A stretch of 64,000 nt of DNA from an uncultured virus (IMG/VR IMGVR_UViG_3300008108_000264) (lineage: Duplodnaviria > Heunggongvirae > Uroviricota > Caudoviricetes). Position numbers and translations under genes: made by a program. Shown piece after piece: positions 1-64,000 of the stretch (position 1 is the first letter of the stretch; every line of letters starts with the position of its first letter). The notes beneath the pieces were generated by a model, which worked only from the letters and a program-made list of their open reading frames with translations, was not told the origin of the DNA and searched no databases. Location of the stretch: IMG/VR virus record IMGVR_UViG_3300008108_000264; one strand, 5' to 3'.

Positions 1-2
1 AT

Positions 3-215
3 TTTACTCAACATAGATCTGAAGATAGAAGAGATAAATTCTGGAGCAGAATGGGTGGTAAAAATAGTTCTAAAGCTACTAATCCATTTAGTCCTTTATA
101 CTGGCATAAAAGATTTGGCACTTGGAAAGAAGGTGGTAAAATTTATGACACTAATAGCTTATCTAATGTAGATATGGTAGACTATGTTAAGATGAAAAGA
201 GGTGGAATGTGTTAA
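3..215 (+). CDS. 3' end of a truncated virion-associated protein (FTQHRSEDRRDKFWSR...PLYWHKR...KEGGK...MKRGGMC*)
   Basis: Frame 3 is open from the window edge to TAA at 213-215 (manual translation). It carries xxGG motifs like the downstream genes. Confidence 0.75.
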   Translation, partial: FTQHRSEDRRDKFWSRMGGKNSSKATNPFSPLYWHKRFGTWKEGGKIYDTNSLSNVDMVDYVKMKRGGMC

Positions 216-293
216 CTATGAGTTGACATCTTAAAGATATTATTAAAAATTTAAACATTATTTTTATATAAAAATAAATAATAGCTAATTAAA

Positions 294-827
294 ATGAGAA
301 AATTTAATATGAAAAAAGCAAGAGTGTTATATAGAAAAGGTATACATAATTTTGAACCTCGTACACCTTACGGAATGGGTGGTAAATTATTTTATAAAGA
401 TAGTGGTGAAGCTTTACCTTGTCCTCCTTATTGTGCTGGTCAACTATTTAGTCCAGAACAATTTGAAAATTTAAAAGACCAATCTAGAGGTAGACAGTTT
501 TATAATACTGGTATAAAGAAAGGAATTGATCTTGGTGGTAATGCTGATATGAAAAATTTCTATATAAATCCAGGAGAAGATTATATTAATACTGCACCAG
601 GTGCAGTAGATGCTAATCTAAAAAGAATAAATCAAATGTATTTATCTAATAATAGACAGATGCCAGAATTAAATGCTACTGATAAAAAAAATATTTTAGA
701 TGAAATGAATAAAAGAAGTTTTGACTATCAAAGTAGTGATGAAAAATTAATAGATAAATATTTTAAAAGTATAAAAAGAAATTCTGGTTATATGACAAAA
801 GAAATCAATTTAGAAATCAAGATGTAA
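294..827 (+). CDS. Putative virion internal protein, N-terminal part (probably continues into the 767-1438 frame)
   Basis: 177-aa ORF with an A-rich leader and YGMGGK motif. The -1 frame is open from 767 and joins ORF 896-1438. Confidence 0.65.
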   Translation: MRKFNMKKARVLYRKGIHNFEPRTPYGMGGKLFYKDSGEALPCPPYCAGQLFSPEQFENLKDQSRGRQFYNTGIKKGIDLGGNADMKNFYINPGEDYINTAPGAVDANLKRINQMYLSNNRQMPELNATDKKNILDEMNKRSFDYQSSDEKLIDKYFKSIKRNSGYMTKEINLEIKM

Positions 828-1438
828 ATAACATACTTAATGAAAGATTAGGAGATTATTATAAAGGAATTGATCAATTTGAAATAAATAAGGATATGAA
901 TAATATGCTTAATGAAAGATTATTGGATACTTATAAAGTTCCACCAAGAGATTTATATAATACTCCACCTAAATTAAAACAAGAAGAGTATATGAATCAA
1001 ATAGATCCTTATATACCTAATAGATCATTTAATAATTTACAACAAAATAAAAATGATTTCTATAAAAATCCACTTATGAAAGGTCAATTAGGTACACAAG
1101 TAGAACCTACAGATAGTTTACCTAGTGACTATAAAGTAGATCCATTTAAAAATAATCAAAGTAATTATTCTGGACAAGAATATATTAATGATATGTATAA
1201 TCGTGTTTATAATGTTAAGTATGATATGCAAGGTAAACCCGTAGAGCCTACTACACCATTTGAGAGTGATCCTTTTAATCCTAATTGGATTGAATACAAT
1301 CAAGCGTTAAAAGATTATTATAAGACTTTAGAAAATGATCCAAACAATTACAGTCATATGAAAAAAGGACTTAGACCTAAAACAAGACCTATGAGAGGTT
1401 ATGGTGGAGATTTAAATTACATGAAATATGGAAGATAG
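767..1438 (+). CDS. Putative virion internal protein, C-terminal part (track ORF 896-1438, frame open from 767)
   Basis: The upstream extension NQDVNNILNERLGDYYK repeats the ORF's own NKDMNNMLNERLLDTYK. The C-terminus reads MRGYGGDLNYMKYG. Confidence 0.65.
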   Translation, partial: KYKKKFWLYDKRNQFRNQDVNNILNERLGDYYKGIDQFEINKDMNNMLNERLLDTYKVPPRDLYNTPPKLKQEEYMNQIDPYIPNRSFNNLQQNKNDFYKNPLMKGQLGTQVEPTDSLPSDYKVDPFKNNQSNYSGQEYINDMYNRVYNVKYDMQGKPVEPTTPFESDPFNPNWIEYNQALKDYYKTLENDPNNYSHMKKGLRPKTRPMRGYGGDLNYMKYGR

Positions 1439-3887
1439 AATACATATTGCCAGAACAGAAAAAGAATATAAAGAGGGACTTAAAAATCCCTCTAAAAATA
1501 TAATGTATTTTCCCAACGCAAATCAAATGACAATGAAAGGAATGAGAACTCCTATAAAATATTACGGCATAACCGATGGTAGAATTACAGATGAAGGGTA
1601 TGCTAAACCTGGACAAAAATTTAATGTAAATGGTGTAAGTACTTTAGAAGTACGTGCACCTCAAATGAGATATGGTGGTAGAGTTAAATATCAACTTAGT
1701 GGTCCTACTCCTGAACAAGTTGCACAAGCAGCAAAAGAGCTTTCAAGTAAACCAAGAAATTTAACTATACAGGATGAAGTAAGTGATCCAAATGTAGTAG
1801 CTATGATAGAAAGAGTTTTAGCTAATCCTAATGATCCTAATAATAAAGTTTTATTAAGTGATCCTAAATTTTTAGCTTTAATTGATGCTTATCGTAATAA
1901 ACCTAAACCTATTACAGAAGTATTGAATGACTTAATTGCTGTTATACAAACAGATCCTACAAATGCAGCAGCTGCTGTTGCTAATTTTCAATCTTTATTA
2001 GGTAGTTATTCAACTAAAGATTTAGAAACTGCTTTACCATTAATAAAACAATTTGAATCTCGATTTACTCCAGATGAATTTCAAGGAATTAATAGAACCA
2101 TAAATGACAAAATAATTAGAAGAGATATTGAACTTGATGCAAGTAATCCTAATAAACCTAATAAGCCAGTAGAAATTCAACAACCATTAAAGTATGATAC
2201 TGAAAATGATAAATATCGTACAATACTTGAATCTAATAGAGTTCCAAATCGTTATCAATTTAAATATGCTCCTGAATTATATTCAACAAGATTAGACGCT
2301 AATGGTTTTCCTGTTGAAAATGCTTATCCAGCTATAGAAGATATGCGAAAGATGGAAAATATTGGTGGAGGTAGATCTTATTATTATACTACAGATGAAG
2401 AAAATGAAGAACTTATTGCAATAAATGATCCTAAAGATCCAAGTAAGTTTAGATTTTTTACTATGAATAATGATCCTAATAATGCTTTTGGAAATGAATT
2501 TGGTGTAGCAAGTAGTAGAGAATTTAATGTAGATGGACTTAAACCTAAAACACCTAAACCTCGTGGAACTGCTTCTTCTGGATACCCTATTCCTGATTGG
2601 ATTGGTGCAGGTAAAGAATATGAATCAGTAGAAGATTATCAAAAAGCCATAAAAGAATTTTTAAAAGAAAATCCAAATATTAAATATACTTTAGCTGGTA
2701 AAAATGAAGGTGTAGATAATGATTATGGTACTACTTCACATCTATTTTTAAGTGATCCTACTAGAAAAGCTGCATTTGAAAAGTGGAAAGAAAGTAAAAA
2801 AACAGTTACTGCACCTCCAATAATTATTGATTATAGTAATCCAACTAAAACTGAAGAAAAATCAGTAAAAACTACTACTACAACTAGTCCAGCTGAAGCT
2901 AAAAAAGATGTAACAGTTGATGGTGATAAAATAGTTAGATATACTGATCCTAATTCTGTAGAATCTATTTACTTAGATGAAAAAAGATATCCTAATAGAT
3001 GGGTTCAAACTCCTATGGGTTATGTAAAATTAAATGATGGATATAATCATTTACCAAAAGGACATCAAGTTAGTTATAATACAAATTACCCAAGTGTTCA
3101 AGATGGTTATTTTGGAACAAGTAATCCTCGTGGAACAATTGATTCTAACGATCTTGATGATGAACTTAAAAGACGTAAAAAATTAATGGATTTTTATCCT
3201 GGTTCACTTAATAGTTCGACTAAAAGAGATGAAATGAATTTTGGACCTGGTATTTCTAATATTCCATCTATACCAACTTTATTTAATTCAAAAAAAATAG
3301 CTCAAAAATTAAAAGGAGCATATGATAAACTAGATGAAGGTTTTGATAATTTTACTAATATGATGAATTCAGATCGTTCTGATAGAGCTGCAAGAAGAGC
3401 AGAAAGATTTTTAGCTAGAGCTGAAGCTGCAGAGGCAATTGGAAACGATAGACAAGCTGGTAGACTATATAGAAAAGCTGATAGACAAATAGCTAGAATT
3501 GAACCTTTAAAACGTATCCAAGATGCTAATGAAGCAAGAAAAGATTTTGAAGCTCAAATTGGTTTAAATAGAATGGATTATCGTTTAGGTCTAAAAGAAA
3601 ATAGAGCTAATGAAAAAATGATTACTGCTAAATCAGAATCATTAATGTCTCCTGAATATTATCAAAATTTAAAATATAATAAACAATTTGTTCAATCTGG
3701 AAATGAAGATAGACGTAGAAAAAGAATTGAAGGTAGATATAACAGAGCTGAATTAGATGCTATAAGAAAAGCTGAAAGAAATAGGATTATAGATGATAGT
3801 AGAGACTTTAGAACTGGATTAATTCAAAATTATAAAACAATTAAAAATCAATATAACGAAGAAGATAAAATGAATTACTTAGATTAA
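1428..3887 (+). CDS. Large Cys-free virion internal/cargo protein, N-terminal part
   Basis: 819-aa ORF with MRYGGRVKYQLSG motif, positioned before the ejection genes. Confidence 0.7.
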   Translation: MEDRIHIARTEKEYKEGLKNPSKNIMYFPNANQMTMKGMRTPIKYYGITDGRITDEGYAKPGQKFNVNGVSTLEVRAPQMRYGGRVKYQLSGPTPEQVAQAAKELSSKPRNLTIQDEVSDPNVVAMIERVLANPNDPNNKVLLSDPKFLALIDAYRNKPKPITEVLNDLIAVIQTDPTNAAAAVANFQSLLGSYSTKDLETALPLIKQFESRFTPDEFQGINRTINDKIIRRDIELDASNPNKPNKPVEIQQPLKYDTENDKYRTILESNRVPNRYQFKYAPELYSTRLDANGFPVENAYPAIEDMRKMENIGGGRSYYYTTDEENEELIAINDPKDPSKFRFFTMNNDPNNAFGNEFGVASSREFNVDGLKPKTPKPRGTASSGYPIPDWIGAGKEYESVEDYQKAIKEFLKENPNIKYTLAGKNEGVDNDYGTTSHLFLSDPTRKAAFEKWKESKKTVTAPPIIIDYSNPTKTEEKSVKTTTTTSPAEAKKDVTVDGDKIVRYTDPNSVESIYLDEKRYPNRWVQTPMGYVKLNDGYNHLPKGHQVSYNTNYPSVQDGYFGTSNPRGTIDSNDLDDELKRRKKLMDFYPGSLNSSTKRDEMNFGPGISNIPSIPTLFNSKKIAQKLKGAYDKLDEGFDNFTNMMNSDRSDRAARRAERFLARAEAAEAIGNDRQAGRLYRKADRQIARIEPLKRIQDANEARKDFEAQIGLNRMDYRLGLKENRANEKMITAKSESLMSPEYYQNLKYNKQFVQSGNEDRRRKRIEGRYNRAELDAIRKAERNRIIDDSRDFRTGLIQNYKTIKNQYNEEDKMNYLD

Positions 3888-5101
3888 AAAGATTAGGAGA
3901 GGAAAATAAAGAAAAAAATAAATTACCAATTTATGATCAAAATGATGAAGAATTACCTACATATAAATTAGGTGGTGAATTACCTAAATTTGCAGGTAGT
4001 GGTTTATTTAATGGAGATCCAGATCCAATACCACATAATTATCCAATGTGGACTCCAACTAAATATAATTTTGATCCTTGGACACCGAAAGAAAAACCAG
4101 AACCTATTAAAATGCCTAGAATTGATGCATCTAAAGATTTTTCAAATTGGGTAAAAAATGAAGATGAAAAATTTCATAATTATTATTTTGATATTGGTAA
4201 CCCAGCTGTAGTAGAAGAAAATGGTTATTGGATAAATGCTAAAAATAAGGATCCTAAAAATTCTAAAGGTCCTGGTATGAAATTTTATGGATTTACTCCG
4301 GGCGAATGGACACAGTTTACAGGTACAATGATGCCAGCTTTTTATAACTTAGCACAATCAATGAGAAAACCTCATAAGTTTAAAGAGTTTCAAAATCCAT
4401 ATGCTGGTAGATATTTAAGTAATCTTGCTTCACAATACATGCCTTATGATGATAGTAAAATTGTAGCACAACAAAATAGAGTTATGAGAAGTGCTCAACA
4501 GCAAGCTCCTAACTTTCAAACTGCACAAGCTTATCAAATGGCTGGAATGGATGGTTTAAATAGACAGTTGAAAGATTATCAGATGAAGAATTATATGGCT
4601 AATCAAGATTATGCTAGTAAATATAATGAAGCTGCTTATAATGTTGCAGGTCAACAGCAAGCTATTAAAGCTCAAACTTATGAGAATGATAGAAAAGCTC
4701 AAGCTGCACTTAATCAAATGCAACATAAAGCTGTTACTCAAATGGGTATTGGTATTCATGATCTTGGTAAACTTATGGTTAATCGTGAAATGAATGCAAT
4801 GGATTGGCAATTAATGAGTCAAGTATATCAGCAATATGGTTTAGCTCCATTTGAAGCTGTAATGAGTGGAGAAATAAGTTATAAAGATATGATTGAATTT
4901 AATAAGAATCCTGCAGCAATGACACAGTTTCTTAATAGATATGAAAAAGCTAAATCTGAAAATGCTGCAGCTAAACAACAACAAACAAAAACTACTACTG
5001 AAGATGTAAGTAATGCTGGTATTAACGCTAGTGTTACTACAACGGAACCAAAGAGAAATGGAGGAAGAGTTTTTAATTTAAATGTAATTAAAAAGTATTA
5101 A
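3869..5101 (+). CDS. Virion cargo protein C-terminal part (track ORF 4046-5101, frame open from 3869); Gln/Ala-rich helical region
   Basis: The frame is stop-free from 3869 (NELLRLKRLGEE...YKLGGELPKFAGSG...) with no ATG until 4046. It ends KRNGGRVF... Confidence 0.7.
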   Translation, partial: NELLRLKRLGEENKEKNKLPIYDQNDEELPTYKLGGELPKFAGSGLFNGDPDPIPHNYPMWTPTKYNFDPWTPKEKPEPIKMPRIDASKDFSNWVKNEDEKFHNYYFDIGNPAVVEENGYWINAKNKDPKNSKGPGMKFYGFTPGEWTQFTGTMMPAFYNLAQSMRKPHKFKEFQNPYAGRYLSNLASQYMPYDDSKIVAQQNRVMRSAQQQAPNFQTAQAYQMAGMDGLNRQLKDYQMKNYMANQDYASKYNEAAYNVAGQQQAIKAQTYENDRKAQAALNQMQHKAVTQMGIGIHDLGKLMVNREMNAMDWQLMSQVYQQYGLAPFEAVMSGEISYKDMIEFNKNPAAMTQFLNRYEKAKSENAAAKQQQTKTTTEDVSNAGINASVTTTEPKRNGGRVFNLNVIKKY

Positions 5102-5106
5102 AAAAT

Positions 5107-5997
5107 ATGGCAACAGATTTTACGGGCTTTATGCCAGAAGAGACCGGCGCGGAACAAGTTCGCGTCGAGTCTTTTTTTAAACCAAATCTTCAATTAATAG
5201 ATAGAGTATTAGCTACTCGTCAACAGATGTATAATACTAATTTAGATGCAATGGCTAAAGCTAAAGCTAAAGTTGATGAAGTTAATGCTCTTGAAGGATA
5301 CGATAAAGAAGAATGGTTTAAGATGCAACAAAAATATGATAATGAAATAGCTGGTATTATGGCTTTATATGAAGGTGACCTTAGTAAAGCAAATGCTGAA
5401 TTATATGGATTTTCTACTAGTGTAGGAAAAGATTTTGGTGTTCATGGTAAAGCTACTGCTATTAATGAAAGAGCTTTAGGTTATATGATGAATAAAAAAG
5501 AATTAGATAAAAGATTAGCTGAAGGTAAAATTGAACGTGGTCAATATTGGAGATTAGAAGAAGAGTTAGAAAGAACTAAAGATATTGGTATAGGTACTGA
5601 TGCTAAAGCTTATAATTCATGGAGAAAAATTAATCCAATAGATGCAATAGATTTTGATGAATTTGCTACTAAATTTTTAGCAACTAAAGAATCAGATTTA
5701 ATAGCTGATGGTTGGAAAAGAAAATCAGATGAAGCTGGGTATCATGTTTGGGAAAATGTAAATCGTGATGTAATTACTTATGAATCAATCTTAAAAGAAT
5801 TAGGAGATGCTTTTCGTGCTAAAGCTCAAAAGACTGGTCAATTAGTTGATGATTTTGATTATAATCTTTATAAGAATCAAATTAAAATGACTAATGTAGA
5901 ATATGTTAATAAGTATACAGCTGCAGCTGCAGAAAAAAGAAAAGTTATTGAACAGTTAAAGGCTACACCTAAAACAAATGAGGAAAAGATTGCTTAA
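5107..5997 (+). CDS. Putative ejection protein, N-terminal part
   Basis: 296-aa helical, Cys-free ORF in the position crAss-like genomes use for the gene preceding the giant proteins. Confidence 0.65.
   Translation: MATDFTGFMPEETGAEQVRVESFFKPNLQLIDRVLATRQQMYNTNLDAMAKAKAKVDEVNALEGYDKEEWFKMQQKYDNEIAGIMALYEGDLSKANAELYGFSTSVGKDFGVHGKATAINERALGYMMNKKELDKRLAEGKIERGQYWRLEEELERTKDIGIGTDAKAYNSWRKINPIDAIDFDEFATKFLATKESDLIADGWKRKSDEAGYHVWENVNRDVITYESILKELGDAFRAKAQKTGQLVDDFDYNLYKNQIKMTNVEYVNKYTAAAAEKRKVIEQLKATPKTNEEKIA
5141..5178 (+). terminator. GC-rich hairpin plus U7 tract inside the 5' end of CDS 5107 (intragenic intrinsic terminator/attenuator)
   Basis: AGACCGGCGCGGAA-CAAG-TTCGCGTCGAGTCT followed by TTTTTT. 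Confidence 0.6.
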
Positions 5998-7804
5998 AGT
6001 ATTAAACAATGATCAATTAAGAGCTTATTACTATGAAGACTATACTAATAGTCAAATTAGAAGATTAGCTGATCCATATGCTGCTTCTAAGTCACGCGAT
6101 AAGGTAACAATTCAAAGAGACATGAAAGAAAATCAATGGCTTGAATTGGAAATATATAGAAGAAAGAAAGAGATAGATAAACAATATGAAGCTGTAGAAC
6201 CTATTGTTAATACAAGTGAAGGAGTAAGATTAAGTAATGCTGATCAAATTAAATCTATGACTAAAGTATTAACAGATTTAAATAAAGATAGAAAAGATAT
6301 AGAAGGTGAATTAAATCAATTAAATGCGGATTATAATAAAACTAAAAATGAAGCAATAATGAATAAAATAGTAACTTTAAAAGCTAAACTTGGTCAAACT
6401 ATAGCTAGAATTAATAGTGTATCTCAAGCTCAATTTAAAATTGATAATCAAATGAAAGAGTTAGGTATGACTACTAATAGTGAGATTGTATCAAACCATT
6501 TATCTGATTTTGTAAAAGGTTTAGGTGTACCTACATCACAATTTAGTTATTTTTATCCTTATTGGCAAAATAGAAAATTTAATTCTAATCATTATTCTTT
6601 AGTAGCAGCTTTAACTTCAGAAGAAAGAAAAAGAATATTTAAAACAGATGATATTGAACAAATTAAAAAAATGGATATAACTGATGTAAATTTATATTTA
6701 CATACTTATTATCACAATCCTAATAGTGCAGCATTTAAAAGAGCAGTTCAGTGGACATCTGATAATTTACATGATGAAGCTTATGATATTCCTTATCAAA
6801 CTGTTAGAGAAGATGCAAGTGGTATGGATATTGAAAGAATTGATATTCTTCCGTTTAAAGCTTTAAGAGATAAAGTAGAACGAAATAGTGATAAATACAT
6901 TCAAAAATCTAATCAAGGAATAGTTATTACTCCACAAGCTGAATTTTTTTATACAGATCCAGAAAAAGGTAATGCTCCAATGGTAGATTTTATGAGATCA
7001 TTACTACCTACATTTCAAAGTAATCCTGCAGCATTTAAAAATTCTTTAGGTAAACAAATTACTTTAGAATTACCTAAAACTAAATATTATACAAGTGATG
7101 GAAAAGAAGCAGTAGCAGATTTAAGAACAGTTCAACCAGGAGACATAAGTATACCTAAAGAACCATTAGATGGTATAATGTATGGTCAAATTCCATTAAG
7201 AGATGGAGCTGGAAAACTTTTATATGAAAAAGATAGACAAGGTAAGTTAATACCAGCTACTACTTGGTTTGTACCTGACAATCAATCAAATTGGAATTCT
7301 AATCTTAGTGCAATGGGTCTTGCAAATATGAATTCTACTATTACTCGAGTTAAAGCTGGTATAACAAGTCAAGGTAATGACAAATTAGCTAATCTTAATG
7401 ATAATGAAAGAATGCAATATTTTGAAACAGATAATAATAATTATATTAATCATTTAAGTCAAGTAGCTGCTGTTGAATATGTAACTACATGGCAAACAGC
7501 AGGATTAACTAATCTAAGAAGAGGTGAGAAAACATATCTACCAGATGGTAAAGGTGGATATTATGCTATTGCTAGAGGATATTATAATGATGGAAAATGG
7601 ATAGCAAGTGATCAATATGGATTATATGGAACAAGTACGAATGAAAAAGGTGAATTACAAATTGATACACAACCTAGACCACTTATTAAACCACATTTAG
7701 GTACAGCAATTGGAGTTATTAAACCTCAATCAGGTTTACTATTTAATAGTTTAAATGAATTAGGACAAGCAGTACAATTTACTAACACTTATCAAATAAA
7801 ATAA
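5978..7804 (+). CDS. Putative ejection protein, C-terminal part (overlaps 5107-5997 by 20 nt in the +1 frame)
   Basis: 608-aa Cys-free ORF with a coiled coil; the frame opens only at 5960. Confidence 0.65.
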   Translation: MRKRLLKVLNNDQLRAYYYEDYTNSQIRRLADPYAASKSRDKVTIQRDMKENQWLELEIYRRKKEIDKQYEAVEPIVNTSEGVRLSNADQIKSMTKVLTDLNKDRKDIEGELNQLNADYNKTKNEAIMNKIVTLKAKLGQTIARINSVSQAQFKIDNQMKELGMTTNSEIVSNHLSDFVKGLGVPTSQFSYFYPYWQNRKFNSNHYSLVAALTSEERKRIFKTDDIEQIKKMDITDVNLYLHTYYHNPNSAAFKRAVQWTSDNLHDEAYDIPYQTVREDASGMDIERIDILPFKALRDKVERNSDKYIQKSNQGIVITPQAEFFYTDPEKGNAPMVDFMRSLLPTFQSNPAAFKNSLGKQITLELPKTKYYTSDGKEAVADLRTVQPGDISIPKEPLDGIMYGQIPLRDGAGKLLYEKDRQGKLIPATTWFVPDNQSNWNSNLSAMGLANMNSTITRVKAGITSQGNDKLANLNDNERMQYFETDNNNYINHLSQVAAVEYVTTWQTAGLTNLRRGEKTYLPDGKGGYYAIARGYYNDGKWIASDQYGLYGTSTNEKGELQIDTQPRPLIKPHLGTAIGVIKPQSGLLFNSLNELGQAVQFTNTYQIK

Positions 7805-7805
7805 T

Positions 7806-10800
7806 ATGACAGAGCCAGAAATTAATAATTATGATATAAACATCCCTGGTATACTTAGTGATGATTATTTTGAAAAAATGAATTATGCTCATAGTGTAAA
7901 TCCTGAAGGTAAATTTAGTCCTACATTTATAACAGGAGATCGTTTAGTAACTGAAAATTTAGATTTAAAACCTTATCAAAAATATTTAGGTGAGCATTTA
8001 TTACCAAATCAGGATCTTGATTACTTAAGAGCTGAAGCACAACCTTGGACAGAAGAAGTAATGAATGGTTTATTTAATCTACCAGGTTCTATTGTAGGTG
8101 GACTTATTGAAAATGTTGGTTACATGGGAGCATTGGTAACTGAATGGGGTGATGATAGAGATTATAGTAATACTTTTACAGAAGCAGGTAAAGGTCTTAA
8201 AGATTGGTGGAAAGCCAATGCAGGTGGTGAAATATATAGAAAAAATCCTAATAAAGTATGGGATCCAATGGATACTGCATGGTGGGTATCACATGGTGAA
8301 GGGCTAGTTGAATCTGTTGGAGAATTTCTTATTACAGGTTATGGTATAGGTTCTGCATTAGGTAAAGGTGCAGGATTACTTGCTAGTACTGTAAAAAGTG
8401 CTAAATATAGTGCTGCTGCTACTAGAGCTTTATCAGGAGCTGCTCAAGTTGGTACAGCTGCTACATTAGCTTATACTGAAGGTGCAATGTCTGGTGCTCA
8501 AATATATGGAGAAGTTTATAAAGAGCAATATGAAAAACAATTAGCTTTATCAGGTAATCAAACTGAAGCTGCAAAAATAGCTAAACATAGAGCTGCTCAA
8601 GCTGCTGCTACTACAGTTCAAATAAATACAACTATTAATACTCTTTTAAATATTGGTTCAGTTGCTCCATTATTTAGATCTAAAGATTATTTAGCTACTA
8701 ATTCTGTTAGAGCTGCTGGTAAAAGAAATGCTCAAAACATGCTTGAAGCTACTACAAGACAAGCAGGAGATCAAATGGATGATATAATTGCCAGAACTTC
8801 TAACTTACAATGGATGAAAACATCTGGAAAAAAATGGTTAGCTGGAGAAACTATTAAAGAAGGTTTTGAAGAACAAGTTAACTTGTTTGCTGAACAATCA
8901 GGTAAGCGAGTAGGAGCAATGAGTGATAAGGAATTTGCTGAGTCAGAGTATGATAGTTACTTAGGTTACTTTAATCAATTTAAACAGTTAGGTAATTTTG
9001 CTAAAGATGTATTTACAGAAGAAGGTGCACTTAATTTTGTATTAGGTGCATTTGGTGGTTTTGCACAAAGTGGTGCTATGCGATATCTTGCTCCTGTTAA
9101 AGTAGTAGAAAGAAATGAACAGACTGGTGAAATGATAAAGAATGCAGATGGTACTCCAAAAATGAAATGGACGAGATCTATAGTAAATGAAAGAACTCAA
9201 GAAAGAATTGCATTTAATAGAATGCAAAATTCTGTAGTAGGAGATTTAAAAAGATTTAAAGAACTATCTACAAAATTAAATAATCTTGTAACAAGTACAG
9301 ATAATAGTATAAGTCAAGATGAAAAAGAAAGGATGATTGAAGATGTACGTCAAGAATTATTTGATCTTGAGGCTTATAGATCTGTAAGAAATGGTACAGC
9401 TGATTATTTAAAAGGTACATTTGAATATATTGGTGGTTTAGATAATACTACACAATTAGGTAAGAATCAAGAATATATAGATAAATTAGAAGGTATAAAA
9501 GCTAGAATTGAGGAAGAGAATCAAAAGCCTGATGGTGAAAGAGACGATGACAAAATAAAATTAATGAATGCTACTAAAGAAAGATTAGAAGCAGCAATGC
9601 AAAATCCTCAAATGACACAAGCTATGTATGAGGGTTATGCTGAAAAACCTAATACTGATAGTCATAAAAAAAGATCTGAAATTGCTATTAAGGAAATTGA
9701 TAATTATACTAAGATGTATCATGATGTAATGTCAAGGTATAATTATGGTGATGAAGAAACTTCAGGATTAGCTGAAACTTTATTTAATTTAAAACTAGAA
9801 AATAATACTAGAAAAAGAAAATTAGAAAGGAATAAACAAAAAATTGAAACTTATAAGAAAAAAGTTCAAGAGAATATTGAAAGTCAATTTGGTGATTTAG
9901 ATCTTTCATTAGCTGATGCTGTTTCAATACAAGCAGAAATAGAAGCTCTTGAGCAAGAGTTATCTGAAATAGATGATACTGCTGATGATATTATTGCAAA
10001 GAAAAGTACTGATCAATATACATCTTATGTTGATAGTTTAATGAAAAAATATCCTACTATAGTATCTGAAGGTAAAGCTAGAGGTAAAAGTAAAAAACAA
10101 ATTGAACGTCAATTAATAGAAAAAGAAAGATATAATGTTAGTAAACAAAAAGAAAATATAAATAATAAAATATCAACATTAATTGATAAGAAGTATCAGA
10201 AATTAAAAGAATCTTTTGAGATAAATAAAGTTAAAGATTCAGAGTTTATGGCTCTTGTTTATGCCACGAAATCTGAAGAAGAACTAAATAAAGAATTAGA
10301 AGACTATATCCAGAAAAAAGAAGAGCAACTTAAAAATTTTAATACTCAATTAGATAATGAATTAGTTAAATATTATAGACTAATAAATCAAGATGAACTT
10401 GATATTCAAATTCTTATGGAAGAATATACTAAGTTATCATCAAGTATAGGTAGAAAAGAATTTGTAGAAAACGGTAAAGCTTTTTTTGAAAGAATTAAAG
10501 CAGTTGAAGCTAAGAGACAAGAAGAGCAGAAAAAAGAAGATGAAAAAGCTGAAGCTAAAAAGCAAGGTTATTTTACTATAGAAGAAACAGCTGATGGTAA
10601 ATTTGGTGTATTTGATAAGAATGATAAATTAATTGAAGCATTTGATACTGAAGAAGAAGCTATAGCTAAAGCTGATGAGTTAAATAAAGAGATAGAAGAA
10701 AAGAAAAAGAAAGATGGGGAAGAGGCTGATGATAAAACAGATTATGATTTTAAATATAGAGGTAATGGTCAACAACATAATAAGAACTTAGAGTTTTTAA

Positions 10801-13800
10801 ATTCATTAGCAGATGAAGGTACTGAAGAAGATGTTGATGAAGATGCTGACTTAGATAAACAAATACAAGCATTAGAAGAAGAAAAAGCAGAAGCATTGTA
10901 TCCAACAGAACAACCTGCTTATTTTCCTGATAATAAACCTTGGAATCAAACTCTTGAAGGACTTTATCAATATTTACAAAATCTTAAACAAGAAGCAGGT
11001 AATCCTGGTGCAGGAGCAAAATTAGTTATAGATTTTGGAAACGTTGGGGAATTGGAGTTTAGTTTATTAACTATTTCTTTTCCTGTTAATAACAGATATG
11101 TTACAATAGAAAATGGAAAATATAAAATAGAATCTGATAATAATACACAAGTAGAATTTGGAGAAGAAATGTCTCCAACTGAAGGTATATGGTATAAACC
11201 TAAACCTGCATCTAATCATAATTCAATAGTTGAGTTTTATGATAACAATGAATTTTCAATAATTTTAGATGAAAAAGTTATTGGTAGAATTTTAAATATG
11301 GACCCAGGTATACTGATGTTCCCTATTATAAATGATGAAACAGGAGAAAGAATAGATAACCAAAATCCAAGTGAAATTATAAGAAAAATTAAAAGTGGAG
11401 AGTATGTAGTTATACCTGGTAGATATGAAAAAACAAGTGATGGTAAAAATAAACTTGTAGAAAAAATAAAAATTGTTAAGAAACAAGAAGGTCAAGAACA
11501 AGTTAAAACTAAATCTATTGAAGAACAAAAAGCTGAGATAGAAAGAAGAAAAAAACTATCTGGATGGATTGCATCTTATGAATTAGCAAAAATTGCAAAA
11601 GAAGAAGGTGTTGATTTATCTAAATTATCTAGAGAAGAATATGCAGAATATGCTATTAAAAACTATTTAAAAATAGATGATACTCAACTTAGAACTAATC
11701 CAAAACATAGAAATGCTACAACTGTACAAGAAGTTGGAGATATTATAAAAGCAGATAGAGCTTCTTTAACAGAAGAAACTAAAAAAGCATTTGATTCATT
11801 TTATAGAGCAATGATGGCTATTGTTAATAAGCCTCAAGCAGAAAGATATTTAGCTCAAAGTGTAAGATTATATTCAGGTACTAAAGATTCTGATTCTTGG
11901 TTATATTTTGGCATAAATAATGGAACAAATACTAATGAAAATTTTACACATAAAAGTTATTTTTCATTAAAAGATCTTAATGATTTTTCTCCAGAAATGT
12001 TTAAAGACTTTATGATTGAACTTCAAAAAAGAGGTTATAATGGTGATGTTAAAATATTTCAAGATTTAGAAGTTCAAGGTCCATCATTAAGTGATCAAGT
12101 TGTAATGCATGGATATTCAGAAGCAGATGCTAAACTAGCATTAGAAGTAGCTAAAGAATTTTATGGAGATAAAATATTAGAATCATCGTATGGTAAAGAT
12201 GAAATTATAAATGGTAAAAGTAAATCTTATAGTCAAATACTTTCTGATAAAATTAAAAATGAAATTGATTCTAAAAATGTTGATGAAGAATTAGCTGCAT
12301 TAGAATCTCAATCTGAAGTAGATCAAGAATATCAAGACTTTATTAATGGTATTATTACTGGTGAACGTATTAAATCAATAGGTGAAAAACTTGCTACTAA
12401 TAGAACTAACGAATTAACTGATTTTGAAAATCAGATATTAAAAGATGAAAAAGGAAAACAATTAATAGATGAATATTTAGCAAAAAGAAAACAAGCTGAA
12501 GATAAAAAAGAAAAGAAAAGTGAATATACCGCAAAAGAGTTTATACAAAAATATTTAAATTATGAATTTAAAGATGATAGTGGTAAAACATATAAATTAG
12601 AATTCTTAGATAAGTATTTAGATTTTCTTAAATTAGCAGATGCTAATAATACTATCATTAGAGTAATTAACGATAAAAATCAACAAGGTAAAATCTTTGC
12701 TCAAGGTAATGTTATTACTATTAATGTTTATCATTTTAATGATCAATCTCAAAAACTTATTATTGATGATAAAATATTAAGTGAATTATTTGTACATGAA
12801 ACTATACATACATTTATTGGATCAAGTTTAAAAACTAATAATGCATTCTTTAATGAGATGAAAGGTTTTGTTTTAAGTATGGGTAATTCTAATGACTTAA
12901 CAGAAGCTCTTGATGGTATTGCTGATAATATTAAAGCTCAAATTAGACAAGTTAATAAATTAGAAGATAGTCCAGAAAAAGTAAAAAAACTTAATATTTT
13001 AAAACGTGCATTAGAATCTATAAACTATTCTAAAAACACTATTCTTGATAAACTAAAAGAATATGAAAAAGATAAAGTTAAAATTTCTCCTGAGGCTGCT
13101 CTTAAAAACGCAGAGGCTTTAGGTCTAGAAGAGTTTATTGTTTTAGCTTTATCTGAACCTGAGTTTGCATTTTATTTGAATACAGTGCCATCTGATAAAG
13201 CTACAGAGGATGGTCCTAGTATGTCTATGTGGCAAGTACTTAAAAAGATATTATTTAAAATACTTGATGCTGTATTAAATAATAAAAGTAGATTAGCAGA
13301 ATTAAATAATATGCTTGATAGACATTTAGCTAAAACAGCTAAAGGTTTAGATTTAATTAATATTCAAGAATATTTTGATTTAGGATACATACTTGATAAA
13401 GGTATATATACAATTAATATTGGTACAGAGGTTAGAGATATTGTAATTCTTGATATGGAAGGTGATAATATTATATATACTTTTCCTAATGTATTAAGTG
13501 ATCCAAGAATAAAATATACAATGTCTAAAGAAGAGTTTTATAATAGTGATCCTGTATTAAATGAAAACTTTAGATTTGAAGAATTTATAAATCAATTAAA
13601 TAATTTAGAACTTACACCTGATAACTTTCAAAAAGAATTTCAAAGATTAAAAGATCAAGTATTATATGATCATCTATCTATAGATACTAAATCTAAAATT
13701 GATGAAATACTTGATAGTATACAAGAGCAAATTGAAGCTGATATTAAAGATGATAGATTAGATAATTTTGCTGATCAAATTGAAAAGAAAAAGTTAATAT

Positions 13801-16800
13801 CAGAAATAGAAGGTATATTAAATAACGCATCTACTGAATTTGGTATTGATAGTGATCAGTTTAAAACTTTAAGCAGAAAAGCTTTACTTAGAATTAAAGA
13901 AATATCTGATAATATAAATGATATTCAAAATGATAATTTTATTAAACTTGCTAAGTTAACTGAGTTTAGTGATTCTTTTAAACATATCTTTACAGAATTA
14001 GAAAATATAAAAGAGGTTTTAAATAATAAAATAATTGAAACTATAAAAGATAAGTTATCAAAAGAAACTAATTTAAATATGTTACTTCGCATAAGAAATA
14101 ATTATTTAAAAGGAGTAAATAAATTAAAAGATGCTTTTAATAACGAAGCTAATAGATTAAAAACACAATTAAATGATGATGATTATGAACTTCAGTTAAT
14201 TATTAATTCTACTAATTTAGATAATATTGAAGAGAGATTAGAAAGAGAATTTATATCTAGATTGTCTGATGATGATATTAAAAATACATCTGGTGTAAGA
14301 TATGCTCAAATTATTAAAGATGGTAAAGTTAATAGATACTTATATACAATAAAAGGAATTACTGAAAATGGTTATTTATTAGAAGATGGTAATAATAAAA
14401 TATTAGAATTTTCATTTGATGAAGTAATTGATTTATCTGAAAAATCAGCTTATTATCAAGGGTATTCTAATAAAGAAGAAATTTTTGATGAAGATTATGC
14501 TAGATCTATCTTATTTGATTCAGTAAAAATAAATAGTAAAACTTATATTAATGATCTTCTTAATCATACAATTTTAAAAAATTTAACTGTATTAAGATTT
14601 CCTGATAATCCATATGATATTGCTAAATCAATAGCATTAATATTAAATAATATACCTAATGATATAATTGACCTTAATAATAAAAAGAATGATGATATTA
14701 AAAAATTACTTAAAGAATTAATTATTAAAGCTGCTGAAAAAACTGAATCTGGAAATTATAAATTAAATTCAGATCAAGTAGAAAAATTAGTTAAAGAACT
14801 TTCAGATAAGTTAATAAGAGATCCTCGTTTTGATAGAGAACTAAAACCTATTAGTGGTTCAAAATTATTTAGTTCATTCCTTAATAGTTTAAGTGAAGAA
14901 CAAAGACAAAAGACTAACTTAGGAGGTAACATTAGAATTTCTGTTAATGTTTCAACTAGAGCTAATAAGCTTAAGGATAAAATGAAAAGTACATCTAAAG
15001 ATAACATAGATGAAAAACTTAGACTAGGTTTAATTAAAGCTAATACTACTAAAAAAGAAGCATTTGAAAATAATGAAGAAGTAATTGGTATTCATATGTG
15101 GGAGGACATCTCAGTTGATTATGAAATTAATGTAGCTAGAGAAGGTGCAAAACCAAACTGGGTTAGAATAGGTAGTGCTAGAAATCCTTATGCTTATAAA
15201 GCAATTAAAAGAGGTATAGGTGGACTTAATTCAACTGAAGTAGTTAGGAGTCCAGCTCATATATATTTAGAATATAGTAAAGAAACTAATCAAGATGAAA
15301 AGAATAAACTTGTTGATGAGTTTAATAATTTATATTCTGTAAACAATCAACCTGTAGATAATGCTACATTTGAAGCAATTGGTAAATCATGGTTAAAACA
15401 AAAGAAATTATATGATGCGTTAAGTAAAAAGTTTAAAGAACAAGGTGATAAAGGTTTTACTATTGAAGGTGAAGAGTTAAGTAACATAATGTCATTCTCA
15501 TTTACTGGTGGTAATTTTGATTTTGTTAAAAGACCTGATTCAAGAAAAACATTAAATCAAATAGCTAAAGAAGATAATAATAATGTAGAGTTATTTAAAA
15601 TAGAAACTGAAGATGGTGTAAGAGAATTTGCTGTTGTTGATTTAGGTGATACTAAAAAATCAGAAAAAAGTAGAAGAGATATTTATAATACTGTAGATGG
15701 TAAATCTATAGAAGGCGTTAGCCGTTATGACTATTTAGATATTAATCAAAAACAAAATTATGGTAGATATTGGTTAGTAATGAAAGATGTTACTGGTCAA
15801 CTTAGATTCTTATGGTTAAAACCTAGAAAAGCTAAAACTACTGATTTAAATAAATTTACTGATTCTATTAATAAAAGAGTTAATGAGTATAATGAAGGTA
15901 AAATAAACAAGAGTCAATTAGAAAACTTTGTTAGAGATGAATACAGAAAAAGTATTTATTTAGCATTACCTGCTTTACCAGAACTTAACTCCATTAATAC
16001 ATTCTTAAATATTGAATTTAATAAAGATGGTAAAACTTTAAAAAAAGATAAAAATGGAGCATATGTATTTAATTTAAAAATAGATCCTCAAACTCCTAAC
16101 TTAAGTCCAACTCCAAAAATGTTTGTTAATAATTTAAATTTAACAGATGGTTCATCATTTATAAGTAGTTTATTTACAAATAGTAAAATAGCGTTAAAGA
16201 ATATTAATACTAATTTTATGGCTATTACTGAAGATAATATACGAATATCATTTGATCAATTTGAAGATATGGATAAATCAAAGATTCAAGATTTTATAAT
16301 GGATATATTTGAGATACCTGTTAATTCTAATATTTATAGTACTAATAGATTATTAACTAATATTTCTGATGATATTACTTTAGAACAAGAACAAGAAGAA
16401 GAATTAGAATTTGAACAAGAGGAAGAAGATGATTTATTATCTAATTTAACTGAACAGGAAAAAGAACTCTATTATAATTTAATGCAAATTGATCCTTATG
16501 CAGCTAATATAATTAATGCAACTAAAGAAGATAATTTTATAACTAATGCTGGTAATATAACACCAGATAACGTTAGTAAAAAATTAGGAATAAGTAAAGA
16601 TCAAGCTAAAAGAAGTTTACAATTATTAGTAGATTCTGGATACTTAATTAAGAGTGGTAAGTATTACAAGTTAAATGAAAACTTTGGAATAGAAGAAGAA
16701 TTTGAAGCTAAAGAAGATATAATTCCTGAAGAAGATTTAAGTTTAAACGAAATTAGAGAAAAACTTTTAAATTTAGAATCTGATAAATTTTTAGGTAGAT

Positions 16801-17045
16801 CAGTTAGAGGTAAAATTAATGAACAAGAATATAAAGATTTAACTAGTAAACTTGCTAGTAATACTCAAGATTCTGATTTACGTAATCAAGTTGTAGACTT
16901 ATTACTTCAATATTATCAAGAAGGTAAGTATACAGAAATAATTGATAAATTATTAGATGATACTAAATTAGGTAAACTAACTAAAACTATAGAAGAGGAT
17001 CCAGATTTAATACGTAAGAAATTAAAAGGTTGTCCTAAAGGTTAA
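7806..17045 (+). CDS. Giant virion ejection protein (3079 aa): Gly/Ala-rich putative membrane segments, coiled coils, zincin HExxH metallopeptidase domain, C-terminal winged HTH
   Basis: N-terminal hydrophobic G/A stretches; LFVHETIH (~12785-12808) with downstream EEF; VSKKLGISKDQAKRSLQLLVDSGYL near the C-terminus. Confidence 0.8.
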   Translation: MTEPEINNYDINIPGILSDDYFEKMNYAHSVNPEGKFSPTFITGDRLVTENLDLKPYQKYLGEHLLPNQDLDYLRAEAQPWTEEVMNGLFNLPGSIVGGLIENVGYMGALVTEWGDDRDYSNTFTEAGKGLKDWWKANAGGEIYRKNPNKVWDPMDTAWWVSHGEGLVESVGEFLITGYGIGSALGKGAGLLASTVKSAKYSAAATRALSGAAQVGTAATLAYTEGAMSGAQIYGEVYKEQYEKQLALSGNQTEAAKIAKHRAAQAAATTVQINTTINTLLNIGSVAPLFRSKDYLATNSVRAAGKRNAQNMLEATTRQAGDQMDDIIARTSNLQWMKTSGKKWLAGETIKEGFEEQVNLFAEQSGKRVGAMSDKEFAESEYDSYLGYFNQFKQLGNFAKDVFTEEGALNFVLGAFGGFAQSGAMRYLAPVKVVERNEQTGEMIKNADGTPKMKWTRSIVNERTQERIAFNRMQNSVVGDLKRFKELSTKLNNLVTSTDNSISQDEKERMIEDVRQELFDLEAYRSVRNGTADYLKGTFEYIGGLDNTTQLGKNQEYIDKLEGIKARIEEENQKPDGERDDDKIKLMNATKERLEAAMQNPQMTQAMYEGYAEKPNTDSHKKRSEIAIKEIDNYTKMYHDVMSRYNYGDEETSGLAETLFNLKLENNTRKRKLERNKQKIETYKKKVQENIESQFGDLDLSLADAVSIQAEIEALEQELSEIDDTADDIIAKKSTDQYTSYVDSLMKKYPTIVSEGKARGKSKKQIERQLIEKERYNVSKQKENINNKISTLIDKKYQKLKESFEINKVKDSEFMALVYATKSEEELNKELEDYIQKKEEQLKNFNTQLDNELVKYYRLINQDELDIQILMEEYTKLSSSIGRKEFVENGKAFFERIKAVEAKRQEEQKKEDEKAEAKKQGYFTIEETADGKFGVFDKNDKLIEAFDTEEEAIAKADELNKEIEEKKKKDGEEADDKTDYDFKYRGNGQQHNKNLEFLNSLADEGTEEDVDEDADLDKQIQALEEEKAEALYPTEQPAYFPDNKPWNQTLEGLYQYLQNLKQEAGNPGAGAKLVIDFGNVGELEFSLLTISFPVNNRYVTIENGKYKIESDNNTQVEFGEEMSPTEGIWYKPKPASNHNSIVEFYDNNEFSIILDEKVIGRILNMDPGILMFPIINDETGERIDNQNPSEIIRKIKSGEYVVIPGRYEKTSDGKNKLVEKIKIVKKQEGQEQVKTKSIEEQKAEIERRKKLSGWIASYELAKIAKEEGVDLSKLSREEYAEYAIKNYLKIDDTQLRTNPKHRNATTVQEVGDIIKADRASLTEETKKAFDSFYRAMMAIVNKPQAERYLAQSVRLYSGTKDSDSWLYFGINNGTNTNENFTHKSYFSLKDLNDFSPEMFKDFMIELQKRGYNGDVKIFQDLEVQGPSLSDQVVMHGYSEADAKLALEVAKEFYGDKILESSYGKDEIINGKSKSYSQILSDKIKNEIDSKNVDEELAALESQSEVDQEYQDFINGIITGERIKSIGEKLATNRTNELTDFENQILKDEKGKQLIDEYLAKRKQAEDKKEKKSEYTAKEFIQKYLNYEFKDDSGKTYKLEFLDKYLDFLKLADANNTIIRVINDKNQQGKIFAQGNVITINVYHFNDQSQKLIIDDKILSELFVHETIHTFIGSSLKTNNAFFNEMKGFVLSMGNSNDLTEALDGIADNIKAQIRQVNKLEDSPEKVKKLNILKRALESINYSKNTILDKLKEYEKDKVKISPEAALKNAEALGLEEFIVLALSEPEFAFYLNTVPSDKATEDGPSMSMWQVLKKILFKILDAVLNNKSRLAELNNMLDRHLAKTAKGLDLINIQEYFDLGYILDKGIYTINIGTEVRDIVILDMEGDNIIYTFPNVLSDPRIKYTMSKEEFYNSDPVLNENFRFEEFINQLNNLELTPDNFQKEFQRLKDQVLYDHLSIDTKSKIDEILDSIQEQIEADIKDDRLDNFADQIEKKKLISEIEGILNNASTEFGIDSDQFKTLSRKALLRIKEISDNINDIQNDNFIKLAKLTEFSDSFKHIFTELENIKEVLNNKIIETIKDKLSKETNLNMLLRIRNNYLKGVNKLKDAFNNEANRLKTQLNDDDYELQLIINSTNLDNIEERLEREFISRLSDDDIKNTSGVRYAQIIKDGKVNRYLYTIKGITENGYLLEDGNNKILEFSFDEVIDLSEKSAYYQGYSNKEEIFDEDYARSILFDSVKINSKTYINDLLNHTILKNLTVLRFPDNPYDIAKSIALILNNIPNDIIDLNNKKNDDIKKLLKELIIKAAEKTESGNYKLNSDQVEKLVKELSDKLIRDPRFDRELKPISGSKLFSSFLNSLSEEQRQKTNLGGNIRISVNVSTRANKLKDKMKSTSKDNIDEKLRLGLIKANTTKKEAFENNEEVIGIHMWEDISVDYEINVAREGAKPNWVRIGSARNPYAYKAIKRGIGGLNSTEVVRSPAHIYLEYSKETNQDEKNKLVDEFNNLYSVNNQPVDNATFEAIGKSWLKQKKLYDALSKKFKEQGDKGFTIEGEELSNIMSFSFTGGNFDFVKRPDSRKTLNQIAKEDNNNVELFKIETEDGVREFAVVDLGDTKKSEKSRRDIYNTVDGKSIEGVSRYDYLDINQKQNYGRYWLVMKDVTGQLRFLWLKPRKAKTTDLNKFTDSINKRVNEYNEGKINKSQLENFVRDEYRKSIYLALPALPELNSINTFLNIEFNKDGKTLKKDKNGAYVFNLKIDPQTPNLSPTPKMFVNNLNLTDGSSFISSLFTNSKIALKNINTNFMAITEDNIRISFDQFEDMDKSKIQDFIMDIFEIPVNSNIYSTNRLLTNISDDITLEQEQEEELEFEQEEEDDLLSNLTEQEKELYYNLMQIDPYAANIINATKEDNFITNAGNITPDNVSKKLGISKDQAKRSLQLLVDSGYLIKSGKYYKLNENFGIEEEFEAKEDIIPEEDLSLNEIREKLLNLESDKFLGRSVRGKINEQEYKDLTSKLASNTQDSDLRNQVVDLLLQYYQEGKYTEIIDKLLDDTKLGKLTKTIEEDPDLIRKKLKGCPKG

Positions 17046-17050
17046 TAAAT

Positions 17051-17082
17051 AAAAAAGGGTAGATTTTTAGTCTACCCTTTTT
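17051..17082. terminator. Bidirectional intrinsic terminator between convergent giant genes
   Basis: AAAAAAGGGTAGA-TTTTAG-TCTACCCTTTTT inverted repeat with A and T tracts. Confidence 0.9.
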
Positions 17083-17102
17083 CTTTTTATAAAACCTAAC
17101 TA

Positions 17103-20100
17103 TTAAAACGTTCTATTTAAATTCTTTGTCATTTCATCTAAGTTAGTTGCACTAGTAATATTACCAAATAGTTTTAAACCTTTAGCATATAATTTGCTAT
17201 CACCTTTTTTAAATATACCTTGCTCTTTTTCATATACTGCAAAAGGATCAGCAACTTGTGATAGAAAACTATAAGCTCTATCTACAGTACCATTAAATGC
17301 AGTTGGACTTTTAAAAAGCTTCCAGTTATCACCAAAGAAACTAGGTACAGGAGCTAATGAACCAATTTCTTTTCTAAGTCTAGTAAGTTCATATAAAGCT
17401 AAAGCTCTAAATGCTGATACATCTTCATCATCTTCATCATCACCTATAGCTAATACAGCAACTAATAATCCTAATAATAAATAAATACCTAATTCCATAG
17501 TTGCTCTTCTAACGTTAGCTTCTTCAAATGGTTGTAAACCTGTATCTTGTTTAGTACCACGGAAACTATTCATAAACATTGTACTTAATTTTTTCCAATC
17601 AGTAAATAAGTAACTAAAAAATGTTATATAATAACCTTGTCTAATAACACCTACTTCTTCATTTCTATAAAGTTTACCCCATCTTCTTCTAGCCATAGGT
17701 ACTAAGAACTTTCTATACATCATAAGTAATCTACCAAATACATTTCTTTGTATGTGAGTTTTATCAAATGTAGCATAGTTACCTTGAAGATCTTTATTAA
17801 TACCATGAAGTTTAGCTCTAATCTGCATATTCTTTTTACTTCTTAAAAAAGGAACACCATCTATATCTTTTATACCTTTTGCTATAACTTTACCATCAGC
17901 ATCAAGTTCCATAGATGTTAATAAAGTATCTTTAATTTTATTAAATTCTACTTTTGCTTTTTTCTTTTCATCATAAGTAAGTTCAGATCCTTTATCATTA
18001 GTTTTCTTTTGCATGTAATCTTCTATGCTATATACTTCACCATTAATAACTTTATAACTATTAAGTAAAGCATACATTGATGTAGCAGCAGCTTCAATTT
18101 CACCTATGTTATTATTAATAAACCAAGTACTTGATCTTAATGCTAAATTAAGTTTTGATGCAGTTAAATCATTACCATATTCATCTTGGAATGTACCTTG
18201 TAAAGCATCATACATATCAAACAATTGACCTGATAAAGTTTCTCTTGATATCTTACCAAAATCTTTTACCATATCCATAGTAAGTGATCCTATCTTATTA
18301 CTACCATAATATACTAATTTTTTAGCATAACCCCAATCTTTAAGATTATAATGATCAGCGGCCCAACCTTCTAAGAATATTTGTGTATTAGCTTGTAAGT
18401 AGTTAGCAAAACCTTTAATCCAACCAGTAGATGTAATACCACCTATTTGAGCATACGATGCTGCAGTCATAAGACCATCTAATAACTTATCTACTCTTAC
18501 AGGCCCTACTACAGGAATGTTATAATTGATTTCATTATTCTGATCATCAAAGAATTGCATTTCAGTAAATGATCTAAGTAATGCACCTTCATAAGTTTCA
18601 CCTTCTTTGCGTACAAACTTTTCTATACCTAGTTTTTTAGCAACAGCATCGATCATTTTATTACCTTGTGCATCTCTTTCTATAGCACCACCTTCAGTTG
18701 ATTTATCTCTTTTATTAATTAAATTTAAGATAGCTCTCATTTGAGGTAATATTTCACTCTTAGCTTTAAATCTTTCTGCTTGTTGTATATAAGATAATAT
18801 AGAGCTTACAACGTCTCTACTGACATTTTCTATATCAATGTGATATACATGTCTAAACGGAAGAGATCTATTCTCTAATGATGTACTATAAGTTGCAGTA
18901 CCTTCAATTAGTTGATCTTCATCTAAATCTATATCTTCACCAGATGTAGATAAATGTCTCATTATATTATCATTTTCTATTTCTCTAGTAGCTTTATTTC
19001 CAAATTTAGTTTGCCACCAAGATCCAACTCTTTGTTTAAATTTACCTTCTATTAATTCTTCTCTACCACTCTTATAAATATACGGTAATCTGTTACCTAA
19101 TCTGTAAGCAGCAGGCATTTCTGCTTGTGCTTCTTTGTACTTTTTCATAATAACATTATAAAACTCTTTCCATTTAGGATCAAGTTGTTCATATTTAGAG
19201 TTTACCCATAAATGTTTTTTAGGTAACATATATCCTAATTGATCTGTGACTTTATCAAGATCAGTTCTAATATATTCTTCTTTTATCTCTGGTGATTTAT
19301 ATAAATAATTAGGAAGTAATTTTACACCTTCAGTTAAAGTTTCATCAATTAATAAATATCCTGATTCTTTTTTTATTTCTTTATCTTCTTTGTGATTTTT
19401 TAAAAACCATTCTGTTTTTTCTAATTCAGCATTAAGAGCTTTATCGTTATAATTAGGATAGATTTGTTTAATCTTTTCTAATTCATTTTTTCTATCTATT
19501 TTGTAACGTTCAGAAATTTTATTAGTTTTATAAGTAGGTACTGTAGTCATCCATGCTCTAATAGGACTATAAATAATTTCACCTTCTTTAGTATATTCAA
19601 CATGATTATTTATATACCATTCAGATTCTTCAAAAAGTATACCATTACTTTCAGCCTTAGCTTGTTCTAATTCATATCTTTTATAATATTCTGAATTAGG
19701 AACATATTCAACTATTTGATCAATAGCTTCATCAATACCATTTTTTATTTGAAAGAATAAATTCCAAGATGGATCTTCTTGTCTTTGTTCACGTGTTACT
19801 TTATTAAGTAAGAATAGTTCATTTAATTCTTCTTCTAATTCTTTTAATCGAGCAATTACATCATTAGGTATAACTTTAGTATCAACGTGAGTACCACCAA
19901 GTCTATATGGTTTTAATAAATCATTTATTTCTTCATTAATTTCATACTCATCATTTTTAGTATTATTTAATTCATATTCTTCAAACCATGAATCTATTTT
20001 ATTAGTAAATGTTTTAAAATTAATTACCTCATCACTTAATAACTTAATTTCATCCATTAAATCATAATCATCATTATTCTTTGCATACTTAAGAACTTTT

Positions 20101-23100
20101 TTAAGTTTTCTTAAATATTTAACTTTATCAAATAATGAGTCATCTATTTTAACTTCAGTATTTTCTTCTAACCATAATAAATATTTATCTGGTTCTGTTT
20201 CAAATTTAAGTTTAGCTCTTCTTCTTTCATCTTCAAATCTTTCATAATTAACAACAAAACGATGTCTCTTATTATATTCTGTATTAAATTCTTGAATTCT
20301 AATTGCAATTTTTAAATCGTCATCTTCTTTTTTAATACCATCTTTATCATATATAGAACCTAATAATTTATATTCAATATCTAATTCTCTTAAAGCTGCT
20401 AAGTCATCATCACTAAGTTCAATAGATCTATGCTTAACTCTATCTTTAATATTATCCATCATACTAATAATACGATCACGTTCTGCTTTAGCTTTTATAC
20501 CAATTTCATCTTTAGTAAATAAATCATCCATTTTATAATAATCATCAATATTAGGACGTTCCATATTTTTATTTACCCAAGCTTTGTATTCTTTGTCAAC
20601 TTTTCTAAATTCATCAAACTTTCCAGCTTCTTTAAGTTTTCTCATTCTATATTGATAATGCTTAATGATATTAGTATAAGTCATTTCGTCTTCAACAGTT
20701 TTACCATCATCATTTACATAAGTAAATTTCTTTCTACCATATTCACTTACAAGATTTACTGTTTCAGCTAATATTAATTTACCTGTAACTGGATCTCTTA
20801 CCCATTCTTTTACAGTTTCAAGTATAGGATCATAAAACTTTTGAGGGTTATCACCTTGATTAGGTAAAAAGTTAAACGCACTTTGATCAAATACAGCAGA
20901 TGATAATTTCTTTGCTGCTTGTTGTATTTCAAGTGCAATATCTTTCATATTCCATTCTGCTTCAGTAAGATGGAATTTTAACATCATAGCATAAGAAGAT
21001 AATATACCACTACTAGTACTAATAGGAGCAGTAAGAAATCTTTCAATAAAACCAATATCTCTATTAAGTTGTTTAAAATCTCTAACTAATGTACCAGCAT
21101 CTCTAACTAATGTATCTTTAAACCTCTCCATGTTCTTTTTATACCTATCTTTGTAATACTTTAATTGAGTTTTAAATTTATCATTACTAGGATTTTCTTT
21201 AATCTTTTTTTCTAAGTCTTTTATTTTCTGCTCATATTGAATTTGCTTACCTTTAATAAAATCATCTACAGATTTATTTAAATTTTCATTTAAATACATC
21301 TCAAGATTATTACCAAGTAATCTTTCCATTTCATATTGATAACGTACATCAAGAAGTTTTTTCTTAATTTCTATAGCTGTCTCTAACTCTTTAAATGAAT
21401 CCATTTTCTTAATTTCATTTAAATCTTTATCAGATGTTCCTTCTAATAAAGCATTCATTATTTCATCAAGAATATTATAATTCTCAGCTATTCTTCTTAT
21501 ATCTTCTATATCTCTAATAGCTTCACTAGATCCTATGTCTCCTTGATTATAACTATTAATAACTAATTCAAACTTATCATTAAGCCCTAACATATTTTCA
21601 GTACCATATAATTCAAGATAAGATGCATGTATAAAAGTATTTAAACTTCGTATTTTATCTAAATCTGATATGTCAGTTTTAAGTTTATTAATTTCAGTTT
21701 TTTGTTTATCTTGTTTTTTAGGATCTTTGTCTATAGATCTATTAATATCAGTTAATCTTTTTTCTAAATAAATTTTAATATCATCAATTAATTTATTTAT
21801 TCTTTGTTGTTTATTATCTAATAAAAGATCTACGTTAGCAAAATCTTCTTTTTCTTTTTTAACTTTTTCATCACCAAACTTTGGATTATACTTAGATCTC
21901 ATTCTTTCAAATGCTATTCTTTTAGCTTTATTATATACAAGAGCACCTTGATTACCAAATGGAGTATTATAAAATGTTTTAATATTAATGCTGTAAGTCT
22001 TTTTAATTTTACCGTTTTCATCTAATGATGCTTCTATAGTTATTTTACCAGATGGTTGTTCATTTATTTTATAATCATTTACTTCTGATATTTCAAAGTG
22101 ACCATCAATATATACTTCATTAACAATCTCACCTTTATCATTTTCATAACTATTTAAACCTACTTCAGGTACAGTAATAGGAATTAAGAATAAATCTTTA
22201 ACTTCAAATCCTAATTCTTCTTCAAGTATTCTTTGATATAACATTAACTGTAAAGAATAACCTGCTTGTTTTTTTGAATTTAAACCAAATGTAAAATCTC
22301 TAACTATTTCATAATAAGGAGCTGCAGGTTTAGGTTCATAATGCATAGTTTTAAAGTCATAAATTTCTACTTTACCTCTATATTCAGGGTCTACTGATTC
22401 ATCATCTTCATAAATAACTAACATGTCTATTTGACCTGCTACGCTTACTTGTCTACTACCATCATTTATATCTAACATTTTATCAGTATGAACAAGTACT
22501 TCAGTAAGTATTCTACCTCCTCTTTCTTCAATCTGATTTTTCATTGAAACTATCTTATTATAAAAGTCTAAACTAGCATATAATCTATCAAGTTTCTTTT
22601 GATCTTCAGATAAAACAATAGCATCTTGTTTTTTTACTTTAGGTCTATCATTAAATCTAGGTAATAAATTATCTTTACCAATTTTAGTTTCTAAATTGTT
22701 AATATCTTTTTCTAATTTTTTAATATCATTATTAACATCTATTGGATCTTTCTTTAATATCTTTTCAATAAGTGAATGTACTTCAGTTCCTACTTCTCTT
22801 CTTACTTCTGAATTATATAAAACTTTAGTTAACTTATAAAATAATTCTTTATCAAAAGGTTCTTCTTGAACAAGATTACCAAAAGCATCTTGAAAAGTAA
22901 AATTATCTGTTTCATTTTCTTCTCTATAAAAATTAAATCTATTATTTAATACAGCTGTAATAAAATCTTTTTTAGCAAGTTCAGTTAATGAATCAAACCA
23001 ATCTTTACTTCTTTTATTACTTTGTATAATATATTTTATTAAATTCTCATCATCAAAATCTAAAAGATTATGTTGTCTAACTATACCAGTAATTGAATGA

Positions 23101-26100
23101 TCAAAATTTAAACCATTCTCTTTAATGTAATCATGTTTTCTTTGTGTAAGTTCAGCATGAATTGTTTTACCATCAGGAGAACTATCAAACTTTACTTTAG
23201 ATGCTCTATTCAATACTTTCTTTTCCATCTCTCCTGCTTCTTTTGTAACCTTACCAAACTTAATAACATTTTCATTATTAAAATCTGTTGCTGTACTTAA
23301 TATATCAAGAGATCTCTTATCAGCATTAGCAAGTGCTTGAGATACAATAGGATCTAAAAATAATAATAGATTTTTATTCTTTACATTTTGAATTTGATTT
23401 AAATGTTCAAATGCAATATTTTCATAATCTATAGAATCTAATTTAGTTTTACTTTTTATAAATTTATAGTTATCAATAATATCTTTATTACCATAATTCT
23501 CCATCATAGTACCTAGCATATTATTGTTTCTAAGCAACCCTGAAGCTAATGTAATTAAAGGTACTACTTTAGTATCACCTGTAATCATAGATGGATTGTA
23601 GCTTAAAATACCGTTATTTAAAGACCATTCTTTATTAAGATTATAATCTTTTTTAAATTGAACTTTACTTTTAGATGATATATCATTCATAACATTTAAA
23701 GCAAATTCAATAGGTGAGTTATTTAACTTAATAGGTTTATTTATTAAAGGTATTTTTACTACATCAGGATTAAGTACATGTGTTTCTGTATCAGACATAA
23801 CTACATCATAACCAGCAGCTTTAGCTTTAGATATCTCAACAGGATTGACTTTATCAACCTTTTTAACTTTATTAGTTGCAATAAAGAATGGTTCAGTATT
23901 ACCAGATACTTCATCTTTAAATACTAATGATTCCCTTGGTAGTTCATCTTCTTCATCATCAATAAAATCTCTAACTTTTTGAATGCTAAAATTATCTTCA
24001 GTTTTTAATAATTCTTTAAGATCAGTTTTAGTAACTTCAGGTAGATTTGATTCATTTACTCTCTTAGTTAAATCTTCTACAGATTCTGTTTGAGTAAGTT
24101 TACCTTTCTTAACATCTTCTGCTAATATAGCTTTAACTAAATTTAAATTATTAACTATACCGTTATTTGCAAATTCTAATATTCCTGTTTTAAGTAAGTC
24201 AAATAAATTATTAATTACTTCAGGATCTTCATCATAGTTTTGTAAATTAGTTAATAGAACTTTAGAATCTTCAAGATTTTCTATTGTACGTTCCACATTT
24301 GAAATATAATCATAAGCTTGTTCTAATATTTGAATTTTATCATAACCATCATTATAAGTATCTTTAATAATTTTAATATTTTCTTCTGCTTCTTTTAATG
24401 TTATTTTATCATTATTTATTTCTTTATCTATATGAGTATTTAATTCTTCTATAGATATATTTTCAAAATCATTTAAATAATATAAAGATTGATCTACTAA
24501 TCCACTAATACCATTATCAAATTCATTAGGTGTTAATTTACCAAACTTAATAGTACTTAAATCTCTTTCAGGTGTAATTTCTACTTCATTCCATGTATTA
24601 CCATGCTCATCTGTAATTACTACAGGATTATATCCTTGTTTTTTAAGGATATTAGTTACAGTATTCTCATAGAAATTTATAGTACCTTGTATTTGTTTTT
24701 CTGTATTATCATAATGAGATTTATCTTTTTTTAATCTATATAAATCTTGTTGTCTTGCTTTATCAAAAGTTTCATCATTCTCAATTGCATCGTTAGGATA
24801 AAATGATTCAAGTACTCTCTGATAATCAACATAACCTTCTTGATCATTACCAATATATTGAGCTTGACCACTAACGTCTTTTATAAAATCTGTTACTTTT
24901 AAATCAATTAAAAACTTTTCAACTTTATTAAACTCATTCATTTTATAGAAAATTTCTTTAAATTGCTCTATAACAATTATAGTTTCACCAGTAGGAAATA
25001 AAACTTTTTTATATCCTTTCTTAGCACTATCTTGAAGTATAGATTTTAAAAAGAATGTAACCCAATTATTGTTTTTGTTTAATAATTGAAGAAAGTTATT
25101 TTGAGAATCTTTCTTATAGTTATATAAAGTATCTTTTGGTATGATTACTAAAAAGTCATCATCCCAATCAGGTTGTTGATAATAATTAGTATCATCTTCA
25201 TATAAAACACCATGATTGTGTTCAAAAGGTCTATCTTTAACGTAAGTTATATATTCTAATGCTAAACTTTCATCAAATAAAGGATCATCTATTTTAACAG
25301 TTTCTTTATAATCATTTAAATCTATTACAAATTTTCCATTAGAATTTATCTTATTGTTTGTAACAATAATTTCTTTATCTTTAACTTTTTGAAAAAAAGA
25401 CTGAAGTTCTAAAATACGACGAACTTGTTTATTAGAATCTTTATCATCATTACGAAACCAACCAATCATGTCACCTCTTGATCTATTAAATTCATTATCA
25501 TGATATTCTCCATCTTGAGAAATAACATTATTAATACTTGGTGTTCTAAATGTATTAATTTTATAATCAATTCCACCAGGTGCTGTTAAATTAGAATAAT
25601 CCTTTGTAATTTGTTGTTCATTATTTTCTTCAAATATATTTCTAGCATTAGTAAACTCTTGAGAATTAATTGGTATAAGTTTACCAGTATTATTTTGCCA
25701 ATCTTCAAATGATATTTTATAAAAGCCTTTATTAAAACTTATATTATGTATATACATGTAATCATTTAATTTAAATGTAACATTACCAGATTTTATTGGC
25801 GATGCTGTACTACTAGTATTAACCTCTACAGTATACGTATATCTATTAACTAACTCCATTGCAATATTTTCTTGCAATGATAATTCATCAACATAATTAT
25901 TAAACTCTAAATCTAATATTAACTTTTTCTGTTCTTTAGGAATCTGTAACTCAGTTAATATTTTATCTAAAGTCCAATTATTCTTTTCACCTTTTTTAAA
26001 TACTTCATTAGCTTTATCTGATAACAATATATCAGTAGCTTTTAAAGAGTAAGCTACTTCAGGTGTATTTAAAGACTCAGAAGTTAACTTACCAAACTTT

Positions 26101-29048
26101 TGAGGTTGATCTTCTACAAAGTTTTTAAATCCTTTTATATCTTGTTCGGAACCTAATATATGAATTTGTTCTGGTTCAAATACTACAATTTGATTTTCCC
26201 CTACATCATAAGTTCTATTATTAGATTGCTTACCTCCTTTTAATAATAAACCATCTGCGTTTTCTTTTAAACTTGTAGAATTTTCATAGTTATCAAACCA
26301 ATCTTTTACTGTTAGATTTTTTGGATTTTTTATATTAATAACTGCATGTTGAACTACGCCTTTGTTATTTTCAATATTCTTTTTTATTTTTTCTGCTTCT
26401 CTTTCAATTTGTTCGTCAGAAGCACCCATATCTTTATAATAAGCTATTTCTTTTTTTATCTGCTCTATTGAAGGATTTAAACCGTGTTTTTTTATAACAT
26501 TTCTTATATTACCATCATCAAATTCATCTTCTGTATATTTAACGGTATAGATATTAGCAGCATTTTTATCATCTGTAAAAAATATACCTAACTCTTTACT
26601 TTTTTGATTAGTTTGAATACCTGTATTACCTCTATAAACAATACCTTTAACTTTACTATCAGGAAATATAGTATCAAGATATTGAGAGTATTGTTGTTGA
26701 GCTTCTTGTTTATTACTATCAAATGATGATTTTTTAGTATCAAAATTTTCTAAATTATTTAAAGTGTCATTGATAACATCTTCAAGTAAAGTATTCTTTG
26801 CTTCAATTCCTATAAGATTTCTTATTAAATTTAAAATGTCATCCCATAATGTTTTACCTTTAGATTTATCAGATGGAATATCTTTTAAAATATCTCTAAA
26901 TAAAGGTTCTGTAAAAACAGCAGCTAAAAATTCATCATTATCAGAAGTTTCATAACTCCAATCAAAAGAATATATTTTATTATTAAATTCTTTAGATTTT
27001 TCTATTTTTTTAATAACTTTTTCTCTATAAGAATTAATTAAATTATAAAAATTTTTATCTCCAAATTCACTTTTTGCTAATGTATTTCTTGTTAAAGCAT
27101 GAATTGATTCATGTAATAAAGTTCTTGTTTTTTCATTAAAATTTTGATTAGGAGAAACAATTATTCTATTAAAATATTCATTATACGTACCAATAACACC
27201 TGATTTTATTTCTTTATAATATACTTTAGTTGGATAATTTTTTAATTTATTTTTAATTAAATTAGCAAGTTCTTTATATTTATAATAAAATTCACTTGAT
27301 TCATTTTTTTCTAATTCTTCATTAGACATTTGTAAAATTTTATCAAGCTCATCATTTAATAATGTATATTTATCATCTTTTGTAATTTTAATATCTTCTT
27401 CAATATTTAAAATTTTATACACAGTATTAGCTAACTCAAGATTAGATTCAAATAGTTCTGGTACACCTTCTTTTATTTGAGTTAATTTACCTTTCTTAAT
27501 ATCTTCTTCATTAAAAGGTATAAATCTATTATAATCCCAAATATCTTTAAATCTACTATATCTTAATTTAGCTTCAAATGGAGCTTCAAATTTAGATAAA
27601 CTAACATTATATTTATTACCATCACTACCAACAAAAGGATATTTTATAATACCTCTTTCAGATTCATCATTACTAAAGAAGTCAACTAACATTGCTTCTT
27701 CACCTTCTTTATCTTCGTCTTCATTTATAGTTTTACCAGTATCAGATATATCAAATTTTAATTTATAACTACCTTTTTTTTCATTAGTTTCATTATCAAC
27801 AACAGTATAACCTATAATCTTACCTGTTTCTCTTCTTTCAATATTAGTAATTCTAAATCCTGCAGGTGGAATTAAATAAGTATCTACTTGATATTTATCA
27901 AAAAATGAATATGCTTTTATAGAATCAGGATAATAATATTTAACTAAATCATCTATTTCTGCTTGTGAATAACCACCATTAACAAAATCTAAATCATGAA
28001 CAACAGTTTCTATTTTTCTATATACTGTACCTTGTGTAGAGTATGCTATTGATCCTGTTAATGTAATGTTAGGTATAGTACCTATCTTAGTCATTATATC
28101 TTTAGCAATAGAATTTTCATCAAATGCTGTTTGAAAATCTACTTGTTTATATCCATCTTTTTTAGTTAATCTAATAAAGTCATTACCTTTAAATGTATTT
28201 TCTACTATAGTATTTATTTGAGTTTTAATCTTACTATAGTCTGCACCTTTTAAAGAGTTAATAAGATTATTAATAAACTCTTTAATTCTATCAAGTAAAG
28301 ACTTTGATACATTTAATTCTTCAGCTAATTTCTCTGAAAAACCACTTTCTAATAATTCTTTAAATATTTCTTTTGTAGCAAGTCTATTTAAATTTCTTTT
28401 AGTAGAATCTCCATATTCTTCTTCTAGTTCTTTTACTCTTTTTTTAAATCTATCCGTTTTTCTTACTTCTCTTTCTATATCATAGAAGTAATCAGAATAA
28501 CTTAACATTTCTGATAATGGTTCTGCCATTGCTTTAGATACTTGTTCTACACTTGATGTATCTAAACTTATACTTTTAGCTGCAAGATTTATTATTAAAT
28601 TTTCAGATTCGTTTACTTCAAATCCAAACGATTGTAAAAAGTTTAATAACTTAGCTTGAGGTTCATTTTCATCTAAAGTTAATTTACCAAACTTTTTATT
28701 ATTATCAATTGACCTTTTAATTTTATCATCATTAATAAAACTATCTAATGCAGTTTTAAATGGTTTAACACTATTAGCATCTTGTAGATACATTAACTTA
28801 GGTTCAAAATTGTTATCTACAAAAGGAGATACTTTAGAATAAGATGCTCGTGCAGCATTATATTCAAATGAATCTTTAGTATAAAGTTTTAATTCTTTAG
28901 ATGCACTTTCCCAGTTTCCAAATTCATTTGAAAATTCAGGAGTTCTTACTTTATACCATATTTCTTTTGCTTTTCGTTCTCCATATAAAGATTTAAGTTC
29001 TTCATATAAATTACTTGTTTGCCCGTTAGGAGCATAAAAACATGCCAT
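17103..29048 (-). CDS. Giant polyvalent virion protein (3981 aa): nucleotidyltransferase-like, zincin, ART-like and PD-(D/E)XK nuclease domains, C-terminal TM segment
   Basis: LTGSIA...HDLDF; LLHESIH...EFLA; VYRG...GIFFT...INIKNP...QIVVFEPEQI; GTEVH...AGQIDML...IYDFKT...QLMLY; LGIYLLLGLLVAVLAI. Confidence 0.8.
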   Translation of the reverse strand: MACFYAPNGQTSNLYEELKSLYGERKAKEIWYKVRTPEFSNEFGNWESASKELKLYTKDSFEYNAARASYSKVSPFVDNNFEPKLMYLQDANSVKPFKTALDSFINDDKIKRSIDNNKKFGKLTLDENEPQAKLLNFLQSFGFEVNESENLIINLAAKSISLDTSSVEQVSKAMAEPLSEMLSYSDYFYDIEREVRKTDRFKKRVKELEEEYGDSTKRNLNRLATKEIFKELLESGFSEKLAEELNVSKSLLDRIKEFINNLINSLKGADYSKIKTQINTIVENTFKGNDFIRLTKKDGYKQVDFQTAFDENSIAKDIMTKIGTIPNITLTGSIAYSTQGTVYRKIETVVHDLDFVNGGYSQAEIDDLVKYYYPDSIKAYSFFDKYQVDTYLIPPAGFRITNIERRETGKIIGYTVVDNETNEKKGSYKLKFDISDTGKTINEDEDKEGEEAMLVDFFSNDESERGIIKYPFVGSDGNKYNVSLSKFEAPFEAKLRYSRFKDIWDYNRFIPFNEEDIKKGKLTQIKEGVPELFESNLELANTVYKILNIEEDIKITKDDKYTLLNDELDKILQMSNEELEKNESSEFYYKYKELANLIKNKLKNYPTKVYYKEIKSGVIGTYNEYFNRIIVSPNQNFNEKTRTLLHESIHALTRNTLAKSEFGDKNFYNLINSYREKVIKKIEKSKEFNNKIYSFDWSYETSDNDEFLAAVFTEPLFRDILKDIPSDKSKGKTLWDDILNLIRNLIGIEAKNTLLEDVINDTLNNLENFDTKKSSFDSNKQEAQQQYSQYLDTIFPDSKVKGIVYRGNTGIQTNQKSKELGIFFTDDKNAANIYTVKYTEDEFDDGNIRNVIKKHGLNPSIEQIKKEIAYYKDMGASDEQIEREAEKIKKNIENNKGVVQHAVINIKNPKNLTVKDWFDNYENSTSLKENADGLLLKGGKQSNNRTYDVGENQIVVFEPEQIHILGSEQDIKGFKNFVEDQPQKFGKLTSESLNTPEVAYSLKATDILLSDKANEVFKKGEKNNWTLDKILTELQIPKEQKKLILDLEFNNYVDELSLQENIAMELVNRYTYTVEVNTSSTASPIKSGNVTFKLNDYMYIHNISFNKGFYKISFEDWQNNTGKLIPINSQEFTNARNIFEENNEQQITKDYSNLTAPGGIDYKINTFRTPSINNVISQDGEYHDNEFNRSRGDMIGWFRNDDKDSNKQVRRILELQSFFQKVKDKEIIVTNNKINSNGKFVIDLNDYKETVKIDDPLFDESLALEYITYVKDRPFEHNHGVLYEDDTNYYQQPDWDDDFLVIIPKDTLYNYKKDSQNNFLQLLNKNNNWVTFFLKSILQDSAKKGYKKVLFPTGETIIVIEQFKEIFYKMNEFNKVEKFLIDLKVTDFIKDVSGQAQYIGNDQEGYVDYQRVLESFYPNDAIENDETFDKARQQDLYRLKKDKSHYDNTEKQIQGTINFYENTVTNILKKQGYNPVVITDEHGNTWNEVEITPERDLSTIKFGKLTPNEFDNGISGLVDQSLYYLNDFENISIEELNTHIDKEINNDKITLKEAEENIKIIKDTYNDGYDKIQILEQAYDYISNVERTIENLEDSKVLLTNLQNYDEDPEVINNLFDLLKTGILEFANNGIVNNLNLVKAILAEDVKKGKLTQTESVEDLTKRVNESNLPEVTKTDLKELLKTEDNFSIQKVRDFIDDEEDELPRESLVFKDEVSGNTEPFFIATNKVKKVDKVNPVEISKAKAAGYDVVMSDTETHVLNPDVVKIPLINKPIKLNNSPIEFALNVMNDISSKSKVQFKKDYNLNKEWSLNNGILSYNPSMITGDTKVVPLITLASGLLRNNNMLGTMMENYGNKDIIDNYKFIKSKTKLDSIDYENIAFEHLNQIQNVKNKNLLLFLDPIVSQALANADKRSLDILSTATDFNNENVIKFGKVTKEAGEMEKKVLNRASKVKFDSSPDGKTIHAELTQRKHDYIKENGLNFDHSITGIVRQHNLLDFDDENLIKYIIQSNKRSKDWFDSLTELAKKDFITAVLNNRFNFYREENETDNFTFQDAFGNLVQEEPFDKELFYKLTKVLYNSEVRREVGTEVHSLIEKILKKDPIDVNNDIKKLEKDINNLETKIGKDNLLPRFNDRPKVKKQDAIVLSEDQKKLDRLYASLDFYNKIVSMKNQIEERGGRILTEVLVHTDKMLDINDGSRQVSVAGQIDMLVIYEDDESVDPEYRGKVEIYDFKTMHYEPKPAAPYYEIVRDFTFGLNSKKQAGYSLQLMLYQRILEEELGFEVKDLFLIPITVPEVGLNSYENDKGEIVNEVYIDGHFEISEVNDYKINEQPSGKITIEASLDENGKIKKTYSINIKTFYNTPFGNQGALVYNKAKRIAFERMRSKYNPKFGDEKVKKEKEDFANVDLLLDNKQQRINKLIDDIKIYLEKRLTDINRSIDKDPKKQDKQKTEINKLKTDISDLDKIRSLNTFIHASYLELYGTENMLGLNDKFELVINSYNQGDIGSSEAIRDIEDIRRIAENYNILDEIMNALLEGTSDKDLNEIKKMDSFKELETAIEIKKKLLDVRYQYEMERLLGNNLEMYLNENLNKSVDDFIKGKQIQYEQKIKDLEKKIKENPSNDKFKTQLKYYKDRYKKNMERFKDTLVRDAGTLVRDFKQLNRDIGFIERFLTAPISTSSGILSSYAMMLKFHLTEAEWNMKDIALEIQQAAKKLSSAVFDQSAFNFLPNQGDNPQKFYDPILETVKEWVRDPVTGKLILAETVNLVSEYGRKKFTYVNDDGKTVEDEMTYTNIIKHYQYRMRKLKEAGKFDEFRKVDKEYKAWVNKNMERPNIDDYYKMDDLFTKDEIGIKAKAERDRIISMMDNIKDRVKHRSIELSDDDLAALRELDIEYKLLGSIYDKDGIKKEDDDLKIAIRIQEFNTEYNKRHRFVVNYERFEDERRRAKLKFETEPDKYLLWLEENTEVKIDDSLFDKVKYLRKLKKVLKYAKNNDDYDLMDEIKLLSDEVINFKTFTNKIDSWFEEYELNNTKNDEYEINEEINDLLKPYRLGGTHVDTKVIPNDVIARLKELEEELNELFLLNKVTREQRQEDPSWNLFFQIKNGIDEAIDQIVEYVPNSEYYKRYELEQAKAESNGILFEESEWYINNHVEYTKEGEIIYSPIRAWMTTVPTYKTNKISERYKIDRKNELEKIKQIYPNYNDKALNAELEKTEWFLKNHKEDKEIKKESGYLLIDETLTEGVKLLPNYLYKSPEIKEEYIRTDLDKVTDQLGYMLPKKHLWVNSKYEQLDPKWKEFYNVIMKKYKEAQAEMPAAYRLGNRLPYIYKSGREELIEGKFKQRVGSWWQTKFGNKATREIENDNIMRHLSTSGEDIDLDEDQLIEGTATYSTSLENRSLPFRHVYHIDIENVSRDVVSSILSYIQQAERFKAKSEILPQMRAILNLINKRDKSTEGGAIERDAQGNKMIDAVAKKLGIEKFVRKEGETYEGALLRSFTEMQFFDDQNNEINYNIPVVGPVRVDKLLDGLMTAASYAQIGGITSTGWIKGFANYLQANTQIFLEGWAADHYNLKDWGYAKKLVYYGSNKIGSLTMDMVKDFGKISRETLSGQLFDMYDALQGTFQDEYGNDLTASKLNLALRSSTWFINNNIGEIEAAATSMYALLNSYKVINGEVYSIEDYMQKKTNDKGSELTYDEKKKAKVEFNKIKDTLLTSMELDADGKVIAKGIKDIDGVPFLRSKKNMQIRAKLHGINKDLQGNYATFDKTHIQRNVFGRLLMMYRKFLVPMARRRWGKLYRNEEVGVIRQGYYITFFSYLFTDWKKLSTMFMNSFRGTKQDTGLQPFEEANVRRATMELGIYLLLGLLVAVLAIGDDEDDEDVSAFRALALYELTRLRKEIGSLAPVPSFFGDNWKLFKSPTAFNGTVDRAYSFLSQVADPFAVYEKEQGIFKKGDSKLYAKGLKLFGNITSATNLDEMTKNLNRTF

Positions 29049-29088
29049 ATTTTTTCTTTTAATAGTTAGATAAATTTTTTGATAGGCG

Positions 29089-29117
29089 AAAAAGGGAACT
29101 CCGAAGAATTCCCTTTT
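29089..29117 (-). terminator. Intrinsic terminator after the RNAP gene (cUUCGg tetraloop)
   Basis: Minus strand GGGAATTC-TTCG-GAGTTCCC-TTTTT. Confidence 0.85.
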
Positions 29118-29128
29118 ACCTTTTTATA

Positions 29129-32100
29129 TTATTTGCAATCTTTATTCACTTGACCATCTGTTTCTAAGTCTTTTTCAAAGTTACTTAAGGAATATTCAGT
29201 GTAATTTACTACATTAGTTGCAGTTAAATTGTTAAATCTTTCATATAGTTCTTTTAAAATAACACCTTCACCAGATATATTATACTCATTGTTAGCTCTA
29301 ACTAAATTATTCATAAGTAATGTTCCATTTGCATTAAGTATTTCAATAGCTTTATTAATAATCTTCTTCTTAACATCCTCTGACATTGTGTTGTTAGCTG
29401 GTACAGCAACAAATATTTGTGATGAAGAATCAGCAATTATATTATCATTAGTAGCTATACCTTGATTAGAAGCACTTCTTAGATAATCATTAACTTTAGA
29501 TTTTATAGATTTAACATCAGTATACCCAATAAATCCATTAGCATTTAAAGCTTTATTTTTATTATATCCAAACTCATCATTTATAACAAATCCAAATTTA
29601 TTATCTGTAATTGTTTGATTTGTATCTCTTGCATATTGATCTATATTAGGAATGTATTCAAAATCGACATCATATTTATCTTTTATTGAATCCATATTTA
29701 ACATCATATAACTAATATCCCATCCTTGTTTTTTACTCCAATTTCTAGCATATTCAGATTTTTGCAGATCTTTTATTTTTAAATTATTTGGATCGTATTT
29801 TAAACCTAGTTTAGCATAATCTTCAGATAGTAATTCATTAACACTCTTATCAGAAATATTAGTAATTTTAACATAAATAGGAGCTCTACCTTTACTTGTT
29901 ATTTTTACAATTTCACCAACTGACATATCAGATATATCTGCAAATTTTCTTGATGTTTGAGTTCTTAAAAATGAAATAATAGCATCGTAAGTAGTTTTAA
30001 TATTCTGACTTACTAAATCATCTCTCATAGGACTCATACTTAAACCATTTCTATCTGGTTCTATATGTTTCATATTATGAGGTAAGGTTTTTGTAATTCT
30101 TGTTTTCTTAACTATATTTTGTAAATCAGATTCAGTTTTATCACTTAAAACAGTACGAGATCTAATATACATATCTGATTCTGCTTTAATCTTATCAGCA
30201 TTTTGTAAAATATATGTATAAAGTTTTTTTCCATCTTCACTCTTAGTTAATAATGAAGGTAGAACATCAATTGTACCTTTTGATAATATATCATCTGGTT
30301 TTACAAGATAACCTAATTTTCTTAAATCATTTGTAATTTTAGTTACAGTAAAATAAACAGATAAATTTTGAGATAGGCCTACAGATTGTAGTTCATTAGT
30401 TAATGCAGATTTAATATAACTGGTATAATCAGAGTTATCATTTTTTGATTTAATTATCATAACTTTATTATATACATTAGGTATATTATTAACTATAAAG
30501 AAATTCTTAAGATCTTGAATTTGTTCATCCATATTACCTTTAGTATCTATAACAAATAAACCTTTTTGTGCATTAGTAACTTTATCAGCAACTTCTTCTA
30601 CATTATTATTAACAACTATATTAATAGAAGCTTGTGTTTCAGAACTTCCATTATCAAATACTACAACAATATTAGGAGATTTTTCCATATATAGTTTTGC
30701 AACTTTTGGTATAAAACCTTCAGTATTTACTTCATCTACTATTTGTAAACCATGTAATTTTAAATTAGATAAATTATCACTAAATACAGTAATTACTTCT
30801 TTAACACCATAATTAGGTCTGTTTCTATTTTCTAATACTTTTGAAACTTCTTTTTCATAGTAAGGTTGTATCTGATATATCTGAGTAGATTTACCTTTAA
30901 ATGGTAAGTATTCGTCAGATGTTCTATCATAACCTAACCAATTATTCATATCATTATTATATTCAGAAATAAAAGGTGATAATTCACTTTTAATATTTTT
31001 CTTATCTAAACCTAATTGTGAAACTATATCATATGGAGTTGTTACACCTTTACTTGTAACTTTATATACAACATTATTAATTGTAATTAAAGCTGTCTCA
31101 CCTATCTTTAGATCAAGTTTAGATAACACATCTTTATTAGTTACTGGTTTAATAAGAACATTTTCATTTTTTAAATGATTCTTATCTGAGTCAGATAACA
31201 AATTAACTGATAATGTACTATCATTAATTAACTTATATCTTTCGTTTCCAAACATACGTTTAGATAATAACTTTTCTTCAGACTTACTAAATGAATTAGT
31301 AGTATCTCCATCCTTCTTAAAATCTTCAACAACTTTTAAAAGAGAACCCCCAGGAAGCTGAGGATTCTCTGTCATTTCTAAATTATAAGCAAATGAATCT
31401 TTAGATTCAGCAAATACTTCTCCAATTTGTGTTAAACTGTCAAGTTGTATATCTGCTTTTACTCCATCTTTATTTAGTAATTGAGACAAAGGTGCAATTA
31501 CTTTTTTCTGCATCTCAACAAGACGTAACATTAAATGTTTATATTCTTGTGGTGTATATAAATAATTATAAATAGAAGTATGAATATTATCTACTTTTAC
31601 ATAGACAGCTTTTCTACCTTTATATTTATATTTATTTTTTTCTTCTAATTCATCTAAAGTAACTTTATCTTTAACATCAGAAGGCATACCATCAAAAGAT
31701 ACTAATACAAATGTTTCATATTCAATCTTTCTTTTTTCATATGCTATCTGTTCTTCTTCAGTCATATTATCAAAATCAGGTCTAGGTGGTTGTTTTTCCA
31801 TTACAAAGAATAAAGGAAACTCTAACCCTATAACAAGTCCATTTTTATCATATACACCATTAAATGGAGTATTTTTAACTATTGGATTTATTACACTTGT
31901 AAGTTCTGATTTAACTTTTTTTGCAACTTCAGTGTTACTGATATTTTTTTCTTTACTTAATATATTATTAAATTCATTTTTATTAGAATACCCAATGAGT
32001 TTTCTAATACTTTTTTGCTCTTGTGAATCAAGAAATTTTTCAAATATTTCGTAAAGATTTTTATTATCTATTTGATCTAATAACCCACTTTTATATATAG

Positions 32101-35100
32101 TTGTTAGTAATGGCATTTCATTATCTTCACTTTCGTATAAAGCTATTCTAGCTTTACTATAGTCAAATAAATGAGAAACATCAACTGATATATTATCATG
32201 GTCAAAACCGGCATATATTTCTTCTTCACTAGAAGTAAAAATATCTATTTCGCTATCAAGTTCTATTTTAATATTAGTTGATATATTAGATAATTGTGCA
32301 TCTGTTACACTTTTAAGTAAACTTCTATTTTCAATATCTCTAGCAAATAAACTAATAAAAGAATTTTCTATTTCTTTTTTACTCATTCCTACAAGATCTT
32401 GAAGTCCTTCAATCTCATCAGTAGATTCCCAAACATTATTACGTAAAGCAGTATTAACTTTTTCAAGAATATCAGAATAATCTTGATAAATTTCTGCTGG
32501 TAAATATTTAATGAATGATGAATTTTTAAACTGCATACCATCTTTAACTATAGTATAATAGAATAAATTATCAGCAAACTGTCTAATTTTACCATCAGTA
32601 CTAGACATAAGTTCACGGAAACCGTTAACAATACGTTTTCTAAGATCAGGATCAATCTTCTTACGAGTATCTGCAGTAATTAAATCTAAGTTTATAGATA
32701 TACCATACGGGTTATTACTAAAAAGATTAATATCATCAGAAGCTATTTTATTAACTTCAGATCTAATAGTTTTAATAAATATATTATTTTTAATTGCATC
32801 AGATACATTAGGATCAGAATCATTTAATAAATCTTCTAATTGTTGTGACAAAGTTTTACTTAACATTTCATTAGGTAGATTAGGATCTACTAAATTAGTA
32901 TAAAGTAATTCAGGACCAAATGGAACTCTTTCACCTCGTCTTACAAATGAATTTCTATAAGCATTTAAAGTTAAGAATGATGATAAATCTTTCTTAATTT
33001 GCTTAAGACTATTAGCTCTATCTTTAATACCTAATCGTAAATTTTCAACTATTTTGTTGAATACTCCATCAAAGAAATCAGTTTGACTGATAACAAATTC
33101 TTTACTTATTTCATTTATCTTTAAAAAATGAATAAGCATTTGTTTCATATCTTGATTTTCTTCTAATACATCTTGAATATCATATATAGCATTTGAAGAT
33201 TTAGATAACTTTGTATAGTAAGAAGAACCTTTTAATAAAGCTTCTGTATCTATTTGGAAAGTATCAATCATATCCCACAAGTTTTGTAACTCATAGAATG
33301 ATGATGGTAAACCTTGATTCAAACGTAATAAAGCATTAATTGAAGAAAACGTTTTAGACTGTTTTTGTAATTTATCAAAAGCTTTAATAACATGACTTTG
33401 AGTAACTATAGCAGAATATAATTCTTTTAGTTCATTTAAGTTTTTAATACTTTTAGCTTTATCAATAAAACCAGTCGTTGTTTCATTTAAATAATCTATA
33501 CCTGAATCTTTAAAAGTTTTAATTGAATTAAATAACTCTAAAGAATTTAAAGATATATCATCTAAATCTTCATTTTTTAATGATTGAGTTTGAAGTTTAA
33601 CAAAATCTGTAAATGACATTTTGCTATTATTATAATTAACAGTATCAAGACTTTTATCATTTTTAATAGCATTTAATATTTCATTTTCAAGAGCTGCTCG
33701 AATTTCTTCATACTTCTTCTGAATAGTTTTAATTTCATTTAAATTTTCTGCATTTCTTATATCATCACTAGACATAACTGCAGAAGTTTTAGATGAATTC
33801 AACTTATTAAATTCATATAAAGCAGGTTGATTAGCTAATAACATTGATCTGTTTGTACCAATACCTAATGACATTAAATATGTATATGTACCTAATGTAT
33901 TAAGACTAAGGTTTAATTTAAACGCATCACCATGTTTAGCATTATCTGTCATTGCTGCTAATAATAAAGATATCTCGGCCATTATCCTTTTATCTTTAAA
34001 TATTTTAGGTTTACCCTCTGCATCAACTTCAAGATTAATTTGATACTCACCTTCGTCAGTAAGAACAATATTAAAACCTATATCTTCAGATTCATAAGAA
34101 CTTAAATTATCATAAGTTTTACCATCAAAAATAATTGCAGATTTAGTCATATTTGTTTTTGAGCGAGCTAGTACAGCTTTAACAATGTTAGTAATAGCAA
34201 CAGGACCAATAAGTTGAGCACCAAGTTTATTAGCTTCCTTTGCTTGCATTTTACCTTCAGCACTATTGTATAAAAAGTCATCAATATTTCTTCCTGTTAG
34301 TAGTAACATAGTTTTAGATAATCCAATATTTGTACTATTTTCTTTTCCATCACCATGAAACGGTTCTAAATCAGTAGATTCATATCTAACTTTATCCATT
34401 CCAGAATTTAAATATAGTAAACTTACCATATCTACAATTTCATTATTTATAGCAGAGTTATTTAATCTCTTATAGTGAGGATGATTTAAAAACTCTTCTA
34501 GTGAAGAAGGTAATTTATTCATCCTCATTGCTATTAATAATGCTTGTAAATTATAAGTTGATACTAATTTTTTCTGTTCACTAAGTAGTTTAAAAAGTTC
34601 AGCAATACGTTGATTTTTAGGTTTTACTTCTTCTATTAATTCATTACGAGCATCTCTTACAGACTGCAATTGATTCCATTTCTGATTTTTATTTCTAGAA
34701 ATGTTAACTGCACTATCGTATCCTCGTCCTTCTATAACAGAATTTCTAAATTCTCTTATTGTATTTTTTGCTTCTCTATAAATTTTTGTTTTTAATTTAT
34801 AATGTTCTTTACTATTAGTTAATTTAACGTTAACACCTTTATTATTAATTGCATTCTTAATTTTTTCACTTAAGATTAAATTAATTTCAGATGTTACTTT
34901 TTCTAACTCTTTAACAACTGGATACTTTTCTTTAAGTTTAGCAGCTTTATCTTTAATTTGACTTAATTGATAAAGAGCTTGTTCAGCAATTTTTTCTCCT
35001 TTTTCTGTTAAGTTTAACATATCAACATATGATTCTAAACCTTGTCTGGTAGTATCATTAATTTTATCAGTATTAGATAATGAATTAAGTATATCAATAT

Positions 35101-38100
35101 ATTTACTGAAGTCATCATTATTAGGTTGTTGTTCTTCTAAGTAATCAGTATACTCTTTAGAACTTGATAATTCCCATTCTTGTTTTGATAGTTTACTTAA
35201 CTCATCATGTTCTTCTTTACTAAATCTTTTAAATATATTATTTGCATCACTAATAAATCTTGTACTTTCATTATCAGGTAATGAATTTAATTCGAAATCA
35301 ATGTTAACATTTAATAAATTAACAGTTTCTAAATCTGATTTAAAACCTATATATTCATTTCTAAGTTTTTCATCTTCTTGTTTTAGAAGTTTAATTTCTT
35401 TACCTATTTCATCAGCTTCATTCCTAATAGTTTCTAATTCAGTTCTAAGCTCTTTTACAAGCTTATCATTTTCATAAAATACATTTACACCTTTATATTG
35501 TTCTCCAATAAGTATAGCTTTAGCTTCTTCTAAATCAAATCTAACATTTGAATTGTCTTTAGCTATATGCTTAATATACTCTTCAAATAAATGCATATTA
35601 AGTATTTCATCATCGGATATTTCAGGAAGATTATTAGGATTATACATAGATCTTAATTCTTTAATAGTATATTCTCCATATACATGGAAATTAGTGTTAC
35701 CTTTATCATCAGTAGTAGTATAAAAATCTTTAAGTAATGTATACTTAGAGTCAATGTCAAAGTCCTCACCGGAGAATACCACTGTCTCTAAAGGTAATAC
35801 TGCAACGTCACCTAATGCAAGAGGAAGAAAATCGACTACTTTAAAAGAAATCATTGAACGTTTATCCTCAGTAGGAATACGAGTAGCAAACATTTGAAGT
35901 ATAGAATCTATAGCTTTTTTGTTTGTTTTATGTCTTCTGTAATCCTCTTCAGTAAGCTTATCACTAATAGCTTTAAACTCTTCTAAAGTTTTATAATCAA
36001 TTATGTCATTAGACTTTAGATTAAATATTTCTTTAGACCATGCTGGCATCATTACTTCAGAAACACTTGCTTGTTTAACAGTAGATAATAAAGATCTAAG
36101 TTTAGCATAATTAACTGTTACATTAGGATCAGTTTCTTCTAATTCTGTATAAGGACTAAATATATTTGTTAATATATATTCAACATCAGATTTAAATTCA
36201 TCAGATAACTTTTCAGTATTTGTACCTTCTCCACCTTCTCTATTTCCAGCAATGTTAATAGTTCCATGTGGTACTTTAGAAAGTAACTCTCTTAATTCTT
36301 CATCAGTATTAAAATCTTTTCCATATAAGAAGAAAGGTTTTCCATGTTTTTCTGCAAATTTTCTAGTAGATATTAAACCTGCTGAATCTTTAGCACCTTC
36401 TGAAAAATAAATAGTAACATCAGAATTAATTACATTTTGTTCTGTACGAGCATTATAATAACTAGATCCTTTTTTAGATTTAGGATTTTCAGCATCATAT
36501 CTATTTTGTAATTCATCTGATATTGCTACTACACCAAGTTCTTCAGCTAATTTTTTATTAGCGCCTTTACCTTTTTCATTACCAAAATCAGATGTAGTTG
36601 TACCACCTATTTCTAAACCTCCTATTTCTTTAGCTAAAAGAAGACCAAGAGTATCAATACCAGTTTGTAAACCAGATATTACTTTATTAACACGAACTTT
36701 ATACTTTTCTTTAATAGGTTTTTTTGTTCTAGAATCTATTAATAAAGATGTTTTAAGTCTAATGTATTCTCTAAGTAATTCATTATTACGTGATAAAAAA
36801 ACTAACATGTTATTATCAAATACTTCATCAGTAACTTTTTTATCATTAAGTTCATTTATAATTAAGTTAAATAAGTCAGAAGATACATCATCTTGAGTTA
36901 TTAATTTATCACCTATTCTAAATCCTTGTAATTGATCTGATTCACTCCATCTAAGTCTTCTAGTCTTATATTCTTTTTTAAGACTCCATTTACCTGTATC
37001 TTTATTTTTCTCATAATACTTTTCAGGATTCTCATCAATAGATAATCTTGTAATTACATTATCATTTTGATCAACAATAACTTCATTACCATAATCAGAT
37101 ATTAATGATACTTTTCTACCTGGTACTACTTGTTGTAATACATTCTTAGAGAAATGTGCTAAAAATTGCTGTTCAAACTTTTCAGCAATAGCAGGAATAT
37201 TAAAGTTATATTTACTTGATTTTCCATCAACACTAAATTCTCTAAAGAAGTCAAGTAAGACTTCATCTGATCCACTATTTAATAGTACTTGTTTAATCTT
37301 CTTTTGAAAATTAACCATATCTCTTTGAAACTTACCATCTCCATCAAAGTAACCTAATACAGAAATAGCATGTTCAACAGAGTTTCTTACTCTATCTGTT
37401 AAAGCTTGACGATACTTTTTAACTACATCACTAATCTCATAAACTTCTCCTCTAATAGCAGCCAGTCTACTTTTATCTTGTTCATTATCAATGATCTGTA
37501 AAAGTTGTGACATAAATGTAATCTTAGTTTTACCAGAAGGAGTTTCTACTTGTAGTCTCCAAAATTCATTTTTACGTTTAGATGTATTATAAGAAAAATC
37601 ATGATAGCCATTAACATCAGTAGCAACAACAGGAGTAATAAGTTTAGATGCAGATTTAGGTAGTACTTCATCAATACTATTTAATTGCATATTTACTCTC
37701 ATGTTATGTAATACTTTGTGATTATCTCTAGGTTCCCATAATGTTTCATATTCATCCCATAATCTTTTTACTTTATCTTTAACATCAGAATTATTTTTTC
37801 TAAATCCAACAGAAGCTTCTAATTCTTTAATCTTAGATTTAAGTTCATTAGCTTTAGCTTGATTTTCTTTTGGTAACCATGATGTTAGTTCTCTTATTAA
37901 TATAGCATAAGAAAGTTTATGATATATTTCTCCATCAAAATAAACACCCTTAACAGAATTAAATGTAGCATTTAAACTATCAAGTTTTTTTAATTCGTCC
38001 CAAGTTAGTTTTTCACCAAACCTAATCTTATCAATTATAGGTTTAATGGAATCTCCTAGTTTACCATTTCTCTTTAAAATAAAAATAAATCTATCAGTAC

Positions 38101-38854
38101 TCATATGAGCTTGACCATCATCTCTATTTATCTTTTCTTTTTTACCTGTTACAATATCATATTCTTGTTCCTGTTCATCTCTATAAGCAACAGTAAATTC
38201 TCCTTGACCAGCATTAGGACCAAAAGCTAGAGAACCAGCATTACGCTTAACAGCATCTGTTTCGTTTTTACGGATACGAGGATCTTTATCAATTAGAAGA
38301 TTATAAGATAATGAGTTAATAAAATCATTAAAATAAAAATCACCAATAAAGTCTTCTACGTTCTTATATTTATTTTCATCAAATGGTACTAAAAGATTAT
38401 CAATTTTACCATCAGTTGATTTACTAATTATTTTATAACTAGATAATCTATTATGATAATTATTTAAATCTTTAGTAAACATTTCACGAATAGCATCCTT
38501 TATCTCTTTTTCTATTTGAGTAGGACTATTTCTTTTAATTGTAGCTTCAAGTTTTGATTTTTTATTTAATTCATCTGGTGTTAAATCTTTTGTCTTTTCT
38601 AATAACATCATGTTTGCTAGTTCTTTACGAGCTTTAACATAAGATTTTAAATTATTAGAATATTTCATAAGTTCTTTAAAATTCCATAAATCAAAACCTC
38701 TACCTACACCTTTAAGTGAGCCATCTTTATTTCTTTTTAAATTACCTTTACCATCAGTTTGTATATGAAAATCTTCATATAGAATAGGTCCAGTATAACC
38801 TTCAGATAGAATATTTTTTATTTCCTGTTTTCTTTTGATATCTTCACCTTGTAG
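29129..38854 (-). CDS. Virion-packaged single-chain two-barrel DNA-dependent RNA polymerase, main part (track ORF to 38668; frame open to 38854)
   Basis: RIPTEDKRSM followed by catalytic GEDFDID (35750-35764), as in crAss-like phage RNAPs; also AAMTDNAK. Contains an inserted SLOG-like domain and a C-terminal ASCH-like segment. Confidence 0.9.
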   Translation of the reverse strand, partial: LQGEDIKRKQEIKNILSEGYTGPILYEDFHIQTDGKGNLKRNKDGSLKGVGRGFDLWNFKELMKYSNNLKSYVKARKELANMMLLEKTKDLTPDELNKKSKLEATIKRNSPTQIEKEIKDAIREMFTKDLNNYHNRLSSYKIISKSTDGKIDNLLVPFDENKYKNVEDFIGDFYFNDFINSLSYNLLIDKDPRIRKNETDAVKRNAGSLAFGPNAGQGEFTVAYRDEQEQEYDIVTGKKEKINRDDGQAHMSTDRFIFILKRNGKLGDSIKPIIDKIRFGEKLTWDELKKLDSLNATFNSVKGVYFDGEIYHKLSYAILIRELTSWLPKENQAKANELKSKIKELEASVGFRKNNSDVKDKVKRLWDEYETLWEPRDNHKVLHNMRVNMQLNSIDEVLPKSASKLITPVVATDVNGYHDFSYNTSKRKNEFWRLQVETPSGKTKITFMSQLLQIIDNEQDKSRLAAIRGEVYEISDVVKKYRQALTDRVRNSVEHAISVLGYFDGDGKFQRDMVNFQKKIKQVLLNSGSDEVLLDFFREFSVDGKSSKYNFNIPAIAEKFEQQFLAHFSKNVLQQVVPGRKVSLISDYGNEVIVDQNDNVITRLSIDENPEKYYEKNKDTGKWSLKKEYKTRRLRWSESDQLQGFRIGDKLITQDDVSSDLFNLIINELNDKKVTDEVFDNNMLVFLSRNNELLREYIRLKTSLLIDSRTKKPIKEKYKVRVNKVISGLQTGIDTLGLLLAKEIGGLEIGGTTTSDFGNEKGKGANKKLAEELGVVAISDELQNRYDAENPKSKKGSSYYNARTEQNVINSDVTIYFSEGAKDSAGLISTRKFAEKHGKPFFLYGKDFNTDEELRELLSKVPHGTINIAGNREGGEGTNTEKLSDEFKSDVEYILTNIFSPYTELEETDPNVTVNYAKLRSLLSTVKQASVSEVMMPAWSKEIFNLKSNDIIDYKTLEEFKAISDKLTEEDYRRHKTNKKAIDSILQMFATRIPTEDKRSMISFKVVDFLPLALGDVAVLPLETVVFSGEDFDIDSKYTLLKDFYTTTDDKGNTNFHVYGEYTIKELRSMYNPNNLPEISDDEILNMHLFEEYIKHIAKDNSNVRFDLEEAKAILIGEQYKGVNVFYENDKLVKELRTELETIRNEADEIGKEIKLLKQEDEKLRNEYIGFKSDLETVNLLNVNIDFELNSLPDNESTRFISDANNIFKRFSKEEHDELSKLSKQEWELSSSKEYTDYLEEQQPNNDDFSKYIDILNSLSNTDKINDTTRQGLESYVDMLNLTEKGEKIAEQALYQLSQIKDKAAKLKEKYPVVKELEKVTSEINLILSEKIKNAINNKGVNVKLTNSKEHYKLKTKIYREAKNTIREFRNSVIEGRGYDSAVNISRNKNQKWNQLQSVRDARNELIEEVKPKNQRIAELFKLLSEQKKLVSTYNLQALLIAMRMNKLPSSLEEFLNHPHYKRLNNSAINNEIVDMVSLLYLNSGMDKVRYESTDLEPFHGDGKENSTNIGLSKTMLLLTGRNIDDFLYNSAEGKMQAKEANKLGAQLIGPVAITNIVKAVLARSKTNMTKSAIIFDGKTYDNLSSYESEDIGFNIVLTDEGEYQINLEVDAEGKPKIFKDKRIMAEISLLLAAMTDNAKHGDAFKLNLSLNTLGTYTYLMSLGIGTNRSMLLANQPALYEFNKLNSSKTSAVMSSDDIRNAENLNEIKTIQKKYEEIRAALENEILNAIKNDKSLDTVNYNNSKMSFTDFVKLQTQSLKNEDLDDISLNSLELFNSIKTFKDSGIDYLNETTTGFIDKAKSIKNLNELKELYSAIVTQSHVIKAFDKLQKQSKTFSSINALLRLNQGLPSSFYELQNLWDMIDTFQIDTEALLKGSSYYTKLSKSSNAIYDIQDVLEENQDMKQMLIHFLKINEISKEFVISQTDFFDGVFNKIVENLRLGIKDRANSLKQIKKDLSSFLTLNAYRNSFVRRGERVPFGPELLYTNLVDPNLPNEMLSKTLSQQLEDLLNDSDPNVSDAIKNNIFIKTIRSEVNKIASDDINLFSNNPYGISINLDLITADTRKKIDPDLRKRIVNGFRELMSSTDGKIRQFADNLFYYTIVKDGMQFKNSSFIKYLPAEIYQDYSDILEKVNTALRNNVWESTDEIEGLQDLVGMSKKEIENSFISLFARDIENRSLLKSVTDAQLSNISTNIKIELDSEIDIFTSSEEEIYAGFDHDNISVDVSHLFDYSKARIALYESEDNEMPLLTTIYKSGLLDQIDNKNLYEIFEKFLDSQEQKSIRKLIGYSNKNEFNNILSKEKNISNTEVAKKVKSELTSVINPIVKNTPFNGVYDKNGLVIGLEFPLFFVMEKQPPRPDFDNMTEEEQIAYEKRKIEYETFVLVSFDGMPSDVKDKVTLDELEEKNKYKYKGRKAVYVKVDNIHTSIYNYLYTPQEYKHLMLRLVEMQKKVIAPLSQLLNKDGVKADIQLDSLTQIGEVFAESKDSFAYNLEMTENPQLPGGSLLKVVEDFKKDGDTTNSFSKSEEKLLSKRMFGNERYKLINDSTLSVNLLSDSDKNHLKNENVLIKPVTNKDVLSKLDLKIGETALITINNVVYKVTSKGVTTPYDIVSQLGLDKKNIKSELSPFISEYNNDMNNWLGYDRTSDEYLPFKGKSTQIYQIQPYYEKEVSKVLENRNRPNYGVKEVITVFSDNLSNLKLHGLQIVDEVNTEGFIPKVAKLYMEKSPNIVVVFDNGSSETQASINIVVNNNVEEVADKVTNAQKGLFVIDTKGNMDEQIQDLKNFFIVNNIPNVYNKVMIIKSKNDNSDYTSYIKSALTNELQSVGLSQNLSVYFTVTKITNDLRKLGYLVKPDDILSKGTIDVLPSLLTKSEDGKKLYTYILQNADKIKAESDMYIRSRTVLSDKTESDLQNIVKKTRITKTLPHNMKHIEPDRNGLSMSPMRDDLVSQNIKTTYDAIISFLRTQTSRKFADISDMSVGEIVKITSKGRAPIYVKITNISDKSVNELLSEDYAKLGLKYDPNNLKIKDLQKSEYARNWSKKQGWDISYMMLNMDSIKDKYDVDFEYIPNIDQYARDTNQTITDNKFGFVINDEFGYNKNKALNANGFIGYTDVKSIKSKVNDYLRSASNQGIATNDNIIADSSSQIFVAVPANNTMSEDVKKKIINKAIEILNANGTLLMNNLVRANNEYNISGEGVILKELYERFNNLTATNVVNYTEYSLSNFEKDLETDGQVNKDCK

Positions 38855-41800
38855 CTAATTCTAATTGTAAGTTAAGTCTTTCTTCAGAATTATTTTGTCT
38901 GCTCATAAAATCTAATAAAGACTCTATACCTTCATTTAATTCATTCTCAACCCTATCAATTAAACTTATCTCAGATAACAATAAATCAAATATTGTATCA
39001 ACAGCAGAATCAGTCATACCACCATTTTCTAAATCAAAAAACTTATCGTTATTTCTTACATTATTAACAGGTAATTGTATAGCTTCATCAGTTGATTTAG
39101 TTTCAAATATTTTAGGTATAAAATAAGAGGACTCAACTTCTGTAACTAGACCAGCTTCATTTTTAATCTTTTTAACTTTTCTTTCTTTAAATAAAGTTAG
39201 TTGAAGAAGATTAAGAGATTTAAAGTCAATTGTTTTTGATGTAACACCTTTACCTTCTTTAGTAGTAGACCTACTAAAACCTTCAATAATTTTACCTTTT
39301 TCATCTCTAGGTTTAAGAGGCGTTTGTCTTAAATCACCTGTATTCTCAAATTTAAAATCTTTAAAAATAGACTCAGTCATAGCTTGAGTACCAGAAAGTA
39401 AATAGTTATTTTTAACTGTTCCAGGATATTTAGCTGCTAATTTATCTCTTTTAGCTTTATCTCTAAGTCTTCGTGTAGCAACACTCTGATAAGATTTTAA
39501 TACGTGAGAGTATCTTTGATTTTGATTAGCATCTTGAAAACTTGATTCAGTAACAGTTTCATCAAATAAAGCATTAGCATTAGCTATCTTTTTAATAAAA
39601 CCTAATACATCTTCTACTTTAGTTTCTGTTTTATTATTTTCATCTAGATATTCTCTATCAGGAAATGGTATGTAAATATTACGATATTCATTAGGATTAA
39701 TTTGAAACTTACTTGAATCTCTACCTTGTTCTCTTAATTTTTGAACTTTAAATTCATAATAATTTTTAAGATCAGTAACTTGTTCGTCACTTTTAAACAT
39801 TATTTTTTTAATCTGATCTAAACTATTTTTAGTTAAACCTTCTGCAATTTTATTTTCATCTTGAGATTTAACTAATAATTCTTTAAAAGAAGTATAAAAG
39901 TTTTGATCTTTTTTTGGTATTAATACTTTAAATAAATCAACATTTTCATTGTAAAAATTATCAAGAATACTAAAAATGATTAAACCTTCAGATAAAGTCA
40001 TTCCTGTAAGTTTTTCAAAACTAGGTATATTTAATTCTGTATCTTTTTTCTGTACTTTAAATCCTTCATTAAACTTTGTAATTACATCTTTAAATATTTT
40101 TTTATATTCAACTGAATTACCATTTGCATTTTTAATTAAAATTAAAGAATCTTCAAAAATTAAATCTTCTAAAGCTTTAAAATATCTGTCATACAACGCT
40201 CTTTGTTTAGGATCATTTAAAATATCACTTAATTTATTATTATCCCAATTTGCATACCAATCTTTTATCTGTACTTGATCTACATCTTCATTAAGAGCAT
40301 TAATTACTATACTTTGTCTTGTATCTGAATCAATAAGTGTTTGTAAATAACTTAATTTTTCTTTATCAAAAGTAATTCTAAACAAATTAACTAATTGATG
40401 TTCGTTATCATATTCATCAGAATTATGTTTAGTAATTTCTTTAAGAGCTTGATAAACAGCTCTGGACATGTCATTTCCATATTCAACAAATTTTTCAAAC
40501 TCATCCATAACATCAGTAAAGTCTTTTGATGCTAATGATTTTATCAAACCATTATATACTACAGAACCATCTACAGATTTAAATATTTTTCTACCTGTAT
40601 ATTCATCTTCTACTTCATAAGTAACAAGACTCATAAATTCTCTTAGCTGATTAGGAATCATATCAAATCCACCAATTTCAACATTAGTGATATCTAACAT
40701 CTCTCTATTGTCAGCTTTATTCTCATCAAAGTAATCATCATCAAAAGGATTAAAATTAAATAACTTATATTTATCTTTTAATCCATCTAGTATTACATCA
40801 ATGTTATGTTTATTTTCTTCATTATTAACATTGAATATTTCTTGTATTTTTATTAATTCATTATACTTTTTATCAGCAGCAGCATCACCTTTTTTCTCAG
40901 CTATAATATTTATTATTTCTGAATTCTCTTCACTATCAGGATTATAAAAATTAAACCTTTCTTCCATTACTTTATTAAAAACAGTAACTATATCAGGTTT
41001 AACATCAGATTGATCCTTACGTATTTCATGATAAACTAAAGCAGCAATATCACTAATTATTTTGTCAGTCTCTTGCTCTTTTGCGTAAACAATGGAAAGT
41101 GCTCCATTTTTATCTAAACCTTGATTATCCAATATGATTAATTGGAATGCTGGAATTTGTCTCATTTGTCTAACGAATCTATTAGGTGTGATAGTTTTAT
41201 TTTTAAACCTTTGATTGTTGATGTCATGAAATAAAGCGTCAACTTTACCTCTAACACCGATTAACTTAAGAAACGCGTTCATAAGTCTATTAAACAAATT
41301 AACAATTGATAAGTTACTAGTAGATGGTTTATTAGTTTTAGTAAAAGCTTGATATCTATCAGCTAAATACTCTTCATAAACTAACTGTTCTAGTTCTTGT
41401 TTTGATAAAGATTCATAATTACTTACTGAATCTCTTAACTTATCAATCTTATCATTAAGCTGTTTTTCAGAAAGATTCATTTCTTTCCTAGCTTCATTAA
41501 TATATAGATCTATTTCATTATCATTTAAGAACATTCTAAATACAGCATGAAATGCTTCATGATATTCTGTACCTTGTTCTGCAGCTTTTTCATTTAGGTA
41601 AATTAGATTATTAAAAAATAAACCAAATGGAACACCAGATACTTTCATGTTATCCATAACAGTTTCAATATCAGTAGATACTTCAACAGCATCTCCTAAT
41701 ATAGCTCTAATGTTTTCTTTTGCTTTATCTATTTTAATTCTAGATTCTTCAGGTGCAGCTTGTGGTTGTAAACTAAATGGTAACGCTTCATAATATGGAT

Positions 41801-42701
41801 CAATTAATTTAATAAGAACATCTATTTCTCCATAAAAATCATTAATATCAAATTTAGTAATAAATTCTTCTAATGCTTCAGAATAAATATTACTATTTAA
41901 TAATTGTAACATACCTAAGTATACATTAGTTTTATTACTACTTAATAATAAATCAGTTACAGGTTTAATTAAATCATTATCAATTAAACCGTTAAGAATA
42001 GGATAAATTTTTTCTTTAAATCCATCTTTAGAAACAGAAAAATCACTTGATCTAATATATTGAAGTAAAGGAAGTAGTTTAGATCTTATTAAATTTTTAT
42101 CTAAGTCATTAATAACAAGATTATATTCTTTATTTATTATAAAAGTAGTTGTTTTACCTTCTTTAAAGTTATTATATAAAGGTAAATTATCATTAATAAA
42201 AGATCGTAAATTTTTATCTTTTGTTACAGATGCAAGTTTATAAAAGAATTCATTAACAAAATAATCATCAATAAATGTATCTGGCGGACCATATAAGTTT
42301 AAATAAAGTTGACTTAAATCTTGTACATCTATTATATCATAACCTAAATTAATAAAATTATATTTTAGATTATCTAAACTTTGTTGATAATCATCAGTAA
42401 TATTAATCCATAATTTATTTAAAATTAATAATGATTCTTTATTATTAAGTTCTAAAAATTTATTAATTGTTTCTTCTAACATTGGAAAATCATCTGAATT
42501 AACTAAATTTTGTACCATACTCTCTGAATTATTAAAGTTTAAGTATAATTTAGCTGCTTCTTCTTTTAATATAATAGGATCATTAATTGTATCTGAAAAA
42601 TGTTCTACATATTTATCAAAGACTTTTGATGGCCTACCGAATGGATCTAATACTTCTACTATTTCGTTAGTATTAGGATCTCTTTTTATTTGACATATCA
42701 T
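38844..42701 (-). CDS. N-terminal part of the virion RNA polymerase polypeptide, with zincin (HEAFH) domain
   Basis: TEYHEAFHAVFR...YEEYLAD; overlaps the open frame of the RNAP by 11 nt. Confidence 0.75.
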   Translation of the reverse strand: MICQIKRDPNTNEIVEVLDPFGRPSKVFDKYVEHFSDTINDPIILKEEAAKLYLNFNNSESMVQNLVNSDDFPMLEETINKFLELNNKESLLILNKLWINITDDYQQSLDNLKYNFINLGYDIIDVQDLSQLYLNLYGPPDTFIDDYFVNEFFYKLASVTKDKNLRSFINDNLPLYNNFKEGKTTTFIINKEYNLVINDLDKNLIRSKLLPLLQYIRSSDFSVSKDGFKEKIYPILNGLIDNDLIKPVTDLLLSSNKTNVYLGMLQLLNSNIYSEALEEFITKFDINDFYGEIDVLIKLIDPYYEALPFSLQPQAAPEESRIKIDKAKENIRAILGDAVEVSTDIETVMDNMKVSGVPFGLFFNNLIYLNEKAAEQGTEYHEAFHAVFRMFLNDNEIDLYINEARKEMNLSEKQLNDKIDKLRDSVSNYESLSKQELEQLVYEEYLADRYQAFTKTNKPSTSNLSIVNLFNRLMNAFLKLIGVRGKVDALFHDINNQRFKNKTITPNRFVRQMRQIPAFQLIILDNQGLDKNGALSIVYAKEQETDKIISDIAALVYHEIRKDQSDVKPDIVTVFNKVMEERFNFYNPDSEENSEIINIIAEKKGDAAADKKYNELIKIQEIFNVNNEENKHNIDVILDGLKDKYKLFNFNPFDDDYFDENKADNREMLDITNVEIGGFDMIPNQLREFMSLVTYEVEDEYTGRKIFKSVDGSVVYNGLIKSLASKDFTDVMDEFEKFVEYGNDMSRAVYQALKEITKHNSDEYDNEHQLVNLFRITFDKEKLSYLQTLIDSDTRQSIVINALNEDVDQVQIKDWYANWDNNKLSDILNDPKQRALYDRYFKALEDLIFEDSLILIKNANGNSVEYKKIFKDVITKFNEGFKVQKKDTELNIPSFEKLTGMTLSEGLIIFSILDNFYNENVDLFKVLIPKKDQNFYTSFKELLVKSQDENKIAEGLTKNSLDQIKKIMFKSDEQVTDLKNYYEFKVQKLREQGRDSSKFQINPNEYRNIYIPFPDREYLDENNKTETKVEDVLGFIKKIANANALFDETVTESSFQDANQNQRYSHVLKSYQSVATRRLRDKAKRDKLAAKYPGTVKNNYLLSGTQAMTESIFKDFKFENTGDLRQTPLKPRDEKGKIIEGFSRSTTKEGKGVTSKTIDFKSLNLLQLTLFKERKVKKIKNEAGLVTEVESSYFIPKIFETKSTDEAIQLPVNNVRNNDKFFDLENGGMTDSAVDTIFDLLLSEISLIDRVENELNEGIESLLDFMSRQNNSEERLNLQLELATR

Positions 42702-42733
42702 ATATTTTTATTATATCTTTTTTTATTAAAAAA

Positions 42734-42785
42734 TAATACGCGTATTTCTTTATTATCGCAATGATAATAAATAGTACGCGCATTA
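42734..42785. promoter_or_regulatory. Long imperfect inverted repeat just upstream of the RNAP gene
   Basis: TAATACGCGTATTTCTTTATTATC-GCAAT-GATAATAAATAGTACGCGCATTA. Confidence 0.55.
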
Positions 42786-42796
42786 ATCTCTTAATC

Positions 42797-43360
42797 TTAC
42801 TTAGATACAATTAAATCTTTTGTCCGATAGACAAGAGCGCTTGCTATAATTATACTATCCTCTGTCCTCGAATCAGACTTAAATTTATTATAATTGTTAA
42901 GCACAATTTGAGTATTATCCATAGTATAACCTTTATCAGAATCAATTCTATCAATAGATGGAGCATATGGACTTAGTTTATCCAGATGACCATTTTTTGA
43001 ATATTGTTTTATTTCAAAAGGTAGTCCAGTAACTGAACAAATACCCTCTCGTAATCTTGATTCTATCCACTCTATGCTTAAATCAAAATCTAAATTCTTA
43101 GATTTAGATCTTGAATAAGCACTGTTCCACAGAGTTCTTGCTCTATATTTAATTGGATTATTTTTAGCATAGTTCTCAAGATATTTTCGACGCATCTCTT
43201 TACGTTCAAGTTCTCTATTTTTATCATCAATTTTCTTTTGAACAGATTTTGCCTTTCTCTTATAATGACCATGCTCCACTAATAATTCGGATATTTGATT
43301 TGCATTTAAATCAAACATGAATTTATGGATTAAGTTAAGTTCTTTATTACTATATCTCAT
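42797..43360 (-). CDS. Free-standing HNH/His-Me finger endonuclease-like protein
   Basis: CSVTG...PSIDRIDSDKGYTMDN...NKFK. The ATG at 43360 abuts the dut stop, so it is preferred over 43381. Confidence 0.75.
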   Translation of the reverse strand: MRYSNKELNLIHKFMFDLNANQISELLVEHGHYKRKAKSVQKKIDDKNRELERKEMRRKYLENYAKNNPIKYRARTLWNSAYSRSKSKNLDFDLSIEWIESRLREGICSVTGLPFEIKQYSKNGHLDKLSPYAPSIDRIDSDKGYTMDNTQIVLNNYNKFKSDSRTEDSIIIASALVYRTKDLIVSK

Positions 43361-43361
43361 A

Positions 43362-43832
43362 TTAGTTTCCAGTAGAACCAAATCCTCCGCTACCTCTTTC
43401 TGTTTCCATTAGAGATTCAGATTCAATGAATTCTACATTAATTAATTTCTCAAAACTAATTTGTGCTATTTTATCACCTACATCGTATAATTTTTCAGGC
43501 ATTGTATCTGGATCAATATACTCTGAATCCATATAAATGAAGTTAGGAGCAGCAAGTTTAAACCTTACTTTCCATTCTCCACGATAATCTGAATCAATTA
43601 CACCTACAGAATTGCACATAGTAAGATCATAATTACTGATGCTACTTCTTGGAAATATTTTACCAACATATCCTTCCGGAATTTCAGTAGAAAATCCAAG
43701 ACCGTATTCAACGTATCTTTCATTATGATTTATTGATGTAGCAATTACATCATAACATGCTGCAGATTCAGTAGATTTAGTAGGTAATTTAGCTTTGTCA
43801 TTTAACAATTTAATTTGTATTTGTTGCTTCAT
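43362..43832 (-). CDS. dut: Trimeric dUTPase
   Basis: AACYDV, PRSS, GVIDSDYRGE, KIAQ and RGSGGFGSTG motifs. Confidence 0.95.
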   Translation of the reverse strand: MKQQIQIKLLNDKAKLPTKSTESAACYDVIATSINHNERYVEYGLGFSTEIPEGYVGKIFPRSSISNYDLTMCNSVGVIDSDYRGEWKVRFKLAAPNFIYMDSEYIDPDTMPEKLYDVGDKIAQISFEKLINVEFIESESLMETERGSGGFGSTGN

Positions 43833-44469
43833 AAGTTATAATTTTTACTAAGTTATTATTAAATTCTTTTTGAATAATTTTGTTAATAATCTGCATGTTT
43901 AATTTTTCAGGAATAACAATGATAGTTTTAAGATTAGGATATTTGTTATAAAGCTTTCTACAGCACAAAGCAAATGATATATAATCAACTTTATTGTTAA
44001 TTATATAATGTGCACTAGAAATCTTAATATTAATATTCTTATTAGGTAAATTAAAATTGACTACATCGATATTACCTAAATCTTGAATAGTTGAATCTGT
44101 AGAATAATTTACAATTAATTCATACTCACCACTCGTTGTGTAATAAGAAATATCTTCTTTATAGTCATCATGTTTAATATCATACAGTTCATTAAACTGT
44201 AGTTCTGATTCATTAACAAACTTTTGTCTAAAGTTATTTATTAACTCTTGAGTTGGTTTTTGAGAAGTTGTAACCTTGTTAGCTAATAAAGTTTTAATCT
44301 CATACGTCATTAACTTTACAGTTAATTTATCAGGATCAGAACTTAAATAAGCATGTAAAGTTTTAGGATCTATAAGATCAGTAATTACAAACTCCTCATT
44401 CTTATGAGTTATAGCTTTAGATATGTACGGTTCAATTAGATACTCTGTTGAGTGAAATTTAAATTGCAT
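43810..44469 (-). CDS. Hypothetical protein
   Basis: 219-aa ORF packed in the operon. Confidence 0.6.
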   Translation of the reverse strand: MQFKFHSTEYLIEPYISKAITHKNEEFVITDLIDPKTLHAYLSSDPDKLTVKLMTYEIKTLLANKVTTSQKPTQELINNFRQKFVNESELQFNELYDIKHDDYKEDISYYTTSGEYELIVNYSTDSTIQDLGNIDVVNFNLPNKNINIKISSAHYIINNKVDYISFALCCRKLYNKYPNLKTIIVIPEKLNMQIINKIIQKEFNNNLVKIITYEATNTN

Positions 44470-44473
44470 TTGT

Positions 44474-45070
44474 TTATTCTTTTAATTCTGTTTGATATAA
44501 AAAGTTAACATCAAATAATTCTTCTTCATTTTTTACTTTGCTATCAAACTCTTTATCCCAGAGTTCATTAGCTAAGTCTTCTTCTAACTCTAGTTCTTTA
44601 ACTAAAGTTTGATAATATTCTTGAGAGTGTTTTAAAACATGATATTCTTTACTTAATCCTATTTTCTTACTGATTGTATCATAAACAATAAATTTATCTT
44701 TATCAGAATCCAGTAAATGTTCTGAATACATTTCACTAAATTTAGAATTAATAAAGTTACTCAAGCTTTTACCACCCATAGTTTTAAACATAATTATTGC
44801 TAAATTATCATCACGATTTCCTACATGATAAGAACCTAAATAATATTTAGTAATACTCTTTAACTTAGTTATTTTATTTTCAAATTGATCATCTACTTTT
44901 ACAAGTACATAAAATATACCATCTTCCATTTTAGAGTCATTTACAGACTTATCTCCTAAATAGACATTGAGTATATTAAAAGAAAATAAAATACTTTTTA
45001 TTTCATTATTATAATATAAATTAACAGTCGGTTCAAATAGATACCGATATGTTTTTGTTTTCTTTAACAT
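44474..45070 (-). CDS. Hypothetical protein
   Basis: 198-aa ORF packed in the operon. Confidence 0.65.
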   Translation of the reverse strand: MLKKTKTYRYLFEPTVNLYYNNEIKSILFSFNILNVYLGDKSVNDSKMEDGIFYVLVKVDDQFENKITKLKSITKYYLGSYHVGNRDDNLAIIMFKTMGGKSLSNFINSKFSEMYSEHLLDSDKDKFIVYDTISKKIGLSKEYHVLKHSQEYYQTLVKELELEEDLANELWDKEFDSKVKNEEELFDVNFLYQTELKE

Positions 45071-45078
45071 TTAATATT

Positions 45079-45864
45079 TTAATTACAATCATTAAACACT
45101 TTGATTTGAATATCATCAATGTTATTATGATTTCTTAATATGTAAACAAGTGAAAAATTTTCTTTAATTCGATCTTCATAATCGAAAGGATAAACTTTTT
45201 TGTATTCTTCAATAACAACTTGTTTACATTCTTCTCTATTAGCACAATCTTTTAAGAGAGAATATGTTTTAACAGGACCATATTTAGGTAGTCCTGGTAT
45301 ATTATCAGCGGTATCCCCCATTAACATTTGAGCGTATAAAGATTTATAACCTGTGGCATCAAGTTTCTTCTTATCATCATTATAATATATATAACAGTTA
45401 TCATCAGATACTATAGTTCTCTGATGTGTTTTTAAATTATAATGTATACCATTAACTTGAGGTAAATCTTTATCTATACTTGCAATAACAGCTTTATAAG
45501 AATATACATTCTCAACACTCTCATTACAAAAAGAATTAATTCTTTCAGATAATATAGCTGCTAAGTCATCAGCCTCTATACCATCAATAACAATAAATTT
45601 ATATTCTTTAATAAGAAGATCTCTTATTTCATAAAAATAAAGAGGCTTTTCAAATTTACGATTACCTTTATATTCTTTTGTTACAGCAACTTTCTTTCTG
45701 AAATTATTCTTACCGTCAAGTATACCGATATAAAGATTAGTATCACAATTTTTTAATACATCTTTTATATGAGCATGAATAGTTTCTTTATAATCTTCTT
45801 TGTTGCCATGTATGTAAAGAAGACAAGTTGCATCAAAAATTACAATTTGTTTATCTATTTCCAT
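45079..45864 (-). CDS. 5'-3' exonuclease / RNase H (FEN-like, T7 gp6 type)
   Basis: YKGNR, IEADD, SIDKDL and LMGDTADNIPGL motifs. Confidence 0.9.
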   Translation of the reverse strand: MEIDKQIVIFDATCLLYIHGNKEDYKETIHAHIKDVLKNCDTNLYIGILDGKNNFRKKVAVTKEYKGNRKFEKPLYFYEIRDLLIKEYKFIVIDGIEADDLAAILSERINSFCNESVENVYSYKAVIASIDKDLPQVNGIHYNLKTHQRTIVSDDNCYIYYNDDKKKLDATGYKSLYAQMLMGDTADNIPGLPKYGPVKTYSLLKDCANREECKQVVIEEYKKVYPFDYEDRIKENFSLVYILRNHNNIDDIQIKVFNDCN

Positions 45865-45867
45865 CTT

Positions 45868-46419
45868 TTAACTTTTGTTAGTAAACTCTGATAATGTTTT
45901 TATCTTCCATTTCAAAGTTCTCAATTTACCTTTTTTGGTATAAGAGAATTTATTTGGTGTAAATGTGCTAGCAAATAAACCGTTCTTTGAATGTAAAGGC
46001 ATTATCTTATTTACATAAATTTTATACCTATAGTACATTTGTTTTTGTATTATAGGAAATTTTATAGTACTACTATTACCTCTAGCTGCAAATGTACCCT
46101 TGACATCTACAACTGAATAATATTTGTTTGTTAGTTCATCTTTATGAGCAAAGTGTTTTGATCTTAGCTCGACTATAATTGATTTAAATTTAGAGTCTTC
46201 AGTAAAATAAAATATATCTTTAGCTTTATCTTCCCATACGATAATGAAATCAGGTTTATAGATAGAAGCTCTAAGTATTACTTTGTCTTTTATTTTTACT
46301 TCAGGAAAAAGTTCATATTCAGGTTCTCTTTTGATACTATGAATATACCCTTCTTCTCTTAATTCATTTAACCAATCATAATAATATTCTTCTTCTGGTG
46401 AATCAAATGTCATAATCAT
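45868..46419 (-). CDS. PD-(D/E)XK endonuclease (DUF1064/resolvase-like)
   Basis: FDSPEE...YKPDF...VVDVKG. The start at ATG 46419 is preferred because the longer GTG start runs through a hairpin. Confidence 0.75.
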   Translation of the reverse strand: MIMTFDSPEEEYYYDWLNELREEGYIHSIKREPEYELFPEVKIKDKVILRASIYKPDFIIVWEDKAKDIFYFTEDSKFKSIIVELRSKHFAHKDELTNKYYSVVDVKGTFAARGNSSTIKFPIIQKQMYYRYKIYVNKIMPLHSKNGLFASTFTPNKFSYTKKGKLRTLKWKIKTLSEFTNKS

Positions 46420-46421
46420 TA

Positions 46422-46447
46422 GAAAGGGTGCCAGTTTCCCAGCACCC
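46422..46447 (-). terminator. GNRA hairpin with short U tract (weak terminator or processing site)
   Basis: Minus strand GGGTGCTGG-GAAA-CTGGCACCC-TTTCT. Confidence 0.55.
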
Positions 46448-46472
46448 GTGACCTTTAAAATACTTAATACTA

Positions 46473-47180
46473 CTACCAATTTATTGATAAAGATTCGTCA
46501 ATAGTTTTTAATTCTTGATTAATCTTATCAAATAAACAGTATCGGTGAAAGATTTCTCTTTCTTCTCTTGTTTTACAGACCTCTTTGGGCGTATATATTA
46601 CATTAGCTTTTTCAGGAAATGATAAATTAGATACATTACCAATACAAACAAATAAACAATTATTGTTGTATTCGTGAATACTATTAATCAAAGATTGAGT
46701 AAATCTCAACCAATAACTAATATGATTATCTGGATTTACCATTTCTCTTGTCATAGAAGCGTTAATTAATAACACTCCTTGTTTCATCCATTCGTTTGCA
46801 TTAAACGTAGTAAATATGTCATCTTTATACAGTTGATAAGTAGTTTCTACTACATCAAGAATATCAGTTCTAATTCTTGGAAACTTATCTTGTAATTCTA
46901 AAGGTATTCCTGTACATCCTACGTTCTCCATAGGTTGATCAAATATCATTACTACTTTTAGATCGTTTAGATTAACAGATCTAAAAGGTTGAAGTATATT
47001 TTGTATCTTAGGTAATAACTTAAAACCTAATTGTTTTGATACATTAAAACCATGATCATCTTTCTTAGGATGATCTGTAATTACATTTGTTAAAGTTTGA
47101 ATATATAACTCACCTAATGGTGATTGAAATAAACTAAGCCATGAATCGTCAATCTTATTTTTAAAAATATCAGTTGTCAT
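46473..47180 (-). CDS. Family-1 uracil-DNA glycosylase-like protein with degenerate active site
   Basis: PF...LKVVMI, WMKQGVLLINASMT and H...W..FT are retained; GQDPY is replaced by FDQPM and HPSP is absent. Confidence 0.7.
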   Translation of the reverse strand: MTTDIFKNKIDDSWLSLFQSPLGELYIQTLTNVITDHPKKDDHGFNVSKQLGFKLLPKIQNILQPFRSVNLNDLKVVMIFDQPMENVGCTGIPLELQDKFPRIRTDILDVVETTYQLYKDDIFTTFNANEWMKQGVLLINASMTREMVNPDNHISYWLRFTQSLINSIHEYNNNCLFVCIGNVSNLSFPEKANVIYTPKEVCKTREEREIFHRYCLFDKINQELKTIDESLSINW

Positions 47181-48189
47181 CTATAAGTTTTTGTATATAA
47201 ATTTCGAAATCTTCTTCACTCATTAATGATCTTATTTCAGCTAAATCTTTTTTATGATTTACTTTTTCAAGTAATCTATATTCACATTTAAAAGAATCAG
47301 CGTGTTTTATAGTATAATAATGACCTGTTTCATCAGCATCATAAAGGATTATTATTCTTTTATATTTCTTTTTTAACTTATTAAAAATACTTTTAGGTAT
47401 CTCAACAGTCTCAGATTGTGGTGCAATAGCATCATAACCTATAGAAATTAAAGTTAATAAATCTTTCATTGATGATGTAATAAATAATATGTCATCTTTT
47501 GATTTATAAGATAATTGTTCTAAACCTTGTACATCATTAGGATTAGTATTACTTCTCCATTTATTCTCAGAGTTTTTTGTTAATGGTCTATAAAGTTTCA
47601 CATTAAAATCATTGTCTCCAATCTTGTAACAATAACAAGGGTCATCACGATCTTTATCATAATCATAACTTAATGAAAATCCTGATTTATTTAAACTCTT
47701 AGTATAGTATTTCTTTACAGGAGATATTTTATATCTTTTTAAAAGCTTTATATCTATACCAAATTGCAACCAATATTCTTGATCTTTTTTATTCCAGTTT
47801 CTTATATGAATCTGAAAATATGTTTTCTTAACTTTTGTTTCAAATTCTCTAGTATTGTTCTTTTTACGTAAAGGAGTTAAATCAGTTCTACTAGAAATAT
47901 TTCTTGATGATAATCCTAAATTGAAATCATCATTTATCTTTTGCATAGCCTGACCAAAATTCATGTCATACTTAAGCATTACTATTTTAATAGCATCACC
48001 ACTGTAATTAGGTTTAGCTAAATCATAAAAAACAAATCTTCCTGATTTACTCCAACTAAAATAACAAGTTGGTTTATTATCAATTCTAAAAGGATTTCTA
48101 TATTTAAGATTAGTTTTGACCTCACTTGGAAAATATCTTTCCATTGCTACTTTAGGATCAACTAATTGAAATATCTCATTAGGAGTCAT
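47170..48189 (-). CDS. DnaG-type (TOPRIM) DNA primase
   Basis: NPFRIDNKPTC, ITSSMKD, APQSE, LYDADETG and KDLAE motifs. Confidence 0.85.
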   Translation of the reverse strand: MTPNEIFQLVDPKVAMERYFPSEVKTNLKYRNPFRIDNKPTCYFSWSKSGRFVFYDLAKPNYSGDAIKIVMLKYDMNFGQAMQKINDDFNLGLSSRNISSRTDLTPLRKKNNTREFETKVKKTYFQIHIRNWNKKDQEYWLQFGIDIKLLKRYKISPVKKYYTKSLNKSGFSLSYDYDKDRDDPCYCYKIGDNDFNVKLYRPLTKNSENKWRSNTNPNDVQGLEQLSYKSKDDILFITSSMKDLLTLISIGYDAIAPQSETVEIPKSIFNKLKKKYKRIIILYDADETGHYYTIKHADSFKCEYRLLEKVNHKKDLAEIRSLMSEEDFEIYIQKLIDDN

Positions 48190-48205
48190 TGAACAAAGTT
48201 AATTT

Positions 48206-48231
48206 AAAAAGGGAGGAGTTACCCTCCCTTT
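48206..48231 (-). terminator. Intrinsic terminator after the SSB gene
   Basis: Minus strand AAAGGGAGG-GTAACT-CCTCCCTTTTT. Confidence 0.8.
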
Positions 48232-48234
48232 ATT

Positions 48235-49185
48235 CTAAAAATCGTCGTCAGTAAGAATATCGTAATTATTACTATCAGCAATCTCTTTAATTTCAGTATT
48301 AGATTCTACTGTTTTAGTAGGATCATAAACTTTAAATAAGAAAGAATCCTGGATAGTAGCATTAAATCTACCTTCTTCTACACTTTCTTTTGCACCTTTA
48401 GATATATCTCTACCTTCTTTAGCAAATGCATTTACACTTTTACTTGTAAATACTCTTTGGTTTAGATAGAAATTACCATTTGCATCAGTATTGTCACTTA
48501 CTTCAACACCCAATAATACGGCTACTTTTCTTGGTATACCGTCAGGATGAGAGAAGTTCTCATCACCAATTAACTCATTCAATGCAGATACATCTCCACT
48601 AAACAATGTTTCCATTGTAGCTGTAGCATCATCACCTAGAATAAAATCTGTAATTGGTGTTTCTTTGTTACTGCTTTTGTTATACCAGGCATAAAGAAAA
48701 TCGTAAAGTTGCACTTCACCTTCTTTTGCTTTTCTTGCATTCTCAGTTTTAAACCAAGACATACCTGCATTATCTTTAATTGCATCAATACTTGGTGCCC
48801 AAGTACTTTGCAATCTATCATTTATAAATCTAAAGTTACCACTAGCAGATACTTCGTCTCTATCAGAAACTAAAAATCCTGTGTTAAAATAATGATCATT
48901 TGGATAATCTTCAATCAATTTACCATCAATTGTTTTCTTTCCAATTTCAACATTAGGATTGATGCGCATTAGAATTTCAATTCTACGATAAGTTTTATCT
49001 TGCATCGTTACTTTATATTCAGGATCTTTAATGTTATCACCATTTTCGATTCCTTTAATTTCCATTATTTCCTGTTTAGTAGGATTGAATTTTAAGATTT
49101 CAGCATCTGCTACACCAGTAAAATAATGTTTTACTTTAGGTTCAAGTGTTTTAACTTCAACCCCACCTTTAGCTTTAATACCCAT
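48235..49185 (-). CDS. Putative single-stranded DNA-binding protein
   Basis: Acidic tail ending DDDF, position between Sak4-like ATPase and primase, and its own terminator. Confidence 0.6.
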   Translation of the reverse strand: MGIKAKGGVEVKTLEPKVKHYFTGVADAEILKFNPTKQEIMEIKGIENGDNIKDPEYKVTMQDKTYRRIEILMRINPNVEIGKKTIDGKLIEDYPNDHYFNTGFLVSDRDEVSASGNFRFINDRLQSTWAPSIDAIKDNAGMSWFKTENARKAKEGEVQLYDFLYAWYNKSSNKETPITDFILGDDATATMETLFSGDVSALNELIGDENFSHPDGIPRKVAVLLGVEVSDNTDANGNFYLNQRVFTSKSVNAFAKEGRDISKGAKESVEEGRFNATIQDSFLFKVYDPTKTVESNTEIKEIADSNNYDILTDDDF

Positions 49186-49219
49186 ATAAATAAGTAAATT
49201 TAATTTAAAAAATGTTTAA

Positions 49220-49774
49220 TTAGTCTTGATGAATCTTTATCTCAGTATCTTTACCAGATGTTTGAAATACAGAATCAATCTCTCTTTCTTTTACTTCTAC
49301 CTTAGGTACACTTAAATTAACTTCTTCTAATTTAAAATAACCTTTTGTAGTTTCTGATTCTACTAAAGCAAAATAACGATCTTCCAAAAAGTTATCATTT
49401 GAATGATAGCTTTCAATCTCATCATAAATCCAAGATGATTTACAACGGAGTGTAGAAAGATTTATTTTAGTAGTACTTTTTTTAACAACATTTCTTTTAT
49501 TATTTACATATTCCACTGAATCAGTGTTAGTAACATAAAGAAATACTTTTTCTTCAGATGTAGTCTTTGTTTCGTATCCACGAACAATAGCTAATCTATC
49601 TCTGTCATTGTTGACTTCTAATCCTAAAAGCTCTACAGCTTTGCGGTTAAGTCTTAACATTTTAGATCCTTCGTTAGGATTTGCCTGTAGCATAATTGTT
49701 GCTACGTTTGGATAAATGTCTAATTTCTCTTCGATTTGTTCTTTCTTAGAACCTTTTGCTTTTACTGGAATCAT
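49220..49774 (-). CDS. Hypothetical protein
   Basis: 184-aa ORF packed in the operon. Confidence 0.65.
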   Translation of the reverse strand: MIPVKAKGSKKEQIEEKLDIYPNVATIMLQANPNEGSKMLRLNRKAVELLGLEVNNDRDRLAIVRGYETKTTSEEKVFLYVTNTDSVEYVNNKRNVVKKSTTKINLSTLRCKSSWIYDEIESYHSNDNFLEDRYFALVESETTKGYFKLEEVNLSVPKVEVKEREIDSVFQTSGKDTEIKIHQD

Positions 49775-49779
49775 AATAA

Positions 49780-50592
49780 TTAATCAATGTAAATTTCTTC
49801 CCAATGTGCTGTTGTACCATCCATGATTACAATTTCTTTACCTTGTAAGTGTACTGGTCTGGCACCGCACGTGTCATCTTGAGAAGCAAAATTAATAATA
49901 GTCTTGTCTTTATTTCTATATATATAACCAATAGCATCTGATGATGCTGCTGTAATTTGTGAAATTTTACCCGTAAGATCTAAATCTTTAGAGCTCAATT
50001 CCTTACCATCTTTATCAATCTTTTTGTCTTTTAAGTGACCAACAAGAATAATATCTGGAGCTAGTCCATCAATTACTTTTAGCCAATACTCAAATGCCAA
50101 TCTCAACCATAAATAACCTGCGCCGTTAGGTAATGATAATACTGTTTCCCATTCATTCTTAGGAAGAAATGCACCAGCTTTATCTCTGTTAAACTTTTTA
50201 CCTTGTACGCTATCCATATACATCTTAGTTGCATAGTCTTCACACCACATCTCTAATTGAGTAATAGTGTCAACAGCAATAATTTTATAAGGATATTCTC
50301 CGTTATTTTGTTTTCGATGTTTGTTTATTTCTACTGCAAACTCATTCAAATAATATTTGTATTCTGAATGTCGTTTTTGAATTTGTTCTGGTGTTTCCTG
50401 TTTATCAGAACGTAAACCAATAACTTTTACTTTAATTGCATCTACGTGGTCAGTGCCATCTTCTAAATCTAAAATACAACAATCAGTTAGTTTGGATAAA
50501 ATTGTAGTTTTACCAACTTTAGGTTTGCCATAGATAATAAGTCTTCTTGGATTTTGTCTTGTTGCTTTTAATACTTGCGTAGGTAACATCAT
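49780..50592 (-). CDS. Sak4-like / AAA_24 recombination ATPase
   Basis: YGKPKVGKT Walker A, LDLEDG, AVDTIT, ILVGH and DAIGY motifs. Confidence 0.85.
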   Translation of the reverse strand: MMLPTQVLKATRQNPRRLIIYGKPKVGKTTILSKLTDCCILDLEDGTDHVDAIKVKVIGLRSDKQETPEQIQKRHSEYKYYLNEFAVEINKHRKQNNGEYPYKIIAVDTITQLEMWCEDYATKMYMDSVQGKKFNRDKAGAFLPKNEWETVLSLPNGAGYLWLRLAFEYWLKVIDGLAPDIILVGHLKDKKIDKDGKELSSKDLDLTGKISQITAASSDAIGYIYRNKDKTIINFASQDDTCGARPVHLQGKEIVIMDGTTAHWEEIYID

Positions 50593-51728
50593 TAATTGTT
50601 TAATTTTTTATCTTTATCTTCTTTTGATAACTGTGTAAAATGTTTAAAAGATGATACTTTATTATATTGTTCTGCTGTAATTTGTTTACCATTTGGTAGT
50701 TCTTGAAAGTAACCACACTCGCCAATATATAATAAACCAACTCTTTTATTATTTTCACCTTCTCTGTTTTTTAAAATACCTATAGCTCTAAATCTATTTT
50801 TAAATTTAAAGATGTCATAATCCATAAATTTATCAAGATTGTTATTAGGGTTTATATGATTCATAGGATCAAACAAAGCCATAACTAGATTAGCATCTTG
50901 TGCTAACATGTTAGTTTCTTTAATGTCTGATATTTTTGGAAATAGTTCACCGTATTTAACACGATTAATATCATCCATAGATCTGTTACTGTGTGAAACA
51001 TTTACACAACTAAAGCCTAGTTGATTTCTGTAAATATCTCTACAGTTAGAACTATGAAGGTCAATCGTAGTTTTAACTGACGTATTACCATTATGACTTT
51101 CTACTTTTAAATTACCAACAGTATCTGTAATTATTATTACAGTTTGATTAGAATCGTTAGGAGTAAATTTAAATTTACCATCATCATCTTCTTCTAATTT
51201 ACCTACACTTGCTGCAAAATTTAATACATCCTGTCTAATTTGACTAGGACTCATAGGTCTATCAATAATAGTAATATGTTGAAACATTTCATCAAAATAA
51301 GATGATAACTCTTTTATCTTTTTATAGAGAGCACTATCAAGTTTATTATCACCTTTAGAAAATATATATTTAGAGTCTACAATAATTCCATAATCTATAA
51401 ATAGTTTAAGTGCAACTAATTTAGCAATTACTTCTTCTGCAGAAACCTCTAAACTATATAGTCTAATCTTCAATGAATCTTTTATTTTACCTTTATTTTT
51501 GTAACAATATTCATAAGGGTACATTACATAAGCATACCATACAAATGAAGATTTACCAACACCAGACTCTGCAAAGATAACATCGTATCTTGCTTTCTGA
51601 ATACCAGCAATATAATCTTCAAGTTTAGGAAAACCCATAGGTAAACCTTTGTTGTATCCTTGAATACCTTTATCTACTTTATTAAAAAATTTCTTATAAG
51701 TCGTCGAATAAGGAATATTTAGACTCAT
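50592..51728 (-). CDS. DnaB-like SF4 replicative helicase
   Basis: AESGVGKS, YSLEV, SHSNR, QDANLV and LKNREG motifs. Confidence 0.9.
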   Translation of the reverse strand: MSLNIPYSTTYKKFFNKVDKGIQGYNKGLPMGFPKLEDYIAGIQKARYDVIFAESGVGKSSFVWYAYVMYPYEYCYKNKGKIKDSLKIRLYSLEVSAEEVIAKLVALKLFIDYGIIVDSKYIFSKGDNKLDSALYKKIKELSSYFDEMFQHITIIDRPMSPSQIRQDVLNFAASVGKLEEDDDGKFKFTPNDSNQTVIIITDTVGNLKVESHNGNTSVKTTIDLHSSNCRDIYRNQLGFSCVNVSHSNRSMDDINRVKYGELFPKISDIKETNMLAQDANLVMALFDPMNHINPNNNLDKFMDYDIFKFKNRFRAIGILKNREGENNKRVGLLYIGECGYFQELPNGKQITAEQYNKVSSFKHFTQLSKEDKDKKLNN

Positions 51729-52275
51729 TAGTTAAATTATTGTCTTTATTAATTTTAATTTGTTCGCAATAAACAACAAGATCAGTAGATACTTCTCCTG
51801 TTACTTTATCTCTTTTCTTTATAAAATGATCGGCTTGTCTTAGGTATTGGTAATTACCGTATTGTGAAATGATATCTTTAAAATAAAAATCTCTTGCATC
51901 AAAGACATCATCTTTAGTGTAAGTAGGATTCTCTTTAAAGAATTCTTTCATTTTTTCAATGCAGTCTTGTTTAATACCCATAGCTTTTACTCTCTTACCT
52001 GACCAACCTGCACGCCAATCATCTATCCATTCTTCAATATTAGAATGACCATTATTATAGTTAATTTTTAATTGAGAGTTACTTTTTGTAACAATCTCTA
52101 CTTCTACTTCAATAAAAACTAAACTATTATCCATTTGAAAATCTTTATTTAGTCTAGCTTTATTTAGATGAACTAAATTAACACTACAAAGTTTATACTT
52201 ACCTTTGGATATAGGTTCAAGTAATTTATTACTTACTAAATAGTCAAATTCTTTTTCATTAACTTTAAGTAACAT
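51694..52275 (-). CDS. Hypothetical protein coupled to the helicase (possible loader/initiator)
   Basis: 193-aa ORF overlapping the helicase start; function inferred from position only. Confidence 0.55.
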   Translation of the reverse strand: MLLKVNEKEFDYLVSNKLLEPISKGKYKLCSVNLVHLNKARLNKDFQMDNSLVFIEVEVEIVTKSNSQLKINYNNGHSNIEEWIDDWRAGWSGKRVKAMGIKQDCIEKMKEFFKENPTYTKDDVFDARDFYFKDIISQYGNYQYLRQADHFIKKRDKVTGEVSTDLVVYCEQIKINKDNNLTNESKYSLFDDL

Positions 52276-52978
52276 TTATACGAGTGTCTTTAAAATATTT
52301 ATTTAATACTTGAATAAGTGCATCAAGATCATCGCTTGATAAAACTTTTTTCTTTTTTAAGTTATCATAAGTTCTATACCATACATCATCATTTTTGTTA
52401 TAGTACTTCTTATGATTTAAGTACGTTTTCTTTCTTTTTACACTAAGTTGATATACTTCCATTTCAACAAAAAGTGAACCATCTAAATTACTATATGAAT
52501 GACTTTTTATTTCTTCATGTAAATGTAAATGAGATAATTGTTGATTAATAGTTTTTATTTTACTATCATAACTCTTAATCATTTCTAATATCTTATCACA
52601 TCTTTTTGAATAATCATTATACTTTTCTTTAGCAGACTTAGGTTCATTTTTGATGTAGTTAATATCTCTTTTAACTAAAGACTTAAGTTCTAATTCTAAG
52701 GAGTAGCCTTCTACATCTAAACAGAAATCTTCTGAAGTTCCTCCACTTAAAAACCATTCTTTTTTTCTTTCGTTTAAATCTCTATGGATTTTAAATAACT
52801 TATCTTTTTTTGAAACAGATTCTTTTAAAACTCTACTGTAATCATTTTTTAGTTTACTTTTTTCAGTTGTTAAAAGATTAAAATAACGAGAGAGTTTATC
52901 ACGCTCTCTCGTTAATTCACTTAAAGAATTAGATAATTCTTTTACTTGTTTCTCAAGATATTCCCAATCTATTTTCAT
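52265..52978 (-). CDS. Coiled-coil hypothetical protein
   Basis: Heptad-rich 237-aa ORF with ATGA overlap. Confidence 0.65.
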   Translation of the reverse strand: MKIDWEYLEKQVKELSNSLSELTRERDKLSRYFNLLTTEKSKLKNDYSRVLKESVSKKDKLFKIHRDLNERKKEWFLSGGTSEDFCLDVEGYSLELELKSLVKRDINYIKNEPKSAKEKYNDYSKRCDKILEMIKSYDSKIKTINQQLSHLHLHEEIKSHSYSNLDGSLFVEMEVYQLSVKRKKTYLNHKKYYNKNDDVWYRTYDNLKKKKVLSSDDLDALIQVLNKYFKDTRINVT

Positions 52979-54270
52979 TTAAGAAGATTTGATCTTTTTA
53001 ATCTAGTTTCAAGAAATTCTTTTAACTGAGTTCTTTTTTCAGTTATAGATTTTAATTCCATACGTAAAGCATCACGAGTTTCCTCAAGAGGTTTCATCTT
53101 GTCTTCTAACTCTTTCTTTTCACGTTTGAGTTTAGCATCATTGTAAGAATCAGCTATATCTTCCCAGATTCCACCTTTCAATTTCTTTTCAAATTCAGCT
53201 AAAGGAGATGTTACTTTTTGTACATCTTTCTCTTTAATTGATAATTGACGAGTTAAATCTGTGTAACCTAATACACCAGAAGGATTATCACCAACTTGTC
53301 CAATAATTAGATTCTCCATTATACTCTTAATTTGGTCTTTTGTTTTACTACCATTAACAATATCTGGATGAATCATTGTTTTATCAGATAAATCTTCACC
53401 TAAAACTTTATTTAATCTGGATTTGATATCACTACCATTCCATTTAAATAAAGATTCAATCTGATCAATTGCTTCATAAATTGTAAATTTTGTTGGATTT
53501 TCGGAATCCTTCTTAGAAGATTCCTGCTCAGGCTTTTTTTCAGCGCCTTCTTTATCTTTCGATTCTTCTTTACTTTTATCATCCTTAGGTTTATCTTTAT
53601 CTTTCTTTTCTTGCTTTACATAATTCTTATTACCTAACTCATTAGTATATTTTCTCCATAAGAAATATATTAACATAACGTCAAAAATAGTTGTAGTATA
53701 AATAAGAAAAACTGATGCAAAAGAAATTGGTTGTCGCCAATCTGGATTGATAAGTTTATAGTTACTAGGATTAAATTCTAAAGTAAAACCTAAGATAGGT
53801 AACCACCAAAGCTGTGTATTATTTTGCTGTGCTTCTAAATGAAATATAGACTCTAAATAAAGCAAATAAATTATACCTGTTATTACAAATCCTACAAAGA
53901 ATACAGGAATAGATTTAAATAAAACCTTAAGAAGTTCTAAAAAATTCAATTTATTTTTTTCAGCAGCTTTCCGCATAGAATTAGATATTACACTAATGAA
54001 TATAAAAGAAGTTAGTATTTCTATTACACCAATAAGAGCATATCTTGAAAAAGCCTGGAATAAATCCATACCCATACTGTCCATTGCAACTAATGATAAG
54101 TTCATTACCTCAATAAAAGTACCTACAGCACTTAAACTTTTAAATAAAAACTCAACATTCTCCTCTGCTAATGTATTAAAATTTATTGGGTTACTTGATT
54201 TAGTATTAAAATAATACCAGATACCAATAATAGCAATACATATAATTCCGATAACTGTTCCTAATGCCAT
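52975..54270 (-). CDS. Multi-pass membrane protein with C-terminal coiled coil
   Basis: About five hydrophobic segments in aa 1-205, then a charged linker and coiled coil. Confidence 0.75.
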   Translation of the reverse strand: MALGTVIGIICIAIIGIWYYFNTKSSNPINFNTLAEENVEFLFKSLSAVGTFIEVMNLSLVAMDSMGMDLFQAFSRYALIGVIEILTSFIFISVISNSMRKAAEKNKLNFLELLKVLFKSIPVFFVGFVITGIIYLLYLESIFHLEAQQNNTQLWWLPILGFTLEFNPSNYKLINPDWRQPISFASVFLIYTTTIFDVMLIYFLWRKYTNELGNKNYVKQEKKDKDKPKDDKSKEESKDKEGAEKKPEQESSKKDSENPTKFTIYEAIDQIESLFKWNGSDIKSRLNKVLGEDLSDKTMIHPDIVNGSKTKDQIKSIMENLIIGQVGDNPSGVLGYTDLTRQLSIKEKDVQKVTSPLAEFEKKLKGGIWEDIADSYNDAKLKREKKELEDKMKPLEETRDALRMELKSITEKRTQLKEFLETRLKRSNLLK

Positions 54271-54271
54271 A

Positions 54272-54712
54272 TCACTTCTTAGTTTTAATTATAATATTAG
54301 CAATAGTATCATCAACGTTTTTAAAATCTACTCTATTTCTTTTTACTGTATAATCAATAAATTCTGATATAGCTTGATCTAAAAATTTAACAATTCTTGG
54401 ATCAGTGTTATAAATATTAAATAAATCATAGAATGATTCATTAAGATATTTACCAGGAATAGTACCACTTTTAAGTTCTTGAGTTAACATTTCTTTCAAT
54501 ATTATCTCAGAAATTTCAGGATACATAACTTTAGGTAAAGCTTTAACAGTATCTATTCTTGCAATTGAATCTTTAAGAATAGAATCCCTTTTTAACTTAC
54601 TTGAGTCAACAAGTTCTTTGTTCTTACCAAACTTTCGCTTGGGTTTCTTTGTTTCTGTATTACCGCAAGATAATATAGATAAAATAAATAATAAAAGTAA
54701 AATTTTTCTCAT
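54272..54712 (-). CDS. Lipoprotein
   Basis: MRKILLLLFILSILS-C lipobox. Confidence 0.75.
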   Translation of the reverse strand: MRKILLLLFILSILSCGNTETKKPKRKFGKNKELVDSSKLKRDSILKDSIARIDTVKALPKVMYPEISEIILKEMLTQELKSGTIPGKYLNESFYDLFNIYNTDPRIVKFLDQAISEFIDYTVKRNRVDFKNVDDTIANIIIKTKK

Positions 54713-54713
54713 A

Positions 54714-55532
54714 CTAAAAAAGAGTTAATTGGTTATTATTAGATATTACATTAATAATCTTATAAGCTTCTCTAACATAATAGTTATAGTTGATGTCATA
54801 ACAACTAAACTCTTCGCAATTATAATACCTGTTAAAAATAGTAGTATTAAAGTCTTTCTCGACATTAGAGTAACTTTCATTGATAATGTAAAGTCATAAA
54901 TGTCTGTAGAGTTCATTATTGTTTCTTCAATTGGTATATTATGAACATAATAAGCTTCTAAAGCTTTAGGTACTATTTTCATAGAATGATCTTTATGCCA
55001 ATCTTTATTTATCTCAAAGTCACCTTTAAGTTTTGTTTTATCATTTTCATAAACTCCAATATAATTATTAACATCACGTATAATCATTTTTTTATAATTA
55101 ACGTATTCAAGTTCAAGACCAGAAAGTGTTTCCCAATCTTTACATATACTCATAAGTTTATCATAATGACTTTTATGAATCTTAACAGTAAGACCGTCAG
55201 TATTGATCTGTAACAAAGTAGAATCAGTATTTAATATTATTTCTTCAGCTAACATAGTTAATAGCAATTGGCCATTAACAGTAGTAGCTACAGTGTATGC
55301 TGGATCATAAAAGAATGATGTTTCTTCATTGGATTTACCATAAGAACCATTCAAAGCTAATTTTAATCCTTCATTAACAGCTTTAGCTGTCATGTCGTTT
55401 TTATCTATTTTAACTTTCTTTTTTGCAATAGATCTTTTATCATATACACCTTCGTATATATCACAAAACTTTTCACCTAAATGTAAAGGATAAAATCTAT
55501 TACGTATTGCTAAATTAGGATAAAAACTACTA
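54714..55532 (-). CDS. Family B DNA polymerase, exon 2 (frame break near 54872; true C-terminus ...YDINYNYYVREAYKII...QLTLF*)
   Basis: SSFYPN, KLALNGSYGK and INTDG motifs. The -1 frame (open 54893-54714) gives a typical C-terminus ending 1 nt before the next ATG. Confidence 0.85.
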
Positions 55533-55564
55533 CATTTGTTTCTGACATTTCTATCAGGTTCGGA

Positions 55565-56242
55565 CTATATCTTAAATTCTTTTGTCCATATATAACCCAT
55601 GTATGATTTTTTATAACCATTACATACTGAGTATATATTTTGCCATTTAAAATCTGGATTATTTGAAATAATATCTTCAACAGAATCTCACTCTTTTAAT
55701 AAATTTTTTTCTTTATCGTATTGTAAAAATTTGTATTTTTTCTTTTTTGTTTCTTTTAAAGTTTTAACCATCTTATTAACATTTTCTGGGTGTGACCAAT
55801 GTTTTTTAGAATACTCAGAAAGTTTTAATTTATGTTCTGGATATTTTATATATCTTCTTTTTTGAGATTCTGATAATACAATTCTAGTCTCATGTGAAAC
55901 AATACATTTAGTTTCAGAATCAATTCTTAAATTATACCCTTTATCTTTATTAGTAGATTCGTATTGATTAATCCAAAATAATTCTTTTTCTTTTAAAACT
56001 TTATCATCAATAATATCAAAATACTCTAATACCTCATATTCAAAAGAATCTCTTCCATATTTAAACCAAGAATGGATTAAATATCTATTTTCATTTTTTG
56101 ATTTTTTATTTAATAAATTTATATGTTGTTTTATTCTAGAATATATATTCTTAGATTTTCCAATATACACTTTATTATTATTTTTATTTCTAATACAATA
56201 AATTCCACATTTATTAAGATCTCTTTTTCTGTTTAATTTCAT
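55565..56242 (-). pseudogene. Intron-encoded GIY-YIG homing endonuclease; in-frame TGA at 55688-55690 truncates the NUMOD1-like C-terminal domain
   Basis: CGIYCIRNKNNNKVYIGKS...R...H...E...GYN. After the TGA the frame continues DSVEDII...IYSVCNGYKKSYMGYIW to TAG at 55565. Confidence 0.85.
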
Positions 56243-56270
56243 AACTAATTATTTAATTGCTTACAATAAG

Positions 56271-56278
56271 CAAATATA
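56271..56278 (-). promoter_or_regulatory. Bacteroidota-type -7 promoter element for the intron endonuclease
   Basis: TATATTTG (TAnnTTTG) ~29 nt upstream of the ATG; no clear -33 element. Confidence 0.5.
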
Positions 56279-56496
56279 ATAAATAGTTATTTTTAGTTAC
56301 CTCCTATTATCCAATAAAAGAATTTCCTTGCGCTTCGAATATCCCCTCGATATCCTACTCTACTCCTTTCCGTTTAGCAACGTAGTTTCGATAGTCTCTG
56401 CACGTTCCTTATTTTAACATAAAGCTTCGCTCAGGATTGCCATATTTTATAAACTTAGGTTTCCCTGAATTCACAAGGTTAAGACGCTAGTAGTTA

Positions 56497-57524
56497 ACGT
56501 CTATATCGATAATTATATAATTATCACAAGACTCATATATACCAGGTGCAATACAACCGTGTATACCACCCACACCAAAATCATATTGAAATCCTTCAAA
56601 TATAATATGTAAGTTATCTACTGTACCTTTCTTTTTATCAATGAGATTTCTATTGAAATAAGGAATAATTTTACTTACTTTATTTAAACTAATATCAGTA
56701 AAGAATCCTTTTAAAACAGAACCTTCTATTCTACAAGATTTTAAGAATTCAAGGAGATGTTGAAACTCTTTACTTTTAAAATTAATATATGGAAATATTA
56801 AATTAGAAAAAACAATTTCATCTCTTTTTGTTCTCATTTCTTTTAACTGAGAAACAGAAATATTCATTTCACTACTAATGATAGATGCAAATATTTCGGC
56901 ACCAATCTTAGGAGCATTAGCATTTATAAGAGATAGATTATACTCTTTTGATAATGCTATTCTCATTGTAACTTGTTCTTTACTTTTTTTGTAGAACTCC
57001 CAAGTAGATAAAACATCATTAAGATTATACTTTAATATGTCTTCTACTTCGGAGTTTTCTACAATGTGGTAATGTGGTATTGGCATATCTTGAACATTAG
57101 ACCAATTCATAGCAATTTGAATATGCTTCAATGAAGTTCTACGGTTCTTATTATCGAAATGCCAAATCCTGTACAAGTCTATTTGTTTGATTTTTACATT
57201 CTTTTCTGGTATACTTGAGTATTCACTCTCAATTATTCTTTGACTTTGTTCGTATAATAATTGATTTATTTTATAAGAAGGATAGTATTTCCATTTCTTA
57301 TAATTAGAAAGAATAAAATGTAGTAAAGGGTAGTCATAATTAATATTATTGTACCCTATCATTATATTACAATCATTTAAAAGAAACTTTACATACTCTT
57401 CTAATTGATTTACATCATTATGTATTACAAATGTTTTTATTGTTTCTGTGTATGGACAATAAGCAGTCATAGAATGAAAGTTTTTAAGCTGTTCTATGTC
57501 ATATACCCATACATTATCCTTCAT
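56497..57524 (-). CDS. Family B DNA polymerase, exon 1 (3'-5' exonuclease domain to start of motif A)
   Basis: YDIE, GYNNINYD, YNLNDV, FGVGGIHG and IIDIDV motifs. Confidence 0.92.
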
Positions 57525-58050
57525 ATAAAGATAAAAATTGTTTCTTATCTAATGTAAATGATTTAACGTTATTAGAAATTTCAATATAAACATCATTATT
57601 TAAACCTTTACAAAATCTTACTTTATAATCATCAATAGCATCATAGCTAATAGATGAAAGATCATCGACATCTTCTAGATTAGAGTAATCCTCATCTTCA
57701 TAATCTTCATCCTCATCTTCATCTTCGTCATAATCATCATCATCGTCATCTTTATTATTAAAACATTCGATAAACTGAACCTCATCATCATATTCAAAAC
57801 CTTCAACATAATCTTGTAGATCGTAATCAGAATGAATATCATTCAATTCTTCAAAGAAAGAACTAGCATTTAACCCAATGTATTCATCATTATCAAAAGG
57901 TTTTAACATATCTTCAATTGAAATAATAATATTTTTTATATCAATTTCTTTTAAATCATTAGGTTTTATATTAATATAAGCACCTTCTTGAGTACAATTA
58001 TCAATACCTACATGTATACTACTTTTACTATAAGTGCAAACTCTAAGCAT
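57514..58050 (-). CDS. Highly acidic hypothetical protein
   Basis: Long D/E tract; ATG at 58050 follows the stop of the upstream gene. Confidence 0.65.
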   Translation of the reverse strand: MLRVCTYSKSSIHVGIDNCTQEGAYINIKPNDLKEIDIKNIIISIEDMLKPFDNDEYIGLNASSFFEELNDIHSDYDLQDYVEGFEYDDEVQFIECFNNKDDDDDDYDEDEDEDEDYEDEDYSNLEDVDDLSSISYDAIDDYKVRFCKGLNNDVYIEISNNVKSFTLDKKQFLSLYEG

Positions 58051-58052
58051 AA

Positions 58053-58883
58053 TTAAAATATGTATCTTATAGAATTCCAAGGAATAATCTCATCATGTAA
58101 TTCTACAAATTGATTTATATAATCTTCTTTTAGATTGTATTTATATCTAATGTTTTTACCACCCATTTCACTAATTTTAAATTCTTGAATAGATGGATTC
58201 CATAATAAATACTCTCCTTCATTGTCTTTATTTTTCTGATGCATTTCTTCATTATGAGTAAGAAATATACATTCAGCTTTTACGTGTTGTTTAATCTCAT
58301 CTTTAATTAATTTATCGACAAGTTTAAATAACTCTTCATATTTGTCTAACCAACCATCATATACTATGATAGGACTAAAGTTAATATGAACATCATAACC
58401 CGCATCGTAAAAATCATTTATAGCTTGTATCCTCTCAACTATATGACTTGTTTTAGGTTCAAGTAATTGAGAATATTCTATTGGCATTAAACTAAATCTA
58501 ATTCTAATTTTTCTCTCAGGATTAAAGCTGAGAAATTTAGGATTAACTCGTTTAGTTGCAAAAGATGCTTTAGCTAAGTCATGATCTTTAAACCATTCAA
58601 ACACATATTGCCAATTCCAATATTTAGAATCTAAACCTATATCAGCATTACAACCTATATCATAAGTTATATATTGATCATCAGTTTGATTTGGTTTAGC
58701 AATTTCAGCAAAATAAACATGACTATTTATAGTAGTCAATATTTCATTTATATTCGTTGATACATCAACTGACTTATCAGGATGATGTCTTTTTAAATAA
58801 CAATAAGAACAATCATACTGACAACCTATTGTTATACTTGGAGCAATGAAATCTGTACTTCTACCTGAGTGGTAGATTTTCAT
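58053..58883 (-). CDS. Radical SAM spore photoproduct lyase (SplB)-like protein
   Basis: GCQYDCSYCY cluster motif, SFATK, RIRFSL and HINFSPII. The start at 58883 (MKIYHSGRSTDFIAPS) is preferred. Confidence 0.8.
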   Translation of the reverse strand: MKIYHSGRSTDFIAPSITIGCQYDCSYCYLKRHHPDKSVDVSTNINEILTTINSHVYFAEIAKPNQTDDQYITYDIGCNADIGLDSKYWNWQYVFEWFKDHDLAKASFATKRVNPKFLSFNPERKIRIRFSLMPIEYSQLLEPKTSHIVERIQAINDFYDAGYDVHINFSPIIVYDGWLDKYEELFKLVDKLIKDEIKQHVKAECIFLTHNEEMHQKNKDNEGEYLLWNPSIQEFKISEMGGKNIRYKYNLKEDYINQFVELHDEIIPWNSIRYIF

Positions 58884-59598
58884 GCTTTTTCTTTTGTTGA
58901 ACTTTATTTTTCTTTTTGATGCGTTTAAGTTTTTTATCATAAGCAGATAAACCTTTAGAGTTTGTAGTATAATAAACCATTTCACAATTTTGAGTATCTT
59001 CATCAGGACAGATACATAATAAGACTTTTACTTTTCTTGTAGTTCTAAATGAATTATTAAACATAAATGATTTAGTTTCCATTGAATATTGATCACCAAT
59101 AAATTCAACAATCCATTTTTGTTCTCTATATAAAGTATGAGTCCAGTTCTTAGTATACCTCTGATGAATAAATCTAATTATTTGGTCATTAGTGTATTGA
59201 AAAATATAACTTTTATGTAAATTAAGTTTACTCCATTTGAGTCTGTAATTAAAAATTAACAAATCCATCTTCTTGAGATGCTTTTCTGTCTTACCTATTA
59301 AATCTTTTAACTCTTCTCTGAAAATTTTAATTTCAGGATTTACTAAAGAACCTTTAGAACCTTCAAAATATAAGATCATATTTGCATACACCTTATTATT
59401 CTGTTCTTGTTCTTTAGTTAATGGTAGATGAGAACCACTTTCACCAATAGCTCTATCTTCTAATTTTGTAAATAATTTTTCATTGTAAAGAATAAAACTA
59501 TGACCATCATCAACTAGTTCGATTAGTCTTGCTTGACCTTCGAAGTTTAATTCAAGTTGAGGACTATGGTATATATTAACAATGTCTCCAGGTTTCAT
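58861..59598 (-). CDS. Hypothetical protein
   Basis: 245-aa ORF. Confidence 0.6.
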   Translation of the reverse strand: MKPGDIVNIYHSPQLELNFEGQARLIELVDDGHSFILYNEKLFTKLEDRAIGESGSHLPLTKEQEQNNKVYANMILYFEGSKGSLVNPEIKIFREELKDLIGKTEKHLKKMDLLIFNYRLKWSKLNLHKSYIFQYTNDQIIRFIHQRYTKNWTHTLYREQKWIVEFIGDQYSMETKSFMFNNSFRTTRKVKVLLCICPDEDTQNCEMVYYTTNSKGLSAYDKKLKRIKKKNKVQQKKKHENLPLR

Positions 59599-59599
59599 A

Positions 59600-60322
59600 T
59601 TAGCTAGATTTACTTTTCATAATATAATATTGTCGTATAATCTGATGTTTATGATTCTTAGATAAATAAAAATCATAATTATCGTTAGTATTTAAAATCA
59701 TAGGGTCATTGTTACCTATTTTAAATAAACCTGTTTTAGAATCTATTAGTTTAAGTAATTCTATTTTATGACCATCAATTGTAATACCTATGAGTAGAGG
59801 TTTACTTAATTCAAAATCTTTAATTTTTATTAATTCTGAATAAAGAACTTTCTCATATTTAGATTCTGCTAAATCAATATCTGATTTAAAAGATTCTATC
59901 TTAGCAATTGGATGTTCAAAGTTTCTATAATAATCTTTTGTTTGATCTAGTTCTTTCAATAAAACAAGATTATTATACTTACCCCATTTCTTATAAAATT
60001 GAGTGTTGATAATTGATAATCCTAAAGCTTTTGCAGATTTTAAAGAACAACTCTGCAAAACATCTTTATAATTTAATACAACACCCTCTTCATTATGCAT
60101 TGGATATTTTACAATATACCCACCTGTTTCAATTATGTTTACAGCTTTTTCTGTAAGTTCATATTGATCTAAGTCATTATTAAAAGATATTAATTCTAAT
60201 TCAAGTAAATTTATTTTTTCTAATTCGCTAAAAAATATTTCAGGTATTTCAGAAGAAATTATTTCTTTACTATAAAGTAGTCTTAAAACTATTATTTCAC
60301 TATTGGATAATTTATTTTCCAT
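59600..60322 (-). CDS. Hypothetical protein
   Basis: 240-aa ORF. Confidence 0.6.
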   Translation of the reverse strand: MENKLSNSEIIVLRLLYSKEIISSEIPEIFFSELEKINLLELELISFNNDLDQYELTEKAVNIIETGGYIVKYPMHNEEGVVLNYKDVLQSCSLKSAKALGLSIINTQFYKKWGKYNNLVLLKELDQTKDYYRNFEHPIAKIESFKSDIDLAESKYEKVLYSELIKIKDFELSKPLLIGITIDGHKIELLKLIDSKTGLFKIGNNDPMILNTNDNYDFYLSKNHKHQIIRQYYIMKSKSS

Positions 60323-60333
60323 TTTATTAAAAA

Positions 60334-60840
60334 TTATTTTTCATTAAATTGTTCTCTCAACTTTTCAGATTGATTAGACAAATATGAATCCAATCTTTCT
60401 AGTAGAGTAACATCGTCGTTTATCGTTTCATTAGATAAATTGTTTTTTAATATTTGTTTACGAAGATCTTTATAAGCATAATATCTATTATCATTATATA
60501 AACTTAATAAAGCTTCATCATCTTTAAATAATCTATCAACTTTCTTAATTAAAGTCTTCTTAATAGATTTAGTCAAATCTAATTTCTCCTTAGTCGGAGC
60601 TTCAGATTCTTTATTAATTGACAAAAATACAACAAAATCTTTGTTATTTTTATCATTTAATTTCTTCCTGGTCTCAAATGGAATATTTTTATTATTCCAT
60701 CTAATTATTTCAGGATTAACATTTAAGGTTTTTGCTAATTCTTCTTTACCAATATCTTGATTAAAAGCTTCTACATAAAACGTAGATGGACCTTTTTGAT
60801 CAGGTAAAAGAACAGTGTATTTGAATAAAAGTAATTTCAT
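60334..60840 (-). CDS. Hypothetical protein
   Basis: 168-aa ORF. Confidence 0.6.
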   Translation of the reverse strand: MKLLLFKYTVLLPDQKGPSTFYVEAFNQDIGKEELAKTLNVNPEIIRWNNKNIPFETRKKLNDKNNKDFVVFLSINKESEAPTKEKLDLTKSIKKTLIKKVDRLFKDDEALLSLYNDNRYYAYKDLRKQILKNNLSNETINDDVTLLERLDSYLSNQSEKLREQFNEK

Positions 60841-60844
60841 ATTT

Positions 60845-61702
60845 TTAATTTTTTAAAATATAATTACCATTATAATCATCAGAAAATTGACAAATGTTCT
60901 GAGAGTTTAATATTAAATTATATTCATTATAATTGGTATCATCAGTAAACAGTAATTGTGAATTAAAACTATTAATATCTTTATTTACAAATAAGTTAAT
61001 AATATTAACCTTAGATTTTACATCTATATCAATATCAAAACCATGTATAAACATTATACTATTAGAACCAATACAATCAATAACTAAAGGTAATAAAGAA
61101 AAAATTACTTTTATATTATAAGAACTATTAAAAATACTTTTACCATTTATATAAATGTCATCACCAGTAGATCTTATATTGTCTTTATCTTGTATTAAAT
61201 TAAAACTTAATAATAAATCTGTAACAACATTTACATATTCTACATCTTGACTACATTTAGCTATGGATTCATCCATTAGTACATTTAACCAATTTTCTCT
61301 AGTTAAATCAATAACGATTAAACATTCAAAAAAAGTTCTGACTGGATCTGGTAAGAAAGGATTTAATTTAAAAGTATTATTCTGATAAATAATATTATTA
61401 TTCTCATATAATTCTTCTAAGAATACTCCCTTTTTTGATATTTCTAAATAATAGTAATAATTTACTTCTTTATATACAAAATCTATTGAAACTGTAGTAA
61501 TCTTATCATCTAATGTACTCTTAATGTAATCGTTTGAATTTGGACTTGACAACATTAAAAAGAACATAAAGAAATCAGAGAATACTACTAGATCATTATC
61601 ATATTTTTCACAAGTTATAAATAAAACATTAGTATTATCAAAAGTTAAATCTATCTTGTTAAAACCTGGATAATCTATTATTTTAATATTGCGAAAAAAC
61701 AT
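60845..61702 (-). CDS. Degenerate AAA_21/RloA-like ABC-ATPase-fold protein (no Walker A/B)
   Basis: The layout IKIIDYPGF..IDLTF / YYYYLEI....FLEELY / SS...KVIFSLL...IMFIHGFD..ID....IINLF...NSQLLFT parallels AAA_21 ATPases. Confidence 0.55.
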   Translation of the reverse strand: MFFRNIKIIDYPGFNKIDLTFDNTNVLFITCEKYDNDLVVFSDFFMFFLMLSSPNSNDYIKSTLDDKITTVSIDFVYKEVNYYYYLEISKKGVFLEELYENNNIIYQNNTFKLNPFLPDPVRTFFECLIVIDLTRENWLNVLMDESIAKCSQDVEYVNVVTDLLLSFNLIQDKDNIRSTGDDIYINGKSIFNSSYNIKVIFSLLPLVIDCIGSNSIMFIHGFDIDIDVKSKVNIINLFVNKDINSFNSQLLFTDDTNYNEYNLILNSQNICQFSDDYNGNYILKN

Positions 61703-61704
61703 AA

Positions 61705-62256
61705 CTATGATTTAAAAGCTTCTTCCATTACAGAACTAATAGAACTTTTTAGTTTCTTAGTCTGGTCTTCACTGAGAAGATTTGGGTTATCATTAATAGT
61801 TTTTGATATTTTATTTAAAAATATGCTGATAGGTAATGCATTAGAATTAACATCAATTTCTCCAATTGATAGTTTTAGATTACCATCAATCTTCAATCTT
61901 AAGTTTTTCCAAACATTTAACTTATCTTCTATAGATTTTAACTTTTCATTCATTTTCTTTATTTGAAAACTCATGAACTCATCCATTACACTATTTAACT
62001 TACCTTTAATAAAATCTAATTTCTCTTTAGCTTCTTCAGATGCAATATCTTCTAAAGGATCTTCGATTTTATAATTAGGAGTTTCACTTGTAATTGTTGC
62101 AATATCTTGCTTAACTTCATCATAAGTTAAAGTTAAATTCTTGATAATCTCATCAATTTCATTTAACTCTTCAGTAGTAAGTTCAATTTGATTTAATGGA
62201 ACAGGTTGTTCTTCTACTATTACAGGTTGGTTTTTTTTCTTAAACATATTAAACAT
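61705..62256 (-). CDS. Hypothetical coiled-coil protein (start uncertain)
   Basis: Track ORF from TTG 62292; an ATG start near 62256 or 62247 is more likely. Confidence 0.55.
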   Translation of the reverse strand: MFNMFKKKNQPVIVEEQPVPLNQIELTTEELNEIDEIIKNLTLTYDEVKQDIATITSETPNYKIEDPLEDIASEEAKEKLDFIKGKLNSVMDEFMSFQIKKMNEKLKSIEDKLNVWKNLRLKIDGNLKLSIGEIDVNSNALPISIFLNKISKTINDNPNLLSEDQTKKLKSSISSVMEEAFKS

Positions 62257-62312
62257 AAATTGAAATTTAAATTGGTTAAATAGAGGTAACAAAAATAGTA
62301 TACATCAAAATA

Positions 62313-63767
62313 TTAGTAATTTTCTTTAATGTATTCTACATTATCATAAACTGTTTTAACTTCTTCAGAATAGTCAAAAGCTGCAGTAATCATTTCTTTT
62401 ACAGATAGACCAAGACGCTCATTGTTAGTAAGCATTTTCTTAGGTTTAGCAAGCTCTTGATGTTTTCTTGATGTCTCTGCAGCAGATACAATCATTTCAG
62501 GTTCAACAAAAGTTGCTTGTCTGTTAAGACGATACTCCTTAGCTTTCTGAATGATGTCATTAGCAAATGCTGGAACAATACCAGACAAAGCTTCAGCAGC
62601 AGAAATATAATCAGAATCAGAGTTTAACAAAGATACACCATCTTTAGTCTTACAGAACTGATTAATAAATCTTAGTGCTGTTTTTTCATTCAAAGGATCC
62701 ATAATGATACAAGTATCAATACGACCCGCACGCATCATAGTAGCATTAATATTCTCTAAGTGATTAGTAGTGAATACTGTGATAATTGCTTTATCTTTAG
62801 TATCAATACCATCAAGAGTATTAAGAATAGCGTTTACAGAGTCTTTAGAACGATCTGTTACTACGCGGTCAATATCCTCTGCGAATACAACTGCAGGAGC
62901 ATAGATCTCAGCGAGACGGAGAGCCTCTTTAGTTTGAGAAGAATCCTCAATGTAAATAAATGTCCAACCATTATCATTTGCAATTTTTGCTGTAAGTTTA
63001 GCAAGTAAAGTTTTACCAGTACCGTATTGTCCAGCAAGAACGCAACCATGCTTTAATGAAATACCTTCACGAATACAAGCAGCGCTATCTCTCAAACGAA
63101 GGAATATACCAGAATACTCATTAAGATTTCTCTCACTAAGGATTACAGTTTCTTCATCTATTTGTGATACATTCATGAATTCAGGATCAACAGGATTACC
63201 ACCTTTGATAAGGAACTCAAGATTAACCTTGAAAGATTTAGCTTTGTAAATAGAATTCAATCTCAAAAATTCTTGAGTACGAAGACATACTAAGTTTACA
63301 AGCTTCTCATTCTTCTTCTTGATTTCACCACGAATGATAAAAGAAAGATCCTTAGCATTGTAAGAAGTCTCAAGATACTCATGCTCTTCAAATCCAGGGA
63401 ATTGAATACGACCCCAAGGTACGTTTTTAATTTGACCATTTTGTAATTTAATACCGATCATTTGAGGTGGTTTAACTCCAGATGGACCTTTCTCACCAAC
63501 AGTATCAGCATAGCCAAATACTTCAGTACACACCTCAAATAGTGCATTAGCACCATCAAAAGGAAAAGCTTTCATTTCATGAAATATAGAAATTATTCTT
63601 TCTTCTTCATTCTTTTTACGCTCTAACCATTTGATACCCTCTTCAATAGTCATACCCTCAGGTAATTGAATTTTACCTCCTTTGATTCTTTCAACTTCTA
63701 CACTTGAGAATTTATCCTCTTGTTCAATAGCTTTTGTAAGTTTTTCGAGTAAAGATTTCTTAGCCAT
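62313..63767 (-). CDS. AAA+ ATPase (classical clade, FtsH/CDC48-like ATPase domain)
   Basis: GQYGTGKT, VVFAEDID, LNTLDG, TTNH and RAGRID motifs. Confidence 0.88.
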   Translation of the reverse strand: MAKKSLLEKLTKAIEQEDKFSSVEVERIKGGKIQLPEGMTIEEGIKWLERKKNEEERIISIFHEMKAFPFDGANALFEVCTEVFGYADTVGEKGPSGVKPPQMIGIKLQNGQIKNVPWGRIQFPGFEEHEYLETSYNAKDLSFIIRGEIKKKNEKLVNLVCLRTQEFLRLNSIYKAKSFKVNLEFLIKGGNPVDPEFMNVSQIDEETVILSERNLNEYSGIFLRLRDSAACIREGISLKHGCVLAGQYGTGKTLLAKLTAKIANDNGWTFIYIEDSSQTKEALRLAEIYAPAVVFAEDIDRVVTDRSKDSVNAILNTLDGIDTKDKAIITVFTTNHLENINATMMRAGRIDTCIIMDPLNEKTALRFINQFCKTKDGVSLLNSDSDYISAAEALSGIVPAFANDIIQKAKEYRLNRQATFVEPEMIVSAAETSRKHQELAKPKKMLTNNERLGLSVKEMITAAFDYSEEVKTVYDNVEYIKENY

Positions 63768-63771
63768 AATT

Positions 63772-63999
63772 TTAATTTTGAAAATTGTTTTTAAATTGAT
63801 TTGAATATTCTATAGCAGTTTCATAAGTTTCGAAACCAGGTATAGTTAATTGATTATTATGAAGAAGAGTTTCACATTTTTTAACTGCATCTTCAAGTTG
63901 AGTTCTTGTACCTTCTAAACAAGCAATGTTAACTTTACTAGAGTCTAAGATACTATCTTTAATTTCTGATCTTTGATCTAAGAAACCAAAATAATTGAT
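63772..63999 (-). CDS. 3' end of a truncated hypothetical protein
   Basis: Open frame INYFGFLDQRSEIK...FKNNFQN* from the window edge (manual translation). Confidence 0.65.
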   Translation of the reverse strand: MNYFGFLDQRSEIKDSILDSSKVNIACLEGTRTQLEDAVKKCETLLHNNQLTIPGFETYETAIEYSNQFKNNFQN

Positions 64000-64000
64000 T

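Follow-up and report, generated by a model that had tools for sequence, protein, structure and literature searches.

The question raised by this locus is why giant proteins that are most likely carried in the virus particle, an RNA polymerase (RNAP) among them, have cysteines at their ends and nowhere else. The window, by which we mean the whole 64,000-nt stretch of uncultured-virus DNA that was analyzed (IMGVR_UViG_3300008108_000264), comes from a freshwater, crAss-like phage. Its relevant features are the following:

896-1438, 1428-3887, 4046-5101, 5107-5997 and 5978-7804, plus strand: five consecutive Cys-free ORFs (180, 819, 351, 296 and 608 aa) that precede the first giant gene
7806-17045, plus strand: giant protein A, 3079 aa, single Cys 3076 (codon 17031-17033, ending KGCPKG)
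17046-17102: hairpin, then T runs, between the convergent ends of the genes for A and B, as read from the letters
17103-29048, minus strand: giant protein B, 3981 aa, single Cys at residue 3 (codon 29040-29042, MAC)
27516-28676, minus strand: conserved domain in B, about 390 aa long (residues 125-511; alignment A1, 63% mean column identity)
29049-29128, minus strand: 81-nt spacer from the RNAP stop to the start of B, with a G+C hairpin and then T's, likewise read from the letters
29129-38668, minus strand: C-terminal part of the RNAP (middle segment), 3179 aa, single Cys 3178 (codon 29135-29137, ending KDCK)
35750-35764, minus strand: DFDID motif, residues 969-973 of the 3179-aa ORF
36227-36682, minus strand: cpYpsA SLOG domain (PF12694) within the RNAP chain (E 7e-12; score 45.7 bits, threshold 26.2)
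38668-38855, minus strand: frame break in the RNAP gene, owing to which two ORFs encode what would be one chain of about 4,546 aa
38844-42701, minus strand: N-terminal part of the RNAP, 1285 aa, single Cys at residue 3 (codon 42693-42695, MIC)

All window ORFs of at least 150 aa were translated and their cysteines counted. A preliminary description had reported four Cys, all terminal, in about 11,500 aa of giant protein, Cys-free cargo ORFs and internal Cys in many cytoplasmic genes, and the counts bear this out. The four giant ORFs, 11,524 aa in total, contain 4 Cys, each at most 4 residues from a chain end; the five upstream ORFs (2,254 aa; 896-7804), which are candidates for smaller cargo or ejection proteins, hold none; and the 27 remaining ORFs hold 71 in 6,856 aa (1.04%). 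This rate predicts 119 Cys for the giant proteins, and the probability of finding none in the 2,254 aa is about 6e-11. The same value (P of about 6e-11) was obtained for all four Cys lying that close to an end if uniformly placed. Among the 27 other ORFs, a Cys occurs within the first 12 residues in two and within the last 12 in one. A nucleotide-level cause of the Cys codons was considered and dropped: they are TGT or TGC, their distance from starts and stops varies, and they have no motif in common, which also holds for the TGC and TGT codons that flank the RNAP/B spacer.

The RNAP had been described as one polypeptide with Cys at residue 3 and at the penultimate position. The Cys positions stand; the single ORF does not, since the chain is encoded by two ORFs in the window because 68 nt are missing at 38852. 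The upstream ORF ends at a TGA (38844-38846), and the downstream frame extends back to this TGA through 62 open codons, none of them a start codon. Contigs from runs X3 (record 8) and X6 (record 18) contain 68 extra bases at 38852, and the X1 contigs end at this position; run X4 covered 8 of 30 bins, which is no evidence of absence there. A 4,573-aa database variant (P0020) reads through the break with 23 extra codons and has Cys solely at residues 3 and 4572. Stop-codon recoding and programmed frameshifting at 38844 were considered but dropped, as the other assemblies reveal the 68 missing bases. If the break were real and not an assembly gap, this genome copy would yield two dimers and not a three-protein chain.

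The DFDID motif is invariant in alignment A3 (D2363-F-D-I-D2367) and identical in its letters to the catalytic motif of phi14:2 gp66, given as 1361-DFDID-1365 in the part of the phi14:2 preprint that describes it. A tblastn search matched the annotated RNAP genes of crAss-like phages in 93 records (lowest E 1e-7), with 27-37% identity across stretches of about 110-150 aa. As judged from sequence, this establishes the middle giant chain as an RNAP. Residues 355-501 of its N-terminal ORF match the C-terminal part of crAss001 gp47, and the SLOG region matches 3imk (E 0.009) and a 'molybdenum carrier' gene of IAS virus (E 2e-13). Protein A belongs to the phi14:2 gp67/p-crAssphage gp45 family, the first chain segment: its residues 70-247 match phi14:2 g067 (E 4e-5) and p-crAssphage gp45 (E 7e-8) in blastp. 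The C-terminal part of B belongs to the phi14:2 gp65/crAss001 gp49 family, the last chain segment, and residues 3250-3967 match crAss001 gp49 (E 2e-28), g065 (E 7e-16) and the C-terminal end of gp44 (E 2e-17). The domain at residues 125-511 of B gave no match in the family search, and its position varies among the giant proteins of relatives; its G-S ... D-x-D pattern is presumably nucleotidyltransferase-like. The five cargo ORFs gave no trusted Pfam match, and neither they nor the four giant ORFs had a PHROG match at E 0.001; Cys-free ORFs occupy the equivalent position in loci L011, L008 and L009 and in phi14:2 (g068 and g070). Among GenBank phages, megablast found no match to window region 28000-43000 and tblastn none to the B domain. 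Since PHROG and GenBank phage matches are lacking, the window phage represents a distant lineage.

The order of terminal Cys along the chain (C-terminal only; both ends; N-terminal only), noted in the preliminary description, is not specific to the window and holds throughout the order Crassvirales. It recurs in phi14:2 (gp67, Cys 1797 of 1797; gp66, Cys 3 and 2179 of 2180; gp65, Cys 3), in crAss001 (gp47, Cys 2339 of 2341; gp50, Cys 5, 1334 and 2404 of 2412; gp49, Cys 5) and in three adjacent genes of the metagenomic locus L011. Single adjacent pairs of a C-end and an N-end Cys were found in L008, L002, p-crAssphage gp45/gp44 and crAss002 gp32/gp33. The annotated start of crAss002 gp33 appears misplaced. 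Viral and metagenome contigs scanned for the B domain yielded 3, 3 and 7 loci, so pairing at the genome level is drawn from few genomes.

Conservation was also seen protein by protein. Residues G3075, C3076 and P3077 of A are invariant across six aligned sequences, and its homologues have a C-end Cys in 61 of 68 cases and an N-end Cys in none of the 68. The RNAP begins with a conserved M-I-C-Q, with M1, C3 and R7 invariant in the alignment; C4572 is invariant in seven sequences, and the final 7 residues include a Cys in 52 of 54 homologues. Among further giant representatives, 57 of 67 have one in the last 10 residues. Per position, Cys density is 4.2% at the ends versus 0.024% internally, a difference of about 175-fold. 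Chance or artefact, with Cys disfavored throughout and merely tolerated at floppy ends, or with ends miscalled, is hardly credible in the face of such C-end conservation in divergent relatives and such terminal enrichment. General suppression of Cys in the ejected proteins of N4-like phages and the start of crAss002 gp33 could be cited for it; however, those proteins are virtually Cys-free in the cited passages of the DEV paper, and tolerance at ends is therefore not general.

Counting Cys in homologues, which had been proposed as a check, related the terminal Cys to gene structure. We placed 231 related giant proteins on a conserved domain order, consisting of a start domain, the D2 domain, the two-barrel RNAP and a gp65-like end domain. 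Terminal Cys track the breaks in this order and are absent from fused forms. Proteins with the start domain never have an N-end Cys (0/114), and proteins with the end domain never have one at the C end (0/17). Where the start domain occurs without the end domain, 103 of 107 proteins are of the C-only type (N-end Cys, 0/107) and the other four lack the C-end Cys; where the end domain occurs without the start domain, in proteins starting mid-chain, all ten are N-only. The seven fully fused relatives (start, RNAP and end domains in single chains of 4,553-5,186 aa) have no terminal Cys at all. Breaks flanked by Cys were found after four different domains, with the Cys 0-8 residues from the upstream C-end and at residue 3-9, mostly 3, of the downstream protein. 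Of the informative tree-based independent pairs, 5/5 agreed at the N end and about 5/5 at the C end (p 0.0625 each, an underpowered comparison). Exceptions are proteins that start just before D2 and lack an N-end Cys (3/24), a fused protein with an N-end Cys (1/91) and RNAP proteins without the end domain that lack a C-end Cys (4/118); truncated gene calls may account for some of these and of the four start-domain proteins above. The Cys pattern is thus conserved and depends on where the genes are broken or fused.

This dependence bears on the possibility that the terminal Cys pair with the portal, the tail barrel, the capsid or another copy of the same protein, so that they anchor the cargo and do not chain it. 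We regard anchoring as unlikely. An anchor need not disappear when cargo genes are fused, yet it is missing from every fully fused form, and a Cys is never seen at the true start or the true end of the domain order. The window, phi14:2, crAss001 and L011 each have as many N-end as C-end Cys. The balance fails elsewhere, in a manner that anchoring would explain: the C-end Cys of p-crAssphage gp47 and that of crAss002 gp30 find no N-end partner in the next gene, and IAS virus has three C-end versus two N-end Cys, the one in gp055 being unpaired. Passages on crAss001 that describe disulfides in tail proteins and estimate several copies per particle for each cargo protein also fit an anchor.

The end thiols might also be unlinked and serve for acylation in membrane contact after ejection, as a redox switch or as a processing signal. 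Single conserved thiols can be modification sites, but facing Cys pairs at gene breaks that vanish on fusion are not predicted by such roles, no signal peptide or lipobox precedes the N-end Cys (residue 3-9), and no Hint/intein or other Pfam domain was found at the ends; we consider this reading very improbable. Lipobox and prenylation-type readings were likewise rejected on Cys position and the lack of domains. A split intein or trans-splicing was rejected as well: no Pfam family was found at any giant ORF end, and Cys located 0-8 residues from the ends leave no room for an intein half.

A solved structure exists for one pair of proteins with this signature. In the cryo-EM pre-ejectosome of cyanophage A4 (Anabaena phage A-4L), as described in the cited parts of the report, Cys1715 of gp27 is disulfide-bonded to Cys5 of gp26, and the C-terminal helix of gp27 sits in a cleft of gp26 (PNAS 2025, PMC12002296). 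According to our counts, Cys 1715 is the only one in gp27 (1717 aa) and Cys 5 the only one in gp26 (1114 aa), and gp29 is Cys-free. The window shows the same arrangement, with Cys 3076 of 3079 in A and 3178 of 3179 in the RNAP ORF facing Cys 3 of the RNAP chain and Cys 3 of B, respectively.

Based on the dependence on breaks and the disulfide seen in A4, we propose that A, the RNAP chain and B are probably joined by head-to-tail disulfides. The three giant proteins would be consecutive segments of one conserved 'virtual polyprotein', whose gene cuts fall at different places in different phages; at each cut a lone Cys lies at the end of the upstream protein and another at the beginning of the downstream one, and the facing thiols would pair inside the particle. 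Such pairing would tie A (3079 aa), the unbroken RNAP chain (about 4,546 aa) and B (3981 aa) into a covalent 1:1:1 unit of about 11,600 residues. Loss of all other Cys would avoid wrong cross-links in proteins that partly unfold for exit through the tail. The disulfide link may govern the stoichiometry or cause A to be ejected first, the RNAP next and B last, and would be undone by host reductants. Co-folding of the C-terminal 220 residues of A with the N-terminal 220 of the RNAP chain scored 0.00 in a run without controls and speaks neither for nor against the link. No thiol oxidoreductase was found among the other window ORFs of at least 150 aa. Against a disulfide stands the fact that particles are assembled in a reducing cytoplasm and that gut crassviruses live under anoxic conditions.

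A bridging metal ion or other thiol chemistry between the facing ends, for which the preliminary description had allowed, would need no oxidant in an anoxic gut and would also account for the rule of breaks and fusions. Each end, however, provides one thiol, with no conserved adjacent His or second Cys, and A4, the only solved case of the signature, is a disulfide; we consider such a bridge quite unlikely.

The disulfide chain can be extended further, to crassviruses delivering their RNAP as one part of a covalent thread of more than 11,000 residues. Disulfides would replace peptide bonds at the cuts, and genes could therefore split and fuse freely; the joints would be thin enough to pass the tail, the chain would fix the order of entry, and the reducing cytoplasm of the host would cut the thread into working enzymes. 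Podophages unrelated to crassviruses, A4 for example, may have arrived at the same device on their own. We put forward this redox-gated, ordered device for protein injection only tentatively, as a possibility that we doubt more than we believe.

How a cargo of about 5 MDa, including the polymerase that starts infection, is packed, ordered and injected is presented as an open question in the cited passages of the crAss001 atlas. Conserved Cys pairs wherever the cargo chain is broken provide a concrete and cheaply testable hypothesis, and virion proteomics and structures exist for two cultured phages, phi14:2 and crAss001. If true, it would explain the Cys purge of these proteins, the coexistence of fused and split gene forms, and the way in which stoichiometry and ejection order are kept. 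It also provides an annotation rule, by which a single terminal Cys identifies a genuine gene end within the block; the rule corrects starts (crAss002 gp33) and flags broken genes (the window RNAP).

A literature search found no paper on terminal-Cys linkage for Crassvirales. The closest known systems are the blocks phi14:2 gp67-gp66-gp65 and crAss001 gp47-gp50-gp49, with homologous domain families, the same DFDID motif and the same terminal-Cys series. The convergent gene layout of the window is common to crAss001 and IAS virus. The window proteins, however, are about twice as long as their cultured counterparts, contain the additional nucleotidyltransferase-like and cpYpsA SLOG domains, and are broken before D2, whereas the phi14:2 and crAss001 blocks are broken after it. 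In the source passages available for both phages, RNAP-block proteins are detected in virions by mass spectrometry, all three of them in crAss001; by homology, the window proteins are presumably packaged and ejected as well. Particles of crAss001 contain disulfides in the tail and in gp57 (PMC10172136), the only places listed in the cited part of the atlas, in which RNAP-block proteins are not resolved. Those passages of the atlas and of the phi14:2 preprint make no mention of the cysteines of these proteins, and recombinant gp66 was handled in DTT/TCEP according to the latter. The preprint also mentions, in the part cited, crAss RNAP blocks that consist of one huge polyprotein and supposes that they are cleaved into parts; our comparison suggests the reverse, namely that split forms are re-joined via Cys pairs.

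N4-like phages similarly eject a giant virion RNAP and partner proteins that are nearly Cys-free, although crAss and N4-like RNAPs are of unrelated types according to the relevant passage of PMC13434306. That giant ejected proteins can be depleted of Cys was already known from N4-like phages: in the cited sections of PMC11445570, N4 gp50-52 and DEV gp71-73 have virtually no Cys, and the idea is quoted that a low Cys content avoids disulfide formation during passage through the periplasm. Those sections describe no terminal Cys, whereas the crAss proteins retain Cys exactly at the facing ends; unlike the 'virtually no Cys anywhere' of Schitoviridae, the window proteins lack internal Cys and have four conserved terminal ones.

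A4 resembles the window in having consecutive genes for large ejected proteins, with a lone C-end Cys in the upstream protein and a lone N-end Cys in the next. The A4 proteins gp26-gp29 gave no phmmer match at E 0.01 among 247 proteins of the crAss set, and blastp of A4 against window proteins gave nothing below E 0.1. A4 has one link and not a series, with no RNA polymerase in its chain, and the cited parts of PMC12002296, in which fusions and fissions are not compared, present the link as a stabilizing contact in a folded five-fold assembly, and neither as a thread nor as a rule of general validity.

The giant genes of the window were delimited by ORF listing and translation. The minus-strand giants (the 1285-aa ORF, the 3179-aa ORF and the 3981-aa protein B) converge on the plus-strand 3079-aa protein A:

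896-7804, plus strand, five ORFs in a run
7806-17045, plus strand, A, 3079 aa, directly downstream of the five-ORF run; Cys at residue 3076 of 3079
17103-29048, minus strand, B, 3981 aa; Cys at residue 3 of 3981
29129-38668, minus strand, 3179-aa ORF of the RNAP chain; Cys at residue 3178 of 3179
38844-42701, minus strand, 1285-aa ORF of the RNAP chain; Cys at residue 3 of 1285
behind the giants, minus strand, replication genes: dUTPase, endonuclease, 5'-3' exonuclease, primase-like Toprim, DnaB-like helicase and AAA proteins

The four giants contain four cysteines in total, all terminal, and the preliminary description had placed all four codons exactly. It had also called the cargo ORFs at 1428-7804 cysteine-free, and translation of the five ORFs at 896-7804 (2,254 aa) indeed yielded none. 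The remaining 27 ORFs of at least 150 aa have 71 cysteines in 6,856 aa (1.04%), a rate at which 119 would be expected in the giants instead of the 4 observed; in this set a cysteine occurs within the first 12 residues of 2 ORFs and within the last 12 of 1. Under simple null models, both the depletion (0 in 2,254 aa) and the terminal placement have a P of about 6e-11, far beyond chance.

G+C hairpins with T runs after them lie in 17046-17102, where the genes of A and B converge, and in 29049-29128, from the RNAP stop to the start of B, so the two putatively linked proteins may come from separate transcripts. Adjoining the RNAP gene, the dUTPase ORF overlaps the next endonuclease ORF (42797-43832, minus strand; phrog_3322, also endonuclease VII/HNH-like); the dUTPase gene of p-crAssphage is annotated as containing an intron that carries an HNH endonuclease. 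A radical SAM protein resembling spore photoproduct lyase (58053-59003, minus strand; PF20903, E 4e-25) lies amid the replication genes.

PHROG gave no matches for the giant and cargo ORFs, and their sole Pfam match was a cpYpsA SLOG domain (PF12694; 36227-36682, minus strand) inside the RNAP chain, just ahead of the catalytic motif. The counterpart of this domain in IAS virus is a separate protein, gp055, annotated as 'molybdenum carrier' and carrying cysteines near both ends. The motif itself, DFDID, stands at residues 969-973 of the 3179-aa ORF; the available text of the phi14:2 preprint names DFDID as the catalytic motif of gp66, and tblastn with its surroundings retrieved annotated RNAP genes of crAss-like phages (93 records). 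In blastp searches, the N-terminal part of A matched phi14:2 g067 and p-crAssphage gp45, the C-terminal part of B matched crAss001 gp49, phi14:2 g065 and the C-end of p-crAssphage gp44, and residues 355-501 of the 1285-aa ORF matched the C-terminal part of crAss001 gp47. The RNAP motif and homology, the matches of its partners and a gene layout shared with crAss001 and IAS virus (A on the strand opposite to RNAP and B, which follow in that order and converge on it) indicate that the window comes from a distant crAss-like phage. B also contains a conserved domain of about 390 aa (27516-28676, minus strand; 36-69% identity) with a G-S ... H-D-x-D pattern, which we take to be nucleotidyltransferase-like; Pfam and PHROG searches with this domain gave no matches. 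Its position ranges from residue 3 to 4,170 in the relatives' giant proteins, as if it had been shuffled along the chain.

The RNAP polypeptide had been described as having one cysteine at residue 3 and one at the penultimate residue, which is correct for the intact form, whereas the copy in the window consists of two ORFs. The 1285-aa ORF stops at TGA 38844-38846; upstream of the 3179-aa ORF, its reading frame stays open for 62 codons, none of them a start codon, as far as this TGA. A database variant of 4,573 aa, P0020, resembles the 1285-aa ORF at its start (97.9% identity) and the 3179-aa ORF at its end (99.9%), and its only cysteines are at residues 3 and 4572. Relative to P0020, 23 codons are missing from the window at the junction, where the frame is also shifted, and a 27-aa indel lies farther upstream in the gene. 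Contigs of four public sequencing runs (X1, X3, X4 and X6) were compared over window positions 38400-39300: X1, X3 and X6 contained near-identical pieces (11 letters differing in X6), and X4 just short, mostly unlike ones. Extra letters at 38852 are present in one X3 contig and one X6 contig, which come from different studies (68 nt by length arithmetic on the X6 record), and two X1 contigs terminate exactly at 38852 with a loose end. At least half of the sampled words for 38400-39300 were found in 11 runs, whose contigs are labelled lake, river, lagoon, freshwater and 'fungus' metagenomes; DNA near-identical to the window occurs in contigs from several studies with lake, river and freshwater metagenome labels. 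P0020 and the extra bases at 38852 in X3 and X6 indicate that the intact RNAP is one chain, of about 4,546 aa in the window's strain. The split in the window (38668-38855, minus strand) is probably an assembly gap, at a site that varies, and otherwise a variant.

The same distribution of terminal cysteines was found in the corresponding proteins of phi14:2 and crAss001.

Cysteines of the first, middle and last proteins in phi14:2 and crAss001
phi14:2, first: gp67, 1797 aa; sole Cys is the final residue
phi14:2, middle: gp66 (RNAP), 2180 aa; Cys 3 and 2179 only
phi14:2, last: gp65, 1421 aa; sole Cys 3
crAss001, first: gp47, 2341 aa; sole Cys 2339
crAss001, middle: gp50 (RNAP), 2412 aa; Cys 5, 1334 and 2404
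crAss001, last: gp49, 1349 aa; sole Cys 5

The phi14:2 proteins g068 and g070 have no cysteine. In p-crAssphage, gp45 has a penultimate cysteine and gp44 begins with MSC; in crAss002, the sole cysteine of gp32 is penultimate, and gp33 has an in-frame MSC at annotated residues 33-35, like the start of p-crAssphage gp44, which suggests that its annotated start (15789-15890 of the crAss002 locus) lies 32 codons too early. IAS virus has cysteines at the C-end of gp056 and at residue 5 of gp057, and at the final residue of gp058 and residue 5 of gp055. Among the metagenomic relatives, one locus (L011) has four cysteine-free ORFs ahead of three adjacent genes with cysteines at 1564 of 1571, at 5 and 1482 of 1482, and at 8 of 1225, and two others (L008 and L002) have one C-end/N-end pair each. 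In some gut crassviruses, an extra C-end cysteine followed by a gene without an N-end cysteine was seen in smaller cargo or SLOG proteins, namely p-crAssphage gp47, crAss002 gp30 and IAS gp055.

Cysteines were then counted in relatives of each giant. Relatives of A (n=68) have an N-end cysteine in 0 and a C-end cysteine in 61 cases, with 12 internal cysteines in 163,262 aa. Of the 54 RNAP-chain relatives (1,989-5,320 aa), 52 have a cysteine in the last 7 residues and 16 at residues 3-5, and 82 internal cysteines occur in 228,215 aa. Among 18 relatives of B, a cysteine lies within the first 16 residues in 11, within the last 4 in 5, at both ends in 1 and at neither in 3, with 6 internal cysteines in total. 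A search of the first 1,200 residues of the RNAP chain against cluster representatives newly listed 67 matches of at least 2,000 aa, with a cysteine in the last 10 residues of 57, in the first 12 of 7, and 66 internal cysteines in 262,960 aa.

For a common frame, five segments of the window served to build iterated HMMs, which were then mapped in 247 unique proteins of at least 800 aa and in reference proteins, with P0020 in place of the window's two RNAP halves: D1, the beginning of A; D2, the central part of the 1285-aa ORF; D3, RNAP motif region; D4, conserved domain of B; and D5, C-terminal part of B. A total of 752,167 aa in the 231 mapped proteins includes 44 N-end, 190 C-end and 181 internal cysteines; per position, the frequency is 4.2% at the termini and 0.024% internally. 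The N-end cysteine is at residue 3 (27), 4 (8), 5 (4), 7 (2) or 9 (3), and 157 of the 190 C-end cysteines are at the last, second-last or third-last residue. As judged from these proteins, the terminal-cysteine pattern is real and exact, and it is conserved throughout the order.

The order D1, D2, D3, D5 is kept, with gene borders at differing places. According to the available text of the phi14:2 preprint, some phages have the three proteins in fused form.

Terminal cysteines by mapped domain content
D1 and D5 both (fully fused), n=7: absent at either end in 7 of 7
D1 without D5, n=107: 103 C-end only, 4 none, 0 N-end
D5 without D1, n=10: N-end only in 10 of 10
Neither D1 nor D5 detected, n=107: 29 both ends, 56 C-end only, 5 N-end only, 17 none

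The last mapped domain before a C-end cysteine is D1 (58), D2 (9), D3 (116) or D4 (5), and the first after an N-end cysteine is D2 (25), D3 (7), D4 (10) or D5 (2); four small D2-only proteins (about 1,100 aa) have cysteines at residue 3 and at the final residue. Since the cysteines flank varied domains and are absent from the ends of fully fused forms, they belong to the breaks and not to the domains, and they never stand at the true ends of the order. A FastTree phylogeny of D2 had 115 rows after removal of non-M starts, D2 starts before residue 25 and D2 matches below 350 aa. Starting just before D2 and having an N-end cysteine coincided in 21 rows and were both absent in 90, with 3 rows having the break only and 1 the cysteine only; among 8 independent pairs differing in the break, the cysteine differed the same way in 5, the opposite way in 0 and not at all in 3 (sign test p 0.0625). 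In the D3 tree (126 rows; matches below 90 aa dropped), absence of D5 and a C-end cysteine coincided in 114 rows and were both lacking in 8, with 4 rows having no D5 only and 0 the cysteine only; the 5 supported independent pairs went nearly all the same way and none the opposite way (p 0.0625). Taken singly, each tree test is underpowered for the 0.05 level, and no informative pair disagreed. In these predicted proteins, the comparison shows a conserved domain order that is cut variably; each cut is flanked by one cysteine on either side, and other cysteines are virtually absent.

A solved analogue exists in cyanophage A-4L. According to the available text on the cryo-EM structure of the A4 pre-ejectosome, Cys1715 of gp27 is disulfide-bonded to Cys5 of gp26 (PMC12002296). 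In our count of the A-4L genome, these are the single cysteines of gp27 (1717 aa) and gp26 (1114 aa), the same terminal signature as in the window; gp29 is cysteine-free, and the portal and tail proteins have 6-7 cysteines. The A4 and crAss proteins have no detectable sequence similarity. At the C-end, A4 gp27 reads N-P-C-Q-F, and 43 of 114 start-domain proteins (relatives of A) end in N-P-[FT]-x-x-C plus 0-2 residues; this short proline-containing motif ahead of the cysteine may be a shared docking feature or a coincidence.

In the most likely mechanism, by analogy with A4, facing thiols would become disulfide-bonded after the proteins have come together in the virion, and such bonds would unite A, the RNAP chain and B at a constant ratio. 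With every joint only a few residues away from the two ends that it connects, the unit would be a nearly linear thread, able to exit via the tail with A first, the RNAP next and B last. Loss of other cysteines would guard against mispaired cross-links in the extracellular space and the periplasm, and the parts would be separated by cytoplasmic reductants. The same data fit a narrower reading, in which the cysteine link would act as a staple within folded cargo, the role that the A4 authors give it. Against a tidy chain stand the unbalanced cysteine counts in p-crAssphage, crAss002 and IAS virus and the exceptions in the domain map (4 of 107 start-domain proteins without a C-end cysteine) and in the trees (3 + 1; 4). 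The putative chain of A, RNAP and B, as proposed in the preliminary description, draws good support from the comparative pattern and from one solved analogue.

A full-text literature search, with phi14:2 covered as a preprint, retrieved no paper on terminal cysteines of crassvirus cargo, and the break/fusion rule was not found in the literature searched. In the available part of the crAss001 atlas (PMC10172136), disulfides are reported solely in the tail and gp57, cysteines are nowhere mentioned in the text, and the cargo is stated to have to unfold partly for constrictions below 50 Å. The available text of the phi14:2 preprint mentions neither cysteines nor disulfides and describes gp66 as handled with DTT and TCEP; that of a 2026 N4 paper likewise mentions neither. 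The ejected proteins of N4-like phages are cysteine-suppressed, which is explained by passage through the periplasm, and, unlike in the crAss cargo, terminal cysteines are undescribed in the available text on them (PMC11445570). The putative crAss system would combine an A4-type head-to-tail disulfide with N4-type cysteine suppression, and it would go beyond both precedents in having several links, with the virion RNA polymerase as a member of the chain.

Follow-up and report, generated by a model that had tools for sequence, protein, structure and literature searches.

Polyvalent proteins string together zincin-like metallopeptidase (MPTase), ART-PolyVal, PD-(D/E)XK nuclease and SLOG domains in architectures which are mosaic among relatives (Iyer, Burroughs, Anand, de Souza, Aravind 2017; PMC5512222). 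They were proposed to be delivered into the host with the DNA and to be processed by a zincin-like peptidase; the available text of the paper names no junction or cleavage peptide, and the word “linker” has 0 occurrences in it (PMC5512222). Zincin cleavage of such polyproteins, with the sites left unnamed in the available texts, was proposed both there and in a study of crAss-like phages, which describes a fused “huge polyprotein” that “is likely cleaved” and a zincin-like domain in gp65 (PMC5512222; Drobysheva et al., bioRxiv 10.1101/2020.03.07.982082). Other literature on the crAss-like gene block, as far as its available text goes, names no cleavage sites either. In PhicrAss001, proteins of this block were detected in virions by mass spectrometry, and the accessible part of the structural paper mentions neither cleavage nor a protease (PMC10172136). 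According to the accessible sources, HExxH zincin-like domains are frequent in ejected phage proteins without a demonstrated protease role. The N4 vRNAP has such a domain and is described as a full-length protein with proteolysis unmentioned in the accessible text; its packaging in unprocessed form is stated in PMC5512222.

The window analysed here is a 64,000-nucleotide stretch of an uncultured Caudoviricetes virus. Three giant genes are relevant:

P1, 17103..29048, minus strand: 3981 aa by ORF translation; an N-terminal 118-aa domain, five motif-bounded cassettes (c1 to c5) and a conserved 2052-aa C-terminal body.
P2, 7806..17045, plus strand: 3079 aa, convergent with P1; a conserved zincin-like domain and a variable central region (aa ~1000-1520).
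P3, 29129..38668, minus strand: 3179 aa, neighbour of P1, crAss-type virion RNA-polymerase-like, no clear motif copy.
DFDID of P3, 35750-35764, minus strand: aa 969-973.

The gene order and the convergent arrangement of P1 and P2 agree with the crAss-like virion RNAP block, in which giant genes lie beside a DFDxD protein (gp65, gp66 and gp67 of phi14:2; gp47, gp49 and gp50 of PhicrAss001); here P3 carries DFDID. The region of P3 around DFDID weakly resembles proteins in 54 phage records (E 2e-6 to 2e-7); the records listed are of crAss-like phages, and several of them carry a “putative RNA polymerase” annotation. P3 also has a cpYpsA SLOG domain (aa 663-814, E 7e-12, above the Pfam cut-off). 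In its C-terminal third, P1 shows homology to the 1349-aa protein of the gp49 type: aa ~3272-3952 match the “RNA-polymerase subunit” of Kehishuvirus and other Crassvirales (23% identity, E 2e-21, 58 records). P1 differs from this protein in having ~1900 extra N-terminal residues, the swappable cassettes, which gave no match in the phage collection. Since aa 1-2000 of P2 found no match in the same collection, the equivalence of P2 to gp47 or gp65 is a tentative one, by gene order. The best explanation of the locus is that P1 and P2 belong to the “polyvalent” cargo which a freshwater crAss-like phage packages into its virion, and that each probably consists of a conserved ejection-protein body which bears a string of exchangeable enzyme cassettes. 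The mosaicism is that of polyvalent proteins and the putative domain types resemble theirs, with domain matches mostly below Pfam cut-offs; the difference is a defined six-residue joint, found repeatedly at the seams in lineage-dependent versions.

MARTX toxins of Vibrio release their effector domains by means of a built-in inositol-hexakisphosphate-activated cysteine protease that cuts after Leu. They are similar to P1 and P2 in the very long delivered chain, the strain-exchanged effector modules, the short inter-domain sites and the protease within the chain. Here, however, the candidate protease is a zincin, delivery would be from a phage capsid and cleavage is a proposal.

In polymorphic toxins, a short peptide (“VENN” in CdiA, “PxxxxDPxGL” in Rhs) borders variable cassettes swapped by recombination, and in Rhs and Tc-type proteins the border peptide is also an autoproteolytic site. 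The likeness lies in a peptide that borders a swappable cassette, as in the exchange of c2 at motifs 2 and 3 and at the SKKSGKLT joint described below. However, polymorphic toxins have a single C-terminal toxin and an adjacent immunity gene, while the giant proteins have as many as six joints, all of them internal, and lack immunity genes: the genes of P1 and P2 converge, no small gene follows either of them, and the C-terminal body of P1 is its conserved part. The CdiA and Rhs peptides are also family-wide, whereas the peptide described here differs between close lineages.

Internal proteins of T4 together with Alt, cut by gp21, and inner-body proteins of phiKZ-like phages are processed at hydrophobic-x-Glu or S/A/G-x-Glu by a dedicated prohead protease. 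These proteins likewise are packaged in the capsid, carry a short recurring motif at their trimming sites and are delivered with the DNA; in our case, cutting is proposed. Unlike theirs, the motif here is basic and Gly-centred, and no prohead protease was found by Pfam and PHROGs searches among the other ORFs of the window, which covers 64 kb of a ~127 kb contig.

A recurrent peptide in two giant proteins

A sequence-only reading of the window had listed six copies of K-[F/K]-G-K-[L/V]-T in P1 and a seventh copy, KLGKLT, about 20 aa from the end of P2. Translation of the ORFs places all seven as follows:

Copy 1, KFGKLT, 28677..28694, minus strand: aa 119-124 of P1, joint of the N-terminal domain and c1.
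Copy 2, KKGKLT, 27480..27497, minus strand: aa 518-523 of P1, joint of c1 and the zincin+ART cassette c2.
Copy 3, KFGKLT, 26082..26099, minus strand: aa 984-989 of P1, joint of c2 and the widely conserved module c3.
Copy 4, KFGKLT, 24531..24548, minus strand: aa 1501-1506 of P1, terminates c3.
Copy 5, KKGKLT, 24093..24110, minus strand: aa 1647-1652 of P1, joint of c4 and c5.
Copy 6, KFGKVT, 23244..23261, minus strand: aa 1930-1935 of P1, precedes a PD-(D/E)XK-like region and the C-terminal body.
Copy 7, KLGKLT, 16965..16982, plus strand: aa 3054-3059 of P2, 20 residues before the C-terminal end.

Copy 7 is located 16 residues ahead of the sole Cys of P2. A six-frame scan of the window with K-x-G-K-[LVIM]-T has found exactly these seven matches and zero others; the motif is confined to one reading frame of the coding strand. 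Six copies were reached in 0 of 5000 shuffles of the P1 sequence, each of which should contain the strict pattern 0.0026 times on average, and GKLT is the commonest 4-mer of this protein (n=5). The single copy of P2 is less exceptional, with at least one copy present in 10 of 5000 shuffles. At the DNA level, AAGWWWGGTAARNTWAC with at most one mismatch has 7 matches, a number attained by none of 100 shuffles (mean 0.25). The extended consensus of the joint is [D/E]-[D/E]-h-K-x-G-K-[L/V]-T, standard between the cassettes.

Two other readings of the motif were discarded. The spacing of G-K-L-T is incompatible with the GK[ST] of a Walker A (P-loop) motif, and the unrelated flanks of the copies cannot provide the common strained fold which cis-autoproteolysis at x-Thr would need.

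Further parts of the cassette region are:

Cassette c2, 26100..27497, minus strand: aa 518-983 of P1, a zincin-like domain followed by an ART-PolyVal-like domain.
HESIH of the c2 zincin-like domain, 27099-27113, minus strand: aa 646-650 of P1, with a conserved Glu at aa 706.
Cassette c3, 24549..26099, minus strand: aa 984-1500 of P1, an uncharacterised module common to many giant phage proteins.

Whole P1 matched 0 Pfam families. Below the gathering cut-offs, c2 matches the DUF6782 metallopeptidase (E 0.004, 16.9 bits, cut-off 27) and ART-PolyVal (E 0.012, 16.8 bits, cut-off 31.2), and P1 also matches PD-(D/E)XK (PDDEXK_1; E 4.6e-4, 20.7 bits, cut-off 22). The relative P0015 carries a precomputed PF18760 annotation. 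The “NTase” label comes solely from a G-S...D-L-D pattern judged by eye. The c3 module is 30-87% identical to proteins P0004-P0023 and to 19 locus ORFs; it has zero matches in Pfam and PDB, and the protein Atlas gave merely unnamed viral clusters for it. PDB sequence searches with c1, c2, c3 and a c1 profile returned nothing below E 0.09, and an Atlas search with c1 gave no usable match. Of the earlier claim that the motifs fall at boundaries of recognisable domains, the boundaries hold as module seams defined by homology blocks (see below), while the domain labels are weak.

AlphaFold2 models of P1 aa 940-1700 (18-row alignment) and aa 440-800 (6-row alignment) had mean pLDDT of 45.7 and 45.2, respectively, and the motifs lie in low-confidence coil in both; models this poor cannot place the motifs in linkers and are not counted as evidence. 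Flanks of the motifs are marginally less hydrophobic than the whole protein, both in P1 (0.283 vs 0.34, P 0.065) and in its relative P0004 (P 0.058).

Exchange of cassettes at the joints

Mapping of homology blocks onto P1 has shown that they begin and end at the motifs: 35 of the 52 ends of BLAST blocks are no more than 10 residues away from a motif (7.4% expected), and one or more breakpoints fall at each of five P1 motifs out of six. Homology of c1 begins at aa 113 (L003) or at aa 133 and 134 (L004 and L005), next to copy 1, and stops near copy 2, at aa 511 (L003, L004) or 538 (L005); c1 itself is placed at three different positions in these three relatives. At copy 3, homology of the ART domain stops at aa 983 (P0007, P0009, P0010, P0015) or aa 980 (P0008). 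Numerous c3 blocks stop at aa 1491-1514, around copy 4, and at copy 5 colinear homology to P0004 and P0005 begins, at aa 1646 and 1644 of P1, respectively. The c4 cassette (aa 1501-1646 of P1) matches aa 525-687 of P0004, a different location in that protein. At copy 6, none of the protein relatives showed a homology breakpoint, but a loose end of one contig (run X15) falls at 23262.

One exchange is found in a closely related strain. A 68,397-base contig (run X10), which is 95.9% and 98.3% identical to the window on its two sides, has 537 in-frame bases in place of window positions 26097-27476, that is, of c2. The variant follows the window to 27477, one codon past motif 2, which is retained, then diverges and rejoins the window at 26096, codon 2 of motif 3. 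Other skips, of ~370, ~450 and ~732 bases inside c2 and c3, come from short contigs of more distant organisms with 80% likeness and were left unused.

Relatives also differ by whole units. P0004 has two extra motif-bounded cassettes compared to P0005, each terminated by KEGRMT. Together with the moved c4 and the replaced c2, this makes the architecture mosaic: P1, P0004 and P0005 differ in which cassettes they carry and in the order of these. In the P2 family, P0044 and P0024 have two different upstream cassettes fused to the same downstream cassette via SKKSGKLT. The window's P2 lacks the motif at this internal joint; the SLOG insertion of P3 is another seam without it, and relatives of 43-54% identity that carry c1 have no copy either.

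The idea of a module-junction signal, put forward in the sequence-only reading, is strongly supported by the block ends, the relocated cassettes and the c2 swap bounded by motifs 2 and 3. By these sequence comparisons, the peptide marks exchangeable units.

Lineage versions of the peptide

Five P1 copies are of the K-L and one of the K-V version. Junctions of the closest homologues do not lack the peptide: P0004 and P0005 have a version of their own, K-x-G-R-M-T, at seams orthologous to those of P1, with R-M in 6/6 joints of P0004 and 4/4 joints of P0005. In both proteins, the counterparts of copies 3, 4, 5 and 6 are KEGRMT, KLGRMT, KFGRMT and KFTRMT, respectively. Remoter relatives have ILLQ[KRT] or ILFQK at the seam of copy 4. 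The K-L, K-M and R-M versions are never mixed within one protein, and the c4/d1 cassette family bears the local version in each lineage.

The C-terminal copy of P2 behaves similarly. Its counterparts are KLGKLT or KFGKLT in P0024, P0025 and P0029, KLGKMT in P0026 and P0030 and KQGRMT in P0035. In P2 orthologues the peptide always precedes a ...G-C-P-K tail and is conserved ~20 residues from the end down to 50% identity. We conclude that the peptide is under protein-level constraint and that its K-L, K-M and R-M versions differ in step between lineages.

Other lineages have private peptides of a different kind. DSLDIP in P0017, LDNFD[ED] in L021 and ISFDIS in P0019 each occur twice, flanking the same module on both sides; 5 of 27 proteins have private flank peptides above the 99th percentile of a cross-protein control.

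Searches for the DNA of the R-M and K-M lineages gave no relatives of P0004, P0005 and P0026 in viral contigs and none of P0004 in genome contigs. A metagenome scan with c3 module patterns found only relatives of 23-42% identity and one 57-residue fragment at 67%, and an alignment of P2 orthologues found only relatives of 26-31% identity in viral contigs.

Possible processing site or recombination joint

A putative protease is present in both cargo proteins. The HExxH...(D/E)EF signature was found in 16 giant proteins, including P1 (HESIH at aa 646) and P2 (HETIH at aa 1664):

HETIH of the P2 zincin-like domain, 12795..12809, plus strand: the signature spans aa 1664-1781; candidate processing protease.

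In both P1 and P2, HExxH is followed by a conserved (D/E)EF...P.F element, and the H, E, H and E residues are invariant in an alignment of six sequences (A4). The P2 signature is conserved in P0024, P0025, P0026 and P0031. Two PDB entries match the family profile, with both HExxH and (D/E)EF in register: 8vb2 at E 1e-4, a “tetrameric ejection protein (gp48)”, and 9sfn at E 1.2e-3, an “internal virion protein”. The c2 zincin cassette of P1 is replaced in the X10 variant and absent from P0004 and P0005, so the zincin of P1 itself is dispensable. Of the earlier suggestion that zincins of the giant proteins cut at the motifs, the P1 part is therefore doubtful, while the conserved zincin of P2 is still a candidate.

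The junction code is real, and its peptide is a plausible candidate processing site. Our leading reading, which we put at close to an even chance, is that the peptide is recognised and cut by a phage-encoded protease and doubles as the seam for swaps. The presence of the same peptide in two different proteins of one phage argues for a shared reader acting in trans. Most likely, the joint would be cut by the conserved zincin-like domain of P2, once the full-length chains are inside the capsid or have been ejected into the host. Cutting would set each cassette free as an effector of its own and part P2 from the C-terminal tail that bears its Cys. Thermolysin-type zincins prefer a hydrophobic P1' residue, and the hydrophobic residue at position 5 of the motif (L, M, V) would fit this preference. 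The same peptide would serve as the in-frame seam for swapping cassettes between phages. No related gene split at a motif was found.

A wider form of this reading is distinctly less likely: each lineage would pair a private cleavage code (GKLT, GKMT, GRMT; DSLDIP, LDNFD and ISFDIS elsewhere) with a co-evolving zincin, the injected polyprotein being cut in the host and the peptide acting as a universal cassette socket as well. If true, phages would possess an equivalent of MARTX toxins joined to a cassette-exchange system.

The best surviving alternative, possible though on the unlikely side, is that the peptide is a recombination or linker joint only, a neutral flexible in-frame connector which enables cassette swaps in a protein that is never cut. 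Its short conserved coding sequence, or else selection for joints that keep the frame, would permit such swaps between co-circulating phages. The c2 swap in the 96-98% identical strain, whose edges lie no more than a codon from motifs 2 and 3, fits such a joint, as does SKKSGKLT linking two upstream cassettes to one downstream cassette, and a pure recombination joint predicts precise swaps equally well. Copy-and-paste of resident joints would also yield identical versions within one protein, and the accessible sources report no cleavage of the N4 vRNAP or of the PhicrAss001 cargo proteins. On the other hand, the concerted change between K-L and R-M at all seams would require an extra explanation, the K, G and T residues are invariant across orthologues of 54-59% identity, which is unexpected of a neutral linker, and the C-terminal copy of P2 is kept to 50% identity where no cassette is exchanged. 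Besides, 18 bases is very short for homology-driven exchange.

Codon usage bears on a purely recombinational joint from both sides. Codons 4-6 of the motif vary synonymously (AAA/AAG, TTA/CTT/CTA, ACT/ACA), and codons 3-6 match the background usage, which places their constraint at the protein rather than the DNA level. The P2 codons differ as well (AAA TTA ... CTA), so DNA identity has not been maintained, contrary to what a DNA joint would need. The protein-level selection deduced from synonymous variation in the sequence-only reading stands for these codons. The first Lys is AAG in 6/6 P1 copies, against an AAG share of just 15% among all Lys codons and 22-26% among those with the same next-base context. 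The bias may point to a constraint on the nucleotides or to a shared origin of the joints, and fits descent from a single DNA joint.

It is improbable that the peptide is a non-proteolytic handle for a binding partner of phage or host origin (for instance a chaperone, a site on the portal or inside the capsid, or a factor that unfolds or threads the protein) that organises packaging or stepwise ejection of the very long chains. Occurrence of the same peptide in two cargo proteins and its in-step change between lineages point to a shared reader which need not be a protease, and the copy beside the conserved Cys tail of P2 could be part of an anchoring element. A precedent is the crAss cargo protein gp45, which binds the portal and the tail barrel via short segments (PMC10172136). 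However, there is no obvious reason to have a binding handle at every exchangeable seam, a clear copy is missing from P3, the polymerase that has to enter the capsid and be ejected as well, and no partner was identified within the window. Finally, a translation- or RNA-level signal, in which the AAG-led sequence pauses the ribosome at the seams for co-translational folding or marks RNA processing with the peptide being secondary, would account for the AAG bias of P1, but is highly improbable given the background usage of the other codons, AAA as the first Lys codon of the P2 copy, relatives that keep the peptide with non-synonymous changes in step, restriction of the motif to one frame of the coding strand and the fact that the motifs are not consistently followed by a start codon.

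It has long been suspected that the giant virion proteins of crAss-like phages and of phages related to them are polyproteins cut by their own zincin, with the sites previously unnamed. For the candidate processing site favoured here, the six-residue joint provides exact, synthesisable candidate substrates, while the lineage versions and the natural swap of c2 provide natural controls. The cleavage question thereby becomes open to peptide assays, N-terminomics of virions and mining of freshwater metaproteomes. The joint also delimits individual cargo cassettes, which could be expressed one by one and screened against host defences.

Giant genes and the junction peptide

The giant proteins P1, P2 and P3 of this crAss-like phage are encoded side by side in AT-rich DNA (G+C of the window 23-32%), and beyond their genes lie a 1285-aa gene and then the replication module.

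Giant genes and their cysteines
7806-17045, plus strand: P2 gene, 3079 aa
17031-17033, plus strand: single Cys of P2, aa 3076, fourth residue from the end
17103-29048, minus strand: P1 gene, 3981 aa
29040-29042, minus strand: single Cys of P1, aa 3
29129-38668, minus strand: P3 gene, 3179 aa
29135-29137, minus strand: single Cys of P3, aa 3178, second from the end

P3 includes a DFDID motif (aa 969-973) and a cpYpsA SLOG domain. It weakly matches 54 records; among the matches listed are crAss-like phages, several with 'putative RNA polymerase'. The last ~700 residues of P1 are related to a 1349-aa 'RNA-polymerase subunit' of Kehishuvirus and 57 other records (23% identity, E 2e-21), which adjoins the polymerase in those records, with the gene order and convergent arrangement of the window. 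Searches of the phage collection with the first 2000 residues of P1, and likewise of P2, gave no match. The corresponding proteins of PhicrAss001, gp47, gp49 and gp50, are reported to have been detected in virions by mass spectrometry (PMC10172136). Public runs containing the stretch are labelled as lake, river and other freshwater metagenomes, some as fungus metagenome.

Each giant protein has only one Cys in its 3000-4000 residues, always terminal; that of P2 is 16 residues downstream of the P2 motif. Among 28 full-length giant relatives (mean Cys content 0.04%), Cys is located within the first 6 residues in 19 and within the last 10 in 11, with one having neither. Near the P1 C-terminus (aa ~3855-3876; 17421-17486, minus strand) a hydrophobic helix precedes an acidic run (..LLLGLLVAVLAIGDDEDDED..), a pair seen by eye in P1-type relatives too, as would suit an ejection protein that inserts into membranes. 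The DNA polymerase is apparently split, as ORFs 56487-57524 and 54746-55393 match the N- and C-terminal parts of phrog_1252 and flank a GIY-YIG homing-endonuclease ORF at 55688-56242 (region 54746-57524, minus strand). The replication module also codes for a spore-photoproduct-lyase-like radical-SAM protein (58053-59003, minus strand; PF20903, E 4e-25).

The junction peptide K-[F/K]-G-K-[L/V]-T is real and non-random. All seven copies lie exactly where the sequence-only reading had placed them, and a six-frame scan of the window found no further K-x-G-K-[LVIM]-T.

Pieces of P1 cut at the motifs, and the motif copies
c0: residues 1-118
c1: residues 119-517, from joint 1 (28677-28694, minus strand, KFGKLT)
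c2, zincin+ART cassette: residues 518-983, from joint 2 (27480-27497, minus strand, KKGKLT)
c3, widely conserved module: residues 984-1500, from joint 3 (26082-26099, minus strand, KFGKLT)
c4: residues 1501-1646, from joint 4 (24531-24548, minus strand, KFGKLT)
c5: residues 1647-1929, from joint 5 (24093-24110, minus strand, KKGKLT)
c6, C-terminal body: residues 1930-3981, from joint 6 (23244-23261, minus strand, KFGKVT)
P2 copy: aa 3054-3059 (16965-16982, plus strand, KLGKLT)

A shuffled P1 should contain the strict pattern 0.0026 times on average, and none of 5000 shuffles had six copies. GKLT is the commonest 4-mer of P1, and at the DNA level 7 matches were observed vs 0.25 on average over 100 shuffles. 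An unbiased scan for 6-mer families with at most one differing position covered 67 giant proteins, four proteins dominated by Ser/Gly/Thr repeats being left out. It returned 6 copies in P1, 6 in its relative P0004 and 4 in its relative P0005 (shuffle maximum 3 for each); P0006, L021 and L022 were borderline (4 copies vs a maximum of 3), and 33 proteins had fewer than 3. P3 has KKTRIT after Asn-Ile-Val at aa 2854-2859 (30092-30109, minus strand), resembling KFTRMT of P0004; it is possibly a degenerate eighth copy and may be a coincidence, the relaxed pattern being expected in P3 an estimated ~0.06 times by chance.

Seams, cassette exchange and lineage versions

The junction peptide is located at the seams of exchangeable cassettes. 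Borders of BLAST blocks shared with relatives coincide with the P1 motifs, as the sequence-only reading had claimed for module boundaries: of 52 block ends, 35 are no more than 10 residues away from a motif (7.4% expected), these ends not being independent because many relatives have both c3 borders in common. Homologues of c1 sit at three different positions in the locus ORFs L003, L004 and L005 (P1 aa 113-511, 133-511 and 134-538, respectively). Homology of the ART half of c2 to P0007, P0009, P0010 and P0015 stops at aa 983, and that of c3, in ~15 relatives, starts at ~aa 984-997 and stops at ~aa 1491-1514. The c4 counterpart is at a different position in P0004 (aa 525-687), and colinear homology resumes at P1 aa 1646 (P0004) and 1644 (P0005). 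The domain labels themselves are weak: Pfam gives metallopeptidase (E 0.004) and ART-PolyVal (E 0.012) in c2, both below the cut-off, PD-(D/E)XK in c6 (E 4.6e-4), and no match for c1 and c3.

Contigs of four runs were compared with window 23000-29048. The variant in the public sequencing run X10, one assembled contig of 68,397 bases, covers 27477-29048 with 26 differences and 23664-26096 with 100; between 26096 and 27477, 537 other bases replace 1380 window bases. On the coding strand, P1 is kept through motif 2 and one more codon, then come 179 different in-frame codons (a replacement known by its length and frame), and the window sequence is re-entered at codon 2 of motif 3. As the divergence begins and ends within one codon of motifs 2 and 3, the whole zincin+ART cassette has been exchanged, in a phage otherwise 96-98% identical to the window. 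Cassette gain or loss between motifs, a comparison suggested by the sequence-only reading, is seen in P0004, which has two cassettes more than P0005, both ending in KEGRMT. In a low-depth X10 contig (depth 4.8), 8 other letters connect 28729 with 28693; this change is in frame, nine codons shorter, and stops at base 1 of motif 1.

Protein variants of P2 agree with this. In P0044, which falls into the 90% cluster of P2, and in P0024, which is 96% identical to it, different upstream cassettes are joined via S-K-K-S-G-K-L-T to a cassette starting '..FGEE.SPTEGIWYK'; window P2 has a third upstream cassette at this joint, where the motif is absent. The P2 orthologues P0024 and P0026 also have, at aa ~1010-1290, a variable-centre cassette with '..ADGMGG..' that is not in window P2 and, judged by eye, resembles a PP2C-type phosphatase.

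Orthologous seams conserve the peptide, as does a second protein of this phage. Only two close relatives of P1 were found, P0004 (4296 aa) and P0005 (3938 aa). Both are 58-59% identical to P1 in the C-terminal body, and K-x-[G/T]-R-M-T marks six seams in P0004 and four in P0005. Four R-M seams are orthologous to P1 joints 3, 4, 5 and 6; at joints 3-5, a three-way alignment shows K, G and T invariant while positions 4-5 change from K-L to R-M. P2 orthologues retain the near-C-terminal copy, always preceding a ...G-C-P-K tail.

Near-C-terminal copy in P2 orthologues
P0024, P0025, P0029: KLGKLT or KFGKLT
P0026, P0030 (about 50% identical to P2): KLGKMT
P0035 (fragment): KQGRMT

The peptide changes in step between lineages. 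P1 has five K-L copies and one K-V, P0004 six R-M, P0005 four R-M, and P0024 and P0025 two K-L each; no protein mixes versions, and a version common to P1-type and P2-type proteins from the same genome is established for this phage only.

For 27 non-redundant proteins containing c3 and both flanks, the best 6-mer match between own flanks was compared with cross-protein flank pairs as control. It exceeded the 95th percentile in 8 and the 99th in 5 (P1, P0004, P0005, P0017 and L021), the repeated peptides being DSLDIP twice in P0017 and LDNFD[ED] twice in L021. P0019, missed by the anchors of this comparison, has ISFDIS on both c3 flanks and ISFSIN close by. Directly after c3, distant relatives (P0015, P0016, P0018, P0020, L006, L007, L017 and others) have I-L-[LF]-Q-[KRT], the counterpart of I-K-F-G-K-L of P1 in the alignment and perhaps an earlier state of the joint; ahead of c3, P0015 and P0018 have [IV]-L-N-Q-Q too. 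In c1 relatives at 43-54% identity no joint peptide is recognisable.

Possible readers of the joint

Cleavage at the junction peptide, judged from sequence, is a tentative reading to which we give slightly less than an even chance. The sequence-only reading had named the zincins of the giant proteins as a possible cutter. Paralogous zincin-like domains (HESIH at P1 aa 646, HETIH at P2 aa 1664) share a conserved (D/E)EF...P.F element further downstream. This signature is present in 16 of the collected giant proteins, and H, E, H, E are invariant in alignment A4. The family profile matches in PDB the 'tetrameric ejection protein (gp48)' 8vb2 (E 1e-4) and the 'internal virion protein' 9sfn (E 1.2e-3), both elements aligned, and therefore ejected phage proteins commonly include this domain. 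The P1 zincin is not essential, since it is replaced in the X10 variant and missing from P0004 and P0005; the P2 zincin, located in a conserved part of P2, stays a candidate.

The frequency of this domain in ejected proteins cuts both ways. One account (PMC13434306) calls the N4 virion polymerase, which has an HExxH subdomain, full-length and in its available part does not mention proteolysis; another (Iyer et al., PMC5512222) has it packaged unprocessed. Processing of polyvalent phage proteins by their zincin-like peptidase has been proposed (Iyer et al.), and a preprint on crAss-like phages (10.1101/2020.03.07.982082) regards their fused giant polyprotein as likely cleaved and notes a zincin-like domain in gp65 of phi14:2. 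Iyer et al. name no cleavage site in the available text, where 'linker' occurs 0 times, and 'cleav', 'proteoly' and 'protease' occur 0 times in that of the PhicrAss001 atlas (PMC10172136). Full-text literature searches yielded no paper on a junction or cleavage motif in such giant proteins. A joint that is never cut is in our view unlikely, yet the best of the alternatives; a non-proteolytic handle is improbable.

A signal at the RNA or translation level is very improbable: codons 3-6 of the seven copies match the background usage of the giant genes and the P2 copy uses other Lys and Leu codons than the P1 copies, which argues for constraint on the peptide. The sequence-only reading, which took synonymous variation for protein-level selection, fits these codons. 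The first Lys codon, however, is AAG in six of six P1 copies (e.g., 28692-28694, 26097-26099) and AAA in P2. In the giant genes AAG accounts for 15% of all Lys codons and for 22-26% of those followed by A or T; by multiplication, six of six has a chance of ~2e-4.

Overall, we infer that a shared factor reads the junction peptide, a protease being the simplest candidate, and that packaged or ejected chains would be cut there. The same peptide may double as an in-frame socket for cassette exchange.
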